Part shown: positions 1 through 64,000 of the stretch, piece after piece
Layout of the letters: each line of letters opens with the position of its first letter
Position numbering within the stretch: the first letter of the stretch is position 1
IMG/VR virus record: IMGVR_UViG_3300042895_001344
Coordinates: 124,001 to 188,000 of that record
DNA length: 64,000 bases
Direction: 5' to 3' (one strand)
The notes under the pieces: model-generated
Seen by the model: the letters and a program-made list of their open reading frames with translations, nothing else
Told to the model about the DNA's origin: nothing
Databases searched by the model: none
Made by a program: the position numbers and the translations under genes

Positions 1-3
1 GGC

Positions 4-207
4 TTAATCTTGTAATAATTGTCTACCGTCATTGGTAATATATCTTTTGTTTATTCTTTCAACGATACCGTCTTTTTCTCTGATTGTATAACATTCTCCT
101 GTTACTAAATCACATTCTTCTCTTTCCATACCATCATTAGATACGTTTTTAACCTTTTTAGGGTTTAAAAACTGATCCATGGTATTATTTAATCTATTAT
201 TTTCCAT
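4..207 (-). CDS. Small hypothetical late protein (67 aa, MENNRL...)
   Basis: Track ORF 4..288 overlaps the upstream gene. The ATG at 207 lies just downstream of a TATTTATA motif (225-232), so it is the likelier start. Confidence 0.7.
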   Translation of the reverse strand: MENNRLNNTMDQFLNPKKVKNVSNDGMEREECDLVTGECYTIREKDGIVERINKRYITNDGRQLLQD

Positions 208-224
208 AATATTTGTTTTATTAC

Positions 225-232
225 TATAAATA
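225..232 (-). promoter_or_regulatory. Late motif TATTTATA
   Basis: Upstream of ATG 207. Confidence 0.65.
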
Positions 233-250
233 TCCCAAGTTTTATTAATA

Positions 251-3200
251 TTACACTTTCTCCAATTTAAAATAAACAATATCACCATCTTGTAAATCTA
301 AATCTTTCATCAATTTAGGTGATAGAGCAATTCCATATTCTTTTTCATCCCTAATATTGTCAATTGGACCTATAGCTATTGGTTTAGTTTTATCTGAACT
401 ATCTTGATGATTTACTGTTATATTTTTATTTTTATTTGGATTTAGGAAAAGTGTTTTATAATCTGTTAATGTTTCATTAACATCCATTTTATCTAAAATA
501 AATCTGGTTGAATAGAAATAATTTTTATCACTAAATTGTCTAATATTACCCCAAGTAAACGCTGGATCTTGTTTAAAATTAGATTTAGTTATTAAAGACA
601 TACTGTCCGTATCGTTCATCGAATAATTTGATTCTCCCATTCTAACCACCTGTGCTCTTAACCATTTATCACCTTTATATTCAACTTGAACAATATATCT
701 AAATTCATTAAATCCATTATATGGTATTCCATTTACGGTTACTCCCACATCGTCTAAAGTAACCTTTTCTCCCGGTACTTTCTTTTTATCAGGACCCATA
801 TCATATGTGTATTGACTACCGTCGGCAGTTACAATTGATGCACTTGTTTCCGTAACTTTATCTGAACCATTAACCCTATTGATCGCCTTTTGTTGTAGTT
901 TATCAAATAATGTTCTATAACTTGACATAAATGAATCTGTCAAATCAGGTAATGCTGTATATGGCATTCTCGATCCTTTAAATTTGGTTACAATATTATT
1001 ATTCCTAATTTCATGACCAACTTCAGTTATCCAATATGTTCCTTTAAACATAGGGATATTTTTCAAATAGAAAAACATCGTAGGTTGTATCATAACATTA
1101 CCCATACAAGTTATTTCACATGTGTATGCCGCTTGTCTATAATACTCATATAAACCAATATCAACATTATGTGATGATGAACCCGATTCACTTCTAGCTA
1201 AGTTTTCTAATACGTAAAATGACTCTGTTGTATTTTTAATTGATGCCTGATCTAAACTAATACCTTTAAAAATACTTTGATTTTGATCTCCAAAACTTAC
1301 TTCAAATGCAACTACTTTATTTGTTTTAGATAAATCTCCCGTTTGAAATACTTTAGGTAAAGTAATCATAACTGGGTTATTATTAGTATTACCAATATTA
1401 AAACTATCGTCAGTAAATCTATATTTTTTATTATCTGACATGTCAGGTCTTGTCGAATTTTTACCTACATATTGTACTATAATTTTAGGTGATGATTCTT
1501 GATAATCAACTTCTAAGAATGTTCCAAATATATTTTGTGCTATTTTTTTGGATGGTGTTAATTTAGGTGTGTTTGAAAAATTTGTTCCATAGAAATTAAT
1601 ATAAGCTGGTAATGCTCTTAGATCAAAACCTGTATCTTGTAATAATATTGATATTGAACTGAATAAATTTTGTTTAATGTTTTCGGGTTCTCCTAAATTG
1701 AGTAATCGTGATATGTCTATAAAATATTCATTGCCTATGTCTTTATTAGCCTTATCTAAAAATAAAAACTCTTCTAAAAGTGACCTTTGACCTATAGAAT
1801 TTCCTGCAATCCATTTATCGTTCATAGATTTAAAGAAATTATATAACTCAACCTTTAATGGTTTATTATTATAACCATCAAAAAAATCTATTTTACTTTT
1901 AGATTCTTCAATATTAAAAGATGAAAATTGAGGTATCAAAGTACTAAAGAATAATGACATTCTATTATTTAGACCTGTATTATTTTCACTATTAAAAATA
2001 ATATTTTTATATAGATATTGTTGGAATGTATATTTGTCTCGTGTTCCACCATTTTTTATATATCCCGCGTAAATGTATATTAATGATCTAAACATTAATA
2101 CGTTTGATTCATTTAATTTAACATTATTATCTTTAAAGAAATCTAAATATTCATTATCTAAATATTCATTATTTAAAGACGTTCCAGTTACATACGGTCC
2201 TACATATAATTGAATATATTTTGTGTCTCCCGATTGTGCGGTCAAATCGTAAGTATCGTATTTAAATTTATCTGTTTTATTAATGTCAATAAAACCATTA
2301 ATTACATGTGGGTCTAACTCTTTTGGGTTTCCAATTGTTATATTTATTAAATCATTATTTGATAATAATGAAGTTGTAATTGTTTTTAACTTTTCAGATT
2401 GTTTCTTTTTTAAATTCTGAATTTGAGTATCAATGTTATCAGAATCACTATTTTTATCATATGAAAGGTTTACTATGTCTCTTAATACTTCTTGAAACTT
2501 ACCATATTTTGTTAAACTAAACGATTTATCAGAATAATTTAAATTAACTTTTTCAGATGCGAAGTTTAAAAAGTGAGTTTCAAAATCTTCTAACATTTGT
2601 GGATTAAAAGTCGCAATTAAATCAAATACCTTTTTATTGTTACTACTTAAATTATAAAAATTACCTATTGTTCTGTTATATTCTTCCGGTGAGAAAAATG
2701 TCTTACCACTATATGTGTTATTAATATATTCATCTTCCCAAATAATTCTAAAATTATTTTGTTCTTCTAACGCAAAAGAATTATCACTAAATGGTGTGTC
2801 ATTATTTACTAATGATTGTTTTTTACCGTGATGTAAGTTACCACCTGTGGACGGTAATAAAGTATATCCATTATTTCCATTATTAACATATTGTGTCCAA
2901 TAATTAATTTTGTTGGTTCCTCTACTATCGTATTTTTTTAATTTTAATTTTCCATTTGTAATTGCGGTTGTATAATTTTCAGTGGCACCACTTAAATATA
3001 TGAAGAAACTATCGTTGTTTACTACATTATAAAAAATATTATCATAATAAGGATGTATACCAACATCACTATAACCACTAGTGTCACCTGTATATCTAAC
3101 AGGTTGAGTCCCTCCTGAATTAGTAAAAAATGTTAAGTTATTTTGATTATCAAAAAATCTACTTCCATTTATATTTGTCGTTGTAAATCCCGTTACACCA

Positions 3201-6085
3201 CTATGTGAGGTAATACCGGTTATGATACAACCTTCATTTAGATTTTTTTGTTGACTTAATATATCTTTACCTTCTAATATATATTTTTTGTATCTGTGAT
3301 AAATTGACCCCCATTTCAACATTAAGAAATAAGGAACATATTGCGACGTACTAATTTCTCTAAATAATGATGAAACCATTATAATCATCCCATCATAATT
3401 TACATTATCATCCAAATCAACAAAAGGTAAAGAATTTAAAAATAAATAAGCCGATGCTGTATATCTACCATTTGGTCCGTTAACATCTGTATCCATAAAA
3501 TCCGCAAACAATTGTTTATGAAAATATGGGGTGTTTAATATGTTAGTTTTATTATTATCAACATTAATTGGCATTGAAAATAAATTAGTAGTATAACCTT
3601 GTTTAACCCAAAATTTTGAGTCCTTTTTTCCAGATATTAATCCTTGTGTTGTATCGATTTCTAAAAACCCTTGGTATGTAAAATTATCTACTCCGAATTT
3701 TTCAACGGAAGATCCATTAAGATTTAAATAACTTAAATATTTTGTTGAACTAAATGGATATATGTTCGTCCTATAATCATCAACTCTATAATTTAATAAA
3801 TTATTTTTTAATTTTGGGTATACTTCAACGTCATTAAATGTACGGATCGGAAAATATTGTTTAATGGAATATGATTGTGAATAAAATGATTTTAAATAAT
3901 CTGTTGTTGGTAAACTATCTAAATAATAATTATAACTCTCAAATGGTGCAATTTTCTGTAATTGTAATAAAAGATCAGTTTGACTTTTAATACTATCTTT
4001 TAATAATTTTCTTAGATTATTATCTCCTTTTACCGATTCTAATATATTTTGAAATTCAATATTCGCCAATTCTTTAATTGTATCTTTATTAAATGTATCG
4101 ACTAAATTATATGTTAATGCTCTTTCATAAATTTCATATACAAATGATGATGGTGTTTTATTTATATAAGGTAATATATTAGTGATCGAATTAGCCGTAT
4201 TGATTTTCTTTATTTTATTAACATCAGTATCAGTTTCAAATTGTGTTTTATTTTTATCAACTCCACTCTCTTTATTTGTTAATGAATCCACTTTATTTGT
4301 TGATATTCCAATATATGTTTCAATAAACTCAACTTCAGGCCATCTAACTGGATTATCCGAACCTAATCTAACATGAAAATCAGGATCGCCAGGATAAATA
4401 ATTGTATTTTCTTTACCTAAAATAGTTGATTTTAATTCCGGCCACGGATATATCGACTCTCCTTTTGATTCTTTAGAAAATTCACCTACTACTTTTTTTC
4501 TTGTGTCCGCCTGATCAATTGCTCTTCTGTGTACGTCTTTCATTAAACGTATTAGAACTTCAGCATTGGCTAATATAACTGCAAAAATATTTCTAATTGT
4601 GGGTTCAAATCCAAAACCGTTCTTTTTATTACGAACAATTTCGTTCATTTTTTTCTCCACATCATTTTCCAATCTATTTCTTTGTTGTTCAAAACTTCTT
4701 CTAACGTCTCGAATATCATCAACTAATTTCTCAATTGCAACCGCAACAAATTTTTGGTCATCGGTTGTGGTATAACCACTTATTCCCTCTATTTTGTTAA
4801 TACCTAAACTATTTTTTGAAAAAACAGAAGTTGTATTATTAATTAAAGATGGTTGTTGTGGTTTACTTGATAAAAAATTAGTAAACATCTGATTTTCATT
4901 TATTTTTTTATCATATAATTTTAATAAATTTTCTAATGTTCCATTACCATCACCTATTACTTGTGTTGTTTTCTTTTTGTCCTCGTTATTAACATAAAAA
5001 TATTGAACTATTGTACCGTTCGGTTGCTTGGAGTTTAATGAATTTACAGGAGTGTTAATTAAATTACTTGATGCCCACGATCTAACTGACTTTTCATATT
5101 CATCTATAGTTTCACCAAATTCTTTTGTGGCAGCAAATAATCTCATGTCAACCACTTGATCAAATATTTGTTTTTCCAATAAAGAATCTAAATTAGATGC
5201 AATAGTTAAAATTTCTCTAACTGTCTTTACAGGAAAATCTTTTGGTATAAGTCCTTTTAATTTATATTCATTATAAACTGTCTTTAATATTTCGTACCCT
5301 CTTGAAGATTTTTTTAATTCTTCTTTTTCTAATCCTAAAGTTTCATTAAAACGAGTTGTTCGTGTTGACTCATTAGGAAAAAGATATGGGGCATTTAATA
5401 TTCCTTGTAATGGAATATCGGACAACCACGCATATGTTGATCCAACGAATGTTGTACTAACTTCAAAATTACCACTAGATTCATTAAATTTACTTGTAAA
5501 CTTAACTAAATGAAGTCTATATTTGATCGCTTTACCATAATAACCTTTTACCGTTAAATAAAATATTGGCCAAGGTATATGAAAGAATGCTTTATATGGT
5601 GAATTTTCAGGTGATTCAAATAATGTTTTACCTCTTACATCAATAAAATTTATTCGAACTTGTGGTATCGCATTAAATCCTTTAATTTCTATTGAAATAC
5701 TATCGATACCAAAGGACTGTCCAGTTTTATCTGATTGAAAAAATTCACCTGTTGGATTACCTTTATTATCTTTTTTTTCTTCTGTATTTAAAAATGAGTC
5801 AGTCCATGTTGTATCATAGTCTTGTCCGTCTCCATTTTTTAGAAAATTAAGGGTTCCACTTGCAATACTTGTTAACGTGTTTGTTTCATTATCTGATACT
5901 AAAATAGATCTTGGAACGATGTCCGCCTCTAAATTAACATACATGATTAACTTTTCCGCTTGTATGTTTCTTGGGTTTACATTTCCATCCGCGTCAACAG
6001 TTGAGTTTGGGTCAATATAAATTAAATTATTTTGATCAACTTTTACTTGTATATCTTCAGTATTTGTTACGTTATTTTTCACCAT
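251..6085 (-). CDS. Very large baseplate hub-like structural protein (1944 aa)
   Basis: C-terminal segment YTCEITCMGNVMIQPTMFFYLKNIPMFKGTYWITEVGHEI...TKFKGSR resembles gp27/late-control-D hub proteins. Sits in the baseplate operon after the gp53/gpX-like gene. Confidence 0.6.
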   Translation of the reverse strand: MVKNNVTNTEDIQVKVDQNNLIYIDPNSTVDADGNVNPRNIQAEKLIMYVNLEADIVPRSILVSDNETNTLTSIASGTLNFLKNGDGQDYDTTWTDSFLNTEEKKDNKGNPTGEFFQSDKTGQSFGIDSISIEIKGFNAIPQVRINFIDVRGKTLFESPENSPYKAFFHIPWPIFYLTVKGYYGKAIKYRLHLVKFTSKFNESSGNFEVSTTFVGSTYAWLSDIPLQGILNAPYLFPNESTRTTRFNETLGLEKEELKKSSRGYEILKTVYNEYKLKGLIPKDFPVKTVREILTIASNLDSLLEKQIFDQVVDMRLFAATKEFGETIDEYEKSVRSWASSNLINTPVNSLNSKQPNGTIVQYFYVNNEDKKKTTQVIGDGNGTLENLLKLYDKKINENQMFTNFLSSKPQQPSLINNTTSVFSKNSLGINKIEGISGYTTTDDQKFVAVAIEKLVDDIRDVRRSFEQQRNRLENDVEKKMNEIVRNKKNGFGFEPTIRNIFAVILANAEVLIRLMKDVHRRAIDQADTRKKVVGEFSKESKGESIYPWPELKSTILGKENTIIYPGDPDFHVRLGSDNPVRWPEVEFIETYIGISTNKVDSLTNKESGVDKNKTQFETDTDVNKIKKINTANSITNILPYINKTPSSFVYEIYERALTYNLVDTFNKDTIKELANIEFQNILESVKGDNNLRKLLKDSIKSQTDLLLQLQKIAPFESYNYYLDSLPTTDYLKSFYSQSYSIKQYFPIRTFNDVEVYPKLKNNLLNYRVDDYRTNIYPFSSTKYLSYLNLNGSSVEKFGVDNFTYQGFLEIDTTQGLISGKKDSKFWVKQGYTTNLFSMPINVDNNKTNILNTPYFHKQLFADFMDTDVNGPNGRYTASAYLFLNSLPFVDLDDNVNYDGMIIMVSSLFREISTSQYVPYFLMLKWGSIYHRYKKYILEGKDILSQQKNLNEGCIITGITSHSGVTGFTTTNINGSRFFDNQNNLTFFTNSGGTQPVRYTGDTSGYSDVGIHPYYDNIFYNVVNNDSFFIYLSGATENYTTAITNGKLKLKKYDSRGTNKINYWTQYVNNGNNGYTLLPSTGGNLHHGKKQSLVNNDTPFSDNSFALEEQNNFRIIWEDEYINNTYSGKTFFSPEEYNRTIGNFYNLSSNNKKVFDLIATFNPQMLEDFETHFLNFASEKVNLNYSDKSFSLTKYGKFQEVLRDIVNLSYDKNSDSDNIDTQIQNLKKKQSEKLKTITTSLLSNNDLINITIGNPKELDPHVINGFIDINKTDKFKYDTYDLTAQSGDTKYIQLYVGPYVTGTSLNNEYLDNEYLDFFKDNNVKLNESNVLMFRSLIYIYAGYIKNGGTRDKYTFQQYLYKNIIFNSENNTGLNNRMSLFFSTLIPQFSSFNIEESKSKIDFFDGYNNKPLKVELYNFFKSMNDKWIAGNSIGQRSLLEEFLFLDKANKDIGNEYFIDISRLLNLGEPENIKQNLFSSISILLQDTGFDLRALPAYINFYGTNFSNTPKLTPSKKIAQNIFGTFLEVDYQESSPKIIVQYVGKNSTRPDMSDNKKYRFTDDSFNIGNTNNNPVMITLPKVFQTGDLSKTNKVVAFEVSFGDQNQSIFKGISLDQASIKNTTESFYVLENLARSESGSSSHNVDIGLYEYYRQAAYTCEITCMGNVMIQPTMFFYLKNIPMFKGTYWITEVGHEIRNNNIVTKFKGSRMPYTALPDLTDSFMSSYRTLFDKLQQKAINRVNGSDKVTETSASIVTADGSQYTYDMGPDKKKVPGEKVTLDDVGVTVNGIPYNGFNEFRYIVQVEYKGDKWLRAQVVRMGESNYSMNDTDSMSLITKSNFKQDPAFTWGNIRQFSDKNYFYSTRFILDKMDVNETLTDYKTLFLNPNKNKNITVNHQDSSDKTKPIAIGPIDNIRDEKEYGIALSPKLMKDLDLQDGDIVYFKLEKV

Positions 6086-6398
6086 AATATAGATTATACA
6101 ATTCTACACCTCTTTTATAATCTTGTAAAGAGCTAATTAATGGGTACGGTATTCTTATGAAGAAATTATCTGGTATATCAAATTCTAAACTTCCCGCCTG
6201 TGGATTTGCTAACATAATTAACCATCCAAAAGTGGGTCCACCATAATATTCTTGTGACATTTTATCTAATCTGTCTTTACCTTTCTTAAATAAAATATAC
6301 TTATCCGTTCCTTTAATTGGGATTTCAATTCCCGGTACAATTCTAAATGTACCATCATCTATAAAAAACTGATACCTATCAAAATAATCCCTACTCAT
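6072..6398 (-). CDS. LysM-like baseplate wedge protein (T4 gp53 / P2 gpX-like)
   Basis: DRLDKMSQEYYGGPTFGWLIMLANP...IRIP motif; 108 aa; position in baseplate operon. Confidence 0.75.
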   Translation of the reverse strand: MSRDYFDRYQFFIDDGTFRIVPGIEIPIKGTDKYILFKKGKDRLDKMSQEYYGGPTFGWLIMLANPQAGSLEFDIPDNFFIRIPYPLISSLQDYKRGVELYNLYYGEK

Positions 6399-9300
6399 TT
6401 TCTATAATAGTTTAATTTATCTGTCACATTATTTGATGATCCGAATAACTTTTTAACTTCATCTATAGTTACCACATCTTCTGGAGATTCTCCCATTGGT
6501 TCCAAATCAATCTTAATTTGTTTGTCATTTTTACGAACCGGATCTTTACTAAATTTAATATTAATTTCTGATGGTTGGTATAGTGATTGATTTAATTTTT
6601 TAGTTATTCTATCCAAAAGATCATTATCCGTTGTAGATAAAGTAGTTCCTATTTTACTAACTATAGATGATTTATCATCGTAAAATAATACTCTTATAAT
6701 ATCTTCAGCAATTTCAAATGTATATTGTATATTTAAAAAGTTAATTGAAGTATCTAATTTAGAATACATCTTTTCGGTATTCTTTTTTATATGTTCAATA
6801 CAATCACTATAATTTGAATAGAAGCTTACTTTTCTTTGTTCATCTGTTGTTCCGTCTAATTTATATATATTCTTTGTTACTTTTTCTTTTTCAATTTTAA
6901 CATCTCTAGCGTATTTTGTAATAAAATTAACATTATCAATAGATTTAATTAATTCATTTCTATTATTTTCAAAATCTGTAATATTTTTAAATGTTGATAA
7001 ATCAATCATTTTTGATGGTATTTGTTCTATCACATACGAGTGTAGAACATTAGCAACATCATCTTTTATATTTAATGGAATGGTGTCCTCAAGTTTCAAT
7101 ATCTTTAAAATATAATACTTATCTGATAAGAAGTTAAGGTCATTTAAATAAGTTTTTAACGAATCGGCGGTGTGATTACATAGTGAAGGTAAACTAGAAT
7201 TATTAGGATATAATCCAAATAAATTTAAAGTTGTTGCAGCTCCGCCGGTTTCCACATCATAAACATTTATTTTACGATAATCTTTATTAAAAACTAAATT
7301 TGTTAAATGTTTACCATATTTTGTTAGAGTACTATTATAAAAACTTTCATATGAGACAAAATATTGACTTGTATTTTTATAAAGATTATCAATAACGGTC
7401 GTATAATCTAATGCTGATCCATCTATCAAAGCACCAATATATTGTCCTTCAGATACGTTATTTTTACTAGGACTATCTTTTAATAATGTTGGTGGAAATA
7501 ATTTATTATTTAAACCTTGTATGAATTCTTTTGTAAATTCATTTGCATCCATACCTCCTATTTTTGTACTAGTTGATTCAGATCTTTCATCATACATTTC
7601 GGTATTTGCATAGAAATTAGATGATAATGCGTTTTGTAATCTTTCGATAGGTCTTTCTAAACCTTGTCCACCTAAGAAATTCAATTGTATTGTGACAGTT
7701 GCAATCATAGGTTGTATTCCAATACCTTCAGAATTCAAATCCCATACGTTTTCTTCAAATTGAATATTAAGATCTCTAATCACAACTTTTGAATTATAGA
7801 AATCACCAACTCTCATTACACAAACAGGTGGAGGTCCAAATGTTGTATTTCTCGCATTTATATCGGAATCATCAGATGATCCTTTTATTGGTATTGTGTT
7901 GCCCGGTCTTAAACATTGTTGTAAAAACGTCAATCGTGAGTTCAAACCTTCAGGAGTCATTGAGTGAAATCCAGGATGAAAATATCTTAATTTTTCTTTT
8001 AATGAACTATAAATCATTGGAGACGTTTCTTCTAATTTCTTAAAATAAAACTCTTCAGATAATGTTTTCATTATGATTTTTTTCATCAAATCAATAGGTG
8101 GTTTAGTTTTGTTAGTACTAACATTACCCGTAGGTGACATTCTTATACTAGACACGTTTGAAGGTCCATCTACATTCGTTTTAGTATCATAATCGATTGA
8201 TACAGTAGATTGTCTACATCCATATGATAATGGTGAAAATTTGTTTAAATTTGGAGTCTCGTACGTTACTTTACCACAGTCAACATTATCTACATTTTTT
8301 TGCTTTCCATAATTAATTGTTCTAAAAATTATAGACTTATCTAAACCATCAAAACCTAAATCTTTATTCAAGGTATAATCAACTTCAATTGGGAATACTT
8401 CAAATCCTGGTGAAAACTCTTTCGATGTTACGTTTTTAAACTCCCATTTATCTTTTACATTTGATTTTAATGTTTCAATAACATATCTAACAATAGAATG
8501 TGATCTTCTCATAGATAAGTTATAATCACTAACATCATCTCCTGTAGCTGAAGTTGTAGATCCAATTAAAATAACAATATCGCTATTTATATTTTTATTT
8601 TCTATATTTGTTTTTAATTTTTCAATTGCAGTTTTAAAACTATTAAAGTTTGTTTCTTGATTTTCAAAAACTTTTAACAAATCATCTTTAACATTTTGAA
8701 TTGATTGTGTTGATTCTGGTCCACTTATATTATCTTTTCCAAATACATTAACTAAATCTTTTTTATCGTTTTGACTAATAATAGTGATTAATGCGGTCTC
8801 TAATCTAGCTAATGCAGTTTGTTGACTTGTTGTTCCACTTAAACTTTGGGCAATATCATTATAATTCTGAATTGATTTAAAACTTGTTCCACTATCACTA
8901 TCTGGATCTGAATTAGGGAATATTAATTTTACCTTTAATGATTCATTTTTCTTATTAGCGTCGTTTGTTGAACTTCCTTCAGGATTATTCCCCACTATAG
9001 TCGGAACAGCATCTTTTAATCGATTAATGTCATTTGGATTTTTATTGGTGTTTAAATAATTCTGTATTGCAGTAATATCATCTTCATTTAAATTTGCATA
9101 TGTTCTTATTAAACTATAAAAATCAATATCTTTTGCTCCCGCAAAAAATGAATTAATATAATCATCCGCCTGTTCGTCGTTTAAATTTTTAAAATGTTCT
9201 CTAACAAGTAAATTCATAATACTTGGGTGATCCACAACAATTTTAAAATTTAATGTTCCACTTCTTTCAGTATTTTGATATGTATAAATTGGTTCGGGTC

Positions 9301-11158
9301 TACCTAAAAACGTATTAGATTCCCATTTAGCACTATTTTGTTCAGATACTTTTAAATCATATGGTGGAAACCACATTACTCTACCTCCGTTAGGTCCTCT
9401 TTCTGAGAAAGGTAAATCATTTACTGTATAACCTGGTAATGTTGATGAACCCCATGCTAAATTTTCAATTGACAACATATACTTTTTAGCATAAAAATTT
9501 TTCTCTCCTCTAACAATATTTGTTGAACCTGGAAATTCAGGGTTAGTCGTTCCGTCCGACATAGGAGCCATATTCAAATTCCATGTGTCTGACATAACAC
9601 TTCCATCAAAACGTCTTATACCTTTTCTTCTAAATGGTGTTTCTCCTCCCTTATAATATGGTTTATCTTCCGTTTCCTTATAAAACGGCATCGTATTACC
9701 ATAATTAAAATATGGTCTATCTTTAGTCCATACTCTTGCATATTCAACCCCTATATCTCTACCCGAATTATCTATATATTTTACACCTGAACCTCTTGAT
9801 ATTAATGTGTCTCCATCTTTAAAATATCTACTTGTTTGATCTATAACGTGACCGATATGTGCTAAAGAATCTCCACCATTTTGTGGTTTTGAATCCAATA
9901 TTTGTTGAGTAATTTCTAAAATTGAATCTGGCCTAAATTTATATCTTGTAGATAAATCTTCATTAATATTTTGTAAATTTACACCTTTGGTTGTTCCATT
10001 TTTACTAGCCCATGTTAATTTACCACCTATTTTACCTCCCTGTGTAATATTTTTATTACTATGAAAAAGTTCAGCAGCAATCGTATCAAACATTAATGAA
10101 AGATAATAACTACTTCTTATTGGTCTACCACTAAATAAATCGGTAGTGGCGTTTTTAACATTATTTGCTCTATCATCTCCAATATATGCAGCTCCGGCTG
10201 GTGCCTCAACACCTAATATACTTTTAACACCTTGAGCAACCATACTCGGTATTCTACCTAATCCGGTTGACATTTGAGATCTTGCACCTGTTGTATAGTT
10301 AGGAGCATAAGCGTTGAAACTTAATAAATCAAATAATCTATACTTTGTGGCGTCTCCCATATTTTCAATTAATATGTCGGACGGTTTTCTTGATGGTAAA
10401 GGTCTTCTTTGAATACCTACAATTGAACCTAATACCCCCGTTAAATCTTGCCATACCTTAGTTCCCGTAGAAACGTCTGTAGGTCTTACATTAATGGGTG
10501 CTCTTGGGTTTGTTAAGTAATCACCAGGTATTGTACTAAACGGTAATTGTGTTCCCGCCACGGTACCTAAAAAATCAATTCCTTTACCTAATATACTTCT
10601 AGATGCGGTAATTTTTTCATTACCCTCAATTAAAGGTTGTTTACCTCTAATAATGTTTATTAGTGTGTTAGTATTACCTAATAATGCTTCTCCTATTTTA
10701 TTTTTAGCAACCGTTGCGGTGTATAAATTTTGATTAATTCTTGCTAAAACGGGACCATTACTATTGGTTCTGATATTATGTGCCGCGAACTTAAATAATT
10801 CGGATTCCGTATCATAACTTCTAGTAGCCATAATACTAATCAAATTTTCGTCCGTCTTTACAAAATATGGATATAAATTTAAATTTGCTCTTCTTGGTAA
10901 ATCTGCAATTGTTTCTTTAATGAAATATTCAGTTGGTTTAAAAATATTAGATTTTTGTGGAACCAAAAGATCGTTCTTTCTATTGTCGTCGACTTGAGGA
11001 AGTAATAGATTTGGACTGTCTCCTAATGTTTGAATACTATAATCATCACTTTTAAAGGTTTTAGGAGACGGACTTCTTCCGTAAACAGGATCTAAGGTCC
11101 TATTTAACATTCTATCTCTAATGTCCTTAGTAGCGTCAAAACTTAAGTATTTTGGCAT
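6395..11158 (-). CDS. Baseplate / tail-tube initiator protein with internal OmpA-like domain (1587 aa)
   Basis: Two tube-like segments (WFPPYDLKVSEQNSAKWESNTFLGRPEPIYTYQNTERSG; PPVCVMRVGDFYNSKVVIRDLNIQFE) flank an OmpA-like signature (IGSTTSATGDDVSDYNLSMRRSHSIVRY). Directly downstream of the tape measure gene. Confidence 0.6.
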   Translation of the reverse strand: MPKYLSFDATKDIRDRMLNRTLDPVYGRSPSPKTFKSDDYSIQTLGDSPNLLLPQVDDNRKNDLLVPQKSNIFKPTEYFIKETIADLPRRANLNLYPYFVKTDENLISIMATRSYDTESELFKFAAHNIRTNSNGPVLARINQNLYTATVAKNKIGEALLGNTNTLINIIRGKQPLIEGNEKITASRSILGKGIDFLGTVAGTQLPFSTIPGDYLTNPRAPINVRPTDVSTGTKVWQDLTGVLGSIVGIQRRPLPSRKPSDILIENMGDATKYRLFDLLSFNAYAPNYTTGARSQMSTGLGRIPSMVAQGVKSILGVEAPAGAAYIGDDRANNVKNATTDLFSGRPIRSSYYLSLMFDTIAAELFHSNKNITQGGKIGGKLTWASKNGTTKGVNLQNINEDLSTRYKFRPDSILEITQQILDSKPQNGGDSLAHIGHVIDQTSRYFKDGDTLISRGSGVKYIDNSGRDIGVEYARVWTKDRPYFNYGNTMPFYKETEDKPYYKGGETPFRRKGIRRFDGSVMSDTWNLNMAPMSDGTTNPEFPGSTNIVRGEKNFYAKKYMLSIENLAWGSSTLPGYTVNDLPFSERGPNGGRVMWFPPYDLKVSEQNSAKWESNTFLGRPEPIYTYQNTERSGTLNFKIVVDHPSIMNLLVREHFKNLNDEQADDYINSFFAGAKDIDFYSLIRTYANLNEDDITAIQNYLNTNKNPNDINRLKDAVPTIVGNNPEGSSTNDANKKNESLKVKLIFPNSDPDSDSGTSFKSIQNYNDIAQSLSGTTSQQTALARLETALITIISQNDKKDLVNVFGKDNISGPESTQSIQNVKDDLLKVFENQETNFNSFKTAIEKLKTNIENKNINSDIVILIGSTTSATGDDVSDYNLSMRRSHSIVRYVIETLKSNVKDKWEFKNVTSKEFSPGFEVFPIEVDYTLNKDLGFDGLDKSIIFRTINYGKQKNVDNVDCGKVTYETPNLNKFSPLSYGCRQSTVSIDYDTKTNVDGPSNVSSIRMSPTGNVSTNKTKPPIDLMKKIIMKTLSEEFYFKKLEETSPMIYSSLKEKLRYFHPGFHSMTPEGLNSRLTFLQQCLRPGNTIPIKGSSDDSDINARNTTFGPPPVCVMRVGDFYNSKVVIRDLNIQFEENVWDLNSEGIGIQPMIATVTIQLNFLGGQGLERPIERLQNALSSNFYANTEMYDERSESTSTKIGGMDANEFTKEFIQGLNNKLFPPTLLKDSPSKNNVSEGQYIGALIDGSALDYTTVIDNLYKNTSQYFVSYESFYNSTLTKYGKHLTNLVFNKDYRKINVYDVETGGAATTLNLFGLYPNNSSLPSLCNHTADSLKTYLNDLNFLSDKYYILKILKLEDTIPLNIKDDVANVLHSYVIEQIPSKMIDLSTFKNITDFENNRNELIKSIDNVNFITKYARDVKIEKEKVTKNIYKLDGTTDEQRKVSFYSNYSDCIEHIKKNTEKMYSKLDTSINFLNIQYTFEIAEDIIRVLFYDDKSSIVSKIGTTLSTTDNDLLDRITKKLNQSLYQPSEINIKFSKDPVRKNDKQIKIDLEPMGESPEDVVTIDEVKKLFGSSNNVTDKLNYYRK

Positions 11159-11172
11159 TATCTTCTTTTATC

Positions 11173-11180
11173 TATAAATA
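11173..11180 (-). promoter_or_regulatory. Late motif TATTTATA
   Basis: Upstream of baseplate operon (11158). Confidence 0.75.
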
Positions 11181-11198
11181 GATAATATATGATTTTAA

Positions 11199-13079
11199 TT
11201 ATTTTTTATTGTGTAACATAATATAAGGAGTTCCTTTAACATTAACCGCTGGTTCCATGTTAAATCCTTTATTCGTAACTTCTATCTGTGATTTTATAAC
11301 AAATTCGTTTGTTTTAGGATTCGATCTTTCATAATAATCTTTTTTCTCTTTATCGTAACCCTCAAGTCCTTTTCTTCCGGTTTCATCTCCCATAAGAAAT
11401 TTTCTCAATCTGTCGTTTTCTTTTTTGATCTGATTCTCCAAATCTTTGGTTGCAGATATTAAACCGTCAGTATACTTAGTCATTTCTTTACCGAAATTTG
11501 TCGCAACACCTTTTAATGTTTTATCCGAAAAATCTGTTGCCCATTTTAAATTTTCTTGTGCTATTTTTTCTAATGGAATTGCACCTTTGTATTTTGGATC
11601 ATCTCCTACATATTCATTTCTTCCAAATGCTCTATCTTTTGCTGTCTTAACACTTTTTAAACCCGCACCTTGTAACATATTTTCAATATTTTTAACTGAT
11701 GAAAATTGTTGTTTAGCAATTTGTTCAGGATTCATATCTTCAAAAGCCTTCCTATTAGCCTTTAATACATCTATTTGTGATTGTGTTAAGGAATCTAATG
11801 TAACTTCTGTTTGTTTACCAAATTTATCTGTTAAACTTTCAGGTATGGTAATTGACATTTTACCATCCTTCATTTGTGACATATTTGTAAGAAATTCTCT
11901 GTCATTTTTACTCATATCAAACCCTTTAGCTAATAAAACGTTATTAGCTTGTATTCTTTCTTGAGCAGCAATTGCTGTTTTATTTAGTTCTCCAGTTGTC
12001 ATACCTAATTGAGCTGCCATCTCTTTCGCTCTTCTTAAATTTGCACCCGTAACTTCAAACTTTTTTTGTTCATTATTGTATGTTGCTAAACCACCTGCAG
12101 CACCAATTAACGCATCTTGTAAACCCTCAACATTATTCGTTGCCATATACATTAACTTAAGTGGATCATTAAAATCACCAATTGCACCACCTAATACTTG
12201 TAAATTTGCGGTTAATTCAATTGCACTATCAGGACTCATAACTTTATCCGCAATCTTAAATACGTCATTCATATTCGTTCTAAATTCAAGAGATTTTTGT
12301 ATCATTCTATTTAATCCTTGAACACCGTTAGAAAACCCGTATTCGTTTAATTTACCTATATCTGTTTTCAACATTTCTGTTGTTTTCTTTGCATTTAAAC
12401 CTAAAGAAATTGACGATCTACCTGCCGTATCAATTTTTAATAAAGTATCGGCAGCACCAAATCCCACTTTTTCAAATTCACTCATTGTCTCCGACATATC
12501 TCTTAAAGAACTACCAAATGCTCTAGTTGTTACTAAAGAATTTTCCATCGTTTTTTGAGATAATAAGTTAAATCTACCAGATTTTTCACCTAACCCAGTA
12601 ACTAAATCACCCAAATTTTCCATATCAAATCCTAAAGTTGCTGCCATAGGAACGGTCTCTAATATGATATCTCTATATGCTCTTGATAGTTCTCCCGTAA
12701 TACCTATTTTTTCATTAATAGTTGTATGTAATTGAGACTCTCTTTCTAATTGTTTGAATATTTCATTTTGAAGTGCTGAGGCCGCAGTTTTGTAATTTGT
12801 TAACCCCTCCATATTAACTTTAAATTCACCACCCATTTCTGATTTTGATGAAACACCTTTTGCCATTGCTTTCGCAACATCTATTGGGTTAGTTAAACTT
12901 CTATTTGCACTTTGTGTGGTTGATGTAGTATTTGATTGTATTGATCTTCCGTATCTAGATTGATTACCGATCCAACTCTGTGTTGCAGGATCTCTTCCAC
13001 CATCATTTATATAAGCACCAACAGCAGAATTTTTATCTGCATAATTGTTTACGTAATATTCTTTATCTCTTACCGACAT
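11199..13079 (-). CDS. Tape measure protein (626 aa)
   Basis: Ala/Gly/Leu/Met-rich helical sequence; follows tube and chaperone genes; size similar to T4 gp29. Confidence 0.7.
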   Translation of the reverse strand: MSVRDKEYYVNNYADKNSAVGAYINDGGRDPATQSWIGNQSRYGRSIQSNTTSTTQSANRSLTNPIDVAKAMAKGVSSKSEMGGEFKVNMEGLTNYKTAASALQNEIFKQLERESQLHTTINEKIGITGELSRAYRDIILETVPMAATLGFDMENLGDLVTGLGEKSGRFNLLSQKTMENSLVTTRAFGSSLRDMSETMSEFEKVGFGAADTLLKIDTAGRSSISLGLNAKKTTEMLKTDIGKLNEYGFSNGVQGLNRMIQKSLEFRTNMNDVFKIADKVMSPDSAIELTANLQVLGGAIGDFNDPLKLMYMATNNVEGLQDALIGAAGGLATYNNEQKKFEVTGANLRRAKEMAAQLGMTTGELNKTAIAAQERIQANNVLLAKGFDMSKNDREFLTNMSQMKDGKMSITIPESLTDKFGKQTEVTLDSLTQSQIDVLKANRKAFEDMNPEQIAKQQFSSVKNIENMLQGAGLKSVKTAKDRAFGRNEYVGDDPKYKGAIPLEKIAQENLKWATDFSDKTLKGVATNFGKEMTKYTDGLISATKDLENQIKKENDRLRKFLMGDETGRKGLEGYDKEKKDYYERSNPKTNEFVIKSQIEVTNKGFNMEPAVNVKGTPYIMLHNKK

Positions 13080-13082
13080 ACC

Positions 13083-13090
13083 TATAAATA
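13083..13090 (-). promoter_or_regulatory. Late motif TATTTATA
   Basis: 3 nt before tape measure ATG. Confidence 0.75.
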
Positions 13091-13234
13091 CTATTGAGTA
13101 TTATTTTCCAACTCAATTATGTAATTTACATAATATCTACGTAAGTGAACCGGCATTGTTAATAAATCGCCGTAAGAAAACCCTTTTTTAATTAAAAATA
13201 AAATTTCGTCTAACTGTCCTTTCTTATATTCCAT
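13091..13234 (-). CDS. Small tail-assembly protein missed by the ORF track (47 aa, MEYKKGQLDEILFLIKKGFSYGDLLTMPVHLRRYYVNYIIELENNTQ); possible frameshift extension of the upstream gene
   Basis: Translated by hand. Fills the gap between chaperone and tape measure. The FSYGDLLTMPVHLRRYY motif resembles the small T/gp51-type chaperone partner. Confidence 0.75.
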   Translation of the reverse strand: MEYKKGQLDEILFLIKKGFSYGDLLTMPVHLRRYYVNYIIELENNTQ

Positions 13235-13973
13235 AGAAAGGGCGAAAAAACTCTACCCCAAATCCAATTCTAACTTGGACATCTTCTCCTGATGGGGTTC
13301 TTACTGTTTGGGTTAAATCTAACCCGGGTTTATTATCTTTTACAAATTTCCTAAAATCTTGTGAATCTTTAATTGGCATGGTTTCAATAAAACCTCTAAT
13401 TTTTAATGCGTCTCTCACCCCACCAACAGATTTAATCATCATCTCAAGTTGTTTGGTTATAACAGGTGCAACACCATTACCATTCCAACTCTCTTTAATT
13501 TTTTCAATTTCATCTTCTTGTTTTTGTGTTAAAAACTTGAACGTGATTTCCGTTTTACTTTTTTCTAAATAATGACCATATTCACCGTTTGTATCTTCTA
13601 CTAAATTAAAATCTTTTATTTTTAATGAACCTAAATCTACCTCAACGGTAAATTCATTTCCAGTTTTATCGTCTGTAATTGTTAAATTATAATCAGAACC
13701 AAATGCGGTATTTCTTAAAAAGATTAAAATTGCTTGTCTATCTTCCTCAACAATTTCTTCTATGTTTAAATCTTTATCTAAAATTTTTCTTTTTAAAAGT
13801 TCAGTAATAACGGTATTTGTATTTAAAAAACTTGGGGACGATAAAATGTTCTCATCTGAAGCCGTTAAATAAGCTACTCTTACCGATTTTTTCTTATTAG
13901 TATAATGAATACCTTTACTTGGTAATTCTATTACATCATAGGCAATCGCCGGGTCAATTCTAGTTTCTTCCAT
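13224..13973 (-). CDS. Tail/baseplate hub assembly chaperone (gp26/gp51-like, G-type)
   Basis: YDVIELPSKG...YLTASDENIL N-terminus, ends VEFFRPFYGI; lies between tube and tape measure genes. Confidence 0.7.
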   Translation of the reverse strand: MEETRIDPAIAYDVIELPSKGIHYTNKKKSVRVAYLTASDENILSSPSFLNTNTVITELLKRKILDKDLNIEEIVEEDRQAILIFLRNTAFGSDYNLTITDDKTGNEFTVEVDLGSLKIKDFNLVEDTNGEYGHYLEKSKTEITFKFLTQKQEDEIEKIKESWNGNGVAPVITKQLEMMIKSVGGVRDALKIRGFIETMPIKDSQDFRKFVKDNKPGLDLTQTVRTPSGEDVQVRIGFGVEFFRPFYGI

Positions 13974-14021
13974 AATACTATAATTTACTTAATAACTAGT
14001 TCAAAGTAAAGTTTTTAAAAA

Positions 14022-14056
14022 AGAAAAACCGATAATCTTGTGAACTATCGGTTTTC
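14022..14056 (-). terminator. Intrinsic terminator after tail tube gene
   Basis: 10-bp stem aaaaccgata (14025-14034) / tatcggtttt (14046-14055) with a T-tract on the minus strand. Confidence 0.8.
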
Positions 14057-14076
14057 GTATATGAAAATCTGTAATA

Positions 14077-14565
14077 TTAGTATATCAAAATACATCTATC
14101 CATTCTCAAAGAACATGTAATATTAGCTAATTCATCTCTGTTATAGTCTAATTCACCAAAGTTCAAGTCAGTTAAGAAACAGTTTTCTAATAACCATTTT
14201 TCAACTACTACTCCTGTTGGGTCTAACATCTCCAATTCAATATCCTTTTTATAACCTGCAGCATAACCCATACGACCTGTTACAGATTCAGCATGTAAAC
14301 GGAACCATTCCATTAAAGCTTGAGAAGCTGAAGGTCCAATTGGATCTCTAAAAGTCATTTTAATTTCATTCCACTCAAATCTACCTGCAACATATGTTGA
14401 TGTGTTCAGGAAAGGAATTGCAACTGAATTGATTTTAGCACTTGGTCTTGACGCTGCAGATACATACCATTCGTTTATACCCAAAGATGAGTTGAATCTT
14501 ACGATAAATCGGTTGACCCTTTTTGGTTCGTAAGGTGTCGGCATTTTCATTAATAAATCGGCCAT
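14077..14565 (-). CDS. gp19: Tail tube protein
   Basis: YEPKRVNRF...GRFEWNEIKMTFRDPI...AAGYKKDIELEMLDPTGVVVEKW...FGELDY; directly after the sheath gene. Confidence 0.9.
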   Translation of the reverse strand: MADLLMKMPTPYEPKRVNRFIVRFNSSLGINEWYVSAASRPSAKINSVAIPFLNTSTYVAGRFEWNEIKMTFRDPIGPSASQALMEWFRLHAESVTGRMGYAAGYKKDIELEMLDPTGVVVEKWLLENCFLTDLNFGELDYNRDELANITCSLRMDRCILIY

Positions 14566-14603
14566 ATTGTGTGTTTGTTAAGTTTTGTTAGTTATTTACT
14601 TTC

Positions 14604-14612
14604 TAATAAATA
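14604..14612 (-). promoter_or_regulatory. Late motif TATTTATTA
   Basis: Upstream of tube gene. Confidence 0.7.
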
Positions 14613-14660
14613 TATCCAAAAGGAAAATAATTTTATTTTAAATTAATTATCTGAAAAAGG

Positions 14661-14691
14661 TTGTTTATGTCAATTATTTTTCGTAGTTTTT
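14661..14691 (+). promoter_or_regulatory. Candidate host-type (Bacteroidota sigmaA-like) promoter pointing into the intergenic repeat element
   Basis: TTG (14661-14663), 20-nt spacer, TAGTTTTT (14684-14691), which fits TAnnTTT(G) imperfectly; no ORF downstream. Confidence 0.35.
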
Positions 14692-14696
14692 TACAG

Positions 14697-14786
14697 GCCC
14701 CAGTATCTAGTTCCAGTTTAATACTCTACTTTAATAAATAATATATCATTAATAAATACTAGAATATCTAGTTCCAGTATTCTGGG
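14697..14786. repeat. Intergenic repeat element
   Basis: 14-bp direct repeat TATCTAGTTCCAGT (14704-14717, 14765-14778), TTAATAAATA twice (14731-14740, 14749-14758), CCCAG/CTGGG inverted ends, AT-rich core. Confidence 0.8.
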
Positions 14787-14816
14787 TAAAGTATAATTAT
14801 TTTTTTGTTATACATA

Positions 14817-14832
14817 TGTTCCACGTGGAGCA
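14817..14832. promoter_or_regulatory. parS-like palindrome TGTTCCACGTGGAGCA
   Basis: 15/16 match to the chromosomal parS palindrome TGTTCCACGTGGAACA; intergenic and GC-rich in an AT-rich background. Confidence 0.55.
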
Positions 14833-14834
14833 TT

Positions 14835-14862
14835 AAAAAAGGGTACCATTTCTGATACCCTT
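14835..14862 (-). terminator. Intrinsic terminator after tail sheath gene
   Basis: Stem aagggta (14839-14845) / taccctt (14856-14862) followed by T6 on the minus strand; may be bidirectional. Confidence 0.7.
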
Positions 14863-14886
14863 CTTATTTTTATATCTCCTTTTAGA

Positions 14887-17871
14887 TTAGATATTTTCAA
14901 ATGAAGCTCCTGTTGGAGTAATAATGAATTCCACATCGATGTATTCAAGAGAACGAGTTGGTTTGATGTAAATCTTACCTCTCATTGTGTTTGCGTCGAT
15001 GTCTTCAGGATCGTTAGAAACTGTTACACGGAAGTCATACAAACCTCTTTCTTTCTTAATTGCATCCAAGATAGGGTTTACCAATCTTAAGAATTCATTT
15101 CTTACTTGGTCATCGTTTTGTTCAAACAATAATCTTACAGAAACTGCAGAAATTAACTTTCTTGCTCTTAATAACAATCTTCTTACGTTGATTCTATCCA
15201 AAGCGGATTCTCTAACTTGTAACGTTTTGTTACCCCAAATAATAGTACCTGTATCAGAGAATGTAGCGATTGGGTTAATTCTGTTCTTATATAATACGTC
15301 TCTATCGTCTAAAGTCAATTTTTTAGTTGCTTTGATAGCATTTATCAAACCTCTACTATAACCCGCAACTGCGAACCAAGGATAAGACACGTTGTCAGTT
15401 AAAGCAATATTCTTAACAACCTCACCTGTTGGTGGGATATATAATTGTGTTGCATTATCTGTATCTCTTACTTGAATCCAAGGCCAATATGTTGCCGAGT
15501 AGTTAGAATCTATACCTGCATTATCTAAAGCAGTAACAATATCAGTCGTTGCTGAAGGACCTGTGATATTTGGTGAGTTCATAATATATAATGAATCTGC
15601 TCTTTCAGTTTCAATCATATCAATCGCTTGATTAACTAATGAACTATGACGATCAAAGTTAATACCAGGTGTAGCAAATACGTTAATATCTACCGCTTCA
15701 GGATTTGAATATGTTTCAATACCTTGTAAGTAAGCGTAATAGTCAGAATTACCTACTGATTCACTAAACACTCCTCCGGGGGTTGTATGTCCTAACTTAT
15801 AAATAGATTTACCAAAAATATAACGATCGTCGTTAGTTCTTTCTGATCTGTATATATCCCAACCGTCTCTACCTCCGTAAACCGAAAAAGTGAATTTACG
15901 GAAATTAATATTAGTTAATTTATTATTACCATTATTATTAAGCTCATCTTGACCTTCTAAATCATATGGTGTTGTTTGGAAAGTTGTTGTTCCAGTAATT
16001 GTAGAGGCGTTTACAGACAAATGGAAACCAAATGTTTCTGTTGTTGCCATCTCACCTTTATATTTTAATAAATCTCTATCGAATCCAACAGCATCAGATA
16101 AACCTAACATAACTTTTCTTACCTTATCTCCACCTTCAATATTAGGTGAACCATTCACATCGTAAGTTTCAACATCACCCGCATCGTTATATTTTGTTTT
16201 GAATATTACATTACCTAATCCCATATTAATTCCTGATACAGTACCAAAGTTTTTGTTGTTTGCAAAACCTCTAAAACCAGCAGGAATAGCATCTACAGGT
16301 GCTCCGTCCGCCATAAGCAACATAATTCTTTTAGAAACTAACGCGTATTCACCATCAGATGTACCGATTTTTTTAGCTATATAACCTGGAGTATCTGGAT
16401 TCATAGAACATCTTGAATATTTTTCAAGAGCTACTTGATTCTCATCAGTATCGTTAAAATCACGAACCACTAAATCAAACTCCATAGTTTCTAAATTAAT
16501 ATTTTGAATATTGATTTTTACTTCAAAGTTAGCGGCCTCTCCATCGGAGATTGTAATAACTTGAAATAAATCAGCAACATTACCACCACGAACTTCAGAA
16601 ACAACCATCGGTGAAATTGTTGTATCCCATGGTTTTAAGTAATTATATGAATTAGAATCTTCTTCTGATTCATATGAAACGTCCATAGAAATACCTCTTA
16701 CTAATCCTCTTTCAAAGGCGGTTCCTAAATAATTAGGATATGATTCATGTACATATACCGGATAGTCACCTTTATCTTTATCAAATACATCAGTTCCTAA
16801 AACTTTAGAAATATATTTTGATGATGATCGATTTAATGAACAAACAAATTGTTTAACTCCACTTGTTGTACCTGTTACGTTGATTGAAAACTCACCCATT
16901 GGGTTTGTATTCATATCAGATCCCGTAACACCTGATAATATGAATTTATTATCATCCTTAACTTCATGTATTAATGTTTGTCCGCTATATATACCTCTTG
17001 ATCTTATTGCTGCAACCACTACATTATGGTATTCATCGGCTAAAAGTGCTTCCCAATCAAATTGAGTAATTGACCATTTGTTAGTTGAATTTGTAAATGT
17101 GAATAAATAAGAATAAATACCATTTACACCGTCACCGTCTGGAGGAGTGACCAAACCATCAGATTGGTGATGCATTGTATTCCACCATTCTTTTGTATTA
17201 TTACTACTACTATATTTTTCTCCAGATAATGGAGAAACTAATTCTGTACCATTTCCAACAATTGCACTATCTTCTGTTCCTTCCGTATTTCTTCCTATCC
17301 AAAAATATTCATTAGTTGATCCAGTAGTTGAACCTTCATAATCACCGTAAATATCTTTTAAATATGTTACAATATCAGTACCATCAACAGATGTTACACC
17401 TGACAAATGAGCAATAATTTCATTTAATGAATTTATTGAAGATCCGGTTTCTGTTGTTGTAATTCCTGTTGTTGTAATTGTTACACTACCAACTTCATTA
17501 GTTACGCCAGAATACCCTTCTAAAATTACACCACCTACGGTTTTAATACCGAATGTTTTATATGGTCTATAACCTGTAAGACCCAATACTCTCGTTACGA
17601 ATAATTGATTAGATTCTTGTAAATATGATTTTGCAACATATCCTAATTCATATTTTGGATTACCATCACTGTACTTTTCAGGTGAAGTAGATCCAAAATA
17701 CAATTTGAATTCGTCAAAATTTGAAATTAAAATAGGTTCGAAAGCTGGACCTTTTAAAGTCTCACCAGCTAAACCTAATGTTGTAACACCTACACTCTGT
17801 GCTACAAATGTTAAATCGAGCTCGGATGTATAAACACCTGGAGACACGAAAACTCTGTTATTACTTGCCAT
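14887..17871 (-). CDS. gp18: Contractile tail sheath protein (994 aa)
   Basis: N-terminal VFVSPGVYTSELDLT; C-terminal YPWFAVAGYSRG, RINPIATF, IWGNKTLQ, LDRINVRRLL, IKPTRSLEYI. Confidence 0.95.
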   Translation of the reverse strand: MASNNRVFVSPGVYTSELDLTFVAQSVGVTTLGLAGETLKGPAFEPILISNFDEFKLYFGSTSPEKYSDGNPKYELGYVAKSYLQESNQLFVTRVLGLTGYRPYKTFGIKTVGGVILEGYSGVTNEVGSVTITTTGITTTETGSSINSLNEIIAHLSGVTSVDGTDIVTYLKDIYGDYEGSTTGSTNEYFWIGRNTEGTEDSAIVGNGTELVSPLSGEKYSSSNNTKEWWNTMHHQSDGLVTPPDGDGVNGIYSYLFTFTNSTNKWSITQFDWEALLADEYHNVVVAAIRSRGIYSGQTLIHEVKDDNKFILSGVTGSDMNTNPMGEFSINVTGTTSGVKQFVCSLNRSSSKYISKVLGTDVFDKDKGDYPVYVHESYPNYLGTAFERGLVRGISMDVSYESEEDSNSYNYLKPWDTTISPMVVSEVRGGNVADLFQVITISDGEAANFEVKINIQNINLETMEFDLVVRDFNDTDENQVALEKYSRCSMNPDTPGYIAKKIGTSDGEYALVSKRIMLLMADGAPVDAIPAGFRGFANNKNFGTVSGINMGLGNVIFKTKYNDAGDVETYDVNGSPNIEGGDKVRKVMLGLSDAVGFDRDLLKYKGEMATTETFGFHLSVNASTITGTTTFQTTPYDLEGQDELNNNGNNKLTNINFRKFTFSVYGGRDGWDIYRSERTNDDRYIFGKSIYKLGHTTPGGVFSESVGNSDYYAYLQGIETYSNPEAVDINVFATPGINFDRHSSLVNQAIDMIETERADSLYIMNSPNITGPSATTDIVTALDNAGIDSNYSATYWPWIQVRDTDNATQLYIPPTGEVVKNIALTDNVSYPWFAVAGYSRGLINAIKATKKLTLDDRDVLYKNRINPIATFSDTGTIIWGNKTLQVRESALDRINVRRLLLRARKLISAVSVRLLFEQNDDQVRNEFLRLVNPILDAIKKERGLYDFRVTVSNDPEDIDANTMRGKIYIKPTRSLEYIDVEFIITPTGASFENI

Positions 17872-17908
17872 TGATTTTTGTTTGGTTAATTAATTTTATT
17901 ACTTATCT

Positions 17909-17916
17909 TATAAATA
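17909..17916 (-). promoter_or_regulatory. Late motif TATTTATA
   Basis: Upstream of sheath gene. Confidence 0.75.
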
Positions 17917-17986
17917 TCTTTGTTTTTATCAAAGATTTCCCAACTTTTCTTAAAAAGATAGTTATTTATCTTTTAATATCTTTTAT

Positions 17987-18145
17987 ATGGAAAACACTCA
18001 AAAAAACGTTAAAATAAGTGGGAAACACCACGAAATGTTAAAAAATTACTGTGATAAAAACGGTTTAAAAATCTATAAAGTTTTAGAAAAACATATAGAA
18101 GAACTTTGTAAACCTAAAAAGAAGGACATATACGGGGATGATTAA
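17987..18145 (+). CDS. Small ribbon-helix-helix-like DNA-binding protein missed by the track (52 aa, MENTQKNVKISGKHHEMLKNYCDKNGLKIYKVLEKHIEELCKPKKKDIYGDD)
   Basis: Translated by hand. Strand-helix-helix pattern (VKIS...HEMLKNYC...LKIYKVLEKHI); TATTTAT at 17963-17969. Confidence 0.65.
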   Translation: MENTQKNVKISGKHHEMLKNYCDKNGLKIYKVLEKHIEELCKPKKKDIYGDD

Positions 18146-19404
18146 TAAAGATAAACAAAATCTAAAGTGGCACCGAATACAGGAGCACTTGTTAGTGTTA
18201 TTTGTTTTTGTCCTGTTATTTCATATCCCTCATCACTAAATTCAATAAGTCCATTTGTGGTAACACTAATAACACTATTAATCTTTTCTTGTAGATCAAA
18301 AACTAAGTTGACTCCATTGAAATTAAAACTTTCACGACCAACCTGTAGTTCATTACCGTTTTGGTCATACATTTTGTTATTTCTACCTTTATAGTAACTT
18401 ACAACAATTACATCACCTTGTAATGGGGTTCCGCTAAAATTTATGTTTGATAATCCCCCAAAATGAGAATGTGAATAATGTACGTCTTTTTCCTGTACAA
18501 TTCCATTAATTGATACGTTAAATAAAACTGTTATATTCTCACCTACACTATATATTGTACTAGTACCATTTGATATTAATGTGGCTAACGTTATATCAAT
18601 TGTTTTAGATATATATTTTTTAGTTAAACTACCTCCACCTTTCATCGATTCATTTACGATAAACGCTCGACTAATAGCTGGTTTAACCTCAAATTCATCA
18701 CTATCAATTAAAAACCCTAACATAGTACATTTATATGTTTGCATATAAAATCTACGACCATCAATTGTTTCCATAGGTGTATTGTCTTCTATTGTGTCTA
18801 AAACAATTGGAATATAATGACCTTTAACTTGAGTGTAATCTTGTCTAGATGAAAAATTTTGTAAAACTAATTTATTAAATTTATTTAAATCTCTAAACTT
18901 ATTACAAACAATAGTAATGTCGTATGTAATATCACATGGAATCGGTTGTGGTATTTTATAAATGTCAGCCCCCATAGAATTACCATTCCAAGTTGGAACC
19001 GTTGCATAGTGAAACTGATGTCTATCGGGAATAGTTCTTTGTATTGATGGGTTTGTACCAAACTGTACGTCAGGTTTTCTAATGATTGTAATAAATGGTA
19101 ATTTTACATTACCGTCAGAATCTGAAAATTCCCAATTGTTTGAAAATTCACCCCATCTTTGAATTGTTAATATTTTATCAATAACAGGTATTTGTACACC
19201 ATCAGATACAACTTTAAATGTATTTTTTACATAATCCAACATACCCCTATCTAAATCATCATGTAAAATAGAGTCAGGTAGAAAAGAATCGGATTTTGTA
19301 ATCATATCCAATAATTCCTCTCTTCTTTTTAATATACCTTCACCTTGGTAAGTATCCTTACCGCCGTAAACGTTGATCATGTTTTTTCTTTTAGGTATTC
19401 CCAT
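18142..19404 (-). CDS. Tail terminator/completion protein (gp15-like) with two appended beta-domains
   Basis: KLPFITIIR...PQPIPCDITYDITI...YIPI pattern; neck region. Probable start MGIPKRK at 19404, right after the upstream stop (track start is 19443). Confidence 0.6.
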   Translation of the reverse strand: MGIPKRKNMINVYGGKDTYQGEGILKRREELLDMITKSDSFLPDSILHDDLDRGMLDYVKNTFKVVSDGVQIPVIDKILTIQRWGEFSNNWEFSDSDGNVKLPFITIIRKPDVQFGTNPSIQRTIPDRHQFHYATVPTWNGNSMGADIYKIPQPIPCDITYDITIVCNKFRDLNKFNKLVLQNFSSRQDYTQVKGHYIPIVLDTIEDNTPMETIDGRRFYMQTYKCTMLGFLIDSDEFEVKPAISRAFIVNESMKGGGSLTKKYISKTIDITLATLISNGTSTIYSVGENITVLFNVSINGIVQEKDVHYSHSHFGGLSNINFSGTPLQGDVIVVSYYKGRNNKMYDQNGNELQVGRESFNFNGVNLVFDLQEKINSVISVTTNGLIEFSDEGYEITGQKQITLTSAPVFGATLDFVYLY

Positions 19405-19405
19405 A

Positions 19406-19918
19406 TTAAACTCCTCTAAATTCACCTTCTTGTGTTGGAGCACAAACTATACTTCTATAATGTGGTTTGTACCCAAACATTTTATGTTTATTGTCCGATG
19501 TAATTCTACCGTCATTTGTAACGGTATAATATCTCAATTTTTCTTCTGAATCTGCATAACCAATATAATCACCATATCTAATGTCTACCCCCAATTCATT
19601 AAGGTGTGTAATGTAAACCGATAATATCATATTACCTGGCTCATTATATCTCAATAATCCTTTAGTATAAGTTGAATTTTTTGGTTCCTCAATTTTAACC
19701 AATGCATTAAACTCAACGGGAGGAAAAAACTTAATCTCATCCATACCCGCCTCGGCGTATACGTCGTCATTATCGGTCTTTTGTCTATCAACACGATATA
19801 AGACCAATTTCATATTTAAATCCCCGTGTAGATACTCCTGACCCATCTGAATGTTAATATCAAAGTCATCTTGAGAGAAGAATTTACCTAAACGAGTAAT
19901 TGGTAGTTTATTGTTCAT
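19406..19918 (-). CDS. Head closure / neck protein (gp14-like)
   Basis: KLVLYRVD...DDVYAE...FFPPVEF...GDYIGY...YYTV pattern; neck cluster. Confidence 0.6.
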   Translation of the reverse strand: MNNKLPITRLGKFFSQDDFDINIQMGQEYLHGDLNMKLVLYRVDRQKTDNDDVYAEAGMDEIKFFPPVEFNALVKIEEPKNSTYTKGLLRYNEPGNMILSVYITHLNELGVDIRYGDYIGYADSEEKLRYYTVTNDGRITSDNKHKMFGYKPHYRSIVCAPTQEGEFRGV

Positions 19919-19922
19919 ATCC

Positions 19923-19931
19923 TAATAAATA
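19923..19931 (-). promoter_or_regulatory. Late motif TATTTATTA
   Basis: Upstream of head-closure gene. Confidence 0.7.
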
Positions 19932-19972
19932 GTTTAATCTTCCATTCTATTTAGTTATATTATATATAATAG

Positions 19973-21724
19973 ATGGAAAAGAAAATACCTGAGGTTGAAG
20001 CAAGGGAAATATTAAATGAATATGACGGATCTAATAATGTTTTATTAGAATACAAACGTAAATTTGTGGAAGTTAAAAACTTTAAATTAACTCGTCCACA
20101 GTCGGAATACGTCATCAAATATAAAGACACTGCCCCTAAAGTTGCTCGTAAACATATCAATATCGTTTCAACATTTGGTGAGAAATTAATGGAAGAAATG
20201 TTATTACCATTACCACCCGAAAAAGTATGGTGTGAAAAATTGTTATGTGAATCTGATAAGGCATTTCATATTTGGGGTAAAGTAATTGACAGTCAACAAA
20301 ACCACGCGATGTGGTTACCTAAATCCGCAATCGTTCAAGAAGAGAAAAAGTTAAATCGCGTAATTGATTATAGTCCGTATGATAATCGTCCTCCTATGGA
20401 ACATCAGAAGGTCGCCATTGAGAAATTATTAGCGAACAATAAGTTTATATTGGCCGATGACATGGGTCTTGGAAAAACGACGGCAGCCGTTATTGCGTCA
20501 ATGGAAAGCGGAGCTAAAAAAGTTTTAATTGTTTGTCCTGCATCTCTTAAAATAAATTGGGATAGAGAGATTAAAAATTACACAGATAGAAAAGTATTAA
20601 TAGTGGAAGGTCGTAAATGGGGTTCTACTTTTGACTACTACATTATCAATTATGATATATTAAAAAATTATCACACCACAGAAAAAAGTGAAGATAGTGA
20701 CGATTATAAATTATTAGTAAATGAAAAGTTTGATTTGGCAATTGTGGATGAAGCACATTATGTTAGTAATAGTACCGCAAATAGAACTCGTTTATTAAAT
20801 GATGTATTGGAAACCATACCACGAGTTTGGTTATTAACGGGAACGCCAATGACATCAAGACCAATAAATTATTTCAACTTATTAAAGATTGTTGACTCAC
20901 CTTTAACATTAAATTGGCAATCATACGTTCGTCGTTATTGTAAAGGTTATCAATTCACGGTTGGAAATAGAAAAGTGTGGAACACAAGTGGCGCAAGTAA
21001 TTTGGATGAGTTAAGAGAAAGAACAAAGTCATATGTTCTTCGTAGAATGAAAACAGATATTTTAGATTTACCTGAAAAAATTGTTACACCTGTATTTGTA
21101 GAGTTAAGTAGTAAAATGTATGACGAGGAGTTAGAAGAGTTTACAAGAATAAGTAATGATAATAAAGATAAAGAAACATTAAGTGTAACATTAAATCGTT
21201 TAATGAAAATTAGACAACTTATTGCTTATGAAAAAATTCCATACACTTGTGAGATTATAGATAAATGTTTAGACCAAGGAAAAAAAGTAATCGTATTCAC
21301 CAACTTTACGATGTCATTAGATATGTTACATGAGAAATATAAAAAGAACTCTGTAATATTAAATGGTAGTATGTCTAAAGAAAAGAAACAAGAGAGTGTT
21401 GATAGATTTCAAAATGAAGATAAAATAAAAATATTTATTTCAAATATTATTGCAGGTGGTGTTGGTATTACATTAACTGCGGGTGAAGTTGTGGTTATGA
21501 ATGATTTATCATTTGTTCCAGCTCATCATAGTCAAGCTGAAGATAGAGCATATCGTTACGGACAACAGAATAGTGTGTTAGTTTATTATCCCGTGTTTGA
21601 GAATACGGTTGAGAAAATTATATATAATATATTACAAAAGAAAAAGAACGTCATTGACCAAGTAATGGGTGACGGAGAATATTCCGAATCGTTCAGTAAA
21701 GACCTACTTAAAAGTCTCTTTTAA
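19973..21724 (+). CDS. SNF2/SMARCAL1-family SF2 helicase
   Basis: ADDMGLGKT (motif I), IVDEAH (II), LTGTP (III), VGITLT and QAEDRAYRYGQ (V, VI). Confidence 0.95.
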   Translation: MEKKIPEVEAREILNEYDGSNNVLLEYKRKFVEVKNFKLTRPQSEYVIKYKDTAPKVARKHINIVSTFGEKLMEEMLLPLPPEKVWCEKLLCESDKAFHIWGKVIDSQQNHAMWLPKSAIVQEEKKLNRVIDYSPYDNRPPMEHQKVAIEKLLANNKFILADDMGLGKTTAAVIASMESGAKKVLIVCPASLKINWDREIKNYTDRKVLIVEGRKWGSTFDYYIINYDILKNYHTTEKSEDSDDYKLLVNEKFDLAIVDEAHYVSNSTANRTRLLNDVLETIPRVWLLTGTPMTSRPINYFNLLKIVDSPLTLNWQSYVRRYCKGYQFTVGNRKVWNTSGASNLDELRERTKSYVLRRMKTDILDLPEKIVTPVFVELSSKMYDEELEEFTRISNDNKDKETLSVTLNRLMKIRQLIAYEKIPYTCEIIDKCLDQGKKVIVFTNFTMSLDMLHEKYKKNSVILNGSMSKEKKQESVDRFQNEDKIKIFISNIIAGGVGITLTAGEVVVMNDLSFVPAHHSQAEDRAYRYGQQNSVLVYYPVFENTVEKIIYNILQKKKNVIDQVMGDGEYSESFSKDLLKSLF

Positions 21725-21907
21725 TTCTTTAATTTTATCAGTTAATAACTGATCAAACTCCTTATCTTCAATATCGGGAATATTAACTACGATGGTTTTA
21801 GGGTCTAAAGTATAGTCTATATAGTTAGTTTCTCCCTCTTTTTGTAAGTGGAACACAAAATCGTTAATCCCACAGATACTGAATAATTCGTTTAGTTTCT
21901 CGTTCAT
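21704..21907 (-). CDS. Small hypothetical protein
   Basis: 67-aa ORF with ATG and natural composition, convergent with the helicase. Confidence 0.55.
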   Translation of the reverse strand: MNEKLNELFSICGINDFVFHLQKEGETNYIDYTLDPKTIVVNIPDIEDKEFDQLLTDKIKELKETFK

Positions 21908-21922
21908 AATAGAAATATAAGA

Positions 21923-21930
21923 TATTTATA
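21923..21930 (+). promoter_or_regulatory. Late motif TATTTATA
   Basis: Upstream of neck gene. Confidence 0.75.
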
Positions 21931-21945
21931 AGAATAAATCAAATT

Positions 21946-23061
21946 ATGTCTCAAATTATTTCACAAGCGGAAAAAGATAAATTATATACTCAGGTATTCC
22001 ACCTTTTAGGTATGCCTGTTCGTGGTATTGAACTTACCGAAGAACAAATGGATACCTTCATGGAATTGGCTTTATCTGAATACGAACAATACGTTAGTGA
22101 TTGGTTGATTGAATCTCAATGGTCGGCACTTGCGGGATTAGATATAGATACACAATCATTATCAAGAGCGTTTACAACAAGAAGTTTAGATTACGAAACA
22201 CAATATACTCACTCATACTCCAAAATTGTAGGTTTACAAGCTGGTGGTGATTGGGAACTAAAAAAGGATTATTTTACACTTTCAGGAGAAACCCAAGTTT
22301 ATGAAATTCCTGCTGGTCGTGAAGTAAATGAATTATTATGGTTTGCTCGTGCTGAATTAAGTGATTCATTTGTTGATCCGTTTATGGCGGGATTTGGTGG
22401 TCTTGGTGGATTAGGTTTCGGTGGTGCCGGTGGATTTGCACAGATGGGTAATGCTGGTTCTTATTTTATGACGCCAGCATTTGACTTATTATTAAGAATG
22501 CAAGATAGAAGTATTAAAAATAGACTAATTGGTGGTGATTTGACTTATAGAATAACTGCGGGTCCTGAAGGTAAAAAATTAGTTCATTTATATAATGTAC
22601 CGGGTGGTAAATTTGATTTTGGTTCAATAAAACAAAAAAATTATAATGTTTGGTATTGGTATTATGATACTATGGATAGAGACACCTGTCTTAAAGATAA
22701 TAAGGATGTAATTAAATTACCGTCCGATGTTGATACTGAACAATTGGTATGGGAAAACTTAAATAAACCAGCTCAAAACTGGGTTAGAAAGTATTTGATT
22801 GCTTATTCTAAAGAAGGTTTAGGTCGTATTTGGGGTAAATTTTCGGGTGATTTACAAGTTCCTGACAGTCAAGTTAAGTTAGATTATCAATCTTTAATTA
22901 CGGAAGGTAAAGATGAGAAATCTAAATTAGTTGAAGAACTTATGGCGAGATTGGAAAGACTCCGCCCCGACAAACTTCTTGAAAGAAAAGGTGCCGAAGC
23001 GGAGAATCTTAATAAGGCACTTAAGTTTAGAGCGATGCCTTCATCTATTATTGTTATCTAA
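21946..23061 (+). CDS. Neck / head-tail adaptor protein (gp13-like)
   Basis: LGMPVRGIELTEEQMD N-terminus; WVRKYLIAYSKEGLGRIWGKF...DYQSLITEG C-terminus; late motif upstream. Confidence 0.75.
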   Translation: MSQIISQAEKDKLYTQVFHLLGMPVRGIELTEEQMDTFMELALSEYEQYVSDWLIESQWSALAGLDIDTQSLSRAFTTRSLDYETQYTHSYSKIVGLQAGGDWELKKDYFTLSGETQVYEIPAGREVNELLWFARAELSDSFVDPFMAGFGGLGGLGFGGAGGFAQMGNAGSYFMTPAFDLLLRMQDRSIKNRLIGGDLTYRITAGPEGKKLVHLYNVPGGKFDFGSIKQKNYNVWYWYYDTMDRDTCLKDNKDVIKLPSDVDTEQLVWENLNKPAQNWVRKYLIAYSKEGLGRIWGKFSGDLQVPDSQVKLDYQSLITEGKDEKSKLVEELMARLERLRPDKLLERKGAEAENLNKALKFRAMPSSIIVI

Positions 23062-25955
23062 ATTTCAATCGCGTGAAACGCATAATCGTGATTGTTATTT
23101 TCAATTATTTCTTCTTCATTTGATTTGGTACTTTCAGCTTGAAGTGTAACAACTTTTCTATTATGTTCCACCCAATATTGGTCTGCAAGTTCTAAACTAT
23201 TTTCAACATACATGAAGTAAGGATCACGTCCAACTCTATTCCAAAAAATCACTTCACTATCAGACAAAGTCATAACTTCATCTAATTTATCTTGACCTTC
23301 TTCTTTTAATGGAAAACCATTAACTAAATCACATTGTGCTTTTGTAAAGTATTGTCTATCTTTTGGGTCTTCAATTAGTATATCTTCTCTGATTGCCGGA
23401 TTGAAAACAACTAATAAAGGTTCAACACGTTTGTTAAAATTATTAAGATAACGAGGAACATTATAATCACCTTTTAAATCAGGATTATTTAATATTTCTT
23501 TTTCATCAATCATATAACAATTCACTTCTATGTAATCATTTGGCATCGGGTAACCATTCTTCGCTGTGAATTCTTCTTGTTGTTTCTTAGTTGGTTTAGC
23601 AATCTTTTGTACGTCACCTGATGATTTCTTCGTACCGTTATTTACATAATAAATTGTATCACCTAAACCCGCAGGATAATCACTATTCATAATTAATTCC
23701 ATATGTGCTTGACGAGACATTAATGAACCAGCCTTAGTAGTTTTCATAACATACTTTTTATATTCATTAATACTTTGTTTAACACGCGCTTTGTTTGCAA
23801 TTTTTGATAATGGAATTTCTTTATCAAATATCTTCGTTACATAATCATAATACAATTCCACAAACGAATGACCATCTCCATTTAACAAATACTTTAATCC
23901 TTCATCTAAGAACTCAACAATATATGTTTGTAATTTTTTAGATTTAATTGTATTACCCGTTAATTTAATTTTCTCTTTTCCTTTCTTTATAATTTTAATA
24001 ATATAGTTCTTACGAGAAACATTAATACAAGCTGGTGCAACATAGTCAATATCTAATCCCATTTCACCTCTCATAAAAATATCATTGAACTCTGCAGTAT
24101 GTGCTTCAATACCTACATATTCTTTTCCTTCTGTAACTAATTCATTTAATCCTTTACCAACGTATATTGCATCTTTTGCACTCTCAGGTGTTTCAAAGTT
24201 CACACCATCCGTATCCATTACGAGAGGTTTATAACCCTTCTTCATGTAGAACATAATCATCATACGTAAACACTGACGACCAATACAGGTAATGGTTTCA
24301 CCTGAATTCATTTCACCCCAAGGAAATACATGTGGTGCGGATAAACTACCGAAATATGCGTTGATAAAAATCTTGATTGGTAATTGTTTACGATCATATA
24401 CCTCCGACATTGCAGGATCACTATTCTTTAATTCACCCGATAAGTTTTTATATTTTATACGAATGTTTCTGAAATATTTTAACATTGATTTCTGAACTCC
24501 CATAACATCACAATCAGGAAACACATCATACACTAATTGAATAGACGGATAGAGTGATGAATAGTCAAACTTAACAATGTTCTTTGCAAATCCCACATTT
24601 AATAAACGAGATAGACCTCCTGTGAAAGCACGTTTCTCATCTTTTGCTGGTATTGCCAAGTTGTGTTCGTATGACCACGCTAACATGATAATTTTCCACA
24701 GTGTTGCAGTTCCCATAGTTGCAATTCTTTCATACGTGGTAGGAACCAATTTAGAAAGTAAAAATGTTGATTGAGAGAAACTATCATCTACGATCATAGT
24801 CTCATACAAATCATCATCAAGATATTGTTCTACAATTTTTCTTCCCGTCCATATCTCAAACTTGCCAGGATATTTCTGTGTTAAATTTTCTGTACCGGGT
24901 TCACCAATTTGTTTATAACCACCCGTCTTTGGATTTACATAATAACTTTCGTTCTCCAAATATATTTTGGAAATCTTTGCACCATCTACGTATACACGAT
25001 TAGGTTTTTCTTTCTCCAAATATGTTGTAATATATTTTAATCCCCAACTTTTAATTTCAGAGTTAATAGCTTGTGCTCTACGAACTGAATGTGCAATATC
25101 AATAATATTAAATCCCCAAATAACGTGTTGTTTATATGGTTCAATTTCATTTGCAAGTTTTAACATTCCCTCTTTCTCTTTCATTCCTTGTGTTGTAAAG
25201 ATTTGTGTTAAACCATCAACATCAACACCAAGAATTTCTGCACGTTTTAATATAAAAGGCCAATCAAAAAACGCTGAGTTATAACCTGCAACAATAGTTG
25301 GTTTTAAATCTTTAATATACTTAAAAAATCTTTCTATACATTTCTTTTCACCGTCTTCACCAAACGCTGGAATTGTTTCATTCATACCACGATTGTCTTT
25401 TACTCCAATCAATATAATAACACAAGTCTCAGGATCCAAACCTGTGGTCTCAATATCAAATACAAATCTATTGACTCCACCGTAATCTTCAATACCTTTA
25501 AATAATCTTTTTTTCTTTTGTATAAGGTATTGTTCAACAGGGTTTAAGATTGTAAAATTATGTCTAACTTTTTCGTCCCATGGATTTAATCCACCCATTC
25601 TAAAGAACGAAACTAAATCCGTATATGATTTAATACTCTTAACGATATGGGTCATACCATTTTCTAAACGTTCGTTTCCGTGTGTGTCTAACTTTTCAAT
25701 TAATATACCAAACTCACCCATACGTTTCTTTTGCATGGCTTTTGAGTTGTTATAGAAATTTAAACCTGTTAAATCACCCACCCATAAAAACGGAGTAAAT
25801 GTATCAGTTTTAATAATTTTACCCTCAATTGGGTCCTGAATAATCTTGTAGATTGTGTTGGTTGGGTAGTCGTATTCAACTCCGACGATATACATTTCAT
25901 CGTCTCCACCATTAAGGAAGCCTTCAATAACTTCCTGAGAGATAACCTCTTTCAT
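23058..25955 (-). CDS. polB: Family B DNA polymerase
   Basis: ExoI FDIETTG, ExoII YNSAFFDWPFI, ExoIII YLDDD, motif A FDYSSLYPS, motif B KIFINAYFG, motif C MDTDG. Confidence 0.95.
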   Translation of the reverse strand: MKEVISQEVIEGFLNGGDDEMYIVGVEYDYPTNTIYKIIQDPIEGKIIKTDTFTPFLWVGDLTGLNFYNNSKAMQKKRMGEFGILIEKLDTHGNERLENGMTHIVKSIKSYTDLVSFFRMGGLNPWDEKVRHNFTILNPVEQYLIQKKKRLFKGIEDYGGVNRFVFDIETTGLDPETCVIILIGVKDNRGMNETIPAFGEDGEKKCIERFFKYIKDLKPTIVAGYNSAFFDWPFILKRAEILGVDVDGLTQIFTTQGMKEKEGMLKLANEIEPYKQHVIWGFNIIDIAHSVRRAQAINSEIKSWGLKYITTYLEKEKPNRVYVDGAKISKIYLENESYYVNPKTGGYKQIGEPGTENLTQKYPGKFEIWTGRKIVEQYLDDDLYETMIVDDSFSQSTFLLSKLVPTTYERIATMGTATLWKIIMLAWSYEHNLAIPAKDEKRAFTGGLSRLLNVGFAKNIVKFDYSSLYPSIQLVYDVFPDCDVMGVQKSMLKYFRNIRIKYKNLSGELKNSDPAMSEVYDRKQLPIKIFINAYFGSLSAPHVFPWGEMNSGETITCIGRQCLRMMIMFYMKKGYKPLVMDTDGVNFETPESAKDAIYVGKGLNELVTEGKEYVGIEAHTAEFNDIFMRGEMGLDIDYVAPACINVSRKNYIIKIIKKGKEKIKLTGNTIKSKKLQTYIVEFLDEGLKYLLNGDGHSFVELYYDYVTKIFDKEIPLSKIANKARVKQSINEYKKYVMKTTKAGSLMSRQAHMELIMNSDYPAGLGDTIYYVNNGTKKSSGDVQKIAKPTKKQQEEFTAKNGYPMPNDYIEVNCYMIDEKEILNNPDLKGDYNVPRYLNNFNKRVEPLLVVFNPAIREDILIEDPKDRQYFTKAQCDLVNGFPLKEEGQDKLDEVMTLSDSEVIFWNRVGRDPYFMYVENSLELADQYWVEHNRKVVTLQAESTKSNEEEIIENNNHDYAFHAIEI

Positions 25956-26045
25956 GTTTTATATTTTTTTAATGTGACGTATTAGCTTGTGGAAAACCAC
26001 AGTTTGCCTTGTTTACATTAATAAGTATAAGAAAAAAAGGGGGTA

Positions 26046-26402
26046 TTAAAAAATATTGATGTATAATTTTTCTTTAACGGGTAGGATAAGAATATTTCCA
26101 TTATCAAATGTAATCGTTATCTTACCCTCAAATCTACCAACTTGTGATGTGTGTTCAGTTGTAAATCTATGTGTGATATAATATTCGTCAGTTGTATAGT
26201 TATACTTCTTTGTTCTATTGGTTAAAAGACATTCAGATCCTAAAACCATAGGTTCTCCCGTTGTCACATCAGACATTTCAAAGGTGATTGTTGTACCACT
26301 TGCTAACATTTCATTGAATGATGACTTATCGTTTTTACCGTCGTCAATCATTCTCATCTTTAATATTGGGTCAGTTGCCCCTTGTCTTATGTGAAATTCC
26401 AT
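26046..26402 (-). CDS. BppU-like baseplate upper-protein domain
   Basis: FHIRQGATDP...GRFEGKITITFDNGNILILP pattern; late motif upstream. Confidence 0.55.
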   Translation of the reverse strand: MEFHIRQGATDPILKMRMIDDGKNDKSSFNEMLASGTTITFEMSDVTTGEPMVLGSECLLTNRTKKYNYTTDEYYITHRFTTEHTSQVGRFEGKITITFDNGNILILPVKEKLYINIF

Positions 26403-26406
26403 ATGT

Positions 26407-26414
26407 TATAAATA
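26407..26414 (-). promoter_or_regulatory. Late motif TATTTATA
   Basis: Upstream of BppU-like gene. Confidence 0.75.
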
Positions 26415-26445
26415 CATTAAGAACCGAATGTTGTTTATGTTTGGT

Positions 26446-27090
26446 TTAATTGGTGGTTTCTAATGTTTTCTGAAAATACCTTTCAATTCTTTTACTTAAT
26501 CGGACTCTTACATCGGTTGTGGTTCTACCCACCACATCGTATGGTAATATAAAACCAAAACTTAGGAAAACTCTTCTTGATTTGAATTCGTTTGTCCAAT
26601 GTTTGTATAACGATGCCTCAAATCCGTATAAATCACCTTCATTTATTTTTATAACATCTTTATCTAAAAACAATTCGTAATCCTCCGATAAAACACTAAT
26701 ATTACATTTATAATTAACATGTCCTTCAACTGCCGCATCATAGTGAGGATTTATCTTTCCACCACTATTCATATCTACCGCTTGTAAAAAGATATGGTTT
26801 TTAGGAAATTCAAATTCTTCCGAAATTCTATCAATAATGGTATCAATAAAATCAGGTAGTTTATCTTTTGAAACATCTGATACCGCTTGAAACTTTGTAA
26901 TATAATTTGTAAAAGGTGTATCCGAAATATCAAACATATAAGTTTTACCTTTTAGTTCTTTTGATAATTCCGAAAGATGGTGATTAGCACCATTACCACT
27001 ATGGTCAATTGAGTCTATCCAATTTATTATTTGTTTGGACTCGGATGGTGTAATAAATCCCCTTTTAATTTTATAATTATTATTTTCCAA
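26446..27090 (-). CDS. 2OG-Fe(II) oxygenase
   Basis: GGKINPHYD (HxD) ... KHW (His) ... RRVFLSF (Arg) in a double-stranded beta-helix pattern. Confidence 0.8.
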   Translation of the reverse strand: MENNNYKIKRGFITPSESKQIINWIDSIDHSGNGANHHLSELSKELKGKTYMFDISDTPFTNYITKFQAVSDVSKDKLPDFIDTIIDRISEEFEFPKNHIFLQAVDMNSGGKINPHYDAAVEGHVNYKCNISVLSEDYELFLDKDVIKINEGDLYGFEASLYKHWTNEFKSRRVFLSFGFILPYDVVGRTTTDVRVRLSKRIERYFQKTLETTN

Positions 27091-27328
27091 TTTTTTTCAA
27101 ATTATGTTTTGCTAAAAACTCTTTTGGGTTCATCGCCTCTATTATAGTTAATTCAGCAGAATCCATCATCTGTTTAGCCTTTTCTTCCGTAACCGCCATT
27201 ACACACAATTTGTGAGTTGAAGGTAATTCTCCGTTTGGTGATAAATCTATTTTTAAGATATTATCATCTTTCATTTTTTCTTTTGCTTGCTGAACTTTGG
27301 AGTCCTCACATAATATACATATTCTCAT
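27080..27328 (-). CDS. Small hypothetical protein (82 aa)
   Basis: Coupled between fibre and oxygenase genes. Confidence 0.6.
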   Translation of the reverse strand: MRICILCEDSKVQQAKEKMKDDNILKIDLSPNGELPSTHKLCVMAVTEEKAKQMMDSAELTIIEAMNPKEFLAKHNLKKIGK

Positions 27329-27343
27329 ATTTCTTTTGTTTTA

Positions 27344-29623
27344 TTAGTCGTCTATAGCTTCAGTGATTGCCGATGATATATACCAGTTACCATTATTATC
27401 TAATGCAGTTAATATAGGTGTTCCATCAAACCTTCTTTGAATAGTTTTGTTATAATATTCATAAACCATTGGGGTTGCACCAATCGTATCTACCGTCAAA
27501 ACTAAATCACTCGTTCCACCAAATGAACCAGAAGCAATTGTTATTGTATCACCTGTTAGGTATAGTTTTCCAATAGTTGAAGTTTCAACATCACTAACAA
27601 AACTTGACGCAACAGTGATAGTAAATACTGAATCTACTCCTGCACCTGATGATGTTCCAGTTACACCTGTATAAACTCCATCGGTTCCAGCAGTTGATGT
27701 GTATGAATAAGGACCAATAGGGTTTCCTAAATATGTGGTAAAATCCGTAGAACTGACAGGAGTTTCTATTCTATTAAATTGAAAATCGTTACCTATTGTA
27801 TTGTTTTCAAACTCATCTCCAATATTATTATTATAGAAATATTCCCCAATTGTGTTGGCATTAAAATAGTTTCCAATTACATTACCTCTACTATTGCTTC
27901 CACCATATCCAAAACCTTCACCGATGTTGTTACTATAAAAACTATTTCCAATTTGATTATATCTAAAATCATCTGTTATTCCGTTATCAAAAAAATTATT
28001 TAATATAAAATTATTTTGAAAATATGATCCTATATCGTTTGAATAAAAGTCGTTTCCAATGTTATTATTTTCAAAATAATTTTCAATCTCATTTCCCCCA
28101 AAGTCGTTCCCAATTTTATTATCATCAAACTGACCCACTATTAAATTCGCCTTAAAATCATTACCAATATGATTGTCCTCAAAAGTTGAACTATTATTAA
28201 TTGTCCCTAATGTATTATTGTGAAAACCAAACCCAATTGTATTCCTATAAAAAGAGTGATAAATATTATTTGTATAGAAATTATCCCCCACCGTGTTATT
28301 ATTAAAATCATTTTTAATAAAATTACTGTAAAAATTACCAACTACGTTATCATCAAAACTATATTGTATAATATTATTATAAAAATAGGATTTTAATATG
28401 TTATTGGCGAAAGAGTCGTCACCAGTGTAAAAATTACCATAGAATGATCCCATTATTAAATTATAATCAAAATCATTTGAGTCATTATCACCTAAATTGT
28501 TGTTATAAAAATCATTTTGAATAATATTATTTGTGAAATCACATATAATTATGTTATCGTAAAAATCCGAAGATATTGTGTTGTAATCAAAATCATTATC
28601 AATTATGTTACCATAGAAATTACCACTAATTGTATTATTTCCACAACTATCATTAAAGGTATTGTTTCTAAAATTACTTCCAAAAGAGTTATCTCTATAT
28701 GGGCCACTTCTAAAAACATTATTTGAAAGTAAGAAAGTATCTTCATTTTCTATAGTGTTTGCAACTCTATTACCACAAGTATTGTTAAAACATTCATCAT
28801 AACTTGTGAATGTATTGTATTGGCTAAATCCTGTGTTAGAAAAGATATTATTTTGTTTGTAAGACATTCCATTATCGGTTACACTGTCAGTATAGAAAGT
28901 GTCATTGACGCTATAAATTGTACGTCCCGTAACAGTCATACTCGTTTCTGCATCAATAGAAACAATTTCATAAAAATTTACACCATACGCCGTATTTGGA
29001 TTCACGATACCTATAACTTCTCCGGTAGTTCTACCTGTAAAATTTGTTCCTACACCCGTTACAACACCAACACTATTAATACTTACTTTTCCGTCATAAA
29101 TTTCCTCGGCACTATATGCGTTATATCTCTTGAATAATACTTCTCTAAAGTCATAATCAAAAGCATTTCCTTTATCGTCAATTCTGTATGTTATTCTACC
29201 AAACGCAGCACCCGCGGTAACTTCAGTAGATGTAAAATATGGATCATATTGTATTGTATCACCTGAATATTCTGGTTGATATGCGTGTTCTGAAATTTTA
29301 TCAACATCAGTTGCCAACACAAGTATAGGTGCCACATTACCTTGTTTGTAATTACCCGTTTCAATTGTACTACCAGTGTGGTCATAATCAGGTTGGTCAT
29401 AACAAGTTTTGAAATCTGTAATTAAATAATGTTTACCTGGTGTTAATGTTGCACCTGTTAAAAGAGAATATAACTCACTATGTGTTACTTCCTCATATAT
29501 TGAGACACTTAGTAAATTACTTACGCTTACTTTTTTAGTTTCTCCGTTGTTAACTATTGGTAACATATCTCCCGATAAAGGTTCGGTAAGTTCATTTAAT
29601 AGTGAAATTTTTTGATCTGCCAT
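27344..29623 (-). CDS. Tail fibre/spike with Asn-rich beta-helix repeats
   Basis: N-terminal MADQKISLL attachment-type motif; many roughly 9-aa N-x-F-x-x-N-x-I-G repeats; C-terminal G..GDTITI..GG..DLVLTV fibre motif. Confidence 0.7.
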   Translation of the reverse strand: MADQKISLLNELTEPLSGDMLPIVNNGETKKVSVSNLLSVSIYEEVTHSELYSLLTGATLTPGKHYLITDFKTCYDQPDYDHTGSTIETGNYKQGNVAPILVLATDVDKISEHAYQPEYSGDTIQYDPYFTSTEVTAGAAFGRITYRIDDKGNAFDYDFREVLFKRYNAYSAEEIYDGKVSINSVGVVTGVGTNFTGRTTGEVIGIVNPNTAYGVNFYEIVSIDAETSMTVTGRTIYSVNDTFYTDSVTDNGMSYKQNNIFSNTGFSQYNTFTSYDECFNNTCGNRVANTIENEDTFLLSNNVFRSGPYRDNSFGSNFRNNTFNDSCGNNTISGNFYGNIIDNDFDYNTISSDFYDNIIICDFTNNIIQNDFYNNNLGDNDSNDFDYNLIMGSFYGNFYTGDDSFANNILKSYFYNNIIQYSFDDNVVGNFYSNFIKNDFNNNTVGDNFYTNNIYHSFYRNTIGFGFHNNTLGTINNSSTFEDNHIGNDFKANLIVGQFDDNKIGNDFGGNEIENYFENNNIGNDFYSNDIGSYFQNNFILNNFFDNGITDDFRYNQIGNSFYSNNIGEGFGYGGSNSRGNVIGNYFNANTIGEYFYNNNIGDEFENNTIGNDFQFNRIETPVSSTDFTTYLGNPIGPYSYTSTAGTDGVYTGVTGTSSGAGVDSVFTITVASSFVSDVETSTIGKLYLTGDTITIASGSFGGTSDLVLTVDTIGATPMVYEYYNKTIQRRFDGTPILTALDNNGNWYISSAITEAIDD

Positions 29624-29644
29624 TTTGTGTTTGTTTTTCTTTTA

Positions 29645-29671
29645 TATAAATAGTTTTATTTTTTGTCTATT
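29645..29671 (-). promoter_or_regulatory. Late motif in duplicated 27-bp cassette (copy 1)
   Basis: 25/27 identical to 32675-32701. Confidence 0.75.
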
Positions 29672-29688
29672 ACTTAGTATTTTTATTA

Positions 29689-32667
29689 TTAACTACCGAA
29701 TGTTATTGATATTGGGTCGGCATATACAAATGGATTAGCCGATGTTACTGTTTGTGTGGCAGGTCCCGTTTGTATTGTAAAGATTCCGCCAATAGTATCA
29801 GCAAAGAACGTACCTGGTGTTGTACTTGTGTATGTTACAGTGTTAGCACCTTGTGTTATAGATATTGTACCACCATTAGTTGCCAATTCAGTAAATTGAG
29901 TTGTGTAGTTGGTACCATTACTATCATCTAAATTGAAATAAATTTCATTAACACCGTTTGATTTATTTGGATTAAATGTTTCAGTTACTTCATTAGTTTC
30001 ATTATTTCTTATTAAAAATATAGAATTACCATCTGATAACGGTGGTTGTGCATCAAAAATACCTCCTTCATCACTATAGAAATACCACGCACCTATTCCT
30101 CCACCTATTGATGTTGGTGTGGGTGTCGGTGTTGGTCCTCCTAATCCTATACCTACAACGACATCAATCGAACCGCCAGACCATGTGTAAGTATATGTTC
30201 CATTAGTTAAACCTAAACTCGATAATGTTTGACCTGTAAATGTTTGACTACTTGAAATGTTCGCACCTGATGTGTATCCTGTTGGTACAATCAATAAGTA
30301 TGGTGGTGCCATATTCATGATTACACCAAACGCCTGTCCAGTACCTGAACTATGTGGTAATCCAGAACCACTTCCGAAATTACTTGGTACAGATGTGAAT
30401 CCACTATATGAACTACCTGATGAACCACTAGCCCCACAAACAAATGTTGCATTACTAATACCTAAACCTCCATTTCCAAATGGTCCAGCACTTGATGATA
30501 CTAAAGTTAATCCACTAAGGTCAACTGTTCCCGATGCAGACATAACAACATTAGAACCTACTTCAGTTATAGTAACTGTCATTGGTGCCGAACCAGATGT
30601 TGGTGTTGGAGTTGGTGTACTTGTTGCCGGTAAAGGTGTTGCAGTACTTGTCGGTTCTGGTGTTGGTGTACTTGTTGCAGCTAAAGGTGTTGGTGTAGGT
30701 GTATCTGTTGGTACTCCTGTTGGTGCTGGTGTCGCCGTTGCAGGTTCAGGTGTACTTGTTGCCTCAGGTGTTGGTGTAGGTGTGTCTGTTGGAACGTTTG
30801 TTGGTTCTGTTGTAGACGTAGGTGTTGGAGTTGGTGTCGATTGACCTGAAACTAATATATCTATATAGAAAACCTCCCCAAATGTAAATGTAGAAACGGG
30901 CGAACTTTGTACTAATGATAATTTAGTTGAATCTAAAAAATACGAACTATTACTACCGTCATATACCATGGCAATATTTGTACCTGAATATATTGCACTA
31001 TTTCCATTTTGACATAATGTTACAGTAAATGAAGTACCTACTGCATTTCCGAAGTATGTTGTTTGGTCTGTTCCATCATTATCAATTTCATTAAAATATA
31101 ATACCGAAGAATTAGTACCTAATATATTAACGAGATTTAATGCTGTTGCCGGCATTGTACTTGATATCCAAAGTGACTCACCTGAACTTGGTGTTGTTAA
31201 TAAATTTGACAACACATAAGGTTTACCACTACATGATGCAACTGTTGTTGGTGTAGGGGTTGGTGTTTCAGTAGGTGTCGGTGTTGGTGTTGCGGTTGAT
31301 GAAACTACTGTTGGTGTAGGTGTTGGTGTCATTTCAGGGAACACAGCTTTTAATGTTGCTGTATCACCAGTAATAGTTACAATGGTGTTAGATGAATTAG
31401 GTACAGGTAAATTAACATTAGTACCCTCCCAATTTTGGAATAACCCACTACCACTAAACGCAGTAATAGAATATTGTTGATTTTTAACAACACTGATTGT
31501 TGTATCTGATGTATATGTGACTCCACCGAATGAAATACCATCATAACCCATAACTATATCAATAAATAACGACGCCATTTCTGGTGTTGGTGTTGGTGTA
31601 GCGGTTGGACCTGGTGTTGGTGTTGGTGTAGGTGTATTTGATGGAATACAGTTAACAATATCCACAAATTGACTATTGGTAAACTGAGATAAGAAATAAA
31701 ATCCACTACCATCGGTAAGAATGTAATACCCATCAAATAGTAATGAAACTGTTTCATTTGAATTTGAACTTACGTAAACATAATCAAAAATTTCACCATC
31801 GACATAACCGATAATTGAATCCTGTGCGGAACAACTTGAATTCATTAAACAATCAAGTGCACTACAAGCGGTGGTTAAATCATTAAAAAATGGACCCGTA
31901 TTATCGGTATTACCAATTATTGTAATTTGATATGGATGATTAATTGGTTCATTCGTTGCCGTTGGTGTACTTGTTGCCGGTAAAGGTGTATCTGTTGGTA
32001 CGGGAGTTGGTGTACTTGTTGCCGGTAAAGGTGTAGGAGTATCAGTTGGTACCGATGTTGAATCTGGCGTTGGTGTAGGAGTTGGGGTTGTTGATGTAGA
32101 TTCTAATAAAATATTATCCCCATTTTCTTGTAATAAACTATCACCATTCTCTTGTAATAAACTATCACCTAAATTATCTGTCGGTGTTGGTGTAGGTGTT
32201 GCTGTAGCTGGTAACGGAGTTGGAGTACTAGTTGCCGGTAAAGGAGTAGGTGTTGCCGTTGGTAAATTTGTAGGTGTAGGGGTTGGTGTTGGTAAATCTT
32301 CACCATATGTTGTAAAATAACCGTTATTATTTAACCAAGTTTTAGCATCACTACCATTTGTAAATGGTTCTAAACCATCTGTTATTGGTAAAACGTTTAA
32401 TAAATCTAATAAAGATTGTTCGGTTAAATCTGTTGATCTCCAAAAATTAATATAGGAATCTTCATCCACCGGTGTCGGATGATCTCCCGTTGGTACTTGG
32501 TTGGCAATAACATAACCTAACTCTTCATCGGGTCCCATCCACCATTTAACCCCACCTGGATCTTGTGAATAATCTTGATCTGAAACACCTATTGCGATGT
32601 TTCCAATTTGTATTGTTCCGTCTATGGTGGTACCTGTGTTGTATGCGAAGGGTCTTGTTGTTGCCAT
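29689..32667 (-). CDS. Multidomain virion appendage protein with Pro/Thr-rich linkers (992 aa)
   Basis: Beta-rich domains separated by (PT)n linkers; LLQENGD repeats; late motif upstream. Confidence 0.7.
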   Translation of the reverse strand: MATTRPFAYNTGTTIDGTIQIGNIAIGVSDQDYSQDPGGVKWWMGPDEELGYVIANQVPTGDHPTPVDEDSYINFWRSTDLTEQSLLDLLNVLPITDGLEPFTNGSDAKTWLNNNGYFTTYGEDLPTPTPTPTNLPTATPTPLPATSTPTPLPATATPTPTPTDNLGDSLLQENGDSLLQENGDNILLESTSTTPTPTPTPDSTSVPTDTPTPLPATSTPTPVPTDTPLPATSTPTATNEPINHPYQITIIGNTDNTGPFFNDLTTACSALDCLMNSSCSAQDSIIGYVDGEIFDYVYVSSNSNETVSLLFDGYYILTDGSGFYFLSQFTNSQFVDIVNCIPSNTPTPTPTPGPTATPTPTPEMASLFIDIVMGYDGISFGGVTYTSDTTISVVKNQQYSITAFSGSGLFQNWEGTNVNLPVPNSSNTIVTITGDTATLKAVFPEMTPTPTPTVVSSTATPTPTPTETPTPTPTTVASCSGKPYVLSNLLTTPSSGESLWISSTMPATALNLVNILGTNSSVLYFNEIDNDGTDQTTYFGNAVGTSFTVTLCQNGNSAIYSGTNIAMVYDGSNSSYFLDSTKLSLVQSSPVSTFTFGEVFYIDILVSGQSTPTPTPTSTTEPTNVPTDTPTPTPEATSTPEPATATPAPTGVPTDTPTPTPLAATSTPTPEPTSTATPLPATSTPTPTPTSGSAPMTVTITEVGSNVVMSASGTVDLSGLTLVSSSAGPFGNGGLGISNATFVCGASGSSGSSYSGFTSVPSNFGSGSGLPHSSGTGQAFGVIMNMAPPYLLIVPTGYTSGANISSSQTFTGQTLSSLGLTNGTYTYTWSGGSIDVVVGIGLGGPTPTPTPTSIGGGIGAWYFYSDEGGIFDAQPPLSDGNSIFLIRNNETNEVTETFNPNKSNGVNEIYFNLDDSNGTNYTTQFTELATNGGTISITQGANTVTYTSTTPGTFFADTIGGIFTIQTGPATQTVTSANPFVYADPISITFGS

Positions 32668-32674
32668 TATGTTA

Positions 32675-32701
32675 TATAAATACTTTTATTTTCTGTCTAT
32701 T
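32675..32701 (-). promoter_or_regulatory. Late motif in duplicated 27-bp cassette (copy 2)
   Basis: 25/27 identical to 29645-29671. Confidence 0.75.
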
Positions 32702-32709
32702 TTAATTTT

Positions 32710-34131
32710 TTAGTGTAATCTTTCTATTGAAATAAAGTTATTAAGATAAGTGTCACCGATTATCAAAATAATTCTATATACTCTATTGTTTGTATCATCT
32801 CTTAAAATGTAGGTAGATGTATCACCTTGTCCAGTAAAGTTCCAATTAAACATTGATGCAGTTGCGGTTGTTGATAATGAAGTTGAACTAACACTTCCCG
32901 ATGAAGAACCTCCAAAAGCTTGATAATGTGCCGAAATAAATCCTGTAACAGTATCAGATACTGTTGCGACACTCAACCCCCTATTACCGCTTGATGTTAG
33001 AGTTGCTTTAATATTATCTAATGTTACAAATGTTCCAGCATTTACTATTCCACTTGATTTACACGTCAATTCACCACTAACGCCGGCGGGTGACTTACTT
33101 AAATCAAGATATACACCTCTTGCACCTCCACCTTGTTCAAAAATTCTTAATCTATTTTGATAAGAATCAATTGTAATTCCACTACCTGTAAGTGAGTTGT
33201 TTGTTTGTGATTTTGCTAATAAAATTTCTCCACCTTCATCACCACTTCCAGTTCCAATTTGTAATGCAGTTGTTATTATATTCATTGAACCACTTATTAT
33301 TACCGAACCTGTAATATTTTGAGTTGTTGAAATTGAACCTGTTGTAATTAAACCCGTATAACTAACAACTCCACTAGTTCCTGATGAACCATTAGAACCC
33401 GATGTTCCACTACTACCATTAGAACCTGATGTACCACTTGTACCTGACCAACCATTTATTTGGGTTACCATCATAAAACACTGATTTGTGCTAAACCCAC
33501 CAGTTGAATTACTAAAAGTACTTCTTAGGGCTACTTGTGTCGTTCCTGTTGTGACAATAATTGCCTCCGCCAATGGTTGCCAAGCTGCAGGAGCGACACT
33601 ATTAACAACTATTACACCTGCTAGATTTCCTATTAAAGTATTACTTGTGGTTACATTTATCCATTGATATTGTGTTTCAGCATTGTTTATATTATTTGCC
33701 AATGCAAAACTAGCATTAAGTTTATATGTCTTATTTGCTGCTAAGGTTATAATACCCGTAGATTGATTATAAGATACCGAACCATTTGATATTGTGGTAC
33801 CCGATAATATAAAATTATTTCCCGTTGATGGTATGGTTGCAGTTGATGGTGTAAAATATAACCAATCATTGTCTACGTAACCTGATGTTCCCGATGACCC
33901 TGAACTACCGTTTGAACCTGACGAACCCGAAGAACCGTTAGACCCCGATGTTCCCGATGAACCGGCAGTTCCTGAAGAACCTAAATCAAGAAATGGTTGA
34001 CTTGATACCAAATCTTCAATTGATATGCGATTTGATGTGTACCCACTACCGCTGGTTGAGGATATCATTAATATATCATCAATTTTTACGGAACCCGTAC
34101 TAGTTAATTCTGAAACTTTTATTAGTGCCAT
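32710..34131 (-). CDS. Tail fibre-like protein with collagen-like Gly-Ser/Thr repeats
   Basis: Two (G-S/T-S/N)n tracts; N-terminal MALIKVSEL motif similar to 27344..29623. Confidence 0.65.
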   Translation of the reverse strand: MALIKVSELTSTGSVKIDDILMISSTSGSGYTSNRISIEDLVSSQPFLDLGSSGTAGSSGTSGSNGSSGSSGSNGSSGSSGTSGYVDNDWLYFTPSTATIPSTGNNFILSGTTISNGSVSYNQSTGIITLAANKTYKLNASFALANNINNAETQYQWINVTTSNTLIGNLAGVIVVNSVAPAAWQPLAEAIIVTTGTTQVALRSTFSNSTGGFSTNQCFMMVTQINGWSGTSGTSGSNGSSGTSGSNGSSGTSGVVSYTGLITTGSISTTQNITGSVIISGSMNIITTALQIGTGSGDEGGEILLAKSQTNNSLTGSGITIDSYQNRLRIFEQGGGARGVYLDLSKSPAGVSGELTCKSSGIVNAGTFVTLDNIKATLTSSGNRGLSVATVSDTVTGFISAHYQAFGGSSSGSVSSTSLSTTATASMFNWNFTGQGDTSTYILRDDTNNRVYRIILIIGDTYLNNFISIERLH

Positions 34132-34155
34132 TTTTATTTATATTTTTATAATTTT

Positions 34156-34479
34156 TTATTCAGGTATTAGTATGTTTCCATTTTCATCTGAAATTATGTA
34201 AACACCGTTTTCGGTTATTATACCAAACTCATTCGGAGTTGGACTTGGTGTATTTGTTATTGTAGGAGTTGGTGTAGGTGTAATTGTTGGAGTGGCAGTT
34301 GGTGGAACAGGGGTAGATGTTGGCGTTGGTGTTGGTGTATCTGTTGGTACCGGTGTTGGTGTACTTGTAGCTGGTAAAGGTGTATCGGTAATTGACGGCG
34401 TCGGCGTAGGTGTCCCCGTTGGTGGGGATGTTTGGTTTTTTGGGACTAAAATGAATTTACCGTTTATCTGCCAAGACAT
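34156..34479 (-). CDS. Small Pro/Thr-linker protein
   Basis: Mostly (PT)n; C-terminal [18 protein letters not shown] resembles the LLQENG motif of 29689..32667. Confidence 0.65.
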
Positions 34480-34504
34480 ACATTAAATATTTTGTTTTAT
34501 GAAA

Positions 34505-36232
34505 TTATATTGGTGTAGGGGTTGGAGTTGGTAAAGTATTCTGATCTACGAATCCAAAACAAACCGTACAATAGTTTTCTGTTTCAGTGTAATTAAAACT
34601 TACGCTACTTACCGTACCATCTATACGGATAATATTAAACCCTTCAATTCCTGTAAATTGAGTATATTGAGTTCCATTTACTGGGTTTTGGTATGTTGTA
34701 TCTAGTTCCCAAATTGGTGTGAATGGTGCGGAAACGATAACCGGAACGGATGTAATTGAATTACCCACACTAGCAAAGGCAATCAAAGGATTTGTAACTG
34801 GTTGACTAAATGTTGCGGTAAACACACCCATCGATGTATTTCGTATTTGAGTTCCACTAACCGGAACATTATATTCTTGAGGGAACGTTGTACCCTCATA
34901 CATACCTGAACTCTGTATTCCCATACCACCTACACTTTGTGTAACTGCAATAGTAATACCATTTTGACCTATACCTGATGCGGTTGAATCGGTAACTGAG
35001 TTAATAGTCATCCATTGAAATCCTAAACTTACAGGTGTTGCTGTAGGTGTAACAGTTGGCGTAGGAGTTGGACTTGGTGTCGATGTAGGAACCGGAGTTG
35101 GTGAAGGTGTTACTGTTGGTGTTGCCGTTGGTGGAACATATGCTCTCACGTCATCAACACAAGGTGCATTACATATTTCAAAAGTATATCCTGTTAATGT
35201 TCTAAAATTATGTTTAACGTGAATAAAATCTAATGGTTCTTCATAATATAATGCCGATTTAATATTAAACCCACATGTTTTTGATGTATTACCAAAATAA
35301 GTGTAGTTATATCCTCCACCCCAAGATTGTATTAAAGTTTGTTCGTCTCTATATGACGGTATAATCTCTTCCCAATTAGTTTCGGTATAAATTAAATTAC
35401 CATTTAAATAAAACTTTAAATCACCCAATCTCATATCTCTTTGTTCCGCCCATTTTTTATTTAATTCTTCAACATACTCAGTTGTAATTGTACCACCCGT
35501 AACCCAATCTTCTATTGTATTGGTAATTGTGTATCCTGTTGTGATTTGTGTTGATGTCATTGCGGTGACACCTGTTAATGGTTTAATAAATTCTACCGCA
35601 TGTGGACCTCTAATTAAATTGTTAAATCCACCCACATTATCCAAATCACAATCTGTAAATTCTTTATATCTATTAAAAACTATCGTTAAATTAAAATCAC
35701 TCGTATTTCCTGTTACACATAATACAGGTGTTTGACCATTTAAAAGACTATGTGTCTCAGTATAACCCGTAGTATTACAATAACCTGAATAATGATATGA
35801 AACCCACTTTACCCTACCATCATTTGTAAATTGAAATGATAAGTTATTATCCAAATAATTTGTATATGTAGTATCACCATCAACCCCGATATAGTAAAAA
35901 ATCGTACCTCCAGACCAATTTACTGAGTTTCTATTGAATACAAAATCCAACGTCCAACCCTTTTCTGTTCTTCTTCTAACCGTAAAATCACAGGTATCTC
36001 CCGTGTAACGACTAGCAACCGGAACAACCCATGGTTTCTGATCGTTTAAAGGTGTGGTTAAACAACTTGAGTCAATTGTAAGAGCACTATATGTGATTGG
36101 GGTAGTTAAATCTAACACATCTGTATCGTAATCAACCTCATTTGTGGTTAATTGATAGTCATAAAGTTCCGATGAATCTAACTTCAAATCCAATTTAGAT
36201 CCGTAATAGTTTAAAATATTCTGTCTATTCAT
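34505..36232 (-). CDS. Virion structural protein with PT linker and variable C-terminal domain
   Basis: Beta-rich N-terminal part, PT linker, second domain. Start moved to MNRQ (36232) because TATTTATA (36238-36245) falls between the two ATGs. Confidence 0.65.
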   Translation of the reverse strand: MNRQNILNYYGSKLDLKLDSSELYDYQLTTNEVDYDTDVLDLTTPITYSALTIDSSCLTTPLNDQKPWVVPVASRYTGDTCDFTVRRRTEKGWTLDFVFNRNSVNWSGGTIFYYIGVDGDTTYTNYLDNNLSFQFTNDGRVKWVSYHYSGYCNTTGYTETHSLLNGQTPVLCVTGNTSDFNLTIVFNRYKEFTDCDLDNVGGFNNLIRGPHAVEFIKPLTGVTAMTSTQITTGYTITNTIEDWVTGGTITTEYVEELNKKWAEQRDMRLGDLKFYLNGNLIYTETNWEEIIPSYRDEQTLIQSWGGGYNYTYFGNTSKTCGFNIKSALYYEEPLDFIHVKHNFRTLTGYTFEICNAPCVDDVRAYVPPTATPTVTPSPTPVPTSTPSPTPTPTVTPTATPVSLGFQWMTINSVTDSTASGIGQNGITIAVTQSVGGMGIQSSGMYEGTTFPQEYNVPVSGTQIRNTSMGVFTATFSQPVTNPLIAFASVGNSITSVPVIVSAPFTPIWELDTTYQNPVNGTQYTQFTGIEGFNIIRIDGTVSSVSFNYTETENYCTVCFGFVDQNTLPTPTPTPI

Positions 36233-36237
36233 TATAA

Positions 36238-36270
36238 TATAAATATCTTTCATAACATTTGATATTTATA
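36238..36270. promoter_or_regulatory. Back-to-back divergent late motifs
   Basis: TATTTATA on minus (36238-36245) and on plus (36263-36270). Confidence 0.75.
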
Positions 36271-36285
36271 TAAAAGTCTATTTAG

Positions 36286-37035
36286 ATGAATAATTTTATA
36301 AAACAGGTAATTGAGGAGAAATTTGCTTCAAAAGCACAACAAAGGTTCTTCTACGCTAAGGCGAATGAAAAGGGTAAACCCAAGAAAGAAAAGAAGAAAT
36401 GGTCTAAATGGGCTAAGGAGTTCTCCGATAAAACAGATTATGATGAAATCCCCGATAAAGTAGAGAAAGAGGAAGAAGTAGATGAAATCGTGGACGGTGC
36501 CGGTAATTTTGCTAAAAGTAAAAAACCAACTAACTCAAGAGCTGAAGTAACATCAAATTCAACAACTGATGAATTTGTATTAACAGGAGCGGGTCAATCG
36601 TCTATATCACCAAAATTAGGTATGGGTTTTAGAAGATATTGGGGTGAGTCTGATATGAGTAAAGCATTAGGTGCTGAAGATACAATTATGGATGATGCTA
36701 ATTATGAAGAAGCTAAAAAGAAATTTATTGAGTTGGGTGTAACTGACCCAAAGGAATTGGAAGATAGATTAGGACAAATGGGATATGATCCAAAATTACC
36801 AGACGATAAGGTGAGATTGGTAGAAAACCCTAAAAAATTCATGGAAGAATACATAGATAATCTTTTAAAACAAAAAGGAAAAGATAATGATGTATTACCC
36901 AAAGAAGAAGAGGTTGAGGAGATTGAAATCAATCCAATAGTTGTAAAACAAATAAAATCACTTAAAAATAGTATGAAAACTTATGGTCTTAAACCAGACC
37001 ATATTTTGAAAGGACTTAAAGACGATAATGAATAA
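36286..37035 (+). CDS. Late hypothetical (probable head-associated) protein
   Basis: VIEE followed by KFASKAQQRFFYA basic module; late motif at 36263-36270. Confidence 0.7.
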   Translation: MNNFIKQVIEEKFASKAQQRFFYAKANEKGKPKKEKKKWSKWAKEFSDKTDYDEIPDKVEKEEEVDEIVDGAGNFAKSKKPTNSRAEVTSNSTTDEFVLTGAGQSSISPKLGMGFRRYWGESDMSKALGAEDTIMDDANYEEAKKKFIELGVTDPKELEDRLGQMGYDPKLPDDKVRLVENPKKFMEEYIDNLLKQKGKDNDVLPKEEEVEEIEINPIVVKQIKSLKNSMKTYGLKPDHILKGLKDDNE

Positions 37036-37519
37036 AGAGTTAAAAAATAGGGACTTTGATTTACCACAGAACATTTTAGATAAGATCAACCACACGGTTA
37101 CAGGTCTTAACGGTCAAAATGTGCATGGGGTAATGAGAGCAAAAAAACTTTTAACCGATAAAAAAGTAACATATGGTCAACTTAAACGTATTATTCATGA
37201 CATACAAGGTATGGATAAAGTTGCTGATAAAATTAGGTATGACTTGGCTGGTGGTGATTTAATGGATACGTGGTCAAAACAATATCTTCAGGGTGAGAGA
37301 GATTTAATTCAAAATAGAAAAGAAGGTAGAAAACAGGCTGATGATATTTCAAGTACAACGGGAGAAAGAAAAAATAGTTTCTTAACGAAACATACAAAAA
37401 AATCAAGTTGGTTACCGTCATTTAAATTTAATTCTAATTCAGAAAAAAATTCAGTGGCGTCAATAAAATTAACAGGTTTATTTGAACAAGTTAATAGAAT
37501 AAAAAAATTAATGTTATAA
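37028..37519 (+). CDS. Late hypothetical protein with C-terminal LFEQVNRIKKLML tag
   Basis: Overlaps the previous gene; tag shared with 38213..38962 and 52324..53085. Confidence 0.7.
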   Translation: MNKELKNRDFDLPQNILDKINHTVTGLNGQNVHGVMRAKKLLTDKKVTYGQLKRIIHDIQGMDKVADKIRYDLAGGDLMDTWSKQYLQGERDLIQNRKEGRKQADDISSTTGERKNSFLTKHTKKSSWLPSFKFNSNSEKNSVASIKLTGLFEQVNRIKKLML

Positions 37520-37520
37520 T

Positions 37521-38213
37521 ATGGCAACAAAATTAGATCAAATATCAGAACAGTTTAGAAAAGAATCTATTACAAGAAATTCTTATAACGAAAAGAATTT
37601 ATATAATAGTCAAAATATTAATGCATTATCTAACGGAGATGAAAAAGGTAAAGGTCAAATTGGTGACAGCGATAAAATCGGTTCAACCACTGACATTCAA
37701 AATAGAATTTCAAGTTTAGGTAGAAACACTTACAATGAAAATAATCAATATAGTTTAACTAATCCAAATGCATTAGCAGATGGAGATGAAAAAGGAAGAG
37801 GTCAAAAAGAAGATAATGTTGCAATTGGAACATCTGTAGATATTGCAAATAGAAATTTATTATTAAGTAAAAACACATATAAATTAAATAATAAATATGG
37901 TGTTAACAATCCTAATGCAATGTCCGACGGTGATGAAAAAGGTAAGGGACAAAAAGGTGAAACAGGTGAGGTTGGTTCAAGAACTGACGTGTTAAAAAGA
38001 ACTGAAAATTTAGTAAAAAATAAGTTTAATAAAAAGAATTTATATAATAGTACAAATCCTGATGCAATTTCTGACGGAGATGAAAATGGTAAAGGACCTA
38101 AAGATGAAAATGGAACTGTTGGTTCTAAAACTGATATTTTAAAAAGAACCGAAAATACTGGTAAGAATAGTTATAACTCTAAAAAAGAATATAATAGACA
38201 TCCAACAGAATAA
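37521..38213 (+). CDS. Tandem-repeat protein (four 49-aa units plus a partial fifth)
   Basis: NPNAxSDGDEKGKG core; GGA/GGT-GAT-GAA starts at 37635, 37782, 37929, 38076 (147-nt period). Confidence 0.85.
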   Translation: MATKLDQISEQFRKESITRNSYNEKNLYNSQNINALSNGDEKGKGQIGDSDKIGSTTDIQNRISSLGRNTYNENNQYSLTNPNALADGDEKGRGQKEDNVAIGTSVDIANRNLLLSKNTYKLNNKYGVNNPNAMSDGDEKGKGQKGETGEVGSRTDVLKRTENLVKNKFNKKNLYNSTNPDAISDGDENGKGPKDENGTVGSKTDILKRTENTGKNSYNSKKEYNRHPTE

Positions 38214-38962
38214 TGAGTTTTACAAATACAATCTTCAAAATACTTGAAGAACAAAATATTTTAAGGACATCAAAAACTAAACCTATAGTTGATTCAATCA
38301 AAAATAGGAATAAGATTTCTTTTTTTTATACTGGTCCAAGAAAACCTGCAAAAGATAGTGTTAAACCTGGTAAAAGAATTGATGCCGAAGCAGTGGCTTT
38401 AGGGTTAAGTAAAAGAGGTAATTTAGTTATTCGTGCATATGTCCAACCACCTTCAGTATCCAAAAAAGGATTTGATAAAACAGGTTGGAGAACTTTTATG
38501 GTTAGTAGAATGAGTGATTTAAGAATTAGCGATGAAAAATTTGATCAGAAGAGACCCGACTATAAAGAAGGTGATGATAAATCAATGAGTGTTACTTACG
38601 TAACAACAGATTGGACAAATAAACCTGAGGTTAAGAAACCAAGGATTGTTAAACCAAAACCAAGTGTCCCTTCGGCAACTGCAACAACTCAATCAACTCC
38701 AAGTGTTGACCCGACAACAACAACTACACCTGAGGAACCAAAAACAACAGAACTACCACAACCAAAAACTCAAACTAAACCTGAGAAAGTTGTACCAAAA
38801 CCTGAACCAACAAAAACAGAACCTGAAACAACAGAACCTAAAACACAAGAATTACCTCAACCAAAACAAACAGAAAAACCAGTTGCAAATCCTGAAGAGG
38901 ATGAGGAAAATAAAAATTTACAAGAAAGTATTAAAAATATTAAGCGTTTAATGTTTTCTTAA
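38213..38962 (+). CDS. Stand-alone WYL-domain protein with Pro/Thr/Glu/Lys linker and C-terminal LQESIKNIKRLM tag
   Basis: SIKNRNKISFFY...R..E..ALG......IRAY...GWRTFMVSRM fits the WYL fold; no HTH. Confidence 0.7.
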   Translation: MSFTNTIFKILEEQNILRTSKTKPIVDSIKNRNKISFFYTGPRKPAKDSVKPGKRIDAEAVALGLSKRGNLVIRAYVQPPSVSKKGFDKTGWRTFMVSRMSDLRISDEKFDQKRPDYKEGDDKSMSVTYVTTDWTNKPEVKKPRIVKPKPSVPSATATTQSTPSVDPTTTTTPEEPKTTELPQPKTQTKPEKVVPKPEPTKTEPETTEPKTQELPQPKQTEKPVANPEEDEENKNLQESIKNIKRLMFS

Positions 38963-38995
38963 AATAGTTTATTATAATATAAAATATTTATTAAC

Positions 38996-39565
38996 ATGTC
39001 ACAACAAGGATCAATATCATCTAACGATTTAATGAAAAAGTTAGTACAAGCAAAAAAAGTAATGAATAAAGTTGATGGTGGAAATTATGAAAGAGGTCAT
39101 GTTAATAGTGAAATGTTAAGATCTGATCCTTCAGAATTAATGGAAATGCAAACACCTCAACAACCTAATACAAGACCTGTGGGTGGTAATATGAGTATTG
39201 ATAAAATACAAAATTCAAAATTACCTGACGCAATTAAAAAAGCAATGATGGAAAACCCAATTCAACAAATTTCTTTAAATGATACTTTAGATATGGATTT
39301 CGTTAAAGGAGCAAAACGTTTAATGGAACAAGAAGGTGTTGCAACAAGACCGTCGGCACAACCAAAACAAACTATTGTTAATAATAATATTGACATGAAC
39401 GCAATCGCAGTTCTTATTGAAAATACAGTTCGTAAAGTAATGGATGAAAAATTAAATCAAATCCTTACAGCATCCACAACATCATCTATTAATGAAAATT
39501 TAGTACTGAAGGTGGGAGACTCTATTTTCAAGGGTAAAATTACAGGAGTAAATAAAGCCAAGTAA
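38996..39565 (+). CDS. Late hypothetical protein
   Basis: 189-aa ORF; TATTTATT at 38985-38992. Confidence 0.7.
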   Translation: MSQQGSISSNDLMKKLVQAKKVMNKVDGGNYERGHVNSEMLRSDPSELMEMQTPQQPNTRPVGGNMSIDKIQNSKLPDAIKKAMMENPIQQISLNDTLDMDFVKGAKRLMEQEGVATRPSAQPKQTIVNNNIDMNAIAVLIENTVRKVMDEKLNQILTASTTSSINENLVLKVGDSIFKGKITGVNKAK

Positions 39566-39566
39566 T

Positions 39567-39597
39567 TTTGTTTTTCCAATTTTTTTAGTTATATTTT
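39567..39597 (+). promoter_or_regulatory. Host-type promoter (TTTG - 19 nt - TATATTTT)
   Basis: Close to Bacteroidota -33 TTTG / -7 TAnnTTTG; upstream of a glycosyltransferase. Confidence 0.5.
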
Positions 39598-39617
39598 AGA
39601 CATATAAGTTAATTTAA

Positions 39618-40838
39618 ATGTCAAAAATTAGAATTTTAGCAATTCCATCGGATAAGCATGGTGTAGGTAAGTTTAGAATGATGGATCCATTTGTATTCAT
39701 TTCAGATAAACATTCGGAAGATATTCACGTAGATATTTCGTATAATGCGGAAGATAGAGATGATTATTTTTTAAACTACGATATTGTAGTTTTTCATACT
39801 TTTATCCATCAAACAAATCACGAACATAACATTAAAAGAATTAATTGGTTAAAATCCAAAGGTATTATTACTATTATGGATATTGATGACCTATGGTTTG
39901 TTGATCAAAGACATCCAATGTATCATGCAATTAAAATGAATAAAGTTGGTGAGATGAAAATTGACATGTTAAAGACAGTTGATTATGTTAGTACTACCAC
40001 TCCAATATTTGCAAAAACAATTAAAGATAAATTAAAAGTTAATAATGTTGTTGTTTTTCCAAATGCGGTAAATGAAGATGAACCACAGTTTCAAAATAAA
40101 CCTGTTCAATCAGATAAAGTTAGATTTGGTTGGTTAGGTGGGTCTTCTCATTTACATGATTTAGAGTTATTGTCTAATGGAATTTCTTCCACATATAATT
40201 TATTTAAAGATAAAGTACAATTTGTTTTATGTGGGTTTGATACAAGAGGTAGTGTTACTGTGATTGATCAGAGTGGTAAACAACAACAAAGACCTATACA
40301 ACCAACTGAAACAGTATGGTACAAATATGAAGGATTTTTCACAGATGATTTTAAAGTATTAAGTTCTGAATATAAAAATTATTTAGGAACATTTACTCAA
40401 GGAGATTACAACGACATAGATGAACCATATAGAAGAAGATGGACAAAAGATATTAACAGTTATGCAACAAACTATAACACGTTTGACGTATCATTAGCAC
40501 CGTTAGTTGATTCGGTATTCAACGCAAATAAATCACAATTAAAAGTAATTGAAGCGGGATTTTTTAAGAAGGCAATCATTGCAAGTGATGTTGATCCATT
40601 TACAATCGATTTAATTTCTGCGGTTGATGAAGGTAAGTTTAATGATAAAGGAAACGCATTATTAGTAGGTTCTAAAAAGAACCATAAAGATTGGGCAAAA
40701 CATATGAAACGTTTAGTTGAAAATCCTAATATGATTGAAGACTTAGGTAATCGTTTATATGAAACAGTTAAAGACACATACTCATTAAAGAAAGTATGTA
40801 AAGATAGAGTAGAATTTTTTAAATCAATAATAAAATAA
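39618..40838 (+). CDS. Glycosyltransferase, GT-B fold (GT4-like)
   Basis: GVGKFRM, IMDIDDLW, VSTTT, FPNA, RFGWLGGSSHLHDL, LAPL...FN..KSQLKVIEAG. Confidence 0.8.
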   Translation: MSKIRILAIPSDKHGVGKFRMMDPFVFISDKHSEDIHVDISYNAEDRDDYFLNYDIVVFHTFIHQTNHEHNIKRINWLKSKGIITIMDIDDLWFVDQRHPMYHAIKMNKVGEMKIDMLKTVDYVSTTTPIFAKTIKDKLKVNNVVVFPNAVNEDEPQFQNKPVQSDKVRFGWLGGSSHLHDLELLSNGISSTYNLFKDKVQFVLCGFDTRGSVTVIDQSGKQQQRPIQPTETVWYKYEGFFTDDFKVLSSEYKNYLGTFTQGDYNDIDEPYRRRWTKDINSYATNYNTFDVSLAPLVDSVFNANKSQLKVIEAGFFKKAIIASDVDPFTIDLISAVDEGKFNDKGNALLVGSKKNHKDWAKHMKRLVENPNMIEDLGNRLYETVKDTYSLKKVCKDRVEFFKSIIK

Positions 40839-40844
40839 AACAAC

Positions 40845-41081
40845 ATGCATTATTTAGTTACAATCGGTTATGAGACCGAACAAATGGACAGAGAAGGAAA
40901 CCCTCGTGTTAAAAAGTACAAGTACATTATCGAGGCAGAATCAGTAGAAGAAGCAACCATTGTTGCATCAAAATACAGAGCTGGTGACACACGTTCAAGT
41001 GAAAGTATTTCAGTTGCAAAAATGGCAATTGAATGTATCATTGACAGTAAGAACACACCCGAGTATTACAAAAGTAAATAA
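40845..41081 (+). CDS. Small protein resembling DUF4494 (Bacteroidota family)
   Basis: YLVTIGYETEQMDREGNPRVKKYKYIIEAESVEEA pattern, recognised from memory. Confidence 0.45.
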   Translation: MHYLVTIGYETEQMDREGNPRVKKYKYIIEAESVEEATIVASKYRAGDTRSSESISVAKMAIECIIDSKNTPEYYKSK

Positions 41082-41100
41082 CAATTAAACACCAACTGAT

Positions 41101-41316
41101 ATGGAATTTTATAGTCGTGAGATACAAATTATGCGTCAATCACAAAGTAAAATGGCATTGGAATATGTAACATCAGTTGGTGTTTCTGTTACTCTTGAGG
41201 AGTTGGTAAGGATTACCGATTTATTTGTGGAGATATGTTTACGTCCACAAGATGATAATCTTAAACAAAGAATTAAGGCATTAGATAAATGGTTAGAAGA
41301 AAAGAAAAATAAATAA
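41101..41316 (+). CDS. Small hypothetical protein
   Basis: 71-aa ORF within the operon. Confidence 0.6.
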   Translation: MEFYSREIQIMRQSQSKMALEYVTSVGVSVTLEELVRITDLFVEICLRPQDDNLKQRIKALDKWLEEKKNK

Positions 41317-41317
41317 A

Positions 41318-41950
41318 ATGGACCAAAAAGAAGCTGAAGAATATTTAAAAAAATTAGAAGATTTTGAAAAAACAATCGGAACCGATAATGAAGATGATTT
41401 AGATTTAAATTTTATGTCGGAGTTAAATGAATTGTTGACAAAATTACAAGAAGAATTACAACCAATTCAACCTGTTACTGAACAAAATATAATTAACACT
41501 CAACCAACGATGACGGGTGGGGGTGTTTTAGTTAAAGTAAAAAAATTAGATACAAATGCGGTTATTCCTTCATATTCAAAAGTTGGTGATGCTGGTATGG
41601 ATTTAACAATCACAAAAGAAATTGAAAATACATCATTTAGTGTATCGTATGGTTTTGGTATTGCAATGGAAATTCCTAAAGGTTATGTTGGGTTAGTATT
41701 TCCTCGTTCATCAGTTAGAAATCAAGATTTAATATTATCAAATTGTGTTGGTGTTATTGATAGTGGATATAGAGGTGAATTACAAGCAACATTTAAGAAA
41801 ACTCAAGGTTTGGATTCAATTAAATATAAAGTGGGTGAAAGAGGTGCACAGATTATCATATTACCTTATCCTACTATATATATGACTGAAGTTCCTGAAT
41901 TATCAGATACTGAAAGAGGTAGTGGTGGATTTGGATCTACGGGAAAATAG
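41318..41950 (+). CDS. dut: Trimeric dUTPase with N-terminal helical extension
   Basis: GDAGMDL, FPRSS, GVIDSGYRGE, GAQII, RGSGGFGSTG. Confidence 0.95.
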   Translation: MDQKEAEEYLKKLEDFEKTIGTDNEDDLDLNFMSELNELLTKLQEELQPIQPVTEQNIINTQPTMTGGGVLVKVKKLDTNAVIPSYSKVGDAGMDLTITKEIENTSFSVSYGFGIAMEIPKGYVGLVFPRSSVRNQDLILSNCVGVIDSGYRGELQATFKKTQGLDSIKYKVGERGAQIIILPYPTIYMTEVPELSDTERGSGGFGSTGK

Positions 41951-41953
41951 TGA

Positions 41954-41961
41954 TATTTATA
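41954..41961 (+). promoter_or_regulatory. Late motif TATTTATA
   Basis: Upstream of phoH. Confidence 0.7.
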
Positions 41962-41993
41962 AACAATAAACGGATCATTTAAAACTATCAACT

Positions 41994-42725
41994 TTGGCGT
42001 ATAAAACAAAAACCAAGACAACCAACCACCCACCCGTATTAGTAGAAGAAAAGAAAGTATCACATAAAGATAGGATTAGACAAATCATCAAACGTCCTAA
42101 AGAAAAGTTCCTAACCAAAAACCAAGAAACCTATTGGAATATTCTTGGAGAAAATCAAATTACATTATGTTTCGGTCCCGCAGGTGTAGGTAAATCCTAC
42201 ATAGCAATGAAACGTGCAGTAGACCTATTATACGACGATTCTAACAAGTATGAGAAGATTATCATAGTAAGACCCGCAGTTGAAGCTGAGGAGAAATTAG
42301 GGTCACTTCCAGGGGGATTAGAAGAGAAATTAGATCCATACATATACCCATCATATTATCTATTAAATAAGATTATCGGGAAAGAGGCTCGTGAAGAACT
42401 AAAAGATCAAGGTTATATCGAAGTTGCTGCCCTTGCTTACATGAGAGGTTGGAACGTAGATAATACTATCCTTGTTTTTGAAGAAGCTCAAAATGCTACA
42501 CCATCTCAAATTAAGTTATTATTAACTCGTATCGGTTTTAATTCTAAATTCTTTATTTCGGGTGATCTTGAACAATCAGACAAATATCGCGACAAAACAA
42601 AATCAGGACTTTACGATGCTAAAATGAGATTACAAGATGTTAAAGGAATTGGTTTATTTGAATTCGGAATGCAAGATATTGTAAGGAACCCTATCATCGG
42701 TGAAATATTGAATAGATACGATTAG
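41994..42725 (+). CDS. phoH: PhoH-family ATPase (TTG start)
   Basis: GPAGVGKS, RPAVEAEEKLGSLPG, AYMRG, EEAQN, GDLEQSD, VRNP. Confidence 0.95.
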   Translation: MAYKTKTKTTNHPPVLVEEKKVSHKDRIRQIIKRPKEKFLTKNQETYWNILGENQITLCFGPAGVGKSYIAMKRAVDLLYDDSNKYEKIIIVRPAVEAEEKLGSLPGGLEEKLDPYIYPSYYLLNKIIGKEAREELKDQGYIEVAALAYMRGWNVDNTILVFEEAQNATPSQIKLLLTRIGFNSKFFISGDLEQSDKYRDKTKSGLYDAKMRLQDVKGIGLFEFGMQDIVRNPIIGEILNRYD

Positions 42726-42762
42726 TATTTACTTATAATTCAATTCGTTGTATATTTTTACA

Positions 42763-43449
42763 ATGGAAATATATATTAGTATTGATGGTGTTTTAAGAAA
42801 TACAATTCAAAAGTTTGATTATCATTATAATGAATCATATTTCAATAGTGATATTACAATTGAAGATGAAGAAGAAAACACATTTGAATATGCAGTTACT
42901 GAACCTATTCAAAATGATAATCTTTTAAATTCTTACAAATTTCAATCACAAGAAGAGTTTGAAAACTTTTTATTCATTGAATACCCAATTGAAATATTTG
43001 GTCATGCTGGATTAAGTTATTCAACTACATTTACCGATTTACATAAAATTTTATTTGATAATCCCGAACATAATTTTACATTAGTTGGGTTGGACGAATT
43101 AGGTAAATCTAAACCTGCAACATTATTCTTTTTATCTAAAAATGGTTTTCTTGGTAATAATATTAAATTTATTAAAACAAAAGATATTGAAGATAATTGG
43201 AAACAATGCGATGTGTGGATCACCGACAATAAAAAGATTATTGACTTAATTCCTGAGAATAAAACTGGAATCAAATTCAATACCACTTATAATCAATTCT
43301 TTACTTATGGTAAAGAAATATCTAAATTAATAGAAATAAACGAACCATGGTTGAAATCTTTGGAAAAAACTACTACATTGACCTTGACGGAATCACAGAG
43401 AAGTGTAGAACAGGAGGAACCATCCCAGACGAAGACGGAACTGAAGTAA
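42763..43449 (+). CDS. HAD-like (5'-nucleotidase-type) protein with degenerate motif I
   Basis: ISIDGVLR replaces DxDGVL; DVWITD. ATG at 42763 follows TATATTTT (42751-42758), preferred over the track TTG at 42748. Confidence 0.5.
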   Translation: MEIYISIDGVLRNTIQKFDYHYNESYFNSDITIEDEEENTFEYAVTEPIQNDNLLNSYKFQSQEEFENFLFIEYPIEIFGHAGLSYSTTFTDLHKILFDNPEHNFTLVGLDELGKSKPATLFFLSKNGFLGNNIKFIKTKDIEDNWKQCDVWITDNKKIIDLIPENKTGIKFNTTYNQFFTYGKEISKLIEINEPWLKSLEKTTTLTLTESQRSVEQEEPSQTKTELK

Positions 43450-43631
43450 CCGAAGTAAACATATTCAAATACGAAATTATAAAAATGTGTTTGGATAGAG
43501 TTTTAGGTGAAATTGACGAAGTTGACGAAGGGCTTGGAAAATTTGCACAAGAAGGAACATCAGTATCTTTCAGAATTGCATTTAACACATTAATAAAAAA
43601 TCAAATTTTAATAGAAGACGAAGATGAGTAA
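43347..43631 (+). CDS. Hypothetical protein (94 aa)
   Basis: ATG start, coupled to the next gene; overlaps the upstream ORF by 103 nt. Confidence 0.65.
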   Translation: MVEIFGKNYYIDLDGITEKCRTGGTIPDEDGTEVTEVNIFKYEIIKMCLDRVLGEIDEVDEGLGKFAQEGTSVSFRIAFNTLIKNQILIEDEDE

Positions 43632-44679
43632 AGAAAACATAGAAAAACTTGAATCAGCCTTAGGAAGGTTAGAAACAAAAGAAAACGTTATATATTTTTT
43701 AACGTACGATACTAAAAATAATGCGAGAGCAGCGATTAAACATATCTATGATATGGCTTTAACGTTAAAAGAAAATGGACACACTCCAAAAATTTTAACA
43801 GAAGATAAATCATATATTAGACCTGAATGGTTAGGTGAAAAATATGATGATTTAGAACTTGTTTCAATTAAAGAAGACAAAATCAATATTCAAATTGATG
43901 ATGTGATTGTTGTTCCTGAATATTATTCAAATGTACTACAACAATTATCAAATGTAAGATGTACTAAAGTTATGTTGATACAACAAAAAGAATATATTTT
44001 TGAAACATTACCAGTTGGTAGTCGTTGGAGTGATTATGGATTTGATCGTGTAATCGTAACCACCGAGTCAACTAAAAAATATGTACAAGAATTATTTCCA
44101 GAATCTTTAGTTCATATTATCCCACCAATTATTGGTGATAATTTTAAACCTACTGAAGGTATTGTAAAACCTTACATTGCAATTAGTTGTAGAGATAGAG
44201 TTAAACATAGAAAATTCATTTCTGAATTTTATATCAAATATCCTCATTTACGTTGGATCACATTTAAAGATATGGTTCAAATGACATATGAAGAATTCTC
44301 AGAAGGACTAAAAGATTGTATGGTTTCATTATGGGCCGATGACGAATCAACATTTGGTACGTTCCCATTAGAATCAATGAAATCGGGTGTTCCGATTATT
44401 GGTAAAATACCAAGTACAGAACCTGATTGGTTAAATGAAAATGGTATGTGGACTTATGATGAAAATAAATTAGTTGACATTTTAGGGACATTTGTTTTAG
44501 CTTGGTTAGATGGTGTTGAATTAACTGATGAAGTTAAACAAAAAATGAAAGATACTTTATTACCATATGATACTGAAATAACTAAAAATAATATCTTATC
44601 AATTTTCAATTCATTTACCAATAAAAGAGTTGAGACTTTATCGAAGGCATTAGAAAATCTAAAAAAAGAACAAGAATAA
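43624..44679 (+). CDS. Glycosyltransferase-like protein, GT-B fold
   Basis: VIVVPEYY, DDESTFGTFPLESMKSGVPIIG (GT-B donor-binding pattern). Confidence 0.7.
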   Translation: MSKENIEKLESALGRLETKENVIYFLTYDTKNNARAAIKHIYDMALTLKENGHTPKILTEDKSYIRPEWLGEKYDDLELVSIKEDKINIQIDDVIVVPEYYSNVLQQLSNVRCTKVMLIQQKEYIFETLPVGSRWSDYGFDRVIVTTESTKKYVQELFPESLVHIIPPIIGDNFKPTEGIVKPYIAISCRDRVKHRKFISEFYIKYPHLRWITFKDMVQMTYEEFSEGLKDCMVSLWADDESTFGTFPLESMKSGVPIIGKIPSTEPDWLNENGMWTYDENKLVDILGTFVLAWLDGVELTDEVKQKMKDTLLPYDTEITKNNILSIFNSFTNKRVETLSKALENLKKEQE

Positions 44680-44680
44680 T

Positions 44681-45460
44681 ATGAAAAATATAACAGTAAT
44701 TTTACCTGTACATAGACTAGATGGCATTTATAAAGAAATGTTAGATAATTCGATTAAATCAGTTGAACAATTTCATAATGATGTTAACTTATCAATAGTA
44801 TGTCCACCATCATTAAAAACAGAATTAGTAAATTTATCTGAAGTTTTAGAAATTGAAGTTATTTCTAACAATGGTAAAACTGATTTTTGTTCTCAAGTAA
44901 ATTTGGGAATTGAAAAATGTAAAACTGAATGGTTTAGTATTTTAGAAATTGATGATGAGTATAAATCAATTTGGTTAAAATCAACAAACGAATATGTTAA
45001 AACATATACCGATGTTGATGTATTTTTACCTGTAGTTAAGGATATTAATGTTGATGGAAATTTTGTAAGTTTTACAAATGAATCAACTTGGGCATATGGG
45101 TTTACTGAAAAACAAGGTATATTGGATAATGAAGTTTTATTAGATTTTCAAAACTATCAAATTAGTGGTGGACTTTATAAAACACAAGTTATTAAAGATA
45201 ATGGTTCATTAAAAGAAAATATCAAGTTAACATTTGGTTATGAGTTTTTATTAAGATTAACACATAACAATATTAAGGTTATGACCGTACCAAGAGTAGG
45301 ATATCAACACTTAAACTTTAGAGAGGATTCGTTATTTTGGTCATATAAAAACGATGAAACTAATAAGATTAGTGAAGATGAGGCTAAGTTTTGGTTGGAG
45401 ACGGCAAAGAAGGAATTTTTCTTTAAAAATAAACGAGATGTAAATTATGAAATAGCTTAA
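44681..45460 (+). CDS. Glycosyltransferase family 2 (GT-A)
   Basis: ITVILPVH, FCSQVNLGIE, WFSILEIDDEY (DxD-like), YEFLLRL. Confidence 0.8.
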   Translation: MKNITVILPVHRLDGIYKEMLDNSIKSVEQFHNDVNLSIVCPPSLKTELVNLSEVLEIEVISNNGKTDFCSQVNLGIEKCKTEWFSILEIDDEYKSIWLKSTNEYVKTYTDVDVFLPVVKDINVDGNFVSFTNESTWAYGFTEKQGILDNEVLLDFQNYQISGGLYKTQVIKDNGSLKENIKLTFGYEFLLRLTHNNIKVMTVPRVGYQHLNFREDSLFWSYKNDETNKISEDEAKFWLETAKKEFFFKNKRDVNYEIA

Positions 45461-46161
45461 TGCCAAGACCAAGAACCCAAAAAATATATTTTGGGGAGGA
45501 TCAAGAGAAGGCGGTAGTCAATTACTTAGAAAGTACTGATGAAGCAGAAAAAAATAAGATATTCAATGAATATTTACGTGAACCCCTAATTATAATGGTC
45601 GAATCAATTATTCGACGTTATAAACTTTATAGAAAAGATATGGAATTTGAAGAGATTCATACAGACACCATGTCCTTTCTTATAACAAAGATCAACAAGT
45701 TTGATCATACCAAGAATACCAAAGCATATTCTTATTTTGGTACCATCTGTAAAAACTACCTTATGGGTGCAATACAGAAGGATACAAAGGAACAAAACAG
45801 ACAAGTATCGTATGATGATATATCCTCAGATTTTGAAGATAGTAAAGACCTTTCATATGTAATTGACGAATTCGTAGTTGATTACGCATCTGTAATTGTA
45901 AAACTTACCGTGGATTTAGAAAATTTTGTGGAAAAGGAAAAAAACCTATCTGATAATGAAAGAAAACTGGGTTATGCATTATTAGAAATTTTTGGAAACT
46001 TCGATAAGATATTTCAAGTAGGAGATGGTAATAAATTCAATAAGAACCTCATTTTACTCTCTTTAAGAGAAATGACCTCATTATCAACAAAAGAGATTAG
46101 AGTCTCCCTAAAACGTTACAAGAAATTATATGACGGTATTTTGGGTGGGTTTTTAGAATAA
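45460..46161 (+). CDS. Phage late sigma factor (T4 gp55-like)
   Basis: IYF...KAVVNY...MVESII...KINKFD...KAYSYFGTICKNY matches the gp55/sigma region-2 pattern. Confidence 0.7.
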   Translation: MPRPRTQKIYFGEDQEKAVVNYLESTDEAEKNKIFNEYLREPLIIMVESIIRRYKLYRKDMEFEEIHTDTMSFLITKINKFDHTKNTKAYSYFGTICKNYLMGAIQKDTKEQNRQVSYDDISSDFEDSKDLSYVIDEFVVDYASVIVKLTVDLENFVEKEKNLSDNERKLGYALLEIFGNFDKIFQVGDGNKFNKNLILLSLREMTSLSTKEIRVSLKRYKKLYDGILGGFLE

Positions 46162-46164
46162 ATC

Positions 46165-46172
46165 TATTTATT
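46165..46172 (+). promoter_or_regulatory. Late motif TATTTATT
   Basis: 3 nt before ATG 46176. Confidence 0.7.
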
Positions 46173-46175
46173 GAT

Positions 46176-46556
46176 ATGAGAACACAAAGAAACAATATTA
46201 CATTAGATGTTGATTCGGCGTTAGCCTTAATGCAGGAGATCTACAACGATGTCGTTGAGAATAGAAATACCGCATCCACCATTTTGAGAAAAATGATGAG
46301 TTTTATGAAGGACGCTGAAGATATGAGTACAATCGGACCTGTTATTAAAGAACAACAGAAGATCCTTAACGATTGTACCGAGAAGAAAATTTCATTAGTT
46401 AAATTACAAAGTGTTTTACTTAAACAAACCACCGGTGGGTCTGGTGGTGGAGGTGGTTCTATGGGTAAATTGACTTTATCTGACGAAGATCGTGAGATTT
46501 TGGATAGATTGGTTAATGATGGAAATGATAATAAATCAACTAACTATTCATTATAA
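46176..46556 (+). CDS. Coiled-coil late protein, possibly small-terminase-like
   Basis: Helical 126 aa with Gly linker; late motif 3 nt upstream; function is a guess. Confidence 0.35.
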   Translation: MRTQRNNITLDVDSALALMQEIYNDVVENRNTASTILRKMMSFMKDAEDMSTIGPVIKEQQKILNDCTEKKISLVKLQSVLLKQTTGGSGGGGGSMGKLTLSDEDREILDRLVNDGNDNKSTNYSL

Positions 46557-48490
46557 TGTTTGACAAATTAAAGACCAAAATTGATTTAATTCAGAAAAGT
46601 GTTGATAGTGCATCAGTTAAAATGGAAATTAATTCTGATGACTTTATTAAAAAACATGCTCCTAAATTACCAAATTTAGATGCTAAATTAGAACAGTTTA
46701 AATCTAAATTAGCAAACAAAAAAAAGAAAAAACAAAATCAAAAAAATATTTTTGAGGAAGTTATTAGTGTAGTAAATAAATTTTTAGAAGCGGGTAGAAA
46801 AGTTAATGATTCAAGTAGATTTCAATCTACTCAAAGATTAAGACAACACGTTATTGATTCTGTAGAAGTCACATCTAATTCCGCAAAACAAATTTTAATG
46901 GATTGCGTTAAAAGTGCGTTTTTTGCAAATGGAGGAATATGTGGTACTGATCGATTTCTTACAGGTGCCGATATGGACTCTGTAGTTATTTCACCAAAAG
47001 AGATTGATTTTTTAAATATGTTTAGAGTTCCACCAAAAAGTGATTATGGTGCAATAATGTATGAAAACCCCAAAAGAACGGGGGGTAATAAAGTTCAAGT
47101 AAATACAGGACTATATAATTCATTTACAGGAGGAACATTTGAATATGAAACACCAAGTAATAAAACATTATTTACATCAACTTGGAATACAAGTGATCAA
47201 ACATTTCAAATAAGTGGATTAACACAGGGTCCAGGTCTTGGACAATATGGTATTATTAAAGTAGAAGATTTCTTTAATGATTATTATTCAAATATAGAAA
47301 TGCCAGATTTAAATGAAATTGTAAAGAAAGCGATGTTACTTACTTTAAAGGCGGCTAGTGTCAGTGCAGATAAAACCGGTGTAAAAGTCGGAGGATCTGC
47401 AACAGGAATGGAAAATCCTTTAGATTTTACCCCTTCATTAGATGAGGCAATTAATAACTTGGAAAGAATGTTAAATAAATTGTTTGCTTTTTGTAATAAC
47501 CAAACCGAACAATTGAGTGGACAAACTCCAACAAATCTATTTCACGAAAATGAAGAACCCGATGAATTTTATTTTGATTTTGATGACGTTGAAGGAATTG
47601 ATATAGATTCTGAAGATGCGAGAAGAAGAAAAGTTTTAAAATTTGTGGACTGTAACAACTTTGAGGTTCCTTATAATACGGTTCATATTGAGGACTTTAT
47701 TTATTTAGAAGATAAAACGGATCTAAGAACATTGATAGACGGTGCATTAAATAAAGCTGCGTCAGATGCATATGAACAATCTAATTTTGCAATTGACTTA
47801 CCTAGTTTTCAATTATCCATAAATTTATCTTTTATCTTCAATATACCTAAGGCCTTAATAATGAGTGTAATATCACCTAAGATGTTTTTACCATTTGTAA
47901 TAATTTATAAATTATTCACAGCGGGAGCAAAACAATTGATATTCGATGTAAAAACAATAATGAAATTATTGAAAAAGATTTTCTTATGTACAATTAACCA
48001 ATTGTTTTGGAAATTTTTACGTGAGTTTTGGAAAAGAGTTAAAGCCGACCTTAAGAATTTTTTAAAAAGAATAATACAAAAAATATTAAGAGATAAGTTT
48101 AGAAGATATTATATAGTAATTGCCGCGTTGATTGCATTATTAAAAAGAATAATTGAAACTGGTATAAATAACTGTGCGGATTTAATTGGTGCAATTGGTG
48201 CTGCAATTGACGGCGCATTAAGTGCATCGGGGGGTTTAAACATACCAAACGTCCTTTTATTAATTGCAGATAAATTACCTGGTTTTAGTGCGGTTAAAAC
48301 ATCTATGGACGTTAATGAAAAAATGGAAGCGATGGGGATTCCAACAGGAGATGTAAATGGAGAACCTAACTATCACCTACTATCACATTCAGCGGCGATA
48401 GAGGGACTCGCCGATAATTTAGCAAAAACACCATTTATATCAATACCTAAAGCATCAGGTATACCGGTTGGTGCATTAATGAAACATTAA
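46556..48490 (+). CDS. Large hypothetical structural protein (644 aa)
   Basis: In the late operon ahead of the spike gene. Confidence 0.6.
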   Translation: MFDKLKTKIDLIQKSVDSASVKMEINSDDFIKKHAPKLPNLDAKLEQFKSKLANKKKKKQNQKNIFEEVISVVNKFLEAGRKVNDSSRFQSTQRLRQHVIDSVEVTSNSAKQILMDCVKSAFFANGGICGTDRFLTGADMDSVVISPKEIDFLNMFRVPPKSDYGAIMYENPKRTGGNKVQVNTGLYNSFTGGTFEYETPSNKTLFTSTWNTSDQTFQISGLTQGPGLGQYGIIKVEDFFNDYYSNIEMPDLNEIVKKAMLLTLKAASVSADKTGVKVGGSATGMENPLDFTPSLDEAINNLERMLNKLFAFCNNQTEQLSGQTPTNLFHENEEPDEFYFDFDDVEGIDIDSEDARRRKVLKFVDCNNFEVPYNTVHIEDFIYLEDKTDLRTLIDGALNKAASDAYEQSNFAIDLPSFQLSINLSFIFNIPKALIMSVISPKMFLPFVIIYKLFTAGAKQLIFDVKTIMKLLKKIFLCTINQLFWKFLREFWKRVKADLKNFLKRIIQKILRDKFRRYYIVIAALIALLKRIIETGINNCADLIGAIGAAIDGALSASGGLNIPNVLLLIADKLPGFSAVKTSMDVNEKMEAMGIPTGDVNGEPNYHLLSHSAAIEGLADNLAKTPFISIPKASGIPVGALMKH

Positions 48491-48493
48491 GAT

Positions 48494-48697
48494 ATGGAAA
48501 GTCAAAAATTAATTGAAATTGCAAACGATGTAGAAAATAAATCTAATAAAGATTTAATGATTGTTGCGGATGAATTAAATGAGGAATTTGAAAAAACTAA
48601 AGAATTAATTATTGATTTAACCAGACATTTAGATGGTGTTGAAAGTTTATATAATAAGGTTAATAAAGAAATAGAAAAAAGATATACAGGGAAATGA
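48494..48697 (+). CDS. Small coiled-coil protein
   Basis: 67 aa heptad pattern; coupled to the next gene. Confidence 0.6.
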   Translation: MESQKLIEIANDVENKSNKDLMIVADELNEEFEKTKELIIDLTRHLDGVESLYNKVNKEIEKRYTGK

Positions 48698-50208
48698 AAA
48701 TAATAGATATTGGTAAATGTATTGATAATGTTGATCCTTTAGGTATTGGTAGAATAAGGGTTAGTCGTTATAACGAATATACGGGACAGAAAGAAGGTGC
48801 GATCGACTATGAACCATGGAGTGATAGAGATTTATTTATTGCCAATCCTTTCTTACCTTCTAATGTCAATTTTATTCCTGAGATTAATCAATCTGTAAAA
48901 ATAATACAATACAATACTGATAAAGATACAGTAAACGTTGAGTACATTGCCGGTCCATTTACAACGATGTATGATTATAACGGACAAACATTCTCACAAC
49001 AAATTGCAAATACCACTTATGGTACTAACGTTAAACATAAAGCTAATATTAGAAATTCGACAGGTGAATATATAAATAAAAAATCTGAAAATACATTTGC
49101 AAAAGAAAAAGATTTTGCAATATATGGTAAGAGTGGTTCTGATGTTCTTTTTACAGAAAATGGATTACAATTGAGAGGTGGTAAATTATTATCCAAAGAG
49201 GCGGCCAGTACTGTGAATAGACAAACTATGTTAGATTATCCTTTAATGGCTAAAAAGTCATCAAGGATTTATTTGAAAAAATTCCCTAAAAAAATGAACT
49301 TAGAGGAGGTTTTAACTACCGAAAATATAAGTGAAAACAAAGATTTAAATTATATTATTGAATATGATGTAAATAGTTTTGTAAATGATGCAACGGGTTA
49401 TACTATTAGTTTGTATGTTTATAAAGTAAACGGGGCGTTAGGTGATCTATTTAAAACAAATTATTTTACCGAAAATACCGAGGTTCAATCTTCTTTAATT
49501 AAGTTAATTAATGATGACAACACGAACACAACACCCACTTATCAAATAACTGTAACATCAATATCCGACATATATAGAGAAATAAGAGATAAAATATTTT
49601 TAGTACACGACAAAGGATTAAATGAATTAAACACTCAATATCCTTCAGATGATATACATCCGTTCTTTTTTAGGCCATACACTAATTTTAAAAGATCTTT
49701 ATCGACTACGGACGAATTAAATAATAAACAAACTATTTTGAATGGAATTAACGTATTAAGAATTGGTCCTGGTGCTGGTTTAATATGGTCAGCAACAAGA
49801 GCAAAGGCGGAAGTTAATCCTGTTAATTCGATTGAGAAGGTTGCTAAAATTGATAATAATACTGCCGAACAAACATTTGGAGCTATGTTAGTGGATAAAC
49901 TTTATCTATTATCAACTGATTTAGGTACAAACGAATCTACCAATCCTGTACCATTTGTCGATTTAAATGGTTATGAATTATCTCAACAAGATTATATAGA
50001 AAAAATTGAACCTTCAACCTTTTCAACGGTAAGAGGTGAAAATCTATTAAAATTACTTAGTAAAATGATAGAAGTTATTTTTACTCATAGACATAATCCA
50101 TTAATGCCAATATCGGGTCAATATGATTACGATCATGGTAATGAACTTAAGGAACTTTTTAAGACTATTGAAAATGACATTTTAAATAAATCGATTAGAA
50201 TCAACTAA
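48694..50208 (+). CDS. Baseplate central spike (gp5/gpV-like)
   Basis: N-terminal OB-fold pattern CIDNVDPLGIGRIRV...PFLP...IPEINQSV; C-terminal THRH (HxH iron-binding tip motif). Confidence 0.75.
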   Translation: MKIIDIGKCIDNVDPLGIGRIRVSRYNEYTGQKEGAIDYEPWSDRDLFIANPFLPSNVNFIPEINQSVKIIQYNTDKDTVNVEYIAGPFTTMYDYNGQTFSQQIANTTYGTNVKHKANIRNSTGEYINKKSENTFAKEKDFAIYGKSGSDVLFTENGLQLRGGKLLSKEAASTVNRQTMLDYPLMAKKSSRIYLKKFPKKMNLEEVLTTENISENKDLNYIIEYDVNSFVNDATGYTISLYVYKVNGALGDLFKTNYFTENTEVQSSLIKLINDDNTNTTPTYQITVTSISDIYREIRDKIFLVHDKGLNELNTQYPSDDIHPFFFRPYTNFKRSLSTTDELNNKQTILNGINVLRIGPGAGLIWSATRAKAEVNPVNSIEKVAKIDNNTAEQTFGAMLVDKLYLLSTDLGTNESTNPVPFVDLNGYELSQQDYIEKIEPSTFSTVRGENLLKLLSKMIEVIFTHRHNPLMPISGQYDYDHGNELKELFKTIENDILNKSIRIN

Positions 50209-50213
50209 TTTGA

Positions 50214-50221
50214 TATTTATA
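50214..50221 (+). promoter_or_regulatory. Late motif TATTTATA
   Basis: Upstream of 50233. Confidence 0.75.
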
Positions 50222-50232
50222 ATAAAAAAGAG

Positions 50233-51654
50233 ATGTCATATATACGTTCCTATTTTGAGAAGAATAACACAATTATAAAGGGTTCAACCACAAATACCGC
50301 TAAAAATCCAACCACGGAGATTTATTACGGTAATAGCACTTTTTCTAAATTTATATTTAAGGTTGATTTCACAGATTTAATTGGAAAATTAAGTAATGGA
50401 GAATTGACTCTTACAGATATTGGTGTTAGTGGTAATACTGTATCACATACATTACACCTAACAAATTGTATATTTGGTGATGAGGGGTTTAAAGGTCAGG
50501 GTAGAAGTACTGGTAGACAAAGAGCGACCTCTTTTGATCTAATATTATTTGAAATTACCGAAGAATGGGATGAGGGTGTTGGTTTTGACTATGTGAATGC
50601 TCCCTCAGATACTACAGACGATAGTACAATTTTTGATCAAAACCCATCAAATTGGTACAGTAGAACGACTTTAGACGCTTGGTCAACATCAGGAATTTAT
50701 GCTGAAAACCCAACTGTGATAGGGACAATACATTTTGATAATGGAAATGAAAATATTGATTTTGATTTAACAACTTATATTAATCAAAAATTAAGAAATG
50801 AGGTATTAAATTTCGGTACTAAATTAAGTCAAATTAAGGGATTTGGATTGGCGTTTTCTTTACCTTATCAAGATCTCACACCTGAATATGATAAGTCAGT
50901 TTCGTTCTTTACAAAATATACACAAACATTTTTTGAACCTTACGTCGAGACATTTGTAAATGATAGAATTAACGATAATAGAACAAACTTTGCTGCGGGT
51001 GTTTATAATTACTTATATCTTTATGTTACTAAAGGTTCTAATTTTTATAATTTAGACACTATGCCGATAGTTAATGTTTTAGATTCAAATAACAACGTTA
51101 TTGATGGTTTAGGTAATCAACAAGAGGTTTCTAGAGTTAAAAAAGGTGTTTATAAAGTAAAATTAGGTATTGATGGTGATTTGTGTGACGGTAAAAAATT
51201 CTTTTACGATCAGTGGACAAACCTTTCGATTGACGGGGTTGAAATTGATGATGTGAAACAAAAATTTGTTCCTAAACCATTTACCTCACAATATACAATT
51301 GGGGAAAATCAAACGGAATTACAAAGATATAAAATACAATACTTTGGTATAAAACAAAACGAAAAGATTGTAAGAGGTGAATTGAGAAAAGTAGTTGTAA
51401 CCATTAAATCTATAGATATTCAAAAAGCCAACTTGTTTGATGAGGTTTATTTTAGAATGTTTATTAAGGAAGGTACTACAAATGTAAATGTACATGATTG
51501 GACATTGTTAGATAAAACTAATGAAAATTCGTTTCATTTTGACACTTCAGTTTATATCCCAAGAGAATATTTTATTGAAATTAAAGCTAAAACTCACACT
51601 GAAGAAATATTCTATAATGAACATATTAAATTTGAGATTGTCTCAGAAAAATAA
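50233..51654 (+). CDS. Virion structural protein (DNRLRE/CBM-like beta domain possible)
   Basis: LHLTNC...ITEEWDEG...SNW...W...G pattern; late motif upstream. Confidence 0.45.
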   Translation: MSYIRSYFEKNNTIIKGSTTNTAKNPTTEIYYGNSTFSKFIFKVDFTDLIGKLSNGELTLTDIGVSGNTVSHTLHLTNCIFGDEGFKGQGRSTGRQRATSFDLILFEITEEWDEGVGFDYVNAPSDTTDDSTIFDQNPSNWYSRTTLDAWSTSGIYAENPTVIGTIHFDNGNENIDFDLTTYINQKLRNEVLNFGTKLSQIKGFGLAFSLPYQDLTPEYDKSVSFFTKYTQTFFEPYVETFVNDRINDNRTNFAAGVYNYLYLYVTKGSNFYNLDTMPIVNVLDSNNNVIDGLGNQQEVSRVKKGVYKVKLGIDGDLCDGKKFFYDQWTNLSIDGVEIDDVKQKFVPKPFTSQYTIGENQTELQRYKIQYFGIKQNEKIVRGELRKVVVTIKSIDIQKANLFDEVYFRMFIKEGTTNVNVHDWTLLDKTNENSFHFDTSVYIPREYFIEIKAKTHTEEIFYNEHIKFEIVSEK

Positions 51655-51657
51655 AAC

Positions 51658-51665
51658 TATTTATA
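51658..51665 (+). promoter_or_regulatory. Late motif TATTTATA
   Basis: Upstream of operon 51670-54119. Confidence 0.75.
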
Positions 51666-51669
51666 TATT

Positions 51670-52323
51670 ATGAAAGTAATTAAACTAAAAGAAAACGATC
51701 TTAGAAAATATATTGCTAAGATTATAAAGGAAAATCAATCAACCGAAAACTATATGTTTTTCAGTAATTTACAACAAATACATAGACAATGTGAGATGTT
51801 GATGAAAATGGATCCACAAGAGTTAGATCAAATTATTAAAAACGGTCACGATTGGGCGGACGATCATGTATCTGAAGCTAAGAACAATATGGATCAAGTT
51901 TTTGATTTCTTTATGAATGAAACTAAAAGTAAAGATAAACAAGATGTTACTGCCGATATGGATCAGTTTAGTATGAACGAAGAAGGACAACTTGACGAAA
52001 AATGTTGGGATGGGTATAAACAAGTTGGTAGTAAGAAAAAAGGTGGAAAAATGGTACCGAATTGTGTACCTGTAAGTGAAGCAAGTAGTCCTGCACAACA
52101 AGCTGCAATTGCAATCAATATGAAGAAAAAGGGTGTTGAACCTAAAAATGAGTCATACGGTGAAATAGACGAAAGTAAGAACTGTCCAACAGACCCTGCG
52201 AAGTGGGCAGCATCAAAGGCTAAAGCTAAATCTAAATTTGACGTCTATCCTTCAGCATATGCAAATGGATTCGCGGCGAAAGATTATAAAGCAAAAGGTG
52301 GTGGTTGGAGAAAATGTAAATAG
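51670..52323 (+). CDS. Modular basic protein (probable internal head protein)
   Basis: Leader MKVIKLKENDLRKYIAKIIKE; modules KCWDGYKQVG...PNCVP, SSPAQQAAIAI, CPTDPAKW...GGGW, each starting after xxE. Confidence 0.65.
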   Translation: MKVIKLKENDLRKYIAKIIKENQSTENYMFFSNLQQIHRQCEMLMKMDPQELDQIIKNGHDWADDHVSEAKNNMDQVFDFFMNETKSKDKQDVTADMDQFSMNEEGQLDEKCWDGYKQVGSKKKGGKMVPNCVPVSEASSPAQQAAIAINMKKKGVEPKNESYGEIDESKNCPTDPAKWAASKAKAKSKFDVYPSAYANGFAAKDYKAKGGGWRKCK

Positions 52324-53085
52324 ATGAATTTAGAAGAGAACATACAAAGAATTAAACAAATGATGATTTCTGAGGAGATGGTACAATCTGATGCTTGGAA
52401 GTCTTTAAAGAAGACATTAGATGTTCTTAAAAAGAAGAAAAAAGTTTTACTATTAAGTTGTTCTAATAGACACAATTGGGACGAAAATGATATTGATATA
52501 CCAAAATCTAAAATGATTGCGATGTATCTTAACGAAGAATTAGGTGACAAATCCGTTTTAATAGATGTACCTGAACTTAAGATATTTCCTTGTGAAGGTA
52601 ACGTATCAAGAAAAGACGGAGATTCATGTGGAGTATTAAAATCTAAACTTGAAGACAAGGACAAAAATCCTTCAGGTCATCATAGATGTTGGGCAAGTAT
52701 AAACAACAAATCAGATGAACTTTGGAAAATATCTAAAGAACTATTTGAATCGGACGCGGTTATATTTTTTAGTTCAATAAGGTGGGGACAGACAAATATG
52801 TATTATCAAAATCTAATTGAAAGACTTAATTGGATTGAAAATAGACATACAACACAAAATGAATCAAACATAGTAAAAGATATTGAATCTGGATATATTT
52901 GTACGGGACATAATTGGAATGGAAGTAACGTTGTTGATCTACAAAAACAAGTTCATTCATTTTATGGATTCAAACCAAACGATGATATATATTGGAATTG
53001 GCAGTATACTAAAGATATTAACGACGAAAGTCAAAAATCATATAAAGATTCTCATGATAAATTCATAAAAGACACTAAATTATAA
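52324..53085 (+). CDS. Flavodoxin-fold NAD(P)H-dependent FMN reductase / iron-sulfur flavoprotein-like protein with N-terminal tag
   Basis: LLLSCSNR, PCEG...SCG...RCW, ESDAVIFFSSIRWG...QNLIERL; extra leader MNLEENIQRIKQMM. Confidence 0.75.
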   Translation: MNLEENIQRIKQMMISEEMVQSDAWKSLKKTLDVLKKKKKVLLLSCSNRHNWDENDIDIPKSKMIAMYLNEELGDKSVLIDVPELKIFPCEGNVSRKDGDSCGVLKSKLEDKDKNPSGHHRCWASINNKSDELWKISKELFESDAVIFFSSIRWGQTNMYYQNLIERLNWIENRHTTQNESNIVKDIESGYICTGHNWNGSNVVDLQKQVHSFYGFKPNDDIYWNWQYTKDINDESQKSYKDSHDKFIKDTKL

Positions 53086-53086
53086 T

Positions 53087-53365
53087 ATGAGAATAATAAT
53101 AACCGAAGACCAAAAAAATAAAATTATGAATAGTAATGATTGGGTGGAAACAAACGGTAAATTAATTAAAACATTTTATTTTAAAGATTATAAGGAAGTT
53201 ATGTCATTTGCTAATGAGGTGATGAAAATTGCCAACAAACAAAATCATCACCCCGATATGACGGTTCATTATGATAATGTAAAGTTATCAATTACAGACC
53301 ACGATAAGGGTAAGGTGTCCGATAAGTGTCATAAATTTGTTAATGAGGTAAATAAAATTATATAA
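53087..53365 (+). CDS. phhB: Pterin-4-alpha-carbinolamine dehydratase with short leader
   Basis: W...KLIKTFYFKDY...F...HHPD...TDHDKG.VS; leader MRIIITEDQ. Confidence 0.85.
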   Translation: MRIIITEDQKNKIMNSNDWVETNGKLIKTFYFKDYKEVMSFANEVMKIANKQNHHPDMTVHYDNVKLSITDHDKGKVSDKCHKFVNEVNKII

Positions 53366-53366
53366 C

Positions 53367-54119
53367 ATGAAAATTATTGTTTCAAAGGAAGATAAAGAAT
53401 ATATAAACGAATGTCTTAAATCAGGTGAGGTTTTAAAAGAAGATCTTACAAGGTGGTTTAAAGAGAAGTGGGTAGATGTTAGTAAAAAGGTAGATGGTAA
53501 ACACCCACCTTGTGGTAGAAAAGATGCTGATGGTAAATCGTATCCTAAATGTAGACCTTCTAAAAAAGTGTCTAAAGAAACTCCAAAAGTTGCCTCTTCA
53601 TATGATAAAAAAGAAAAGAAAGCAATGACTTCACAAAAAAGAAGAGCAGAAAAGAAAGACCCTAAAGTGGGTAAGGGTAATAAACCAACAATGACTAAAT
53701 TTGATGAGAATATGGAAAAGAGAACAATAATTCAAATATCTGAAGATCAATTCGAAAGACTATTTGAATACAACGAAGAAACTCCTGTATTGATATATGA
53801 GGATGAGTTTGGATCAATAGAAAATACTAAATTTGAATACGACTTAGGTCTTTTAAATGAGGCTGAGTATCAAGGACGTAAAGTTCAACTTGGTAAAATC
53901 ATGCAAGGGGACGTAAAGAAATCAAAAGTTTATGTTAAGAACGATAAAGGTAAAGTCGTTAAAGTAAACTTTGGTTTTGGTGGTAAATCCGCTAAAGGTA
54001 AACGAATGGTTATTAAGAAAAATAACCCTGCAAGACGTAAATCATTTAGAGCACGTATGAATTGTGATAATCCAGGTCCTCGTTGGAAACCAAGATATTG
54101 GGCTTGTAGAACTTGGTAA
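53367..54119 (+). CDS. Modular basic protein (probable internal head protein)
   Basis: LKE then DLTRWFKEKWVD...PCGR...YPKCRP module; LNE then AEYQGRKV...RRKSFRARMNC...RYWACRTW module. Confidence 0.7.
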   Translation: MKIIVSKEDKEYINECLKSGEVLKEDLTRWFKEKWVDVSKKVDGKHPPCGRKDADGKSYPKCRPSKKVSKETPKVASSYDKKEKKAMTSQKRRAEKKDPKVGKGNKPTMTKFDENMEKRTIIQISEDQFERLFEYNEETPVLIYEDEFGSIENTKFEYDLGLLNEAEYQGRKVQLGKIMQGDVKKSKVYVKNDKGKVVKVNFGFGGKSAKGKRMVIKKNNPARRKSFRARMNCDNPGPRWKPRYWACRTW

Positions 54120-54416
54120 TTAAATTAATTTTTGATTAGATATAAAGTATACCCTATCGGACGCATAGAGACCTTTATAGGACGCCTCTTTCTTTTCCAC
54201 TAACTTACCCATCTGTATTAAATGAAGACCGTTTTTAAGGTCTATTCCCACTAATAAACGACCTTGCCACTTTTCGTAGGTTGTTTCACGCACATATTTT
54301 CCCTCATCGTCCATTTTGAGGTGTTCAATCATCACTTCTTTTTTAATTTTACACGTAATCCCCCTCTCATCTATGAGTTTGGTTAAGACGTCTAATCGTA
54401 GATTTTCGTATTCCAT
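54120..54416 (-). CDS. Small protein with SAP/HeH-like N-terminus, host-type promoter
   Basis: YENLRLDVLTKLIDERGI...KEVMIEHL pattern; TATATTTG at 54421-54428 on the minus strand. Confidence 0.55.
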   Translation of the reverse strand: MEYENLRLDVLTKLIDERGITCKIKKEVMIEHLKMDDEGKYVRETTYEKWQGRLLVGIDLKNGLHLIQMGKLVEKKEASYKGLYASDRVYFISNQKLI

Positions 54417-54420
54417 AACA

Positions 54421-54428
54421 CAAATATA
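54421..54428 (-). promoter_or_regulatory. Bacteroidota -7 element TATATTTG
   Basis: Exact TAnnTTTG with TTGG further upstream. Confidence 0.65.
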
Positions 54429-54450
54429 CTATATTTTTTAGAATATACCA

Positions 54451-54484
54451 AAAATAAAAAACCCCCGATTTCTCGAGGGTTTTT
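54451..54484 (-). terminator. Intrinsic terminator after major capsid gene
   Basis: AAAAACCCTCGA-GAAA-TCGGGGGTTTTT then T-tract on the minus strand. Confidence 0.85.
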
Positions 54485-54503
54485 CGTGATATTCCTATTA
54501 AGA

Positions 54504-56261
54504 TTATCTTAATGTATCTAAACCAAACACTTGGATACCTTGTACATCGATTACACCGAAGTAACGGTTGTTCACCATTTTCTTTGCGTAACGTGTCATG
54601 ATACCTTTGATTGGAGTCATGTTGAATGGATTGTACATTGTAGGAGTTAATTGTAATGGCACATATGGTGCGTATACATAACCTGCATCTAACAATGATT
54701 TTCCTTTATGACCGATCAAGATTTTGTTAGCTGGGAAGTAAGGATCACGATACACTTGGTAACGACCACCTACTGTACCGATTTTCTCGATACCCATGTT
54801 ATATTGATCTTGTTCTGGTTCTGCGTTAGAAACGTGGAAATACTCTAAATCATCGAATACTGCAGAAACTTCTGAAGAAACAACGATCCAGTTAGCACCA
54901 CCTCTTAACGTAGTTTTGTGGATTTGAGCAGAAATTTGGTTGATTTTTGTAACCAAAGTTTGGTTCCAATCTTTTTGAGTGTAACCTTGTAAAGTTGAGT
55001 TTCCAGATCCACCGTATTTCCATCCATTGTAATCCCATTTAGCTTTCCATGCTGCACCTTTACGTAAGTCACGTAAGATTTCACGGTCAACCTCAGCAGC
55101 GATTTGCTCTGATAATAAAGCTGTCAATTCAGCTTCAGCGTCGATGTTGTGGAACGCACTAACATCTTGTGCTAATTCTGGAGACCAGCTAGCTCTTAAT
55201 TTTCTTTCAGTTACAGAAACTGTTACTGATTCTAAATCAAAAGATACTTCACCAATTTGATCTTCAAACTCCAAAGTATCGTACTTGCGATAAGAAGCGT
55301 TGAATTCTGTTCTTGCTAAAGTTGAACCTGTTACTTCGTAATCAGAAAAACCCGAAGTTGGGTCGTATTTTTGTAAATCTACTTGTACATAGATTTTACC
55401 GTCAGTATCACAAATATCGTAGAAATTTTGTGTTGCGTTAGTTGTTTTAGCACCGTATTCTACAATACCTTTACCGTACTTTTGAGTAACGATATTGATT
55501 GGTAATGAAGTACCTGTAGTTGCACCTAAGAAAGCTAATAAGTTAGCATCTGAAGTGAAAACTTGTAATGAAGCTAAGAATTCTTCAGAATCCATTTCAT
55601 TACCGTCTGGTCCTTTCAATTTACCTGCACCTGCAGATTCAAATCCTTCTAATTCTAAAATTACATAAGATTTAGTTGTACCGGTATTAATAGCAGATGT
55701 ACTTGTAGTAACTTCACCGTTAGAGAAAGTTGTGAAACCATTTACAGTTAATGCGCTAACAGAATAAGCACCTTTTGAATAATCAAAAAGACCTTGTTCT
55801 AAGTCGTCATTAGCTTCGTAGAAACGATCGTAAAGATTCTTAGCACCTGTATTATAACCTGCTGTTGCAGCGTCAGAGTTACCTGGCATACCGTAAGGAG
55901 AGTAATGACCGTTAGCGTCAGTTCTCTCTTGGATTTTAGGTACGAAGAAGAACAATTTACCGATTGGTAAGTTCATAGCTTGTACAGACACGATGTCGTT
56001 AGCTAATAATTTAGAGAATACACGACGAATGATAGGGAAAACTACAGTCTCGAAAGAACCAGACGCATCAGCTACTGCTGCTTCGTTGATTAAGTAAGAC
56101 GCTTGGTTTTCATACAATTGCGCGATGTTATCTTTTTGGTGACCACCAAGACCCTCTAAGAATCCTAATTCGTCCCATTTTTTAATGGTATCTTCTTTGA
56201 TAACTCTAAGGTGCTTAAGACCTATGTTACCAACCATACCGCTTTCTAATAATGCTCCCAT
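54504..56261 (-). CDS. gp23: Major capsid protein (T4 gp23-like)
   Basis: IVSVQAMNLPIG, ERKLRASWSPELAQD, AEAELTALLSEQIAAEVDREIL, DAGYVYAPYVPL, KGIMTRYA. Confidence 0.97.
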   Translation of the reverse strand: MGALLESGMVGNIGLKHLRVIKEDTIKKWDELGFLEGLGGHQKDNIAQLYENQASYLINEAAVADASGSFETVVFPIIRRVFSKLLANDIVSVQAMNLPIGKLFFFVPKIQERTDANGHYSPYGMPGNSDAATAGYNTGAKNLYDRFYEANDDLEQGLFDYSKGAYSVSALTVNGFTTFSNGEVTTSTSAINTGTTKSYVILELEGFESAGAGKLKGPDGNEMDSEEFLASLQVFTSDANLLAFLGATTGTSLPINIVTQKYGKGIVEYGAKTTNATQNFYDICDTDGKIYVQVDLQKYDPTSGFSDYEVTGSTLARTEFNASYRKYDTLEFEDQIGEVSFDLESVTVSVTERKLRASWSPELAQDVSAFHNIDAEAELTALLSEQIAAEVDREILRDLRKGAAWKAKWDYNGWKYGGSGNSTLQGYTQKDWNQTLVTKINQISAQIHKTTLRGGANWIVVSSEVSAVFDDLEYFHVSNAEPEQDQYNMGIEKIGTVGGRYQVYRDPYFPANKILIGHKGKSLLDAGYVYAPYVPLQLTPTMYNPFNMTPIKGIMTRYAKKMVNNRYFGVIDVQGIQVFGLDTLR

Positions 56262-56283
56262 TTTTAATATTGGTTTTAATTTT

Positions 56284-57582
56284 TTATTTTATTTTTCTCA
56301 TCATTTCTTTAATTCTACTGAATTGAGGATTTTCATAAGCTTTTGACTCAGATAATACCTCTGTAGAAGAAGATGTTGATGGAGTGTTAGAGATTTTTTT
56401 CGCAACTGATTCGGTAACCGTAGTTTTTGAACCTAATTCAGTTTTGATTGTTGAGAATAAAGACTTAGCTTCATTCATAGTAGAAACTGTATCAAATCTC
56501 TTTAATATATTCAATTTCTCTTGTTTTGTAGTTGAATGTTCAGTAAACAAACGTGTAGCGTAAGCTAAGTTTGCATTGAATACTGCAACTTCATTTAGTT
56601 TATCCTTGAATAATACTAACGCCTTTTTATATTCAGCATTTTGTTTTTTCAATGTTTCAACTTGTTCGTTGATACCTGAACCCGCTTTGTACATTTTTTT
56701 AGATGGTAAACCAGCTCTTTTCATACCGTTCTTGTTTCCATGAGGGTTTGATTTTGTACGTGCAGCTTCTGTAGCTTCAACTTTTTTAGGTTCTTCAACC
56801 TCGTCTTCCTCGTCTAATTCGATTTCATAGATAGTTTCTTCGTCAGCTTCTAATTCGTCTTCAGCATCAACATCTTCCATATCGGTTTCTGTATCAACAT
56901 CAGATTCTAAATCAGAATCAACGTCTGTATCCATTCCACTCATATCAACGTCGGAATCAACGTCAGAATCAACATCTGTATCTAAGTCAGCTCCCATGTC
57001 CATTCCAGTATCAAGATCAGAATCTTCACTATCTAATTTGATAATGTATTCATTTTCTCCGTCACCGAATTCGACATTGTTACCGTCTTTTTTAACTACA
57101 ATACCATCTTCTGGTTTCATAGCCTTGAATACTTTAAGAACTTCATCGTCTGAAGCACCTGTCATATCCATAACGTCTTCATCATCCATTGAACCTTCGT
57201 CACTCATAGATTCCATATCAGTACCCATATCGGTACCCATGTCATCCATGTCAACATCAGTGTCAACATCCGAATCAACGTCATCTGTTGAGTCTAAGTT
57301 ATCGAGGTCTGTATCTGTATCAACATCTGTATCAACGTCTTCTTCAGATTCATCATCTGTGTCTTCGTCGTCAGCTGTTACATCTTGTTCTGCCTCTTCT
57401 TCAGGTTTAGCAACTTCTTCATCAGTTGTTGTTTCTTCCTCTTCTTCCAATGATTCTTTTAGCAAATCTTTAAGTTCTTCCTTCATTGTTGAAGCAAGTA
57501 TACCTTTTGCATTTTGCTTTACGGCCTCTTCAAGATTTTGTACTTGAAGTAACGCTTGTTCTAAAATTGATTTTTCGCTCAT
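56284..57582 (-). CDS. Prohead core scaffold protein with long acidic linker
   Basis: Between protease and MCP; helical ends, Asp-rich repeats, LNEVAVFNANL motif, many LxE sites. Confidence 0.8.
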   Translation of the reverse strand: MSEKSILEQALLQVQNLEEAVKQNAKGILASTMKEELKDLLKESLEEEEETTTDEEVAKPEEEAEQDVTADDEDTDDESEEDVDTDVDTDTDLDNLDSTDDVDSDVDTDVDMDDMGTDMGTDMESMSDEGSMDDEDVMDMTGASDDEVLKVFKAMKPEDGIVVKKDGNNVEFGDGENEYIIKLDSEDSDLDTGMDMGADLDTDVDSDVDSDVDMSGMDTDVDSDLESDVDTETDMEDVDAEDELEADEETIYEIELDEEDEVEEPKKVEATEAARTKSNPHGNKNGMKRAGLPSKKMYKAGSGINEQVETLKKQNAEYKKALVLFKDKLNEVAVFNANLAYATRLFTEHSTTKQEKLNILKRFDTVSTMNEAKSLFSTIKTELGSKTTVTESVAKKISNTPSTSSSTEVLSESKAYENPQFSRIKEMMRKIK

Positions 57583-57609
57583 TGTGAAAATTAATTGTTT
57601 TTATTACCT

Positions 57610-57617
57610 TATAAATA
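57610..57617 (-). promoter_or_regulatory. Late motif TATTTATA
   Basis: Upstream of scaffold-MCP operon. Confidence 0.75.
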
Positions 57618-57671
57618 CTACGATTTATTAAAAAATCGTGTTTTTTAATGTTCCTGCCCCTAAAAAGTTTA

Positions 57672-58355
57672 TTATTTAGATAGAAATGTATCTAAATTGC
57701 CCATAAGTTTAGACATTCTACTGTCAAGTGTTGGTTTCTTAATTTCCGCTTCTTGATATTGGTCTCTTTCTGATGGGTCTTTAAAAATATAAGCACCGGG
57801 AGTTGATGGTGATGATACTAAATCAAAACAAACTAATTCGAAATCATCTTGTACGATGTTTTCTCCTTTAACTTGTTTAAGTGATCCTACACCACGTGAA
57901 GAGATACCTAAAGTTGCCCCGTTCATTAATAACATCGCAGCTTGATCTCCTTTGGTTGAAACGATACCCATCTTCTTCCATCCAGGAGAAGTGAATAACT
58001 TGATTTTACCCATAAGGATTCTACCGTCCCACCAAGTTTCTAAAATTGAATGTGATACTCGATCTAAATCGATTAGTGAAGATGAAGGGTGATTTAATTC
58101 ATTTAATGCTCCACCCTTTTTAATTAGTGATTGATATTTTTCGTTTTCTCTCTTAAGTAACATTTCAGGATATATCCTTCCGTTCTTATTTGGAGTATCG
58201 AATTTTTGTAAAACAGCATAAAGGATTAGATCTTCAGAGAAGTCCACACCCTTCATTTCCTGTATAATTTTTTTATTCTCTTCTGGAGATACGTGTCCTG
58301 CGTCGTATTCTATTAAAATTCCTGTTCCAAGTTCTTTGGGTCCTAATATCTTCAT
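57672..58355 (-). CDS. gp21: Prohead maturation protease (gp21-like)
   Basis: PNKNGRIYP, ELNHP (His), LGISSRGVGS (Ser), FDLVSSPSTPGA. Confidence 0.95.
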   Translation of the reverse strand: MKILGPKELGTGILIEYDAGHVSPEENKKIIQEMKGVDFSEDLILYAVLQKFDTPNKNGRIYPEMLLKRENEKYQSLIKKGGALNELNHPSSSLIDLDRVSHSILETWWDGRILMGKIKLFTSPGWKKMGIVSTKGDQAAMLLMNGATLGISSRGVGSLKQVKGENIVQDDFELVCFDLVSSPSTPGAYIFKDPSERDQYQEAEIKKPTLDSRMSKLMGNLDTFLSK

Positions 58356-58371
58356 TTATAGATTTTATTAC

Positions 58372-58379
58372 TATAAATA
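58372..58379 (-). promoter_or_regulatory. Late motif TATTTATA
   Basis: Upstream of protease. Confidence 0.75.
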
Positions 58380-58393
58380 CATCGATATCCCTA

Positions 58394-58819
58394 TTATTTT
58401 TTGGATTTGTAGAAATTGAATAGATTTTTGTCAGAAAGTCCATCTTCTATTACCATAGATAGAATATCTTTTACGTTATTTTTAATTTCTTTTGATTTAA
58501 CGTCGAACTGTTTATCAACATATAATGTGATTTCTAAGTTCATAAAAGATCTTTTTTCTAATTTAATTCCCTTTGTTCTAATATCTAAATCAACAATAGA
58601 TTGTTGTTTAAAATAAGGGTTCTTAAGATTATAAATTATTTCTTTAACCTTTCGTCTTGATTTATGAATCATATGATCAAAATCATCAGTCTCATTTTCG
58701 GCTTGTACCCATGAGTTTAATTTCAAATAAATGGTTTTAAGATTCTTAAAATCTACGGTACCATAACCGATCTTTACATCATTGTAAATCCCTAATGGGA
58801 TATACTTACCTGTTTTCAT
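58394..58819 (-). CDS. Hypothetical protein (141 aa)
   Basis: Clean ORF in the head cluster, divergent from rpsU. Confidence 0.7.
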   Translation of the reverse strand: MKTGKYIPLGIYNDVKIGYGTVDFKNLKTIYLKLNSWVQAENETDDFDHMIHKSRRKVKEIIYNLKNPYFKQQSIVDLDIRTKGIKLEKRSFMNLEITLYVDKQFDVKSKEIKNNVKDILSMVIEDGLSDKNLFNFYKSKK

Positions 58820-58896
58820 TAATATTTCATATTATTATTTCTTATGGTGTTTTTAAAAAATAACTAAAATACTTGGAATAACCAAAAATAATTTCA

Positions 58897-58904
58897 TATA
58901 TTTG
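58897..58904 (+). promoter_or_regulatory. Bacteroidota -7 element TATATTTG upstream of rpsU
   Basis: Exact TAnnTTTG with CTTGG further upstream. Confidence 0.65.
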
Positions 58905-58909
58905 TTGTA

Positions 58910-58917
58910 TATTTATT
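58910..58917 (+). promoter_or_regulatory. Late motif TATTTATT
   Basis: 4 nt before rpsU ATG. Confidence 0.65.
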
Positions 58918-58921
58918 ATAT

Positions 58922-59113
58922 ATGATTATTATAGACTTATCTAAAGAAAAAAGTATTGAGACAGCGTTAAGAACTTATAAACAAAAAGTTCAAAAAACAA
59001 AGCAAGTTCAAAAATTGAGGGAAAGACAACAGTTCGTAAAACCTTCCGTTAAAAAAAGAACTGAAAAATTAAAAGCAGTTTATTTACAACAAAAAAGAAA
59101 TGGACTTAGTTAA
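58922..59113 (+). CDS. rpsU: Ribosomal protein bS21
   Basis: SIETALRTYKQKV...LRERQQFVKPSVKKR...KAVY matches bS21 (ALKRYKRK...FxKPS), Bacteroidota type. Confidence 0.92.
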   Translation: MIIIDLSKEKSIETALRTYKQKVQKTKQVQKLRERQQFVKPSVKKRTEKLKAVYLQQKRNGLS

Positions 59114-59843
59114 GTCCATTTTTTAATTCGTTTAATCTGTAGTAATTGTATCTCGACGGAAACATTTGATTTACTTCATCTTTAACAGCATTTAATTTAT
59201 TTATTAAATCCGTTTCATTTGATTCACTTAAAAGTGTTGATACTTGACTTACAATTGATTCTTTTAATTCAGTTGTTTTGGTGATGATCTCATCATAAGG
59301 AATAGATAAGATATTTTTTAATTCTTCTTTTTGTGATTCTGATAATGTATTAGAATAAAGAGCGTTAAAATTGTTTGTTAACACCGCATTTAATAAATTT
59401 TCATTTGGTATCAAGGTTGAATCTTTAGATTCTTTAATTTCTTTTTTGGTTGTTAAATGATTTACTAAATTCTTTTTTGCATTAACCTTCTTTTCAATAT
59501 TTGATAGACTATCTTTTTCAATTAAGATATCTAATGAATTGTATATTTCATTTTCATTAATTGCCTCTACGTTTATCATTTTATTTAATGATGTACAAAA
59601 TGTAGTTAAATCATCCATTTGTTGTTTTAAGATACTAATAACTCCCTCGACGTATAACTTTGCGGTTTCTTTATCGTCAATATATTTGTTTTCAATTTCT
59701 TCATAAAACAAATACATTTCTTTAAAATTTTTATTTTCTTTAATTGTTGTTAAAATATTTTTAATCTCACCTTTATTTTCATTGGTGTAAGATTCAGTTA
59801 ACTTGTTTAATAATTTGGTTTTAATGACCCCGAATTTGTTCAT
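59106..59843 (-). CDS. Helical prohead-core-type protein
   Basis: Directly after portal; helical, with LTE/LSE/LKE/LNE sites. Confidence 0.55.
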   Translation of the reverse strand: MNKFGVIKTKLLNKLTESYTNENKGEIKNILTTIKENKNFKEMYLFYEEIENKYIDDKETAKLYVEGVISILKQQMDDLTTFCTSLNKMINVEAINENEIYNSLDILIEKDSLSNIEKKVNAKKNLVNHLTTKKEIKESKDSTLIPNENLLNAVLTNNFNALYSNTLSESQKEELKNILSIPYDEIITKTTELKESIVSQVSTLLSESNETDLINKLNAVKDEVNQMFPSRYNYYRLNELKNGLN

Positions 59844-59845
59844 GT

Positions 59846-61687
59846 TTAATCGTTTAAGATATCATTTATTTTTGTCTCTATTTCATAAATATTCTGTTGA
59901 GCTTTTTCCATATCAAACAGAATATTAAAATCTTCTTTTTCTTCACCTAACATACCAAGTATTTTAGATTTTTTTGATTTTTTAGCTAATGTAGATTCAC
60001 TCAAAGGTTCCTCTCCTCCACCCGCTGGTGGCGGTGGTGCTCCACCTCCCATATCCATTCCTCCACCTCCCATATCCATTCCTCCACCCGCTTCTGCTCC
60101 TGCGGCTTCCATTGCCTTTTCTCTATCCTCTTCAGGAATACCATACTTAGCATCTACCTCATCAAATACACCTGAACGTTTAATAACATTCTGAGTATTC
60201 GTTAATTCAAATCCTAATGCACGTTCTAAACGTTGTTGTTGTAAGTCTAACATAACTTCACTATCACTAAATCCAAGGATATTTTTCTTAGCCCATGTAT
60301 GTGATACTGGTAAGATACCCACTTGAGATTGATCCGATGTTGCGTCTTTATAAAGTGTTACTTTTTCTTTCCATTGTTCAATACGTAATAAATCAGATTG
60401 TGCTGATGGGTTAGTTAATGATAATGAGAAATTATTTAATTCATCCTCCATACCTAAAAGGTATAATTGAATTAATGCAATTTTATTTAATTCTTGAATA
60501 ACAGATTTTTGAATTCTATTAATAGTTCTAGCAAAACGAATATCCATTAAAGCTAAACTCTTACCTTCACCGACAACTTCTTCAAATCCTAAGAACGCTT
60601 TAGGTATACGTAATGCGGCTAACATCTTCTTTTGAATGTATTCAATATCAGCAATCTCTCCTAAGTTTTGTGCTCCTGGTAATGTTTCAATTGGATTAGA
60701 TTGTGATGGATCACGAACAGGAATAAAATAATCCTGATCAACAGCCATTTGATTATATCTCATATCGACTTGACCGTTACGTGGATCTGAAATCTGATCT
60801 CTTTTAAATTTGTTTGCAACACGTTGTACGTAAGATTCAATATCCTTATCATCCATATTACCAACGAATACTTTGAATACACGTCTTTCAGGTGCTCTTG
60901 ATGTTCTATAGATTAACATGGCATCTTCAGCAAGTAAAAGTTGTTTCCAAATACGTCTAATTTTATCTAACATAGAAGTACCGTAAGGTAACTTTCTATC
61001 ATCACCTAATAATCTAAAGTGAGCAATTTCCCATGCTTGAAATTCCAAATCTTTGTTCTTCCATTGAAAACGTAATTCTCTTGATGGAACTTTTAAATCT
61101 CTATTTTGTGTTGTGGTCTTACCCGCGGCACCTTCAATTCTTTCAATTTCAATATTTGGTAATTGTTGACATCCGATGATACCTTTTTCGGGATCTAACT
61201 TTAAATAAACAAAGTTGTCACCATACTTACAAACACCTCTAGTCCACATTTGTAAGTTAGTATTAACGTCTAATCTGTTATTAAATAAATCTTCTAATAT
61301 TTCTTTAATTCTATCTGATTCAGAATAGATCGTTAAAATTTGACCCTTTTCAGACATTGTAGTGGATTCTTCCGCATATATGTCTAACGCTGCAGATATT
61401 TCAGGAGTAAACTCCATCGCCTCATAATCGTAATAAGCTGCTAATCTATTTGGTTCATAATAAACCGATTGGTTATAGAGAGATTGGTCTAATTTAGTCC
61501 ATTTATCAGCGATGTATTGACTCTGTTGAGCCTGTAACATTGCCTTATCATAATCTTCTTTGTTATCTGTTTTTAATAATTCATCTTTACTGAAATTAAA
61601 TGAAGGTGCCTGTGTTACCTGAGGTTTCCCTGGGTACCCAAACATCTTTGTTAATTTCTGAAATACAGTTAAATTTTGATTTGCCAT
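59846..61687 (-). CDS. gp20: Portal protein (T4 gp20-like)
   Basis: PEISAALDIYAEE, IAHFRL, PYGTSML, LLLAEDAMLIYRTSRAPERRVF, DYFIPVR, IETLPGAQNLGEIADIEY. Confidence 0.97.
   Translation of the reverse strand: MANQNLTVFQKLTKMFGYPGKPQVTQAPSFNFSKDELLKTDNKEDYDKAMLQAQQSQYIADKWTKLDQSLYNQSVYYEPNRLAAYYDYEAMEFTPEISAALDIYAEESTTMSEKGQILTIYSESDRIKEILEDLFNNRLDVNTNLQMWTRGVCKYGDNFVYLKLDPEKGIIGCQQLPNIEIERIEGAAGKTTTQNRDLKVPSRELRFQWKNKDLEFQAWEIAHFRLLGDDRKLPYGTSMLDKIRRIWKQLLLAEDAMLIYRTSRAPERRVFKVFVGNMDDKDIESYVQRVANKFKRDQISDPRNGQVDMRYNQMAVDQDYFIPVRDPSQSNPIETLPGAQNLGEIADIEYIQKKMLAALRIPKAFLGFEEVVGEGKSLALMDIRFARTINRIQKSVIQELNKIALIQLYLLGMEDELNNFSLSLTNPSAQSDLLRIEQWKEKVTLYKDATSDQSQVGILPVSHTWAKKNILGFSDSEVMLDLQQQRLERALGFELTNTQNVIKRSGVFDEVDAKYGIPEEDREKAMEAAGAEAGGGMDMGGGGMDMGGGAPPPPAGGGEEPLSESTLAKKSKKSKILGMLGEEKEDFNILFDMEKAQQNIYEIETKINDILND
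60040..60088. repeat. 21-bp tandem repeat in portal C-terminal tail
   Basis: CTCCACCTCCCATATCCATTC twice plus a partial copy; encodes GMDMGGG. Confidence 0.85.
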
Positions 61688-61691
61688 TCTA

Positions 61692-61699
61692 TATAAATA
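61692..61699 (-). promoter_or_regulatory. Late motif TATTTATA
   Basis: 4 nt before portal ATG. Confidence 0.75.
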
Positions 61700-61741
61700 C
61701 TTTTCTTTATAATATAAACTAAAATAATGATAAACTAAACA

Positions 61742-63520
61742 TTATCTACGTTTACCAAATAACCAAGAATTCTCTTGATATGTTTGTTTACTGACATTCA
61801 TATTATTATCTCGATAATATAAATTATTATTATCCGTTCCCATTGAACCTATTTGATCAAATGCGGTACCATATGAATAGAATGATTTACTTGTCTCATA
61901 TGATCTTTCACTCATAGTCCAAGAATCTAACATTGCTTTGTTCGCATTTTCGTTCTTTTGTAATAAATTAAATGATACATCCGCAGCATATAAAGCCATT
62001 GACATACCCATAATAGCATCATCATGTGTTCCTTTCATATGATCAGGTCTACCGTTCATATAAACAAACGTGTTAAGTTCGTTTAATAATCTTGCAGATC
62101 TAACAATAAATCCTTTTCTAAGTTGTTCCTCAAATGCTGCAACAATTTGAGTTCTTTTGTTGTTAAAGTTAAGACCTGGTATTTTCTCCATCGCCTTAGC
62201 GTTATAGTCCCAAATGTTTTGAGTATTAACACCCTCAACGTATACGTTTTTGTAATTTAACTCAGTTAATTTTCTTGATGTTGCAACTCCCATTCCACCT
62301 GTAATATCCGTTACAATAAACGCATTACCATATAGGATAGCCCATTTGTATGCAACTGCCGCTAAGTCATCGGGAGGTATTTTACCAATATATTCTGCAA
62401 CCTGTTCCCTATCATCAAAATCTATAATTGATATAGCCGAAAAATCCTCACTATCTCCTCTACTAACATCCACACCCATAATATAACGATGACCAATTAT
62501 TGGTTCTTTCCATTGCCAAAACGTAGCCTGCATGTATTTTTCAATAGGTTCTCTAATCATGTTTTTAGCAATATTCTCTTGAATATCACCAGGGATAACA
62601 CCATCTCCCGAACCTAAGAAATCACATTCCAACTCCTGAGCAATTTTACGTCTATCGTATTTAAATTTCTTAGACATTGACTCAAACCACGAAGAAAATG
62701 GTTTATAACCATCCTCTAAAAGTTTGTTATATTCTTTCATATCAAAATCATGTAAAACAACTTCATCGTCATTATATTGTTCTCTATTCAACATGTAATG
62801 ACAGATGTCCTGACATTTAACCCAATGTAAATCTTTGGTGTAACGAGGGTCTTTAAACCACCTTAAATCTGTTATATGGAAATCATTGATTCCACGTAAT
62901 GCTTGGTCGTAAACACCGTAATAGATAGGGTCATAACCATTTGGAGTGGAGATAAGAATAATCTTACCACCCGTTGATAGGGACGCCATAGATGCTGCCC
63001 AAAAATCATCACCTGCTTCAATATATGCTGCCTCATCAAATACAAGTATGGTAGGTGTATAACCACGAAGGGCATCCGCTGAAGTTGCAACCGCCTTAAC
63101 CTCACAACCATTATTTAATCTAAATCTACTCTCTGAGTTTTTATCAGGTGAGAACCCAACATTTAACCATTCAGGCCATTGTTCCAAGAAGTGTCTAACC
63201 TTATTAGCCATCTCCACCGCAGTATCACGTTTGTTTGCAATAAGTAGAACTCTCTCAGGATTATCGGGTTTTGCTAATTGTAATTTTTTTGATAACCATG
63301 CGGCCGTTACTGTTGTTACACCCGCCTGTCTATATTTTCTTGTAATGTTTTCGTTGTAATCTTCGTAGTCCTTTATTAGTTGAATTTGATCTTCAAACAG
63401 GTCCATTGGGACATACTTCTTCTGTGTATTATCGAATGTTTGTAAATACGTTCTAAGTGCATACGGAGTATCTTTTATAATCTTTGCATACTCAATTAAT
63501 TGTTCCGTTCTGGTATTCAT
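61742..63520 (-). CDS. terL: Terminase large subunit
   Basis: RQAGVTT (Walker A variant), LVFDEAA (Walker B), ISTPNG, MGVDVSRG, HDD. Confidence 0.95.
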   Translation of the reverse strand: MNTRTEQLIEYAKIIKDTPYALRTYLQTFDNTQKKYVPMDLFEDQIQLIKDYEDYNENITRKYRQAGVTTVTAAWLSKKLQLAKPDNPERVLLIANKRDTAVEMANKVRHFLEQWPEWLNVGFSPDKNSESRFRLNNGCEVKAVATSADALRGYTPTILVFDEAAYIEAGDDFWAASMASLSTGGKIILISTPNGYDPIYYGVYDQALRGINDFHITDLRWFKDPRYTKDLHWVKCQDICHYMLNREQYNDDEVVLHDFDMKEYNKLLEDGYKPFSSWFESMSKKFKYDRRKIAQELECDFLGSGDGVIPGDIQENIAKNMIREPIEKYMQATFWQWKEPIIGHRYIMGVDVSRGDSEDFSAISIIDFDDREQVAEYIGKIPPDDLAAVAYKWAILYGNAFIVTDITGGMGVATSRKLTELNYKNVYVEGVNTQNIWDYNAKAMEKIPGLNFNNKRTQIVAAFEEQLRKGFIVRSARLLNELNTFVYMNGRPDHMKGTHDDAIMGMSMALYAADVSFNLLQKNENANKAMLDSWTMSERSYETSKSFYSYGTAFDQIGSMGTDNNNLYYRDNNMNVSKQTYQENSWLFGKRR

Positions 63521-63525
63521 ATATG

Positions 63526-63533
63526 TATAAATA
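63526..63533 (-). promoter_or_regulatory. Late motif TATTTATA
   Basis: 5 nt before terL ATG, just after a terminator. Confidence 0.75.
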
Positions 63534-63534
63534 C

Positions 63535-63564
63535 AAAAAAAGGTGGTTATTGTAAACCACCTTT
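63535..63564 (-). terminator. Intrinsic terminator upstream of terL
   Basis: Stem aaaggtggtt / aaccaccttt followed by a T-tract on the minus strand, then the late motif. Confidence 0.8.
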
Positions 63565-63567
63565 GTA

Positions 63568-64000
63568 TTATTTCGTAGGTCTGTCTAACCCTAACTCGTC
63601 AAATAGACTGTCATCATCATCTTCTTCATCATTACCACCACTTGGTAAATCAACACCTAAATTATTTAAAAAACCCTTTAATTCATCGTTATCAGTTTCA
63701 TCACTTATACCTGTTAAGTCCTCGTCAAATTCCGCCATCGTTTGTTCGTAATCGTAATTGTTGATGTCCTCTTCAATTGCACGAACCAATGTTTCCATTA
63801 AACGATTTCCATTCTCAGAATTAGAAACTATTTCTTTCATGAATACTAAGAATTCCTTTGCTGGTTTTTTGAATATATGTTGGAATACCATTAATTGAAT
63901 AATTCCTTTATCTTCATCTGTCAATACATCTTCAGGGAATTTAGATCTAATTCTATCCCAAATTGCAGGTCCTAAACGTAAATCCCACATTTCTTTTTCC
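63568..64000 (-). CDS. C-terminal part of a hypothetical protein (5' end outside the window)
   Basis: Frame stays open to the window edge; acidic C-terminus. Confidence 0.7.
   Translation of the reverse strand, partial: EKEMWDLRLGPAIWDRIRSKFPEDVLTDEDKGIIQLMVFQHIFKKPAKEFLVFMKEIVSNSENGNRLMETLVRAIEEDINNYDYEQTMAEFDEDLTGISDETDNDELKGFLNNLGVDLPSGGNDEEDDDDSLFDELGLDRPTK

What the first reader, a model, noticed from the sequence alone, without database searches (positions are those of the whole stretch)
14817..14832. Chromosome-type parS site in a phage intergenic region
Seen: TGTTCCACGTGGAGCA, one mismatch from the palindrome TGTTCCACGTGGAACA, in non-coding DNA between the sheath terminator and the repeat element. 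It is the only such site I noticed in the window, and no parA/parB gene is present here. Known: host ParB-CTP loads at parS sites of this consensus, which are normally origin-proximal. Inference: the phage may recruit host ParB (and SMC/ParA) to position or segregate its DNA, or to titrate ParB from the host chromosome.
Basis: partly seen in the sequence, partly recalled or inferred. Interest (0 to 1): 0.75.

Follow-up and report, generated by a model that had tools for sequence, protein, structure and literature searches.

The report
Host-type parS site in a jumbo phage
A lake jumbo phage carries, just after its tail-sheath gene, a conserved copy of the DNA "centromere" sequence (parS) used by its likely Flavobacteriaceae hosts, and relatives also encode a ParB-like protein, so these viruses seem to use a ParB/parS module that nobody has tested.

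Summary
The 16-mer is real: TGTTCCACGTGGAGCA at 14817-14832, 15/16 to the parS palindrome. It is the only such site in the 217-kb contig; about 0.0003 are expected per window.

It lies in non-coding DNA directly after the sheath gene's intrinsic terminator. Of 91 distinct sheath-tube spacers from related lake phages, 69 keep it at this position. The family consensus is the perfect TGTTCCACGTGGAACA. That is the chromosomal parS of Flavobacteriaceae, the likely host family.

It is conserved as sequence, not as a hairpin. There is no covariation, the sense-strand hairpin is weak, and it sits beyond the terminator.

Constraint is looser than in hosts. Only 11/69 keep both arms intact, but 65/69 keep at least one. 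The window copy has one T-to-C change in one arm, a variant that still bound ParB in a published in vitro assay.

The near-complete relatives examined encode a two-domain ParB/KorB/Noc-like protein and no ParA. One lineage has four perfect parS sites flanking that gene instead.

Most likely this is a selected binding site for a ParB-family protein. The binder (host ParB or the phage protein) and the role are untested.

The parts
14817..14832 (.). parS-like 16-bp palindrome. It reads TGTTCCACGTGGAGCA on the + strand and TGCTCCACGTGGAACA on the gene-sense strand. One arm (GTGGAACA in sense) is perfect, the CACGTG core is intact, and the other arm carries T3->C.
   Evidence: A homologous element sits at the same place in 69 of 91 distinct related spacers, with consensus TGTTCCACGTGGAACA. 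This consensus is identical to Flavobacteriaceae chromosomal parS.
14835..14866 (-). Intrinsic terminator of the sheath gene: AAGAAGGGTATCAGAAATGGTACCCTTTTTT. The stem sequence differs between relatives and a stem is kept in most. The palindrome starts 2 nt after the T-tract.
   Evidence: (I2) and 78: the 66-nt stretch that holds the terminator and the palindrome folds at -20.6 kcal/mol, z -4.6. Alignment of relatives.
14887..17871 (-). Tail sheath gene (994 aa).
   Evidence: phrog_23 tail sheath, E 1e-61. Covered by contigs from four RNA (metatranscriptome) libraries.
14077..14565 (-). Tail tube gene (162 aa).
   Evidence: phrog_4542 tail tube, E 4e-28. Covered by contigs from four RNA (metatranscriptome) libraries.
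14699..14787 (-). Repeat element next to the site. It has two copies of ACTGGAACTAGATA (sense) at 14704-14717 and 14765-14778, bracketed by inverted CCCAG/CTGGG. It is not shown to belong functionally to the parS-like site.
   Evidence: It expands to a 15-nt tandem array of 9 or more copies in relative G070. Zero RNA-contig depth at 14629-14809 in four runs.
14603..14613 (-). Conserved promoter-like box ATATTTATTAG, 37 nt upstream of the tube start codon. It marks the downstream end of the regulatory spacer.
   Evidence: The same motif lies upstream of the sheath gene (17907-17917, -) and of the gene at 21946 (21922-32, +), and nowhere else in 217 kb. It is nearly invariant in relatives.

Best explanation
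The 16-mer is a chromosomal-type parS: a double-stranded DNA binding site for a dimeric ParB-family helix-turn-helix protein. Selection keeps it in a family of T4-like freshwater jumbo phages that probably infect Flavobacteriaceae.

Shown:
- It is positionally conserved, immediately after the sheath terminator.
- Its family consensus is letter for letter the parS of the likely host family.
- It evolves as a sequence, not as a base-paired stem.
- Nearly every copy keeps at least one perfect half-site.
- Relatives encode a ParB/KorB/Noc-like two-domain protein and no ParA.
- One lineage has moved or duplicated the site into a four-site cluster around that gene.

Inferred: a ParB-family dimer binds here, either host ParB or the phage ParB-like protein (phrog_12305), or both. 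On perfect copies it would load as a CTP clamp and spread over the sheath-tube region. The window's copy has one perfect arm, an intact CACGTG core and a single T-to-C change in the other arm. It should still be bound, but more weakly.

The downstream purpose is not resolved. Candidates are organising or positioning phage DNA, partition in a carrier state, control of the adjacent late promoters in the manner of KorB, or titration of host ParB.
For: (1) Chance is unlikely: 2.7e-4 expected per window, and it is the only site in 217 kb.

(2) Of 91 distinct related spacers, 69 keep it (3 mismatches or fewer) right after the terminator. The consensus is the perfect TGTTCCACGTGGAACA. Perfect copies occur in the complete 310-kb genome G001 and in G002, G003, G004 and G069, as the only perfect copy in each.

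(3) Host link. The phage uses no Shine-Dalgarno sites and has A-rich leaders. A tube homologue of 83% identity lies on a 248-kb contig of a Flavobacteriaceae MAG. That MAG has parA-parB and two perfect TGTTCCACGTGGAACA sites. Of 61 Flavobacteriaceae genomes, 53 have 1-3 perfect sites, mostly this variant.

(4) The positions that vary freely in the phages include those that vary in host sites. These are positions 1 and 16, and Y/R at 5 and 12.

(5) Inner positions change about 3.3 times per site on the tree. Tube third-codon positions change 8.8 times and flanking DNA 10-20 times.

(6) 65/69 copies keep at least one intact heptamer arm. A tree-aware simulation expects 23 +/- 10 copies with both arms broken; 4 are observed (P <= 0.002). 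This fits published ParB behaviour. In PMC5450999, single-arm changes including T3C keep high binding in vitro, most symmetric changes abolish it, and a half-parS keeps 49% of the signal.

(7) It is not a structure. There is no covariation (76.5% paired against 76.7% in shuffles). The sense-strand hairpin is -4.1 kcal/mol, no better than shuffles. It lies beyond the terminator.

(8) CACGTG is avoided genome-wide (3 observed, about 17 expected) yet kept here. The same holds in G002 and G069.

(9) A ParB-like protein is present in G001, G002, G003, G068, G069 and G070. The model has pLDDT 89.7. The N-domain aligns to the ParB CTPase fold with Z 12, and both domains align to KorB, ParB-parS and Noc.

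(10) G070 lacks the sheath-tube site but has four perfect inner 14-mers at 484, 1614, 3097 and 4208, on both sides of its ParB-like gene. L323 shows the same arrangement. The 248-kb phage contig of G005 has neither the site nor the gene.
Against: No binding data exist, and the complex prediction was not run for protein with DNA.

Constraint is much looser than in host chromosomes, where the inner 14-mer was invariant in both sites of all 20 genomes looked at. Only 11/69 phage copies keep it, 38/69 have lost the CACGTG core, and P. aeruginosa data say the core matters (PMC4368675).

Conservation is asymmetric. Positions 7-8 changed 1 and 3 times, while their mirror positions 10 and 9 changed 6 and 11 times. 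A symmetric dimer does not predict this.

About 20 of 91 spacers lack the element, so it is dispensable.

The window's contig shows no ParB-like gene, although it is only 65% complete.

Of 80 ParB-like loci, 78 have no parS within 600 nt.

The host assignment rests on co-binning and translation signals, not on an isolate.

The site was picked because it resembles parS. A coincidental match of an unrelated palindrome cannot be fully excluded for a very large scan.

The tree comes from one 486-nt gene and ignores recombination.
Confidence: 0.6

Rival explanations
1. It is a stem-loop acting in RNA or single-stranded DNA. For example, it could be a second hairpin that helps terminate or stabilise the sheath transcript. 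On this view the likeness to parS is a coincidence.
For: The element is a palindrome next to a terminator. The perfect version folds at -7.9 kcal/mol. The central four bases change faster than the arms. Two apparent compensatory pairs exist: GTTCT...AGAAC in L153 and GTTTC...GAAAC in L139.
Against: There is no covariation signal. Paired cells are 76.5% against 76.7% in shuffles, and the covariation score is reached by 48/500 shuffles. The commonest arm change, T3->C in 18 of 69 copies (about 6 events), gives an uncompensated C.A on the sense strand. The window's sense hairpin is -4.1 kcal/mol, and 36/200 shuffles fold as well. The element lies after the terminator's T-tract, so it is mostly untranscribed, and no T-run follows it. 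The supposed loop bases A7 and C8 are nearly invariant. The GTTTC...GAAAC 'compensation' is also just the other canonical parS variant. The exact match to host parS, and the four-site cluster in G070, are left unexplained.
Confidence: 0.08
2. It is the operator of some other phage or host DNA-binding regulator that controls the sheath-tube regulatory spacer. It would resemble parS only by chance or by convergence.
For: The spacer is packed with other conserved boxes. These are the ACTAG-type repeats, AAAACTACGAAA, the palindrome TTGACAnnnGTCAA and the promoter-like ATATTTATWAG. The asymmetric conservation, with the left half and GGAAC more conserved than positions 9, 10 and 16, would suit an asymmetric binder. 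A conserved TATAA box lies 2-8 nt downstream.
Against: A 14-bp palindrome would match the host family's parS at every specified position with probability of about 1e-4. This is my estimate: 4^-7, times 2 for the Y allowed at position 5. The freely varying positions include the ParB-tolerant ones. In G070, perfect parS sites recur in a wholly different context, next to the ParB-like gene. No other copy of the motif exists at other promoters of the contig.
Confidence: 0.15
3. In the window's own phage the site is a decaying relic. An ancestral parS is no longer used in this lineage, and the 15/16 match is inherited rather than selected.
For: The window's mismatch is at an inner position that did not vary in the orthologous second parS site of any of the 20 host genomes examined with up to 3 mismatches allowed. 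The same single-arm T3C change in B. cenocepacia parSc1 lost in vivo incompatibility (PMC5450999). The element has been lost several times in the family (6 presence/absence changes on the tree). No ParB-like gene was found on this contig.
Against: The T3C variant is shared by 13 or more distinct spacers of the window's clade. In these the other 13 inner positions stay intact while the flanks diverge. Second hits in the other arm are strongly depleted. CACGTG is retained here although it is otherwise purged from the genome. T3C kept near-wild-type binding in vitro (PMC5450999).
Confidence: 0.12

Closest known systems
Chromosomal parS of the ParABS system (TGTTNCACGTGNAACA; the Pseudomonas and Flavobacteriaceae variant is TGTTCCACGTGGAACA)
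   Same: The phage family's consensus 16-mer is identical to it. Positions 1/16 vary freely and positions 5/12 vary as Y/R, as in host sites. It is a non-coding double-stranded DNA palindrome, present in one or a few copies per replicon.
   Different: It sits on a virulent-type T4-like jumbo phage, not near a chromosomal origin. The phage has no ParA and no canonical ParB. The inner 14-mer is not invariant: 11/69 copies are intact, and the window copy is T3C in one arm. The element is dispensable in several lineages.
Partition cassettes of plasmid-prophages (P1, N15 and mycobacteriophage parABS)
   Same: A phage genome carries a centromere-like site, and in relatives also a ParB-family gene. 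In G070 the sites flank that gene.
   Different: Those systems have their own ParA and full-length ParB. Their parS differs from the host's and they serve a stable plasmid prophage. Here there is no ParA. The ParB-like protein is 251 aa and its model shows no separate dimerisation domain. The site copies the host sequence. No lysogeny functions were looked for or seen.
KorB-OB and Noc-NBS (ParB-family CTP clamps used for regulation or membrane tethering rather than ParA-driven partition)
   Same: The phage protein's predicted fold aligns over both domains with KorB, Noc and ParB-parS structures (Z 10-12). There is a single palindromic site next to strong promoters and no ParA partner.
   Different: The site sequence is parS, not OB (TTTAGCSGCTAAA) or NBS. 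No KorA-like partner or membrane-targeting helix was examined. The function is untested.
Half-parS binding by ParB in P. aeruginosa and other species (GTTCCAC / GTTTCAC)
   Same: 65/69 phage copies keep at least one perfect heptamer. Some relatives carry an extra half-site nearby (L055, L056, L059).
   Different: Half-site binding does not support spreading in the published work (review PMC7022226). The excess of GTTCCAC elsewhere in the phage genome is explained by codon phase.

Membership tests
Chromosomal-type parS (ParB loading site) | 16-bp palindrome matching TGTTNCACGTGNAACA | tested here: met
   The window copy matches 15/16. The family consensus and copies in G001-G004 and G069 match 16/16.
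Chromosomal-type parS (ParB loading site) | Inner 14-mer GTTYCACGTGRAAC intact, as in every natural site of the likely host family | tested here: not met
   The window has T3C (A14G on the + strand). Only 11/69 distinct phage copies are intact. In hosts, both sites of all 20 Flavobacteriaceae genomes are intact when up to 3 mismatches are allowed. A single-arm T3C still bound ParB in vitro in PMC5450999.
Chromosomal-type parS (ParB loading site) | A ParB that recognises this sequence is present in the same cell | tested here: inconclusive
   The candidate host MAG has parA-parB and the same parS, but the host is inferred. Relatives encode a ParB-like protein of unknown specificity. None was found on the window's 65%-complete contig.
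Chromosomal-type parS (ParB loading site) | Specific, CTP-dependent ParB binding and spreading at the site | not testable with these tools
   Complex prediction did not fold the protein-DNA job. This needs EMSA, SPR or ChIP.
Chromosomal-type parS (ParB loading site) | Conserved as double-stranded sequence under purifying selection | tested here: met
   Inner positions change 0-6 times (position 9: 11 times). Third-codon positions change 8.8 times and flanks 10-20 times. Double-arm hits are depleted. There is no pairing covariation.
Complete parABS partition cassette (P1/N15-like) | parA and parB genes adjacent to the site | tested here: not met
   No ParA-type ATPase was found in G000, G001, G002 or G068. 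The ParB-like gene lies about 150 kb from the sheath-tube site in G001 and G002. Only in G070 and L323 do parS sites flank it.
Intrinsic terminator / selected RNA hairpin | Stem kept by compensatory changes, and a T-run after the stem | tested here: not met
   Covariation is not above shuffles. The C.A mismatch in 18/69 copies is uncompensated. No T-run follows the element. The window's sense hairpin is -4.1 kcal/mol.
ParB/KorB/Noc protein family (for the phage protein phrog_12305 of relatives) | ParB CTPase N-domain with a GxxRxxA-type box, plus a central helical DNA-binding domain | tested here: met
   The motif DGQHRxxAA is invariant. Residues 6-100 align to the ParB N-domain with Z 12 and rmsd about 2 Angstrom. 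Residues 7-205 align to KorB, ParB-parS and Noc with Z 10-11. The Pfam ParB_N score is only 13-15 bits, below the cut-off.

The most novel reading that the evidence does not exclude
A widespread family of T4-like jumbo phages of freshwater Flavobacteriaceae has copied its host's centromere sequence. Together with a phage-encoded, ParA-less ParB/KorB-like CTP-clamp protein, it would use that sequence to load ParB-family clamps on phage DNA. This would hijack or compete with the host ParABS/SMC machinery. Possible effects are positioning or partitioning of the phage genome (for example in a carrier state), timing of late-gene expression, or draining ParB from the host chromosome. Orphan host-type parS sites may be a more general phage strategy. 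At least 120 IMG/VR contigs hold a perfect 16-mer, and these are enriched in non-coding DNA.
Probability: 0.3. Interest if true: 0.85.

Novelty: new variant of a known kind. Interest (0 to 1): 0.68.

Why it matters
ParB-parS is the near-universal bacterial centromere system. Among phages it is known only from plasmid-prophages, which bring their own complete and distinct parABS. A lytic-type jumbo phage family that keeps a copy of the host's own parS, together with a minimal ParB-like protein and no ParA, would be a new way for viruses to engage host chromosome-organising machinery. Five full-text searches that included 'parS' found no report of such a case.

The idea can be tested directly with synthetic DNA and two proteins. 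The natural variants form a ready-made mutational series: the perfect site, the single-arm T3C site, the core variants CACATG, CACGAG and CACGCG, and the four-site cluster. Two practical uses follow. The site could serve as a host-prediction signal for uncultured phages. Phage ParB-like proteins may also give compact parS-binding tools.

Tried and rejected
- Small ORF starting at the ATG that overlaps the site (MLHVEH...). The start codon is missing in 14 of 69 copies. Open lengths are often only 6-14 codons. The reading frame relative to conserved downstream DNA shifts between relatives. Rejected.
- Escape from a CACGTG restriction enzyme as the cause of core mutations. The genomes that avoid CACGTG most strongly (G000 3, G002 6, G069 5) keep the core at this site. 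G068, with 12 copies elsewhere, has lost it. Not supported.
- Genome-wide excess of the half-site GTTCCAC (70 copies, rank 2 of 420 permutations). 45 of the 70 lie in one antisense codon phase (nGT-GGA-ACn), so this is codon usage. Rejected as a signal.
- Rfam. Only a sub-threshold sRNA hit on the terminator.
- Other GTTCC-N4-GGAAC or AAAACTACGAAA copies in the contig are inside genes.
- Complex prediction of the phage ParB-like dimer with the perfect site was not folded. This is no evidence either way.
- Strict co-occurrence of the ParB-like gene with the sheath-tube site. G070 has the gene but not that site; its parS sites lie elsewhere. 78 of 80 ParB-like loci have no parS within 600 nt.
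- Neighbours of the ParB-like gene are SprT-like, GP88 and DUF932. There is no thymine dioxygenase, so it is probably not the 5mYOX-activator type of PMC13229309.
- The isolated Flavobacterium phage immuto has a 45-nt sheath-tube spacer and no parS.
- Metatranscriptome contigs cover the sheath and tube genes but give no depth at 14629-14809. They cannot resolve the 16-mer itself.
- Contigs carrying ParB-like genes from the same samples do not overlap the window's contig.

Full report
**Observation.** The + strand reads TGTTCCACGTGGAGCA at 14817-14832, one mismatch from TGTTCCACGTGGAACA. The window is bases 124001-188000 of a 217,142-bp IMG/VR virus record. That record is 31% G+C and estimated 65% complete. 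It holds no other match with up to 1 mismatch to TGTTNCACGTGNAACA. At this base composition the expected number of such matches is 2.7e-4 per window.

All neighbouring genes are on the - strand. The tail sheath gene is at 14887-17871 (phrog_23) and the tail tube gene at 14077-14565 (phrog_4542). The rest of the window carries T4-type genes: Gp23 capsid, Gp20 portal, terminase and B-family polymerase.

Read on the sense strand, the order is as follows. First comes the sheath stop codon. Then comes a strong terminator hairpin with a T6 tract (14835-14866). Then come AA and the site, TGCTCCACGTGGAACA.

**Conservation.** Two scans with tube proteins returned 160 loci from lake and freshwater viral contigs, with 83-100% tube identity. 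Together with the window's own spacer they give 91 distinct sheath-tube spacers. Of these, 69 carry a copy with 3 or fewer mismatches at the same place, 0-30 nt after the terminator T-tract.

The consensus is the perfect 16-mer. Perfect copies are scattered over the tube tree. They occur in a complete 310-kb genome with terminal repeats (G001) and in G002, G003, G004 and G069. It is the only perfect copy in each of these genomes; G002-G004 also hold one 1-mismatch match with a broken core elsewhere. About 20 spacers lack the element and have other sequence there.

On the tube tree the inner 14 positions changed on average 3.3 times each. Positions 4, 13 and 14 never changed. Tube third-codon positions changed 8.8 times and flanking spacer columns 10-20 times. 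The element is therefore under purifying selection.

**Hairpin or DNA site.** On 45 distinct copies, the seven-pair stem shows no covariation. Paired cells are 76.5% against 76.7% in shuffles, and the covariation score is reached by 48 of 500 shuffles.

The commonest arm change, T3->C, is the window's change. It arose about six times and gives an uncompensated C.A on the sense strand. The window's sense-strand hairpin is only -4.1 kcal/mol, and 36 of 200 shuffles fold as well.

The element lies beyond an intrinsic terminator and no T-run follows it. RNA-library contigs cover the sheath and tube genes but show zero depth at 14629-14809. They do not resolve the 16-mer itself. A short ORF starting at the overlapping ATG is not conserved. 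The evidence favours a double-stranded DNA site.

**Host and host parS.** The phage makes no use of Shine-Dalgarno sites. Nine of 177 genes have one, which equals background, and leaders are A-rich. This is typical of Bacteroidota (my own knowledge). The nearest cultured relatives by tube protein infect Microcystis, Flavobacterium and Rhodothermus.

A tube homologue of 83% identity sits on a 248-kb contig of a MAG titled Flavobacteriaceae bacterium. That MAG has a canonical parA-parB operon and two perfect TGTTCCACGTGGAACA sites 1.9 kb apart. In a sample of 61 genomes of that family, 53 have 1-3 perfect sites, mostly this exact variant.

I then fetched the locus from 20 genomes, 19 of which had a single perfect site, and allowed up to 3 mismatches. 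In every genome the second site differs only at positions 1 and 16, or Y5/R12. The inner 14-mer is thus invariant in hosts.

The phage consensus therefore equals the likely host family's centromere. The positions that vary freely in phages (1, 16, Y5, R12) include the host-tolerant ones.

**Where the phage site departs from host parS.** Only 11 of 69 distinct copies keep both arms intact. Thirty-two keep only the left arm, 22 only the right, and 4 neither. Thirty-eight have lost CACGTG, through the variants CACATG, CACGAG, CACGCG, CATGTG and others. Mirror positions are unequally conserved.

Double-arm damage is strongly depleted. Placing the observed numbers of changes at random on the tree gives 23 +/- 10 copies with neither arm intact, against 4 observed (P <= 0.002).

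This matches published ParB behaviour for the B. cenocepacia chromosomal parS (PMC5450999):
- Single-arm changes, explicitly including T3C, keep near-wild-type binding in SPR imaging, although T3C lost in vivo incompatibility.
- Symmetric changes at all pairs except 1-16 and the 5-12 transition abolish binding.
- A half-site retains 49% of the signal.

In P. aeruginosa the CACGTG core matters for affinity (PMC4368675).

CACGTG is otherwise purged from this genome (3 observed, about 17 expected) but is kept at this site. The same pattern holds in G002 and G069. Restriction avoidance therefore does not explain the core variants. Where the core is present, it appears to be retained by selection.

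**A phage ParB-like protein.** The window and its incomplete contig have no ParB or ParA gene. Relatives G001, G002, G003, G068, G069 and G070 encode a protein of about 251 aa. It matches phrog_12305 ('ParB-like partition protein') over its full length and has an invariant DGQHRxxAA box.

Its AlphaFold model has pLDDT 89.7. Residues 6-100 align to the ParB CTPase fold with Z 12 and rmsd about 2 Angstrom. Residues 7-205 align to KorB, the Caulobacter ParB-parS complex and Noc with Z 10-11. So the model has the N-domain plus the central DNA-binding domain.

Homologues of 33-45% identity occur on many contigs, including contigs from the same samples as the window's closest relatives. The window's phage probably has one in its missing third; this is inference. 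No ParA-type ATPase is present in the near-complete genomes.

**The G070 lineage.** G070 (tube 78% identical) has no palindrome at the sheath-tube spacer. There it has an expanded 15-nt tandem array instead. It does have four perfect inner 14-mers at 484, 1614, 3097 and 4208. These lie on both sides of its ParB-like gene (634-1398). Each sits at the centre of a composite inverted repeat, GTTTTGGCAGTA...parS...TACTGCCAAAAC. L323 shows the same arrangement.

All four sites vary only at positions 12 and 16, which is the host-grade tolerance. Conversely, the 248-kb phage contig in MAG G005 has neither a parS nor the ParB-like gene.

Perfect host-type parS thus recurs in two unrelated genomic contexts of one phage family, once as a cluster around a ParB-family gene. 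This makes coincidence very unlikely and ties the site to ParB-family biology. The coupling is not universal, however. Of 80 ParB-like loci, 78 have no parS within 600 nt.

**Interpretation.** The best-supported reading is that the element is a genuine, selected parS-type binding site for a ParB-family dimer. I give this a confidence of about 0.6.

Which protein binds is open. Host ParB should recognise perfect copies simply because the sequence is its own centromere. The phage ParB-like protein is the natural candidate given G070. The two are not exclusive.

The window's copy is expected to be a weaker but still bound site. It has one perfect arm, an intact core and T3C in the other arm. That variant is stable across 13 or more distinct spacers of its clade.

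The biological role is inferred only. Candidates are organisation or positioning of phage DNA, partition in a carrier state, KorB-like control of the adjacent late promoters, or ParB titration.

Rival readings and my confidence in each:
- RNA or single-stranded DNA hairpin: 0.08.
- An unrelated regulator's operator: 0.15.
- A relic with no function in this lineage: 0.12.

**Comparison and novelty.** By sequence the site is a member of the chromosomal parS kind. It differs in context: a virulent-type jumbo phage, no ParA, a minimal ParB-like protein, and a location after the sheath terminator. It also differs in its relaxed constraint.

It is unlike the P1, N15 or mycobacteriophage parABS cassettes, which are complete and use their own parS. 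Five full-text searches that included 'parS' found no description of host-type parS on lytic phages. The survey of the ParB-CTPase fold notes many uncharacterised phage ParB-like proteins (PMC12704722).

In the 80 loci I examined, only two belong to this family and none has a canonical parA or parB nearby. Twenty-two of the 80 sites are non-coding, against 10.7% expected (P = 2e-5). This hints that orphan parS may be more general in phages.

**Limits.**
- No binding experiment was done.
- The host is inferred.
- The tree comes from one short gene.
- Fitch counts ignore recombination.
- Copies were defined as having 3 or fewer mismatches, which slightly inflates apparent conservation.
- The window's contig is incomplete.

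Noticed in passing
window 14699-14787 (and L400:1240-1385): The 'repeat element' next to the site has two copies of ACTGGAACTAGATA (sense) bracketed by inverted CCCAG/CTGGG. In relatives its length and content vary widely. In G070 it becomes a tandem array of 9 or more 15-nt units (ACTAGAACTAGATAT) directly upstream of the tube promoter region. It looks like an iterated protein-binding array, and no RNA contigs cover it.
   Followed up: partly
window 14603-14613 (-), 17907-17917 (-), 21922-21932 (+): The motif ATATTTAT(A/T)AG occurs only three times in 217 kb. Each copy lies 14-37 nt upstream of a start codon: tube, sheath and the gene at 21946. It is nearly invariant in relatives, so it is a candidate family-specific late promoter. 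Its reverse complement contains the T4 late consensus TATAAATA.
   Followed up: partly
window 14646-14693 (-): Two more conserved boxes lie in the spacer. One is AAAACTACGAAA (14679-14690). The other is TTGACA-N16-GATAAT (14646-14673), a promoter-like site whose first hexamer is part of a palindrome TTGACAnnnGTCAA in many relatives.
   Followed up: no
L403:464-4242 (G070 contig start): Each of the four parS sites of G070 sits in the middle of a composite element of about 56 nt. It has 12-nt inverted arms GTTTTGGCAGTA / TACTGCCAAAAC. This could be a cruciform, a second binding site or a mobile cassette. The arms are absent from the window's genome.
   Followed up: partly
L007, L013, L115, L120, L129, L400 (sheath-tube spacers of relatives): Several relatives have an extra ORF between the sheath and tube genes. 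Its C-terminus reads like ...YDRIWDCGSMKFELNL. It resembles the free-standing homing-endonuclease insertions of T4-like phages. In L007 and L013 the palindrome follows its stop codon directly.
   Followed up: no
whole contig G000 (includes window): There is strong general avoidance of 6-bp palindromes. GCATGC, GGGCCC and TGCGCA occur 0 times against 6-7 expected, AGGCCT once against 11, and CACGTG 3 times against 17. This suggests pressure from restriction systems. CACGTG avoidance differs among relatives (G001 has 29 copies).
   Followed up: partly
In the 80 loci examined, no parA or parB was detectable nearby with Flavobacteriaceae queries. 27.5% of the sites are non-coding, against 10.7% of bases. 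Orphan parS may be common in phages or phage-plasmids.
   Followed up: partly
L170:1901-1916 (inside the ParB-like gene of G001): ATTTCCACGTGCAACG is a 3-mismatch parS-like sequence lying inside the ParB-like coding region. It recalls the parS inside B. subtilis spo0J, but it may be chance.
   Followed up: no
L055, L056, L059 (spacers of relatives, 12-20 nt downstream of the palindrome): One sub-clade has an extra intact half-site next to the full palindrome. It is GTTCCAC in direct orientation in L055, and GTGAAAC in L056 and L059.
   Followed up: no
G000 contig 214836-216035 (outside the window): A cluster of five tRNA genes (Thr-TGT, Asn-GTT, Met-CAT, Ser-TGA, Glu-TTC). There are none inside the window.
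   Followed up: no
window 14086-14628 and 14810-17886: Four lake metatranscriptomes contain contigs of the sheath and tube genes at 90-100% identity. There is little or nothing over the downstream baseplate-hub region (13362-14085) or upstream of the sheath gene (17887-18248). This is consistent with separate, strongly expressed late units.
   Followed up: partly

What the first reader, a model, noticed from the sequence alone, without database searches (positions are those of the whole stretch)
36286..54119. Candidate head-cargo tagging system: shared short helical tags on unrelated late proteins, including enzymes
Seen: three unrelated proteins carry a near-identical helix, LFEQVNRIKKLML (C-terminus of 37028..37519), LQESIKNIKRLMF (C-terminus of the WYL protein) and LEENIQRIKQMM (N-terminus of the flavoprotein, 52324). 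Three others carry a second motif: KVIKLKENDLRKYIAKIIKE (51670), RIIITEDQKNKI (N-terminus of the pterin dehydratase) and IIQISEDQFERLFE (inside 53367..54119). All are in TATTTAT-led operons. The tags sit outside the recognisable enzyme folds and contain or abut (I/L/V)-x-E. Known: T4 internal proteins enter the prohead via a short capsid-targeting leader that gp21 removes after (I/L)-x-E. Inference: this phage uses portable N- or C-terminal tags to load a cargo set (FMN reductase, pterin dehydratase, WYL domain, basic peptides) into the head for delivery at infection.
Basis: partly seen in the sequence, partly recalled or inferred. Interest (0 to 1): 0.85.

Follow-up and report, generated by a model that had tools for sequence, protein, structure and literature searches.

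The report
Scaffold-like terminal tags on phage proteins
A 12-residue helix at the very start or end of unrelated proteins of this uncultured T4-like phage resembles the tail end of the phage's presumed head-scaffold protein, so it is most likely an address label that loads those proteins into the virus head.

Summary
Motif 1 (L-x-E-x-[IV]-x-[RN]-I-K-x-[LM]-M) is real. It occurs three times in the window against 0 expected, always at a protein terminus. A scan of viral contigs found 126 more copies, all in-frame at an extreme N- or C-terminus, in 33 unrelated protein clusters. It sits at noise level in 596 Gb of cellular genomes.

New evidence links it to the head. The gene between the gp21-like protease and the gp23-like capsid gene, the presumed scaffold, ends in the same core (…FSRIKEMMRKIK*). 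That ending is conserved in 80 relatives. In sister lineages the scaffold ends …RMQKLAGIIK*, and the same peptide, followed by an I-x-E site, opens 36 small orphan proteins. The two flavours never mix.

The best reading is therefore a capsid-targeting tag that copies the scaffold tail, a variant of the T4 capsid targeting sequence. Packaging, cleavage and delivery are untested.

Motif 2 is a genuine, widespread N-terminal module, but it has no link to head proteins. The pterin dehydratase "tag" is the fold's own first helix.

The flavoprotein, WYL and TATTTAT claims hold.

The parts
37028..37519 (+). 163-aa protein with no known domain that carries a C-terminal motif-1 tag
   Evidence: No Pfam or PHROG hit. 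The family has 27 tagged members in viral contigs, and all of them are C-tagged.
37478..37513 (+). Motif-1 tag LFEQVNRIKKLM, one residue before the stop codon
38213..38962 (+). WYL/Sm-like domain (about aa 20-135), then a hypervariable Pro/Glu/Lys/Thr linker, then a C-terminal motif-1 tag
   Evidence: Structure model, Foldseek against PDB, and the 21-member alignment A2, which shows a conserved domain, a variable linker and an invariant tag.
38918..38953 (+). Motif-1 tag LQESIKNIKRLM, two residues before the stop codon
52324..53085 (+). Flavodoxin-like (WrbA/NQO/AzoR-type) protein with an N-terminal motif-1 tag followed by I-S-E
   Evidence: The tag is conserved across alignment A3 and across clade loci.
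52330..52365 (+). Motif-1 tag LEENIQRIKQMM, starting at residue 3
56284..57582 (-). Presumed prohead scaffold: 432 aa, the middle part 46% Asp+Glu, assigned by its position between the protease and the capsid gene
   Evidence: Synteny and composition. It is homologous to the gene upstream of the MCP in phage immuto (E 2e-12). There is no detectable homology to T4/Syn9 gp22.
56287..56334 (-). Scaffold C-terminal tail ENPQFSRIKEMMRKIK*, which carries the tag core
   Evidence: It is conserved in 80 related loci and ranks 4th of 20,477 proteome positions, directly after the three tags.
57672..58355 (-). gp21-family prohead protease. Its C-terminal tail SRMSKLMGNLDTFLSK* is weakly tag-like, and in some relatives it matches the loose tag core (KMKNLM).
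   Evidence: phrog_207 at 1e-39, BLASTP to T4 gp21 at 2e-21, tails.
54504..56261 (-). gp23-like major capsid protein, a candidate receptor for the tail and the tags
36263..36269 (+). TATTTAT late-promoter-like element leading the 36286-39565 operon
51658..51664 (+). TATTTAT element leading the 51670-54119 operon
51670..52323 (+). Basic mosaic protein with a true N-terminal motif-2 leader (aa 2-21, ending I-K-E)
53367..54119 (+). Fusion of DUF5872 with a 128-aa module whose first helix is the motif-2-like string at 53727-53768
53087..53365 (+). Pterin-4a-carbinolamine dehydratase. It is not tagged, because the string is the fold's own N-terminal helix.
   Evidence: Pfam PF01329, 4.8e-18, residues 7-88

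Best explanation
Motif 1 is a portable amphipathic helix of 12-17 residues (L-x-E-x-phi-x-R-phi-K/Q-x-L-M, or -L-A-G-I-I in sister lineages). It copies the C-terminal tail of the prohead scaffold protein.

Proposed mechanism, all inferred:
1. During prohead assembly the tail anchors the scaffold to a receptor. The receptor could be the inner face or N-arm of the gp23-like shell, or other scaffold tails.
2. Any protein carrying the same peptide at a free end docks at that receptor and is enclosed.
3. The gp21-family protease then cuts at the phi-x-E site that always lies between the tag and the body of the protein. That site follows N-terminal tags and lies inside or before C-terminal tags. Cutting frees the cargo inside the head.
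4. The cargo leaves with the DNA at infection, as T4 internal proteins and Alt do.

In this window the cargo would be a flavodoxin-like oxidoreductase, a WYL-like nucleic-acid-binding protein and a 163-aa orphan protein.

Shown here: the motif, its strict terminal position, its spread over unrelated proteins, its restriction to viruses, its identity or similarity to the scaffold tail, the adjacent Glu sites, the protease gene and the late-type promoter context.
For: (1) The motif occurs 3 times in the window against 0 expected.

(2) Of 126 pattern matches in viral contigs, all were classed N- or C-terminal (46 N, 80 C). They fall in 33 unrelated clusters, and each cluster is consistently N- or C-tagged. 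Carriers include an M23+VanY peptidase, a GNAT, a DeoC-like aldolase and a PAP2 protein.

(3) The same pattern gives only 105 hits in 596 Gb of cellular genomes. They are almost all out-of-frame or internal, and six at most look phage-like.

(4) A loose core pattern run over 546,586 aa of clade ORFs gives 109 hits, of which 108 are terminal. 80 of these are the C-terminus of the gene directly upstream of the MCP, which ends AYE[NA]PQFxR[MI][KR]x[LM]MxK[IL]K*. Some protease C-termini also match. Some C-tags match the scaffold tail through to the stop codon: the peptidase tag ends RIKDLMKKII* and the scaffold ends RIKEMMRKIK*.

(5) Covariation across lineages. In cultured Flavobacterium phage immuto the homologous scaffold (E 2e-12, with aligned C-termini) ends VSEQVSRWQKLAGIIK*. 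The only two other hits in its 160-kb genome are N-termini reading MKKQILSEQF[RK]RMQxLAGIITE.

A viral-contig scan for R-M-Q-x-L-A-G-I-[IV] gave 84 C-terminal hits. 79 of them are scaffold homologues, 79 sit next to an MCP gene, and 78 show both. It also gave 38 N-terminal hits. These come from 36 distinct small proteins with invariant R, M, Q, L, A, G, I, I and a Glu two residues later.

The flavours are mutually exclusive.

(6) Glu sites. 33 of 34 unique N-tags have phi-x-E within a few residues after L-M, whereas C-tags end 0-6 residues after L-M. LAGI-type scaffolds have a phi-x-E whose Glu lies 7 residues before the R in 55 of 70 cases.

(7) The protease is homologous to T4 gp21.

(8) The tagged genes lie in operons led by the TATTTAT element, which also precedes the head and tail genes.

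(9) T4 precedent. The IPII/IPIII leader MKTYQEFIAEA resembles the N-terminus of the T4 scaffold gp22, MLKEQLIAEAQ. T4 capsid targeting sequences are 10-19-residue propeptides with affinity for the core (PMC9026906). Alt is cut at both ends (PMC5694885).
Against: There is no physical evidence. No cultured relative has a virion proteome, and tblastn of two tagged proteins found nothing in cultured phages.

The scaffold assignment rests on gene order, composition and conservation only. hhalign against T4/Syn9 gp22 gives 0.1% probability, and there is no PHROG hit.

In the window's own flavour the similarity between tag and scaffold is partial. The PSSM score of the scaffold tail is modest, and there is no fine-scale covariation between scaffold variant and flavoprotein tag.

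One tagged protein is a PQ-loop membrane protein with a lipobox-like segment after the tag.

Mel-JY01 has the scaffold tail but no tagged proteins, and Syn9 lacks the motif altogether.

Only 57 of 120 tag-bearing loci could be tied to the window's clade.
Confidence: 0.6

Rival explanations
1. The tag does send proteins into the prohead, but they act only there, as auxiliary core or size-determining components or as enzymes working during assembly. They are then degraded or retained and are not delivered to the next host.
For: T4 gp67 and gp68 are core proteins that gp21 cuts to fragments (PMC5694885). The scaffold and the protease themselves carry the motif.
Against: The carriers include enzymes with no obvious assembly role: a flavodoxin-like reductase, a GNAT, and an M23+VanY wall hydrolase of the kind found among ejected proteins. 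The small orphan carriers resemble T4 internal proteins.
Confidence: 0.12
2. The helix is a general docking or oligomerisation peptide for some other phage hub, such as a replication or transcription factory, a chaperone or a coiled-coil partner. Its presence on the scaffold is incidental.
For: It is a terminal amphipathic helix with a heptad-like hydrophobic stripe. It appears on very diverse proteins. The scaffold call is by synteny only.
Against: 79 of 84 C-terminal LAGI-type copies are scaffold homologues, and 79 sit directly upstream of a capsid gene. The N-terminal copies acquire a Glu site that the scaffold copy lacks. The flavours track the scaffold flavour.
Confidence: 0.13
3. The helix is a membrane-targeting amphipathic helix like those at the ends of MinD, FtsA or MreB. 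It would hold proteins, and the membrane-bound prohead initiation complex, at the inner membrane.
For: Its position is strictly terminal. C-tags end in hydrophobic or basic residues (LMLL, LMFF, LMKKII). One carrier is a membrane protein.
Against: The net charge is about zero, with a conserved Glu. Residue-level conservation of R, K/Q and G across unrelated proteins points to a protein receptor. The LAGII flavour is weakly amphipathic.
Confidence: 0.07
4. The helix is a terminal degron or chaperone signal that times the stability of a set of phage proteins.
For: Degrons of AAA+ proteases work at either terminus. The tags sit on flexible linkers.
Against: This does not explain identity with the tail of the most abundant assembly protein, nor the Glu sites on the protein-facing side of the tag. 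The motif is absent from cellular genomes.
Confidence: 0.05
5. The three copies are chance or compositional similarity in an AT-rich genome.
For: The genome is about 30% G+C and rich in Lys, Ile and Asn.
Against: 0 expected against 3 observed. There are hundreds of terminal copies elsewhere.
Confidence: 0.01
6. Motif 2 (MKK-I-I-R-L-T-E-S-D-L-x-R-I-V-K-R-V-I-x-E) is a second, independent capsid-targeting leader of the T4 type.
For: 36 of 78 unique hits start within 6 residues of the Met. One locus has four neighbouring genes with it. Most copies listed end in [IV]-x-E about 22 residues in, by inspection of the list. It is N-terminal like T4 leaders. It is found in the RIKxLM-flavour phages but not in immuto, Mel-JY01 or Syn9.
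Against: No head protein carries it. 34 of 78 hits are internal.
Confidence: 0.3

Closest known systems
T4 capsid targeting sequence (leaders of IPI/II/III, Alt and gp24; Mullaney & Black 1996; reviewed in PMC9026906, PMC5694885, PMC3012670)
   Same: It is a short terminal peptide shared by otherwise unrelated proteins and ends next to a (L/I)-x-E site. A gp21-family protease is encoded in the same head module. The carriers are small, fast-evolving orphans plus enzymes. The T4 leader also resembles a terminus of its own scaffold.
   Different: There is no evident sequence resemblance to MKTYQEFIAE (by eye; no alignment was run). The tag is used at either terminus, and two of the three window copies are C-terminal. 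It is modelled on the scaffold's C-terminal rather than N-terminal peptide. It is longer (12-17 aa). It is attached to a wider range of enzymes. Its function is untested.
C-terminal capsid-binding tails of scaffolds and maturation proteases (P22 gp8 helix-turn-helix; the herpesvirus UL26/UL26.5 shared C-terminal tail; the HK97 protease C-terminal targeting region). Recalled from established knowledge, not re-read here.
   Same: The motif sits at the extreme C-terminus of the scaffold. A related tail sits on the protease. The implied role is docking to the shell interior.
   Different: In those systems the tail is shared only by scaffold and protease, often through nested genes. Here it has been copied onto many unrelated genes, including as an N-terminal leader.
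Encapsulin cargo-loading peptides
   Same: A short terminal peptide, N- or C-terminal, is joined by a flexible linker to unrelated enzymes and directs them inside an HK97-fold shell.
   Different: Encapsulins have no scaffold, protease, DNA or delivery step. Their consensus is different (Gly/Ser/Leu-rich). No homology is claimed.
P1 DarB N-terminal packaging signal (PMC9024508)
   Same: It is a terminal signal that is sufficient to send a large enzyme, or a reporter, into a myovirus head.
   Different: It is a single protein and a single phage, there is no shared motif family, and no relation to a scaffold tail is known.

Membership tests
T4-type capsid targeting sequence | Short terminal peptide shared by otherwise unrelated proteins of one phage | tested here: met
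   3 proteins in the window and 33 unrelated clusters in viral contigs.
T4-type capsid targeting sequence | N-terminal position (propeptide) | tested here: not met
   Two of the three window copies, and 80 of 126 copies in viral contigs, are C-terminal.
T4-type capsid targeting sequence | (L/I)-x-E processing site bounding the leader | tested here: met
   Sequence level only. phi-x-E follows 33 of 34 N-tags. The Glu of II-x-E is invariant in all 36 aligned LAGI-type N-tags. C-tags begin with L-x-E.
T4-type capsid targeting sequence | gp21-family prohead protease in the same genome | tested here: met
   phrog_207 at 1e-39. BLASTP to T4 gp21 at 2e-21, with the ELNHP and SSRG motifs aligned.
T4-type capsid targeting sequence | Tagged proteins are present in proheads or virions and are cleaved there | not testable with these tools
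   There is no proteome for any relative. Cultured phage immuto would allow the test.
T4-type capsid targeting sequence | The tag is sufficient to package a foreign protein | not testable with these tools
   This needs a bench experiment.
Scaffold C-terminal shell-binding tail | Conserved peptide at the extreme C-terminus of the scaffold gene next to the capsid gene | tested here: met
   80 clade loci. Of 84 LAGI-type C-terminal copies, 79 are scaffold homologues and 79 are adjacent to an MCP gene. The scaffold identity itself rests on synteny only.
Scaffold C-terminal shell-binding tail | Physical binding to the capsid protein | not testable with these tools
   No multimer prediction or binding assay was available.
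Encapsulin cargo-loading peptide | Consensus sequence and an encapsulin shell gene next to the cargo | tested here: not met
   The motif is different, and the shell here is a gp23-type phage capsid with portal, terminase and protease.
WYL domain (38213 protein) | Sm-like WYL fold | tested here: inconclusive
   Foldseek top hits are DriD, BrxR and PafBC (prob 1.0, E 1.6e-3 to 8e-3). There is no Pfam hit.
Flavodoxin-like FMN oxidoreductase (52324 protein) | Flavodoxin-like fold related to WrbA/NQO/AzoR | tested here: met
   Foldseek E 2e-5 to FMN-bound SP1951, followed by AzoR, NQO1/2, RosB and WrbA. JGI names the family accordingly. There is no Pfam hit at E<0.01. FMN binding was not tested.
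Pterin-4a-carbinolamine dehydratase (53087 protein) | Pterin_4a domain | tested here: met
   PF01329 at 4.8e-18, residues 7-88 of 92.

The most novel reading that the evidence does not exclude
A large, abundant group of aquatic T4-like phages uses a readable packaging code. The C-terminal peptide of the scaffold has been copied onto the N- or C-termini of dozens of unrelated proteins, with a protease site on the protein-facing side. If so, the set of proteins loaded into the head and injected could be predicted from sequence alone in uncultured phages. It would be a natural phage counterpart of encapsulin cargo loading, and T4's own capsid targeting sequence would be a special case of scaffold-terminus mimicry.
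Probability: 0.45. Interest if true: 0.85.

Novelty: new variant of a known kind. Interest (0 to 1): 0.72.

Why it matters
Which proteins a phage carries in its head and injects is hard to learn without a cultured phage and mass spectrometry. These proteins include anti-restriction factors, modifying enzymes and wall hydrolases. A sequence-defined tag tied to the scaffold tail would let predicted cargo be read from metagenomes, and here the relevant clade has hundreds to thousands of relatives.

It would suggest a simple route by which new cargo is recruited, namely copying the scaffold's docking peptide. It would widen the T4 capsid-targeting concept to C-terminal tags. It would also offer short natural tags for loading proteins into phage capsids. 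The cultured Flavobacterium phage immuto makes the idea directly testable.

Tried and rejected
- **Megablast and tblastn against cultured phages.** Megablast of the region, and tblastn of two tagged proteins, found no match.
- **Short tail query.** tblastn with a 25-aa scaffold tail returned only noise.
- **Literature searches.** Searches for the motif strings and for scaffold-like cargo tags found nothing relevant.
- **Syn9 whole genome.** The motif is absent and gp22 ends differently. My recollection of a similar cyanophage motif was therefore not confirmed for Syn9.
- **Mel-JY01 whole genome.** It has the scaffold tail only and no tags.
- **Homology of the presumed scaffold to gp22.** BLASTP was weak, hhalign gave 0.1% probability, and PHROGs gave nothing.
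- **Fine covariation inside the clade.** I looked for a link between scaffold variant (RIKEMM or RMKDLM) and flavoprotein tag and found none.
- **Clamp-binding tail idea.** I dropped it because the large tagged proteins are not polymerases. One is an M23+VanY peptidase and the others have no Pfam domain.
- **Pfam on 36 LAGI-type N-tagged proteins.** There were no hits.
- **Pterin dehydratase as tagged cargo.** Rejected.

Full report
**What the window is.** The window has about 30% G+C. It carries a T4-type head module on the minus strand:
- large terminase, 61742-63520;
- portal, 59846-61687;
- gp21-family protease, 57672-58355 (phrog_207 at 1e-39; BLASTP to T4 gp21 at 2e-21);
- a 432-aa acidic protein, 56284-57582;
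- a gp23-like capsid protein, 54504-56261.

The plus-strand block named in the finding holds glycosyltransferases, dUTPase, PhoH, a gp55-like sigma factor and baseplate-size genes. No cultured phage is close. In viral metagenomes 582 contigs encode a relative of the capsid protein, and the best 80 are 75-100% identical. Contigs run up to 316 kb.

**Motif 1 is real.** A degenerate DNA pattern finds exactly these three against 0.00 expected. The DNA differs at synonymous positions.

All 126 matches were classed N- or C-terminal. N-terminal copies begin just after the start Met, and C-terminal copies end 0-6 residues before the stop. The carrier ORFs range up to 810 aa.

After masking the tag the carriers fall into 33 unrelated clusters, each consistently N- or C-tagged. 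They include an M23+VanY peptidase, a GNAT, a DeoC-like aldolase, a soluble PAP2-like protein and a PQ-loop membrane protein.

As a control I ran the same pattern over 596 Gb of cellular genomes. It gave only 105 hits. Nearly all are out of frame or internal, for example in response regulators and aminotransferases, and six at most look phage-like. The motif is therefore virus-specific, and host homologues do not carry it.

**The tags are appended to folds.**
- *38213 protein.* It has a confident domain at about aa 20-135, a disordered linker at aa 153-226 and a C-terminal helix at aa 229-248. The domain's best PDB matches are WYL domains. In 21 homologues the domain and the tag are conserved while the linker is hypervariable.
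- *52324 protein.* It has a flavodoxin-like core whose best matches are FMN enzymes. The core is preceded by the tag helix at aa 3-19.
- *Pterin dehydratase.* It is different: the Pfam profile already covers residue 7 onward, so its "tag" is part of the fold.

**The link to the head.** A loose core pattern ([ILVMF]-x-[RKN]-[ILM]-[KR]-x-[LM]-M) was run over 2,598 ORFs from the window and 80 related loci. It gives 109 hits, of which 108 are terminal.

Eighty of these are the extreme C-terminus of the gene between the protease and the capsid gene. That gene ends AYE[NA]PQFxR[MI][KR]x[LM]MxK[IL]K* in every relative. Several protease C-termini also match.

In the window's proteome the scaffold tail ranks fourth of 20,477 positions with a tag-derived matrix, directly after the three tags. 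The score itself is modest. Some C-tags match the scaffold tail through to the stop codon: RIKDLMKKII* on the peptidase and RIKEMMRKIK* on the scaffold.

**Covariation in other lineages.** In cultured Flavobacterium phage immuto the gene upstream of the capsid gene is homologous to the window's (E 2e-12, with the C-termini aligned). It ends VSEQVSRWQKLAGIIK*. The only other matches in that 160-kb genome are the N-termini of two small proteins, MKKQILSEQF[RK]RMQxLAGIITE….

Of its 125 hits, 84 are C-terminal, 38 N-terminal and 3 were classed internal.
- Of the 84 C-terminal hits, 79 are scaffold homologues, 79 sit directly next to a capsid gene, and 78 show both.
- The N-terminal hits come from 36 distinct small proteins with invariant R, M, Q, L, A, G, I, I and a Glu two residues later. 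None has a Pfam domain.
- The scaffold copies end in K-stop and lack that Glu.

The two flavours never co-occur in the 2.4 Mb examined, nor in immuto.

Two further genomes fit the picture. Mel-JY01 has the scaffold tail (…ERMKKLAGIVK*) but no tagged proteins. A 484-kb uncultured phage has …SRMQKLADIS* and nearby small ORFs with RLQELAGI-like strings. Syn9 and T4 lack the motif.

**Processing sites.**
- N-tags are followed by phi-x-E within a few residues in 33 of 34 unique cases.
- C-tags begin with L-x-E and follow acidic linkers.
- LAGI-type scaffolds have a phi-x-E whose Glu lies 7 residues before the R in 55 of 70 cases.

A Glu site therefore always lies on the side of the tag that faces the rest of the protein. 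This fits the T4 gp21 rule, with Alt cut at ITE-6 and LTE-619 (PMC5694885). It is sequence evidence only.

**Expression context.** TATTTAT lies 11-48 nt upstream of about 20 of 55 window genes, including terminase, portal, protease and scaffold. It also leads the two operons that hold the tagged genes.

**Comparison with T4.** T4 capsid targeting sequences are 10-19-residue N-terminal propeptides with affinity for the core (PMC9026906). Read from the genome, the IPII/IPIII leader MKTYQEFIAEA resembles the gp22 N-terminus MLKEQLIAEAQ. Copying a scaffold terminus may therefore be a general way to make such tags. The present system differs in motif, in using either terminus, and in copying the scaffold's C-terminal peptide.

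**Motif 2.** The module MKK-[IV]-[IV]-R-L-T-E-S-D-L-x-R-I-V-K-R-V-I-x-E is real. 36 of 78 unique hits lie within 6 residues of the Met, and one locus has four adjacent genes with it. It is absent from immuto, Mel-JY01 and Syn9. No head protein carries it. In the 53367 family it marks the start of a fused 128-aa module. A role as a second leader is possible but unsupported.

**Weak points.**
- The scaffold is called by position, composition and conservation, not by homology.
- Tag-scaffold similarity in the window's own flavour is partial.
- One carrier is a membrane protein.
- Only 57 of 120 tag loci could be tied to the clade.
- Nothing physical is known.

**Verdict.** It is a new variant of a known kind.

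Noticed in passing
window 37521-38213 (+): This 230-aa protein is made of four tandem repeats of about 48 aa, each containing a string such as NPNA[LM][AS]DGDEKG[KR]GQ. It lies between the two C-tagged genes, and a gene ending …YPDF occupies the same slot in several related loci.
   Followed up: partly
window, about 20 sites, e.g. 36263-36269, 51658-51664, and upstream of 61742-63520 and 59846-61687: TATTTAT(A) sits 11-48 nt upstream of many structural genes. It is a candidate late promoter, to be compared with T4's TATAAATA. A gp55-like sigma factor is encoded at 45460-46161.
   Followed up: partly
L306:7707-8948 (MW353176.1, immuto35A_203): This gene is annotated 'DNA polymerase phi-like protein', but by position and by homology to the window's acidic protein it is the head scaffold. 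The acidic tract probably caused the label.
   Followed up: yes
window 51670-52323 and 53367-54119 (+): Both proteins are mosaics of small basic, Cys-containing modules: CWDGY…PNCVP, YPSAYANG…GGGWRKC, DUF5872 and a phrog_7595 C-terminal module. Pieces of them match many different phage orphan families.
   Followed up: partly
L087 (four genes between 7860 and 12096): Four neighbouring genes all begin MKK[VI][VI]RLTESDL… (motif 2). This resembles a small multigene family that shares one leader.
   Followed up: no
L320 and L442 (T4 NC_000866): The T4 IPII/IPIII leader MKTYQEFIAEA and the gp22 N-terminus MLKEQLIAEAQ share [FL]IAEA. The gp24 N-terminus is MAKINELLRES.
   Followed up: partly
L441 (LR756508.1, 484-kb uncultured phage): The scaffold homologue ends …SRMQKLADIS*. 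Two small ORFs about 17 kb upstream carry GRLQELAGIEQD and SRFQELAGVLSED near their N-termini.
   Followed up: partly
L437:8125-8469: The N-terminal RMQMLAGIITE tag is followed 10 residues later by a second, partial copy (RLMELAGL).
   Followed up: no
window 34505-36253 (-): This 582-aa protein, divergent from the tagged operon, contains long Pro/Thr linkers (…PTATPTVTPSPTPVPTSTP…). It has no family hit and is probably a fibre or decoration protein.
   Followed up: no
L070:6015-6662: The N-terminal motif-1 tag is followed by a lipobox-like hydrophobic segment and a PQ-loop membrane domain. It is the one tagged protein that does not fit soluble head cargo.
   Followed up: partly

What the first reader, a model, noticed from the sequence alone, without database searches (positions are those of the whole stretch)
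38213..38962. HTH-less WYL domain on a flexible stalk with a cargo tag
Seen: WYL domain (about aa 18-112), a roughly 110-aa Pro/Thr/Glu/Lys linker, a C-terminal LQESIKNIKRLM tag and an N-terminal ILEE site, in a late operon. Known: WYL domains sense ssDNA or nucleic-acid fragments and regulate defence and damage responses (BrxR, CapW, DriD, PafBC). Inference: a virion-delivered ligand sponge or decoy that dampens WYL-controlled defence, or an ssDNA-end-binding ejection protein.
Basis: partly seen in the sequence, partly recalled or inferred. Interest (0 to 1): 0.6.

Follow-up and report, generated by a model that had tools for sequence, protein, structure and literature searches.

The report
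Capsid-tagged WYL protein of jumbo phage
A late gene of an uncultured freshwater giant phage encodes a nucleic-acid-sensing WYL domain with no DNA-reading HTH, joined by a floppy linker to a short end-helix that the phage also puts on unrelated proteins and, in core form, on its head scaffold and head protease, so the protein is probably loaded into the capsid and delivered with the DNA.

Summary
ORF 38213-38962 (+, 249 aa) has three parts. Residues ~3-135 are a confident WYL/Sm-like barrel (AF2 pLDDT 91.7; Z 7.7-10 to PafBC, BrxR, DriD, CapW) with no HTH and no WCX. Residues ~141-228 are a disordered, length-variable Pro/Thr/Glu/Lys linker (about 88 aa, not 110). Residues 229-248 are a near-invariant terminal helix. 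The arginines that contact ssDNA in PafBC and CapW are the best-conserved positions.

The tail is a portable tag, L-x-E-x-Φ-x-R-I-K-x-L-M. A model built only from WYL-family tails picks out two unrelated proteins of this phage: ORF 37028 (C-terminus) and ORF 52324 (N-terminus). Its 6-residue core also ends the T4-type prohead protease and the putative scaffold. That core match is not significant alone, but it is terminal and conserved in relatives. The tag is flanked by (L/I)-x-E, the T4 gp21 cleavage consensus. The operon follows a TATTTATA motif shared with portal, protease, terminase and sheath genes.

Best reading: a prohead-targeted internal (ejection) protein that binds ssDNA, analogous to T4 internal proteins. 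The decoy/sponge function is untested. The single complex prediction gave no answer. This is a new variant of known kinds.

The parts
36263..36270 (+). TATTTATA promoter-like motif, 15 nt before the ATG of the operon's first gene
   Evidence: The 8-mer is about 17-fold enriched upstream of genes. Of 63 genome copies, 33 lie just upstream of a same-strand start, including the portal, prohead protease, large terminase and tail sheath genes.
36286..37035 (+). First gene of the unit: 249-aa Lys/Glu-rich protein of unknown function, without the tag
   Evidence: Its position is conserved in all related loci.
37028..37519 (+). 163-aa protein built like the target (small domain, Ser/Asn/Lys linker, same tag). 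The tag LFEQVNRIKKLML is encoded at 37478-37516
   Evidence: The tag HMM built from WYL-family tails only scores 9.7 bits here, above all 20 shuffled proteomes. The 8-mer PSSM was reached by 0 of 200 shuffles. The tail is conserved in its own family of 654 proteins and in every related locus that includes this gene.
37521..38213 (+). 230-aa protein of tandem ~45-aa repeats (N.YN..N...SDGDEKGKGQ), without the tag
   Evidence: The homologous slot varies in size (114-364 aa) among relatives.
38213..38632 (+). Target gene, residues 1-140: HTH-less WYL domain (helices 3-16 and 22-31, five-stranded barrel, extra strand 127-131); basic, pI 9.9
   Evidence: AF2 pLDDT 91.7. VIA Z 7.7-10.0 to PafBC, BrxR, DriD and CapW. 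73 of 98 homologs hit PF13280. PADLOC WYL E 0.005. Conservation: R55 96/98, R74 91/98, R/K93 98/98, R/K99 80/98.
38633..38896 (+). Target gene, residues 141-228: disordered Pro/Thr/Glu/Lys linker with two conserved ELPQPK boxes and an acidic NPEEDEE stretch at its end
   Evidence: 72% P/T/E/K. No secondary structure and pLDDT 45-61. Length varies among homologs.
38897..38959 (+). Target gene, residues 229-249: terminal amphipathic helix carrying the tag LQESIKNIKRLM (residues 236-247, encoded at 38918-38953)
   Evidence: Helix 229-248. E238 and K244 are invariant, and L236 and L246 nearly invariant, in 39 diverse full-length homologs.
38996..39565 (+). 189-aa protein of unknown function, the conserved next gene of the unit
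   Evidence: 67% identical homolog in the divergent genome G003.
52324..53085 (+). 253-aa FMN-reductase-like protein with the same tag at its N-terminus (LEENIQRIKQMM, residues 3-14, encoded at 52330-52365), followed by I-S-E
   Evidence: Tag HMM 9.7 bits. 8-mer PSSM reached by 0 of 200 shuffles. The tag is conserved in the homolog of a divergent genome. The FMN_red assignment is a lead only.
56284..57582 (-). 432-aa highly acidic protein in the T4 gp22 (scaffold) position, ending ...FSRIKEMMRKIK (core encoded at 56299-56316)
   Evidence: Gene order is terminase, portal, two small ORFs, protease, this ORF, MCP. The core ranks 5th among the C-terminal zones of 219 proteins. Relatives read RMKDLM, which scores 14.8, like true tags. 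The Mel-JY01 protein in the same position ends ...ERMKKLAGIVK.
57672..58355 (-). Prohead protease of the T4 gp21 family, ending ...DSRMSKLMGNLDTFLSK (core encoded at 57702-57719)
   Evidence: Pfam Peptidase_S77 E 1.7e-21 and phrog_207. The core ranks 3rd among C-terminal zones. Relatives mostly read RMKKLM, which scores 18.0.
54504..56261 (-). Major capsid protein (Gp23 family), the candidate receptor of the tag (untested)
   Evidence: Pfam Gp23 E 9e-73. N-terminal ~110 aa are almost invariant among relatives. The complex prediction with the tail gave no answer.

Best explanation
The gene encodes a late-made, prohead-targeted internal (ejection-type) protein.

Its N-terminal 135 residues are a basic, stand-alone WYL domain that keeps the ssDNA-binding arginines of bacterial WYL sensors but has no output domain (no HTH, no WCX). 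An ~88-residue disordered Pro/Thr/Glu/Lys tether connects it to a 12-residue amphipathic helix, L-x-E-x-Φ-x-R-I-K-x-L-M.

That helix is a portable address label. The phage lineage places it at the C- or N-terminus of otherwise unrelated proteins, and its core R-(I/M)-K-x-(L/M)-M also ends the prohead protease and the scaffold-position protein.

Inferred mechanism. During head assembly the helix docks the protein onto the same site of the prohead core or shell that the scaffold and protease use. The T4-type protease may then cut at the flanking (L/I)-x-E and free the WYL domain inside the head. The domain lies with the packaged DNA and enters the cell with it. There it can bind single-stranded DNA or DNA ends at the very start of infection.

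Shown here: the fold, the predicted disorder, the conservation and sharing of the tag, the promoter motif and the protease family. Inferred: docking, cleavage, packaging, ejection and ligand binding.
For: Fold and ligand site:
- AF2 pLDDT 91.7. The 14 best PDB entries are WYL domains at Z 7.7-10.0.
- 73 of 98 homologs hit PF13280.
- The HMM alignment to PafBC puts R55, R93 and R99 at PafB R181, R208 and R214, and R74 at CapW R168. These residues are essential for ssDNA binding (PMC11804915, PMC11662680) and are the most conserved columns of the family.

Architecture:
- Disordered linker and terminal helix.

Tag:
- An HMM and a PSSM trained on WYL-family tails only single out ORF 37028 (C-terminus) and ORF 52324 (N-terminus) of 219 proteins, above all shuffled proteomes.
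- 7 of the 9 best non-self core hits are terminal (P = 6e-7). The protease ranks 3rd and the scaffold 5th among C-terminal zones. The relatives' RMKKLM and RMKDLM score like true tags (tails).
- Microcystis phage Mel-JY01's scaffold-position protein ends ERMKKL....
- The tag is kept on both the WYL and the 163-aa proteins in all related loci down to 48% domain identity.
- A divergent genome carries it on further proteins at either terminus.
- All N-terminal copies are followed by (L/I)-x-E, and the C-terminal copies begin with it.

Protease and timing:
- Protease is Peptidase_S77, E 1.7e-21.
- TATTTATA promoter motif is shared with head and tail genes.

Precedent:
- The T4 CTS targets diverse internal proteins to the prohead core and is cut off by gp21. 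T4 gp21 and Alt also have C-terminal propeptides (PMC9026906, PMC3012670).
Against: - There are no proteomic data, and no cultured relative carries the gene.
- The similarity to the protease and scaffold tails is only a 6-residue core. In this genome's own sequences it ranks 6th and 9th of 69,207 positions, which is not significant on its own. My first regex for it was partly post hoc.
- The MCP-plus-tail complex prediction gave no answer.
- Downstream genes of the same unit are not structural (glycosyltransferase, dUTPase), and one tagged protein looks like an enzyme.
- A more distant phage keeps the WYL gene in the same slot without linker or tag, so the domain's job does not strictly need the tag.
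- (L/I)-x-E is a common tripeptide, and L and E may simply be part of the helix.
Confidence: 0.5

Rival explanations
1. Cytoplasmic late protein. The shared helix is a docking or oligomerisation peptide for a hub that is not the capsid (for example a late-transcription, replication or packaging factor). The WYL domain senses ssDNA produced during replication or packaging and brings that hub to it. On this reading the protein is never packaged.
For: Neighbouring genes of the same unit are non-structural (glycosyltransferase, dUTPase). One tagged protein looks like an FMN reductase. The full 12-residue tag is not found on the protease or scaffold, only its core. The MCP complex job gave no support (which is not evidence either way).
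Against: The core motif is conserved at the extreme C-termini of exactly the two prohead-core proteins and is terminal in 7 of the 9 best hits. The tag is flanked by the protease consensus. The promoter motif is shared with head genes.
Confidence: 0.2
2. Capsid-wall tether. The tag stays bound to the inner face of the shell in the mature head, and the basic WYL domain on its long linker grips the packaged DNA. It would organise or anchor the genome rather than being ejected or acting in the host.
For: The domain is basic (pI 9.9) and the tether is long and extended. The tag's core is shared with the scaffold. The ELPQPK boxes in the linker are conserved.
Against: WYL domains bind ssDNA, not duplex DNA, in all solved cases (PMC11662680, PMC11804915). 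A cleavage consensus sits directly at the start of the tag. The tail-less homolog in a distant phage could not be tethered this way.
Confidence: 0.12
3. Membrane anchor. The terminal basic amphipathic helix is a membrane-targeting sequence of the MinD/FtsA kind (my own knowledge of those systems). It would hold the WYL domain, and the other tagged proteins, at the inner membrane where T4-type proheads start to assemble.
For: The layout is a short basic amphipathic helix at a terminus behind a flexible linker. It works at either terminus.
Against: Residue-specific conservation (invariant E238 and K244, R-I-K core) goes far beyond what membrane helices need. Membrane helices keep a pattern, not a sequence.
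Confidence: 0.07
4. SSB-like replication or recombination mediator. The layout (nucleic-acid-binding fold, disordered linker, acidic/hydrophobic tip that recruits partner enzymes) resembles bacterial SSB or T7 gp2.5, with two proteins sharing one tip (comparison from my own knowledge).
For: The three-part layout and the acidic NPEEDEE stretch before the tip. The ssDNA-contact arginines are conserved.
Against: The phage has its own gp32-type SSB (PF08804 E 7.4e-15). The gene lies behind the structural-gene promoter motif. The tip also occurs N-terminally on an enzyme-like protein.
Confidence: 0.05

Closest known systems
T4 internal proteins (IPI, IPII, IPIII) and Alt with their capsid targeting sequence (CTS); C-terminal propeptides of T4 gp21 and Alt (PMC9026906, PMC3012670)
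   Same: A short terminal peptide is the only thing shared by otherwise unrelated proteins of one phage. It sits next to an (L/I)-x-E site. The phage has a gp21-family (S77) protease, a Gp23-family capsid protein and T4 head-gene order. The cargo set differs between related phages. The proteins are small and basic.
   Different: The peptide has a different sequence and is 12 residues long, not 10. It occurs at either terminus (mostly C-terminal here). Its core is also found on the scaffold and protease. The cargo is a WYL domain on an ~88-residue disordered tether. No virion or processing data exist.
Shared C-terminus of protease and scaffold that binds the major capsid protein (lambda C/Nu3, herpesvirus UL26/UL26.5; 80alpha scaffold and SaPI1 CpmB).
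   Same: The protease and scaffold end in the same short helix, and further proteins that need access to the procapsid interior copy it.
   Different: Here the protease and scaffold are separate, non-nested genes that share only a 6-8-residue core. The receptor is unknown.
wHTH-WYL-WCX regulators: CapW, BrxR, DriD, PafBC
   Same: The WYL barrel is the same (Z 7.7-10). Arginines are conserved at the positions that contact ssDNA.
   Different: There is no wHTH and no WCX dimerisation domain. The W-Y-L triplet is replaced by L-V-I. The protein is phage-encoded, behind a structural-gene (late-type) promoter motif, with a linker and tag instead of an output domain. It cannot be a transcription factor of that type.
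Stand-alone phage WYL-domain proteins (for example the BFVD entry 'WYL domain containing protein, uncultured Caudovirales phage', and the 97-140-aa members of this family)
   Same: The same domain occurs without an HTH in phage genomes. One sits in the same operon slot in a distant relative.
   Different: They lack the linker and the tag. No function is known for them.
SSB-type proteins (bacterial SSB, T7 gp2.5). Comparison from my own knowledge.
   Same: The layout is a binding fold, a disordered linker and a conserved terminal peptide preceded by acidic residues.
   Different: The fold is an Sm-like barrel, not an OB fold. The phage already has gp32. The promoter motif is the one shared with structural (late) genes.

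Membership tests
WYL domain (Pfam PF13280) | Sm-like five-stranded beta-barrel preceded by a helix, superposable on solved WYL domains | tested here: met
   AF2 pLDDT 91.7. VIA Z 10.0 PafBC, 9.6 BrxR, 9.4 DriD, 8.9 CapW, above the Sm/Hfq tier at Z 6-7. Foldseek's top 24 are all WYL.
WYL domain (Pfam PF13280) | Sequence match to the family profile above the curated cut-off | tested here: inconclusive
   The query scores 14.4 bits against a 21.8 cut-off. PADLOC WYL models give E 0.005 over residues 22-115. 73 of 98 homologs hit PF13280 at E <= 0.01, best 2.6e-8.
WYL domain (Pfam PF13280) | Trp-Tyr-Leu triplet on the third strand | tested here: not met
   The aligned triplet is L71-V72-I73, and family columns are hydrophobic but not W/Y. 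The triplet is variable in accepted members too (WHV in CapW; PMC11662680).
WYL domain (Pfam PF13280) | Conserved arginines of the ligand (ssDNA) face | tested here: met
   R55 (PafB R181), R74 (CapW R168), R93 (PafB R208) and R99 (PafB R214) by HMM alignment. Conserved in 96, 91, 98 (R/K) and 80 (R/K) of 98 homologs. P0001 has M96 at PafB R211, where 34 of 98 homologs have R.
WYL domain (Pfam PF13280) | Binds ssDNA or another nucleic-acid ligand | not testable with these tools
   This needs EMSA or fluorescence anisotropy with the purified domain.
wHTH-WYL-WCX transcription regulators (CapW, BrxR, DriD, PafBC) | N-terminal winged helix-turn-helix DNA-binding domain | tested here: not met
   Only two short helices (3-16, 22-31) precede the barrel. 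There is no HTH family hit.
wHTH-WYL-WCX transcription regulators (CapW, BrxR, DriD, PafBC) | C-terminal WCX dimerisation domain that closes the ssDNA tunnel | tested here: not met
   After residue ~135 the chain is a disordered linker plus one helix.
CTS-bearing internal head proteins of T4-type phages | Short terminal peptide shared by otherwise unrelated proteins of the same phage | tested here: met
   The tag HMM/PSSM finds ORF 37028 and ORF 52324 above all shuffles. Further carriers are in G003, and one more is in this genome.
CTS-bearing internal head proteins of T4-type phages | Phage encodes a gp21-family prohead protease, and the peptide is flanked by its (L/I)-x-E consensus | tested here: met
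   Peptidase_S77 E 1.7e-21. C-terminal tags begin L/I-x-E, and all five N-terminal tags are followed by (L/I)-x-E. Cleavage itself was not tested.
CTS-bearing internal head proteins of T4-type phages | N-terminal 10-residue CTS similar to that of T4 IPIII | tested here: not met
   The tag has a different sequence and is C-terminal here. The N-terminal helix ending in ILE-E only loosely recalls the T4 CTS (a comparison from memory).
CTS-bearing internal head proteins of T4-type phages | Found, in processed form, in purified heads and delivered into the host | not testable with these tools
   No cultured relative carries the gene. The library holds no paper linking WYL to virion proteins.
SSB / gp32 single-strand binding proteins | OB fold, or membership of the SSB or gp32 family | tested here: not met
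   The fold is WYL/Sm. The phage's gp32 homolog is a different gene, at G000 121949-122479. There is no PF00436 match in the genome.

The most novel reading that the evidence does not exclude
The WYL domain is an injected decoy. Packed into the head through the tag, it enters with the DNA and soaks up the first single-stranded DNA fragments or ends. Host WYL repressors of the BrxR/CapW type then never see the ssDNA signal that derepresses BREX, CBASS and similar defences. That signal was shown to act during restricted infection in PMC13622015. It would be the first virion-delivered mimic of a host immune sensor domain. The either-terminus tag would be a new, engineerable capsid-loading signal.
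Probability: 0.15. Interest if true: 0.85.

Novelty: new variant of a known kind. Interest (0 to 1): 0.6.

Why it matters
WYL domains are known as the ssDNA-sensing switches of bacterial defence and damage regulators. Here the bare sensor domain is encoded by a widespread lineage of uncultured lake giant phages: about 1,000 relatives, on contigs up to 335 kb. It is attached to what looks like a capsid address label.

If the protein is packaged, phages of this lineage deliver a sensor-domain look-alike at the first moment of infection. That would make the idea of counter-defence by signal sequestration directly testable.

Independently of the WYL domain, the tag is of interest in itself. It is a 12-residue helix that appears at either terminus of unrelated proteins, and its core ends the scaffold and the protease. 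It would extend the T4 capsid-targeting principle to a distant branch of the T4 superfamily. It could also serve as a cargo-loading signal for phage engineering.

Tried and rejected
1. Complex prediction of the MCP (585 aa) with the last 45 residues of the target returned "no answer" (score 0.00). It counts neither for nor against binding. The alignments were shallow.
2. tblastn of the target against 50,697 phage records found no match. Stand-alone homologs gave one hit, in a 636-kb uncultured phage.
3. A profile search of PDB sequences found nothing useful except a weak PafBC row (E 2.2). I used that row only for residue equivalences.
4. I considered the idea that the protein replaces an SSB and rejected it, because the phage has a gp32 homolog.
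5. My first regex for the core motif (3 hits, all C-terminal) was partly fitted after seeing the sequences. I replaced it with an HMM and PSSMs trained on WYL-family tails only. These confirm ORF 37028 and ORF 52324 strongly, and the protease and scaffold only through position, rank among C-termini and conservation in relatives.
6. Co-variation of the last two hydrophobic residues between the WYL and 163-aa tails (LL with LL in 9 of 10, LI with LI in 6 of 8) is suggestive but confounded by shared descent, so I do not use it as evidence.
7. Atlas feature search gave nothing for ORF 37028. Pfam and PHROGs gave nothing for the 415-aa and 428-aa proteins with tag-like ends.
8. Lake metatranscriptome libraries hold short contigs 90-99% like the operon, including the target gene. 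Contigs show neither starts nor timing, and DNA carry-over is possible.
9. In early family scans my minus-strand references were shifted by one codon (start codon dropped, stop codon included). This did not affect the hits, and exact ranges were used from then on.
10. The search for related loci with the 98-sequence alignment failed for lack of a conserved stretch. A tighter alignment worked.
Full report
WHAT IS THERE

The window is part of a single 217,142-bp viral contig with 31.6% GC. CheckV rates it about 65% complete, and relatives reach 335 kb. It is a myovirus of the wider T4 superfamily:
- Gp23-family major capsid protein and Peptidase_S77 prohead protease.
- Portal, large terminase, tail sheath, tube and baseplate hub.
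- gp32-type SSB.
- A gp55-like sigma factor.

It is far from any cultured phage. Its DNA polymerase is 24% identical to Salinibacter phages. Its MCP is 38% identical to Microcystis phage Mel-JY01. RNA and DNA libraries that hold related sequence are from lakes and other fresh water.

The ORF named in the finding is exactly at 38213-38962 (+) and is 249 aa.

THE DOMAIN

On its own, the query gives only a sub-threshold Pfam WYL hit (E 0.039, 14.4 bits against 21.8) and PADLOC WYL hits at E 0.005 over residues 22-115.

The family is large. There are about 1,000 word-search relatives and 169 clusters at 50% identity in the exhaustive search with residues 1-144. Of 98 diverse members, 73 hit PF13280 individually, best 2.6e-8.

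With that alignment AlphaFold2 gives a confident model (pLDDT 91.7, pTM 0.82): helices 3-17 and 22-30, a five-stranded barrel, and an extra strand at 127-131.
- Foldseek's first 24 PDB matches are all WYL proteins.
- VIA-align gives Z 10.0 for PafBC, 9.6 for BrxR, 9.4 for DriD and 8.9 for CapW. Generic Sm/Hfq proteins follow at Z 6-7.

So the fold is WYL. There is no HTH before it and no WCX domain after it, so it cannot be a regulator of the CapW/BrxR/DriD/PafBC type.

The weak HMM alignment to PafBC agrees with the structural superpositions. It places L71-V72-I73 at the W-Y-L triplet. It places R55, R93 and R99 at PafB R181, R208 and R214, and R74 at CapW R168. All of these are needed for ssDNA binding (PMC11804915, PMC11662680). 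They are among the best-conserved columns of the family: R55 96/98, R74 91/98, R/K93 98/98, R/K99 80/98. The domain is basic, with pI 9.9. Nucleic-acid binding, most likely to ssDNA, is therefore a reasonable inference, not a result.

LINKER AND TAIL

Residues 141-228 are 72% Pro/Thr/Glu/Lys. They vary in length among homologs and keep two ELPQPK boxes. In the full-length model they have no secondary structure and pLDDT 45-61. Residues 229-248 form a helix.

The tail is nearly invariant. E238 and K244 are invariant, and L236 and L246 nearly so, in 39 full-length homologs whose domains are only 39-90% identical. The consensus is L-x-E-x-Φ-x-R-I-K-x-L-M.

THE TAIL IS A SHARED, PORTABLE TAG

The gene two places upstream (37028-37519, 163 aa) has the same build: a small domain, a Ser/Asn/Lys linker, and a tail LFEQVNRIKKLML. 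That tail is conserved in its own family of 654 proteins.

To avoid circularity I trained an HMM and position matrices on WYL-family tails only and scanned all 219 proteins of the genome.
- The best non-self hits are the C-terminus of ORF 37028 and the N-terminus of ORF 52324-53085 (MN-LEENIQRIKQMM-ISEE), at 9.7 bits each.
- That is above the best score of 20 shuffled proteomes.
- With the 8-residue matrix, 0 of 200 shuffles reached them.

ORF 52324 is probably an FMN-reductase-type enzyme (a lead only). Its tag is conserved in a divergent genome.

In 78 related loci, down to 48% domain identity, the WYL protein always has the tail. So does the ~163-aa protein wherever its gene is on the locus.

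A whole divergent genome (G003, 251 kb) carries the tag on further proteins: N-terminally on 159-, 259- and 342-aa proteins, and C-terminally on a 513-aa protein. The 415-aa homolog of that 513-aa protein in our genome (G000 76162-77409) ends ...INEEVEKMKKMF... and also sits behind a TATTTATA motif.

A more distant phage keeps the operon and the WYL gene in the same slot, but without linker or tag. The tag is therefore a modular addition.

LINK TO THE HEAD

The prohead protease (57672-58355, Peptidase_S77 E 1.7e-21) ends ...DSRMSKLMGNLDTFLSK. The acidic 432-aa protein in the gp22 (scaffold) position ends ...FSRIKEMMRKIK.

This link rests on the 6-residue core only.
- In a whole-proteome scan these two rank 6th and 9th of 69,207 positions, which is not significant by itself.
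- 7 of the 9 best non-self core hits lie within 12 residues of a terminus, where 8% is expected (P = 6e-7).
- Among C-terminal zones the protease is 3rd and the scaffold 5th of 219 proteins.
- In relatives the usual forms are RMKKLM (protease) and RMKDLM (scaffold). They score 18.0 and 14.8, as high as true tags.
- The scaffold-position protein of the cultured Microcystis phage Mel-JY01 ends ...NVVERMKKLAGIVK.

T4-type proteases cut after (L/I)-x-E (PMC9026906). The C-terminal tags begin with L/I-x-E, and all five N-terminal tags are followed within a few residues by (L/I)-x-E. In T4 a 10-residue N-terminal CTS is the only feature shared by diverse internal proteins. It targets them to the prohead core and is removed by gp21. 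T4 gp21 and Alt also have C-terminal propeptides, which the authors suggest serve targeting (PMC9026906, PMC3012670).

The present system looks like the same principle with a different peptide.

TIMING

The 8-mer TATTTATA is about 17-fold enriched upstream of genes. Of 63 copies, 33 lie mostly 3-37 nt (a few up to 96 nt) before a same-strand start. These include the portal, protease, terminase and sheath genes and several very large ORFs. It is the reverse complement of T4's late promoter TATAAATA (the T4 sequence is from my own knowledge).

One copy lies at 36263-36270, 15 nt before the first gene of the unit. The next + strand copy is at 41954. No + strand terminator-like site lies between them, and sigma-70-like sites are not enriched. 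The four genes from 36286 to 38962 abut or overlap. The order 249-163-230-WYL-189-glycosyltransferase-78-dUTPase-PhoH is conserved.

"Late operon" is thus supported by sequence, not by expression data. Lake metatranscriptome libraries hold short contigs of the operon, but these show neither starts nor timing.

MOST LIKELY MECHANISM AND RIVALS

I put about 0.5 on this reading: a late, prohead-targeted internal protein. Its tag docks where the scaffold and protease dock. The tag may be clipped by the S77 protease. The basic WYL domain travels with the DNA into the cell and binds ssDNA or DNA ends there.

Rivals:
- A cytoplasmic late protein whose tag recruits a non-capsid hub (0.2).
- A protein that stays tethered to the inner capsid wall and organises the DNA (0.12).
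- A membrane-targeting helix (0.07).
- An SSB-like mediator (0.05), weakened by the gp32 gene.

Nothing here tests it. I give it about 0.15. The one complex prediction (MCP with the tail) returned no answer.

NOVELTY

Stand-alone phage WYL proteins exist as unannotated database entries. Capsid-targeting peptides are known from T4. The following were not found in the phage records or in the paper library searched:
- The combination of a WYL domain, a disordered tether and a terminal tag.
- A tag that occurs at either terminus.
- A tag whose core is shared with the scaffold and protease.

I file this as a new variant of known kinds.

Noticed in passing
whole genome; in the window e.g. 17909, 21923, 29645, 32675, 36263, 41954, 50214, 51658, 57610, 58372, 61692, 63526: TATTTATA (sense strand) is a strong candidate late promoter. 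There are 63 copies, and 33 of them lie mostly 3-37 nt before a gene start, so the leaders are very short. It is the reverse complement of T4's TATAAATA. A gp55-like sigma gene lies at 45460-46161.
   Followed up: partly
window 36230-36253 (minus strand; start of ORF 34505-36253): A TATTTATA copy (36238-36245 on the minus strand) lies inside the longest ORF, 5 nt upstream of its second Met. The real start of this 582-aa Pro/Thr-linker protein is probably the ATG at 36230-36232, and the divergent intergenic region is then wider than 32 bp.
   Followed up: no
window 54504-56261 (-): The Gp23-family capsid protein is 585 aa. Its first ~110 residues are almost invariant among phages whose overall identity is 76-80%, and residues ~110-330 are a highly variable insertion absent from T4-like MCPs.
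   Followed up: partly
window 56284-57582 (-): The scaffold-position protein has a ~200-residue run of acidic D-x-D repeats (DVDSDVDTD...), then a helical region, a Ser/Thr linker and the RIKEMM end. It has the same domain-linker-peptide layout as the tagged cargo proteins.
   Followed up: partly
window 37521-38213 (+): A 230-aa protein made of four to five ~45-aa repeats (N.YN..N...SDGDEKGKGQ). The homologous slot ranges from 114 to 364 aa in relatives, and most end in ...YPDF.
   Followed up: no
window 52324-53085 (+): An FMN-reductase/flavodoxin-like protein (Atlas lead, score 0.91-0.96) carrying the tag at its N-terminus. It may be a packaged enzyme.
   Followed up: partly
G000 76162-77409 (-), outside the window; also G000 33027-34313 (-): A 415-aa protein ends ...INEEVEKMKKMFKYNEKTQ (tag-like), sits behind a TATTTATA motif, and has a homolog in G003 that also carries the tag. 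A 428-aa protein ends ...NKIKNLI (weaker match). Neither has a family hit.
   Followed up: partly
window 51670-52323 and 53367-54119 (+): Two DUF5872-related proteins (the match of 51670-52323 is sub-threshold, E 0.067) flank the tagged enzyme-like gene. They have Cys/Trp-rich basic C-termini (...GGGWRKCK and ...PRYWACRTW).
   Followed up: no
L172 (Logan contig, 22 kb) 4558-7037: A more distant phage keeps the five-gene operon next to the glycosyltransferase and dUTPase. Its WYL protein is 135 aa with no linker or tag, and its 161-aa protein also lacks the tag. Its N-terminus, MKLYNIFEQLILE, loosely recalls the T4 CTS (a comparison from memory).
   Followed up: partly
L175 (Microcystis phage Mel-JY01, PP395634.1) 4140-4367: The cultured relative has a ribosomal protein S21 (RpsU) gene inside its head-gene module, between the protease and the scaffold-position gene.
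   Followed up: no
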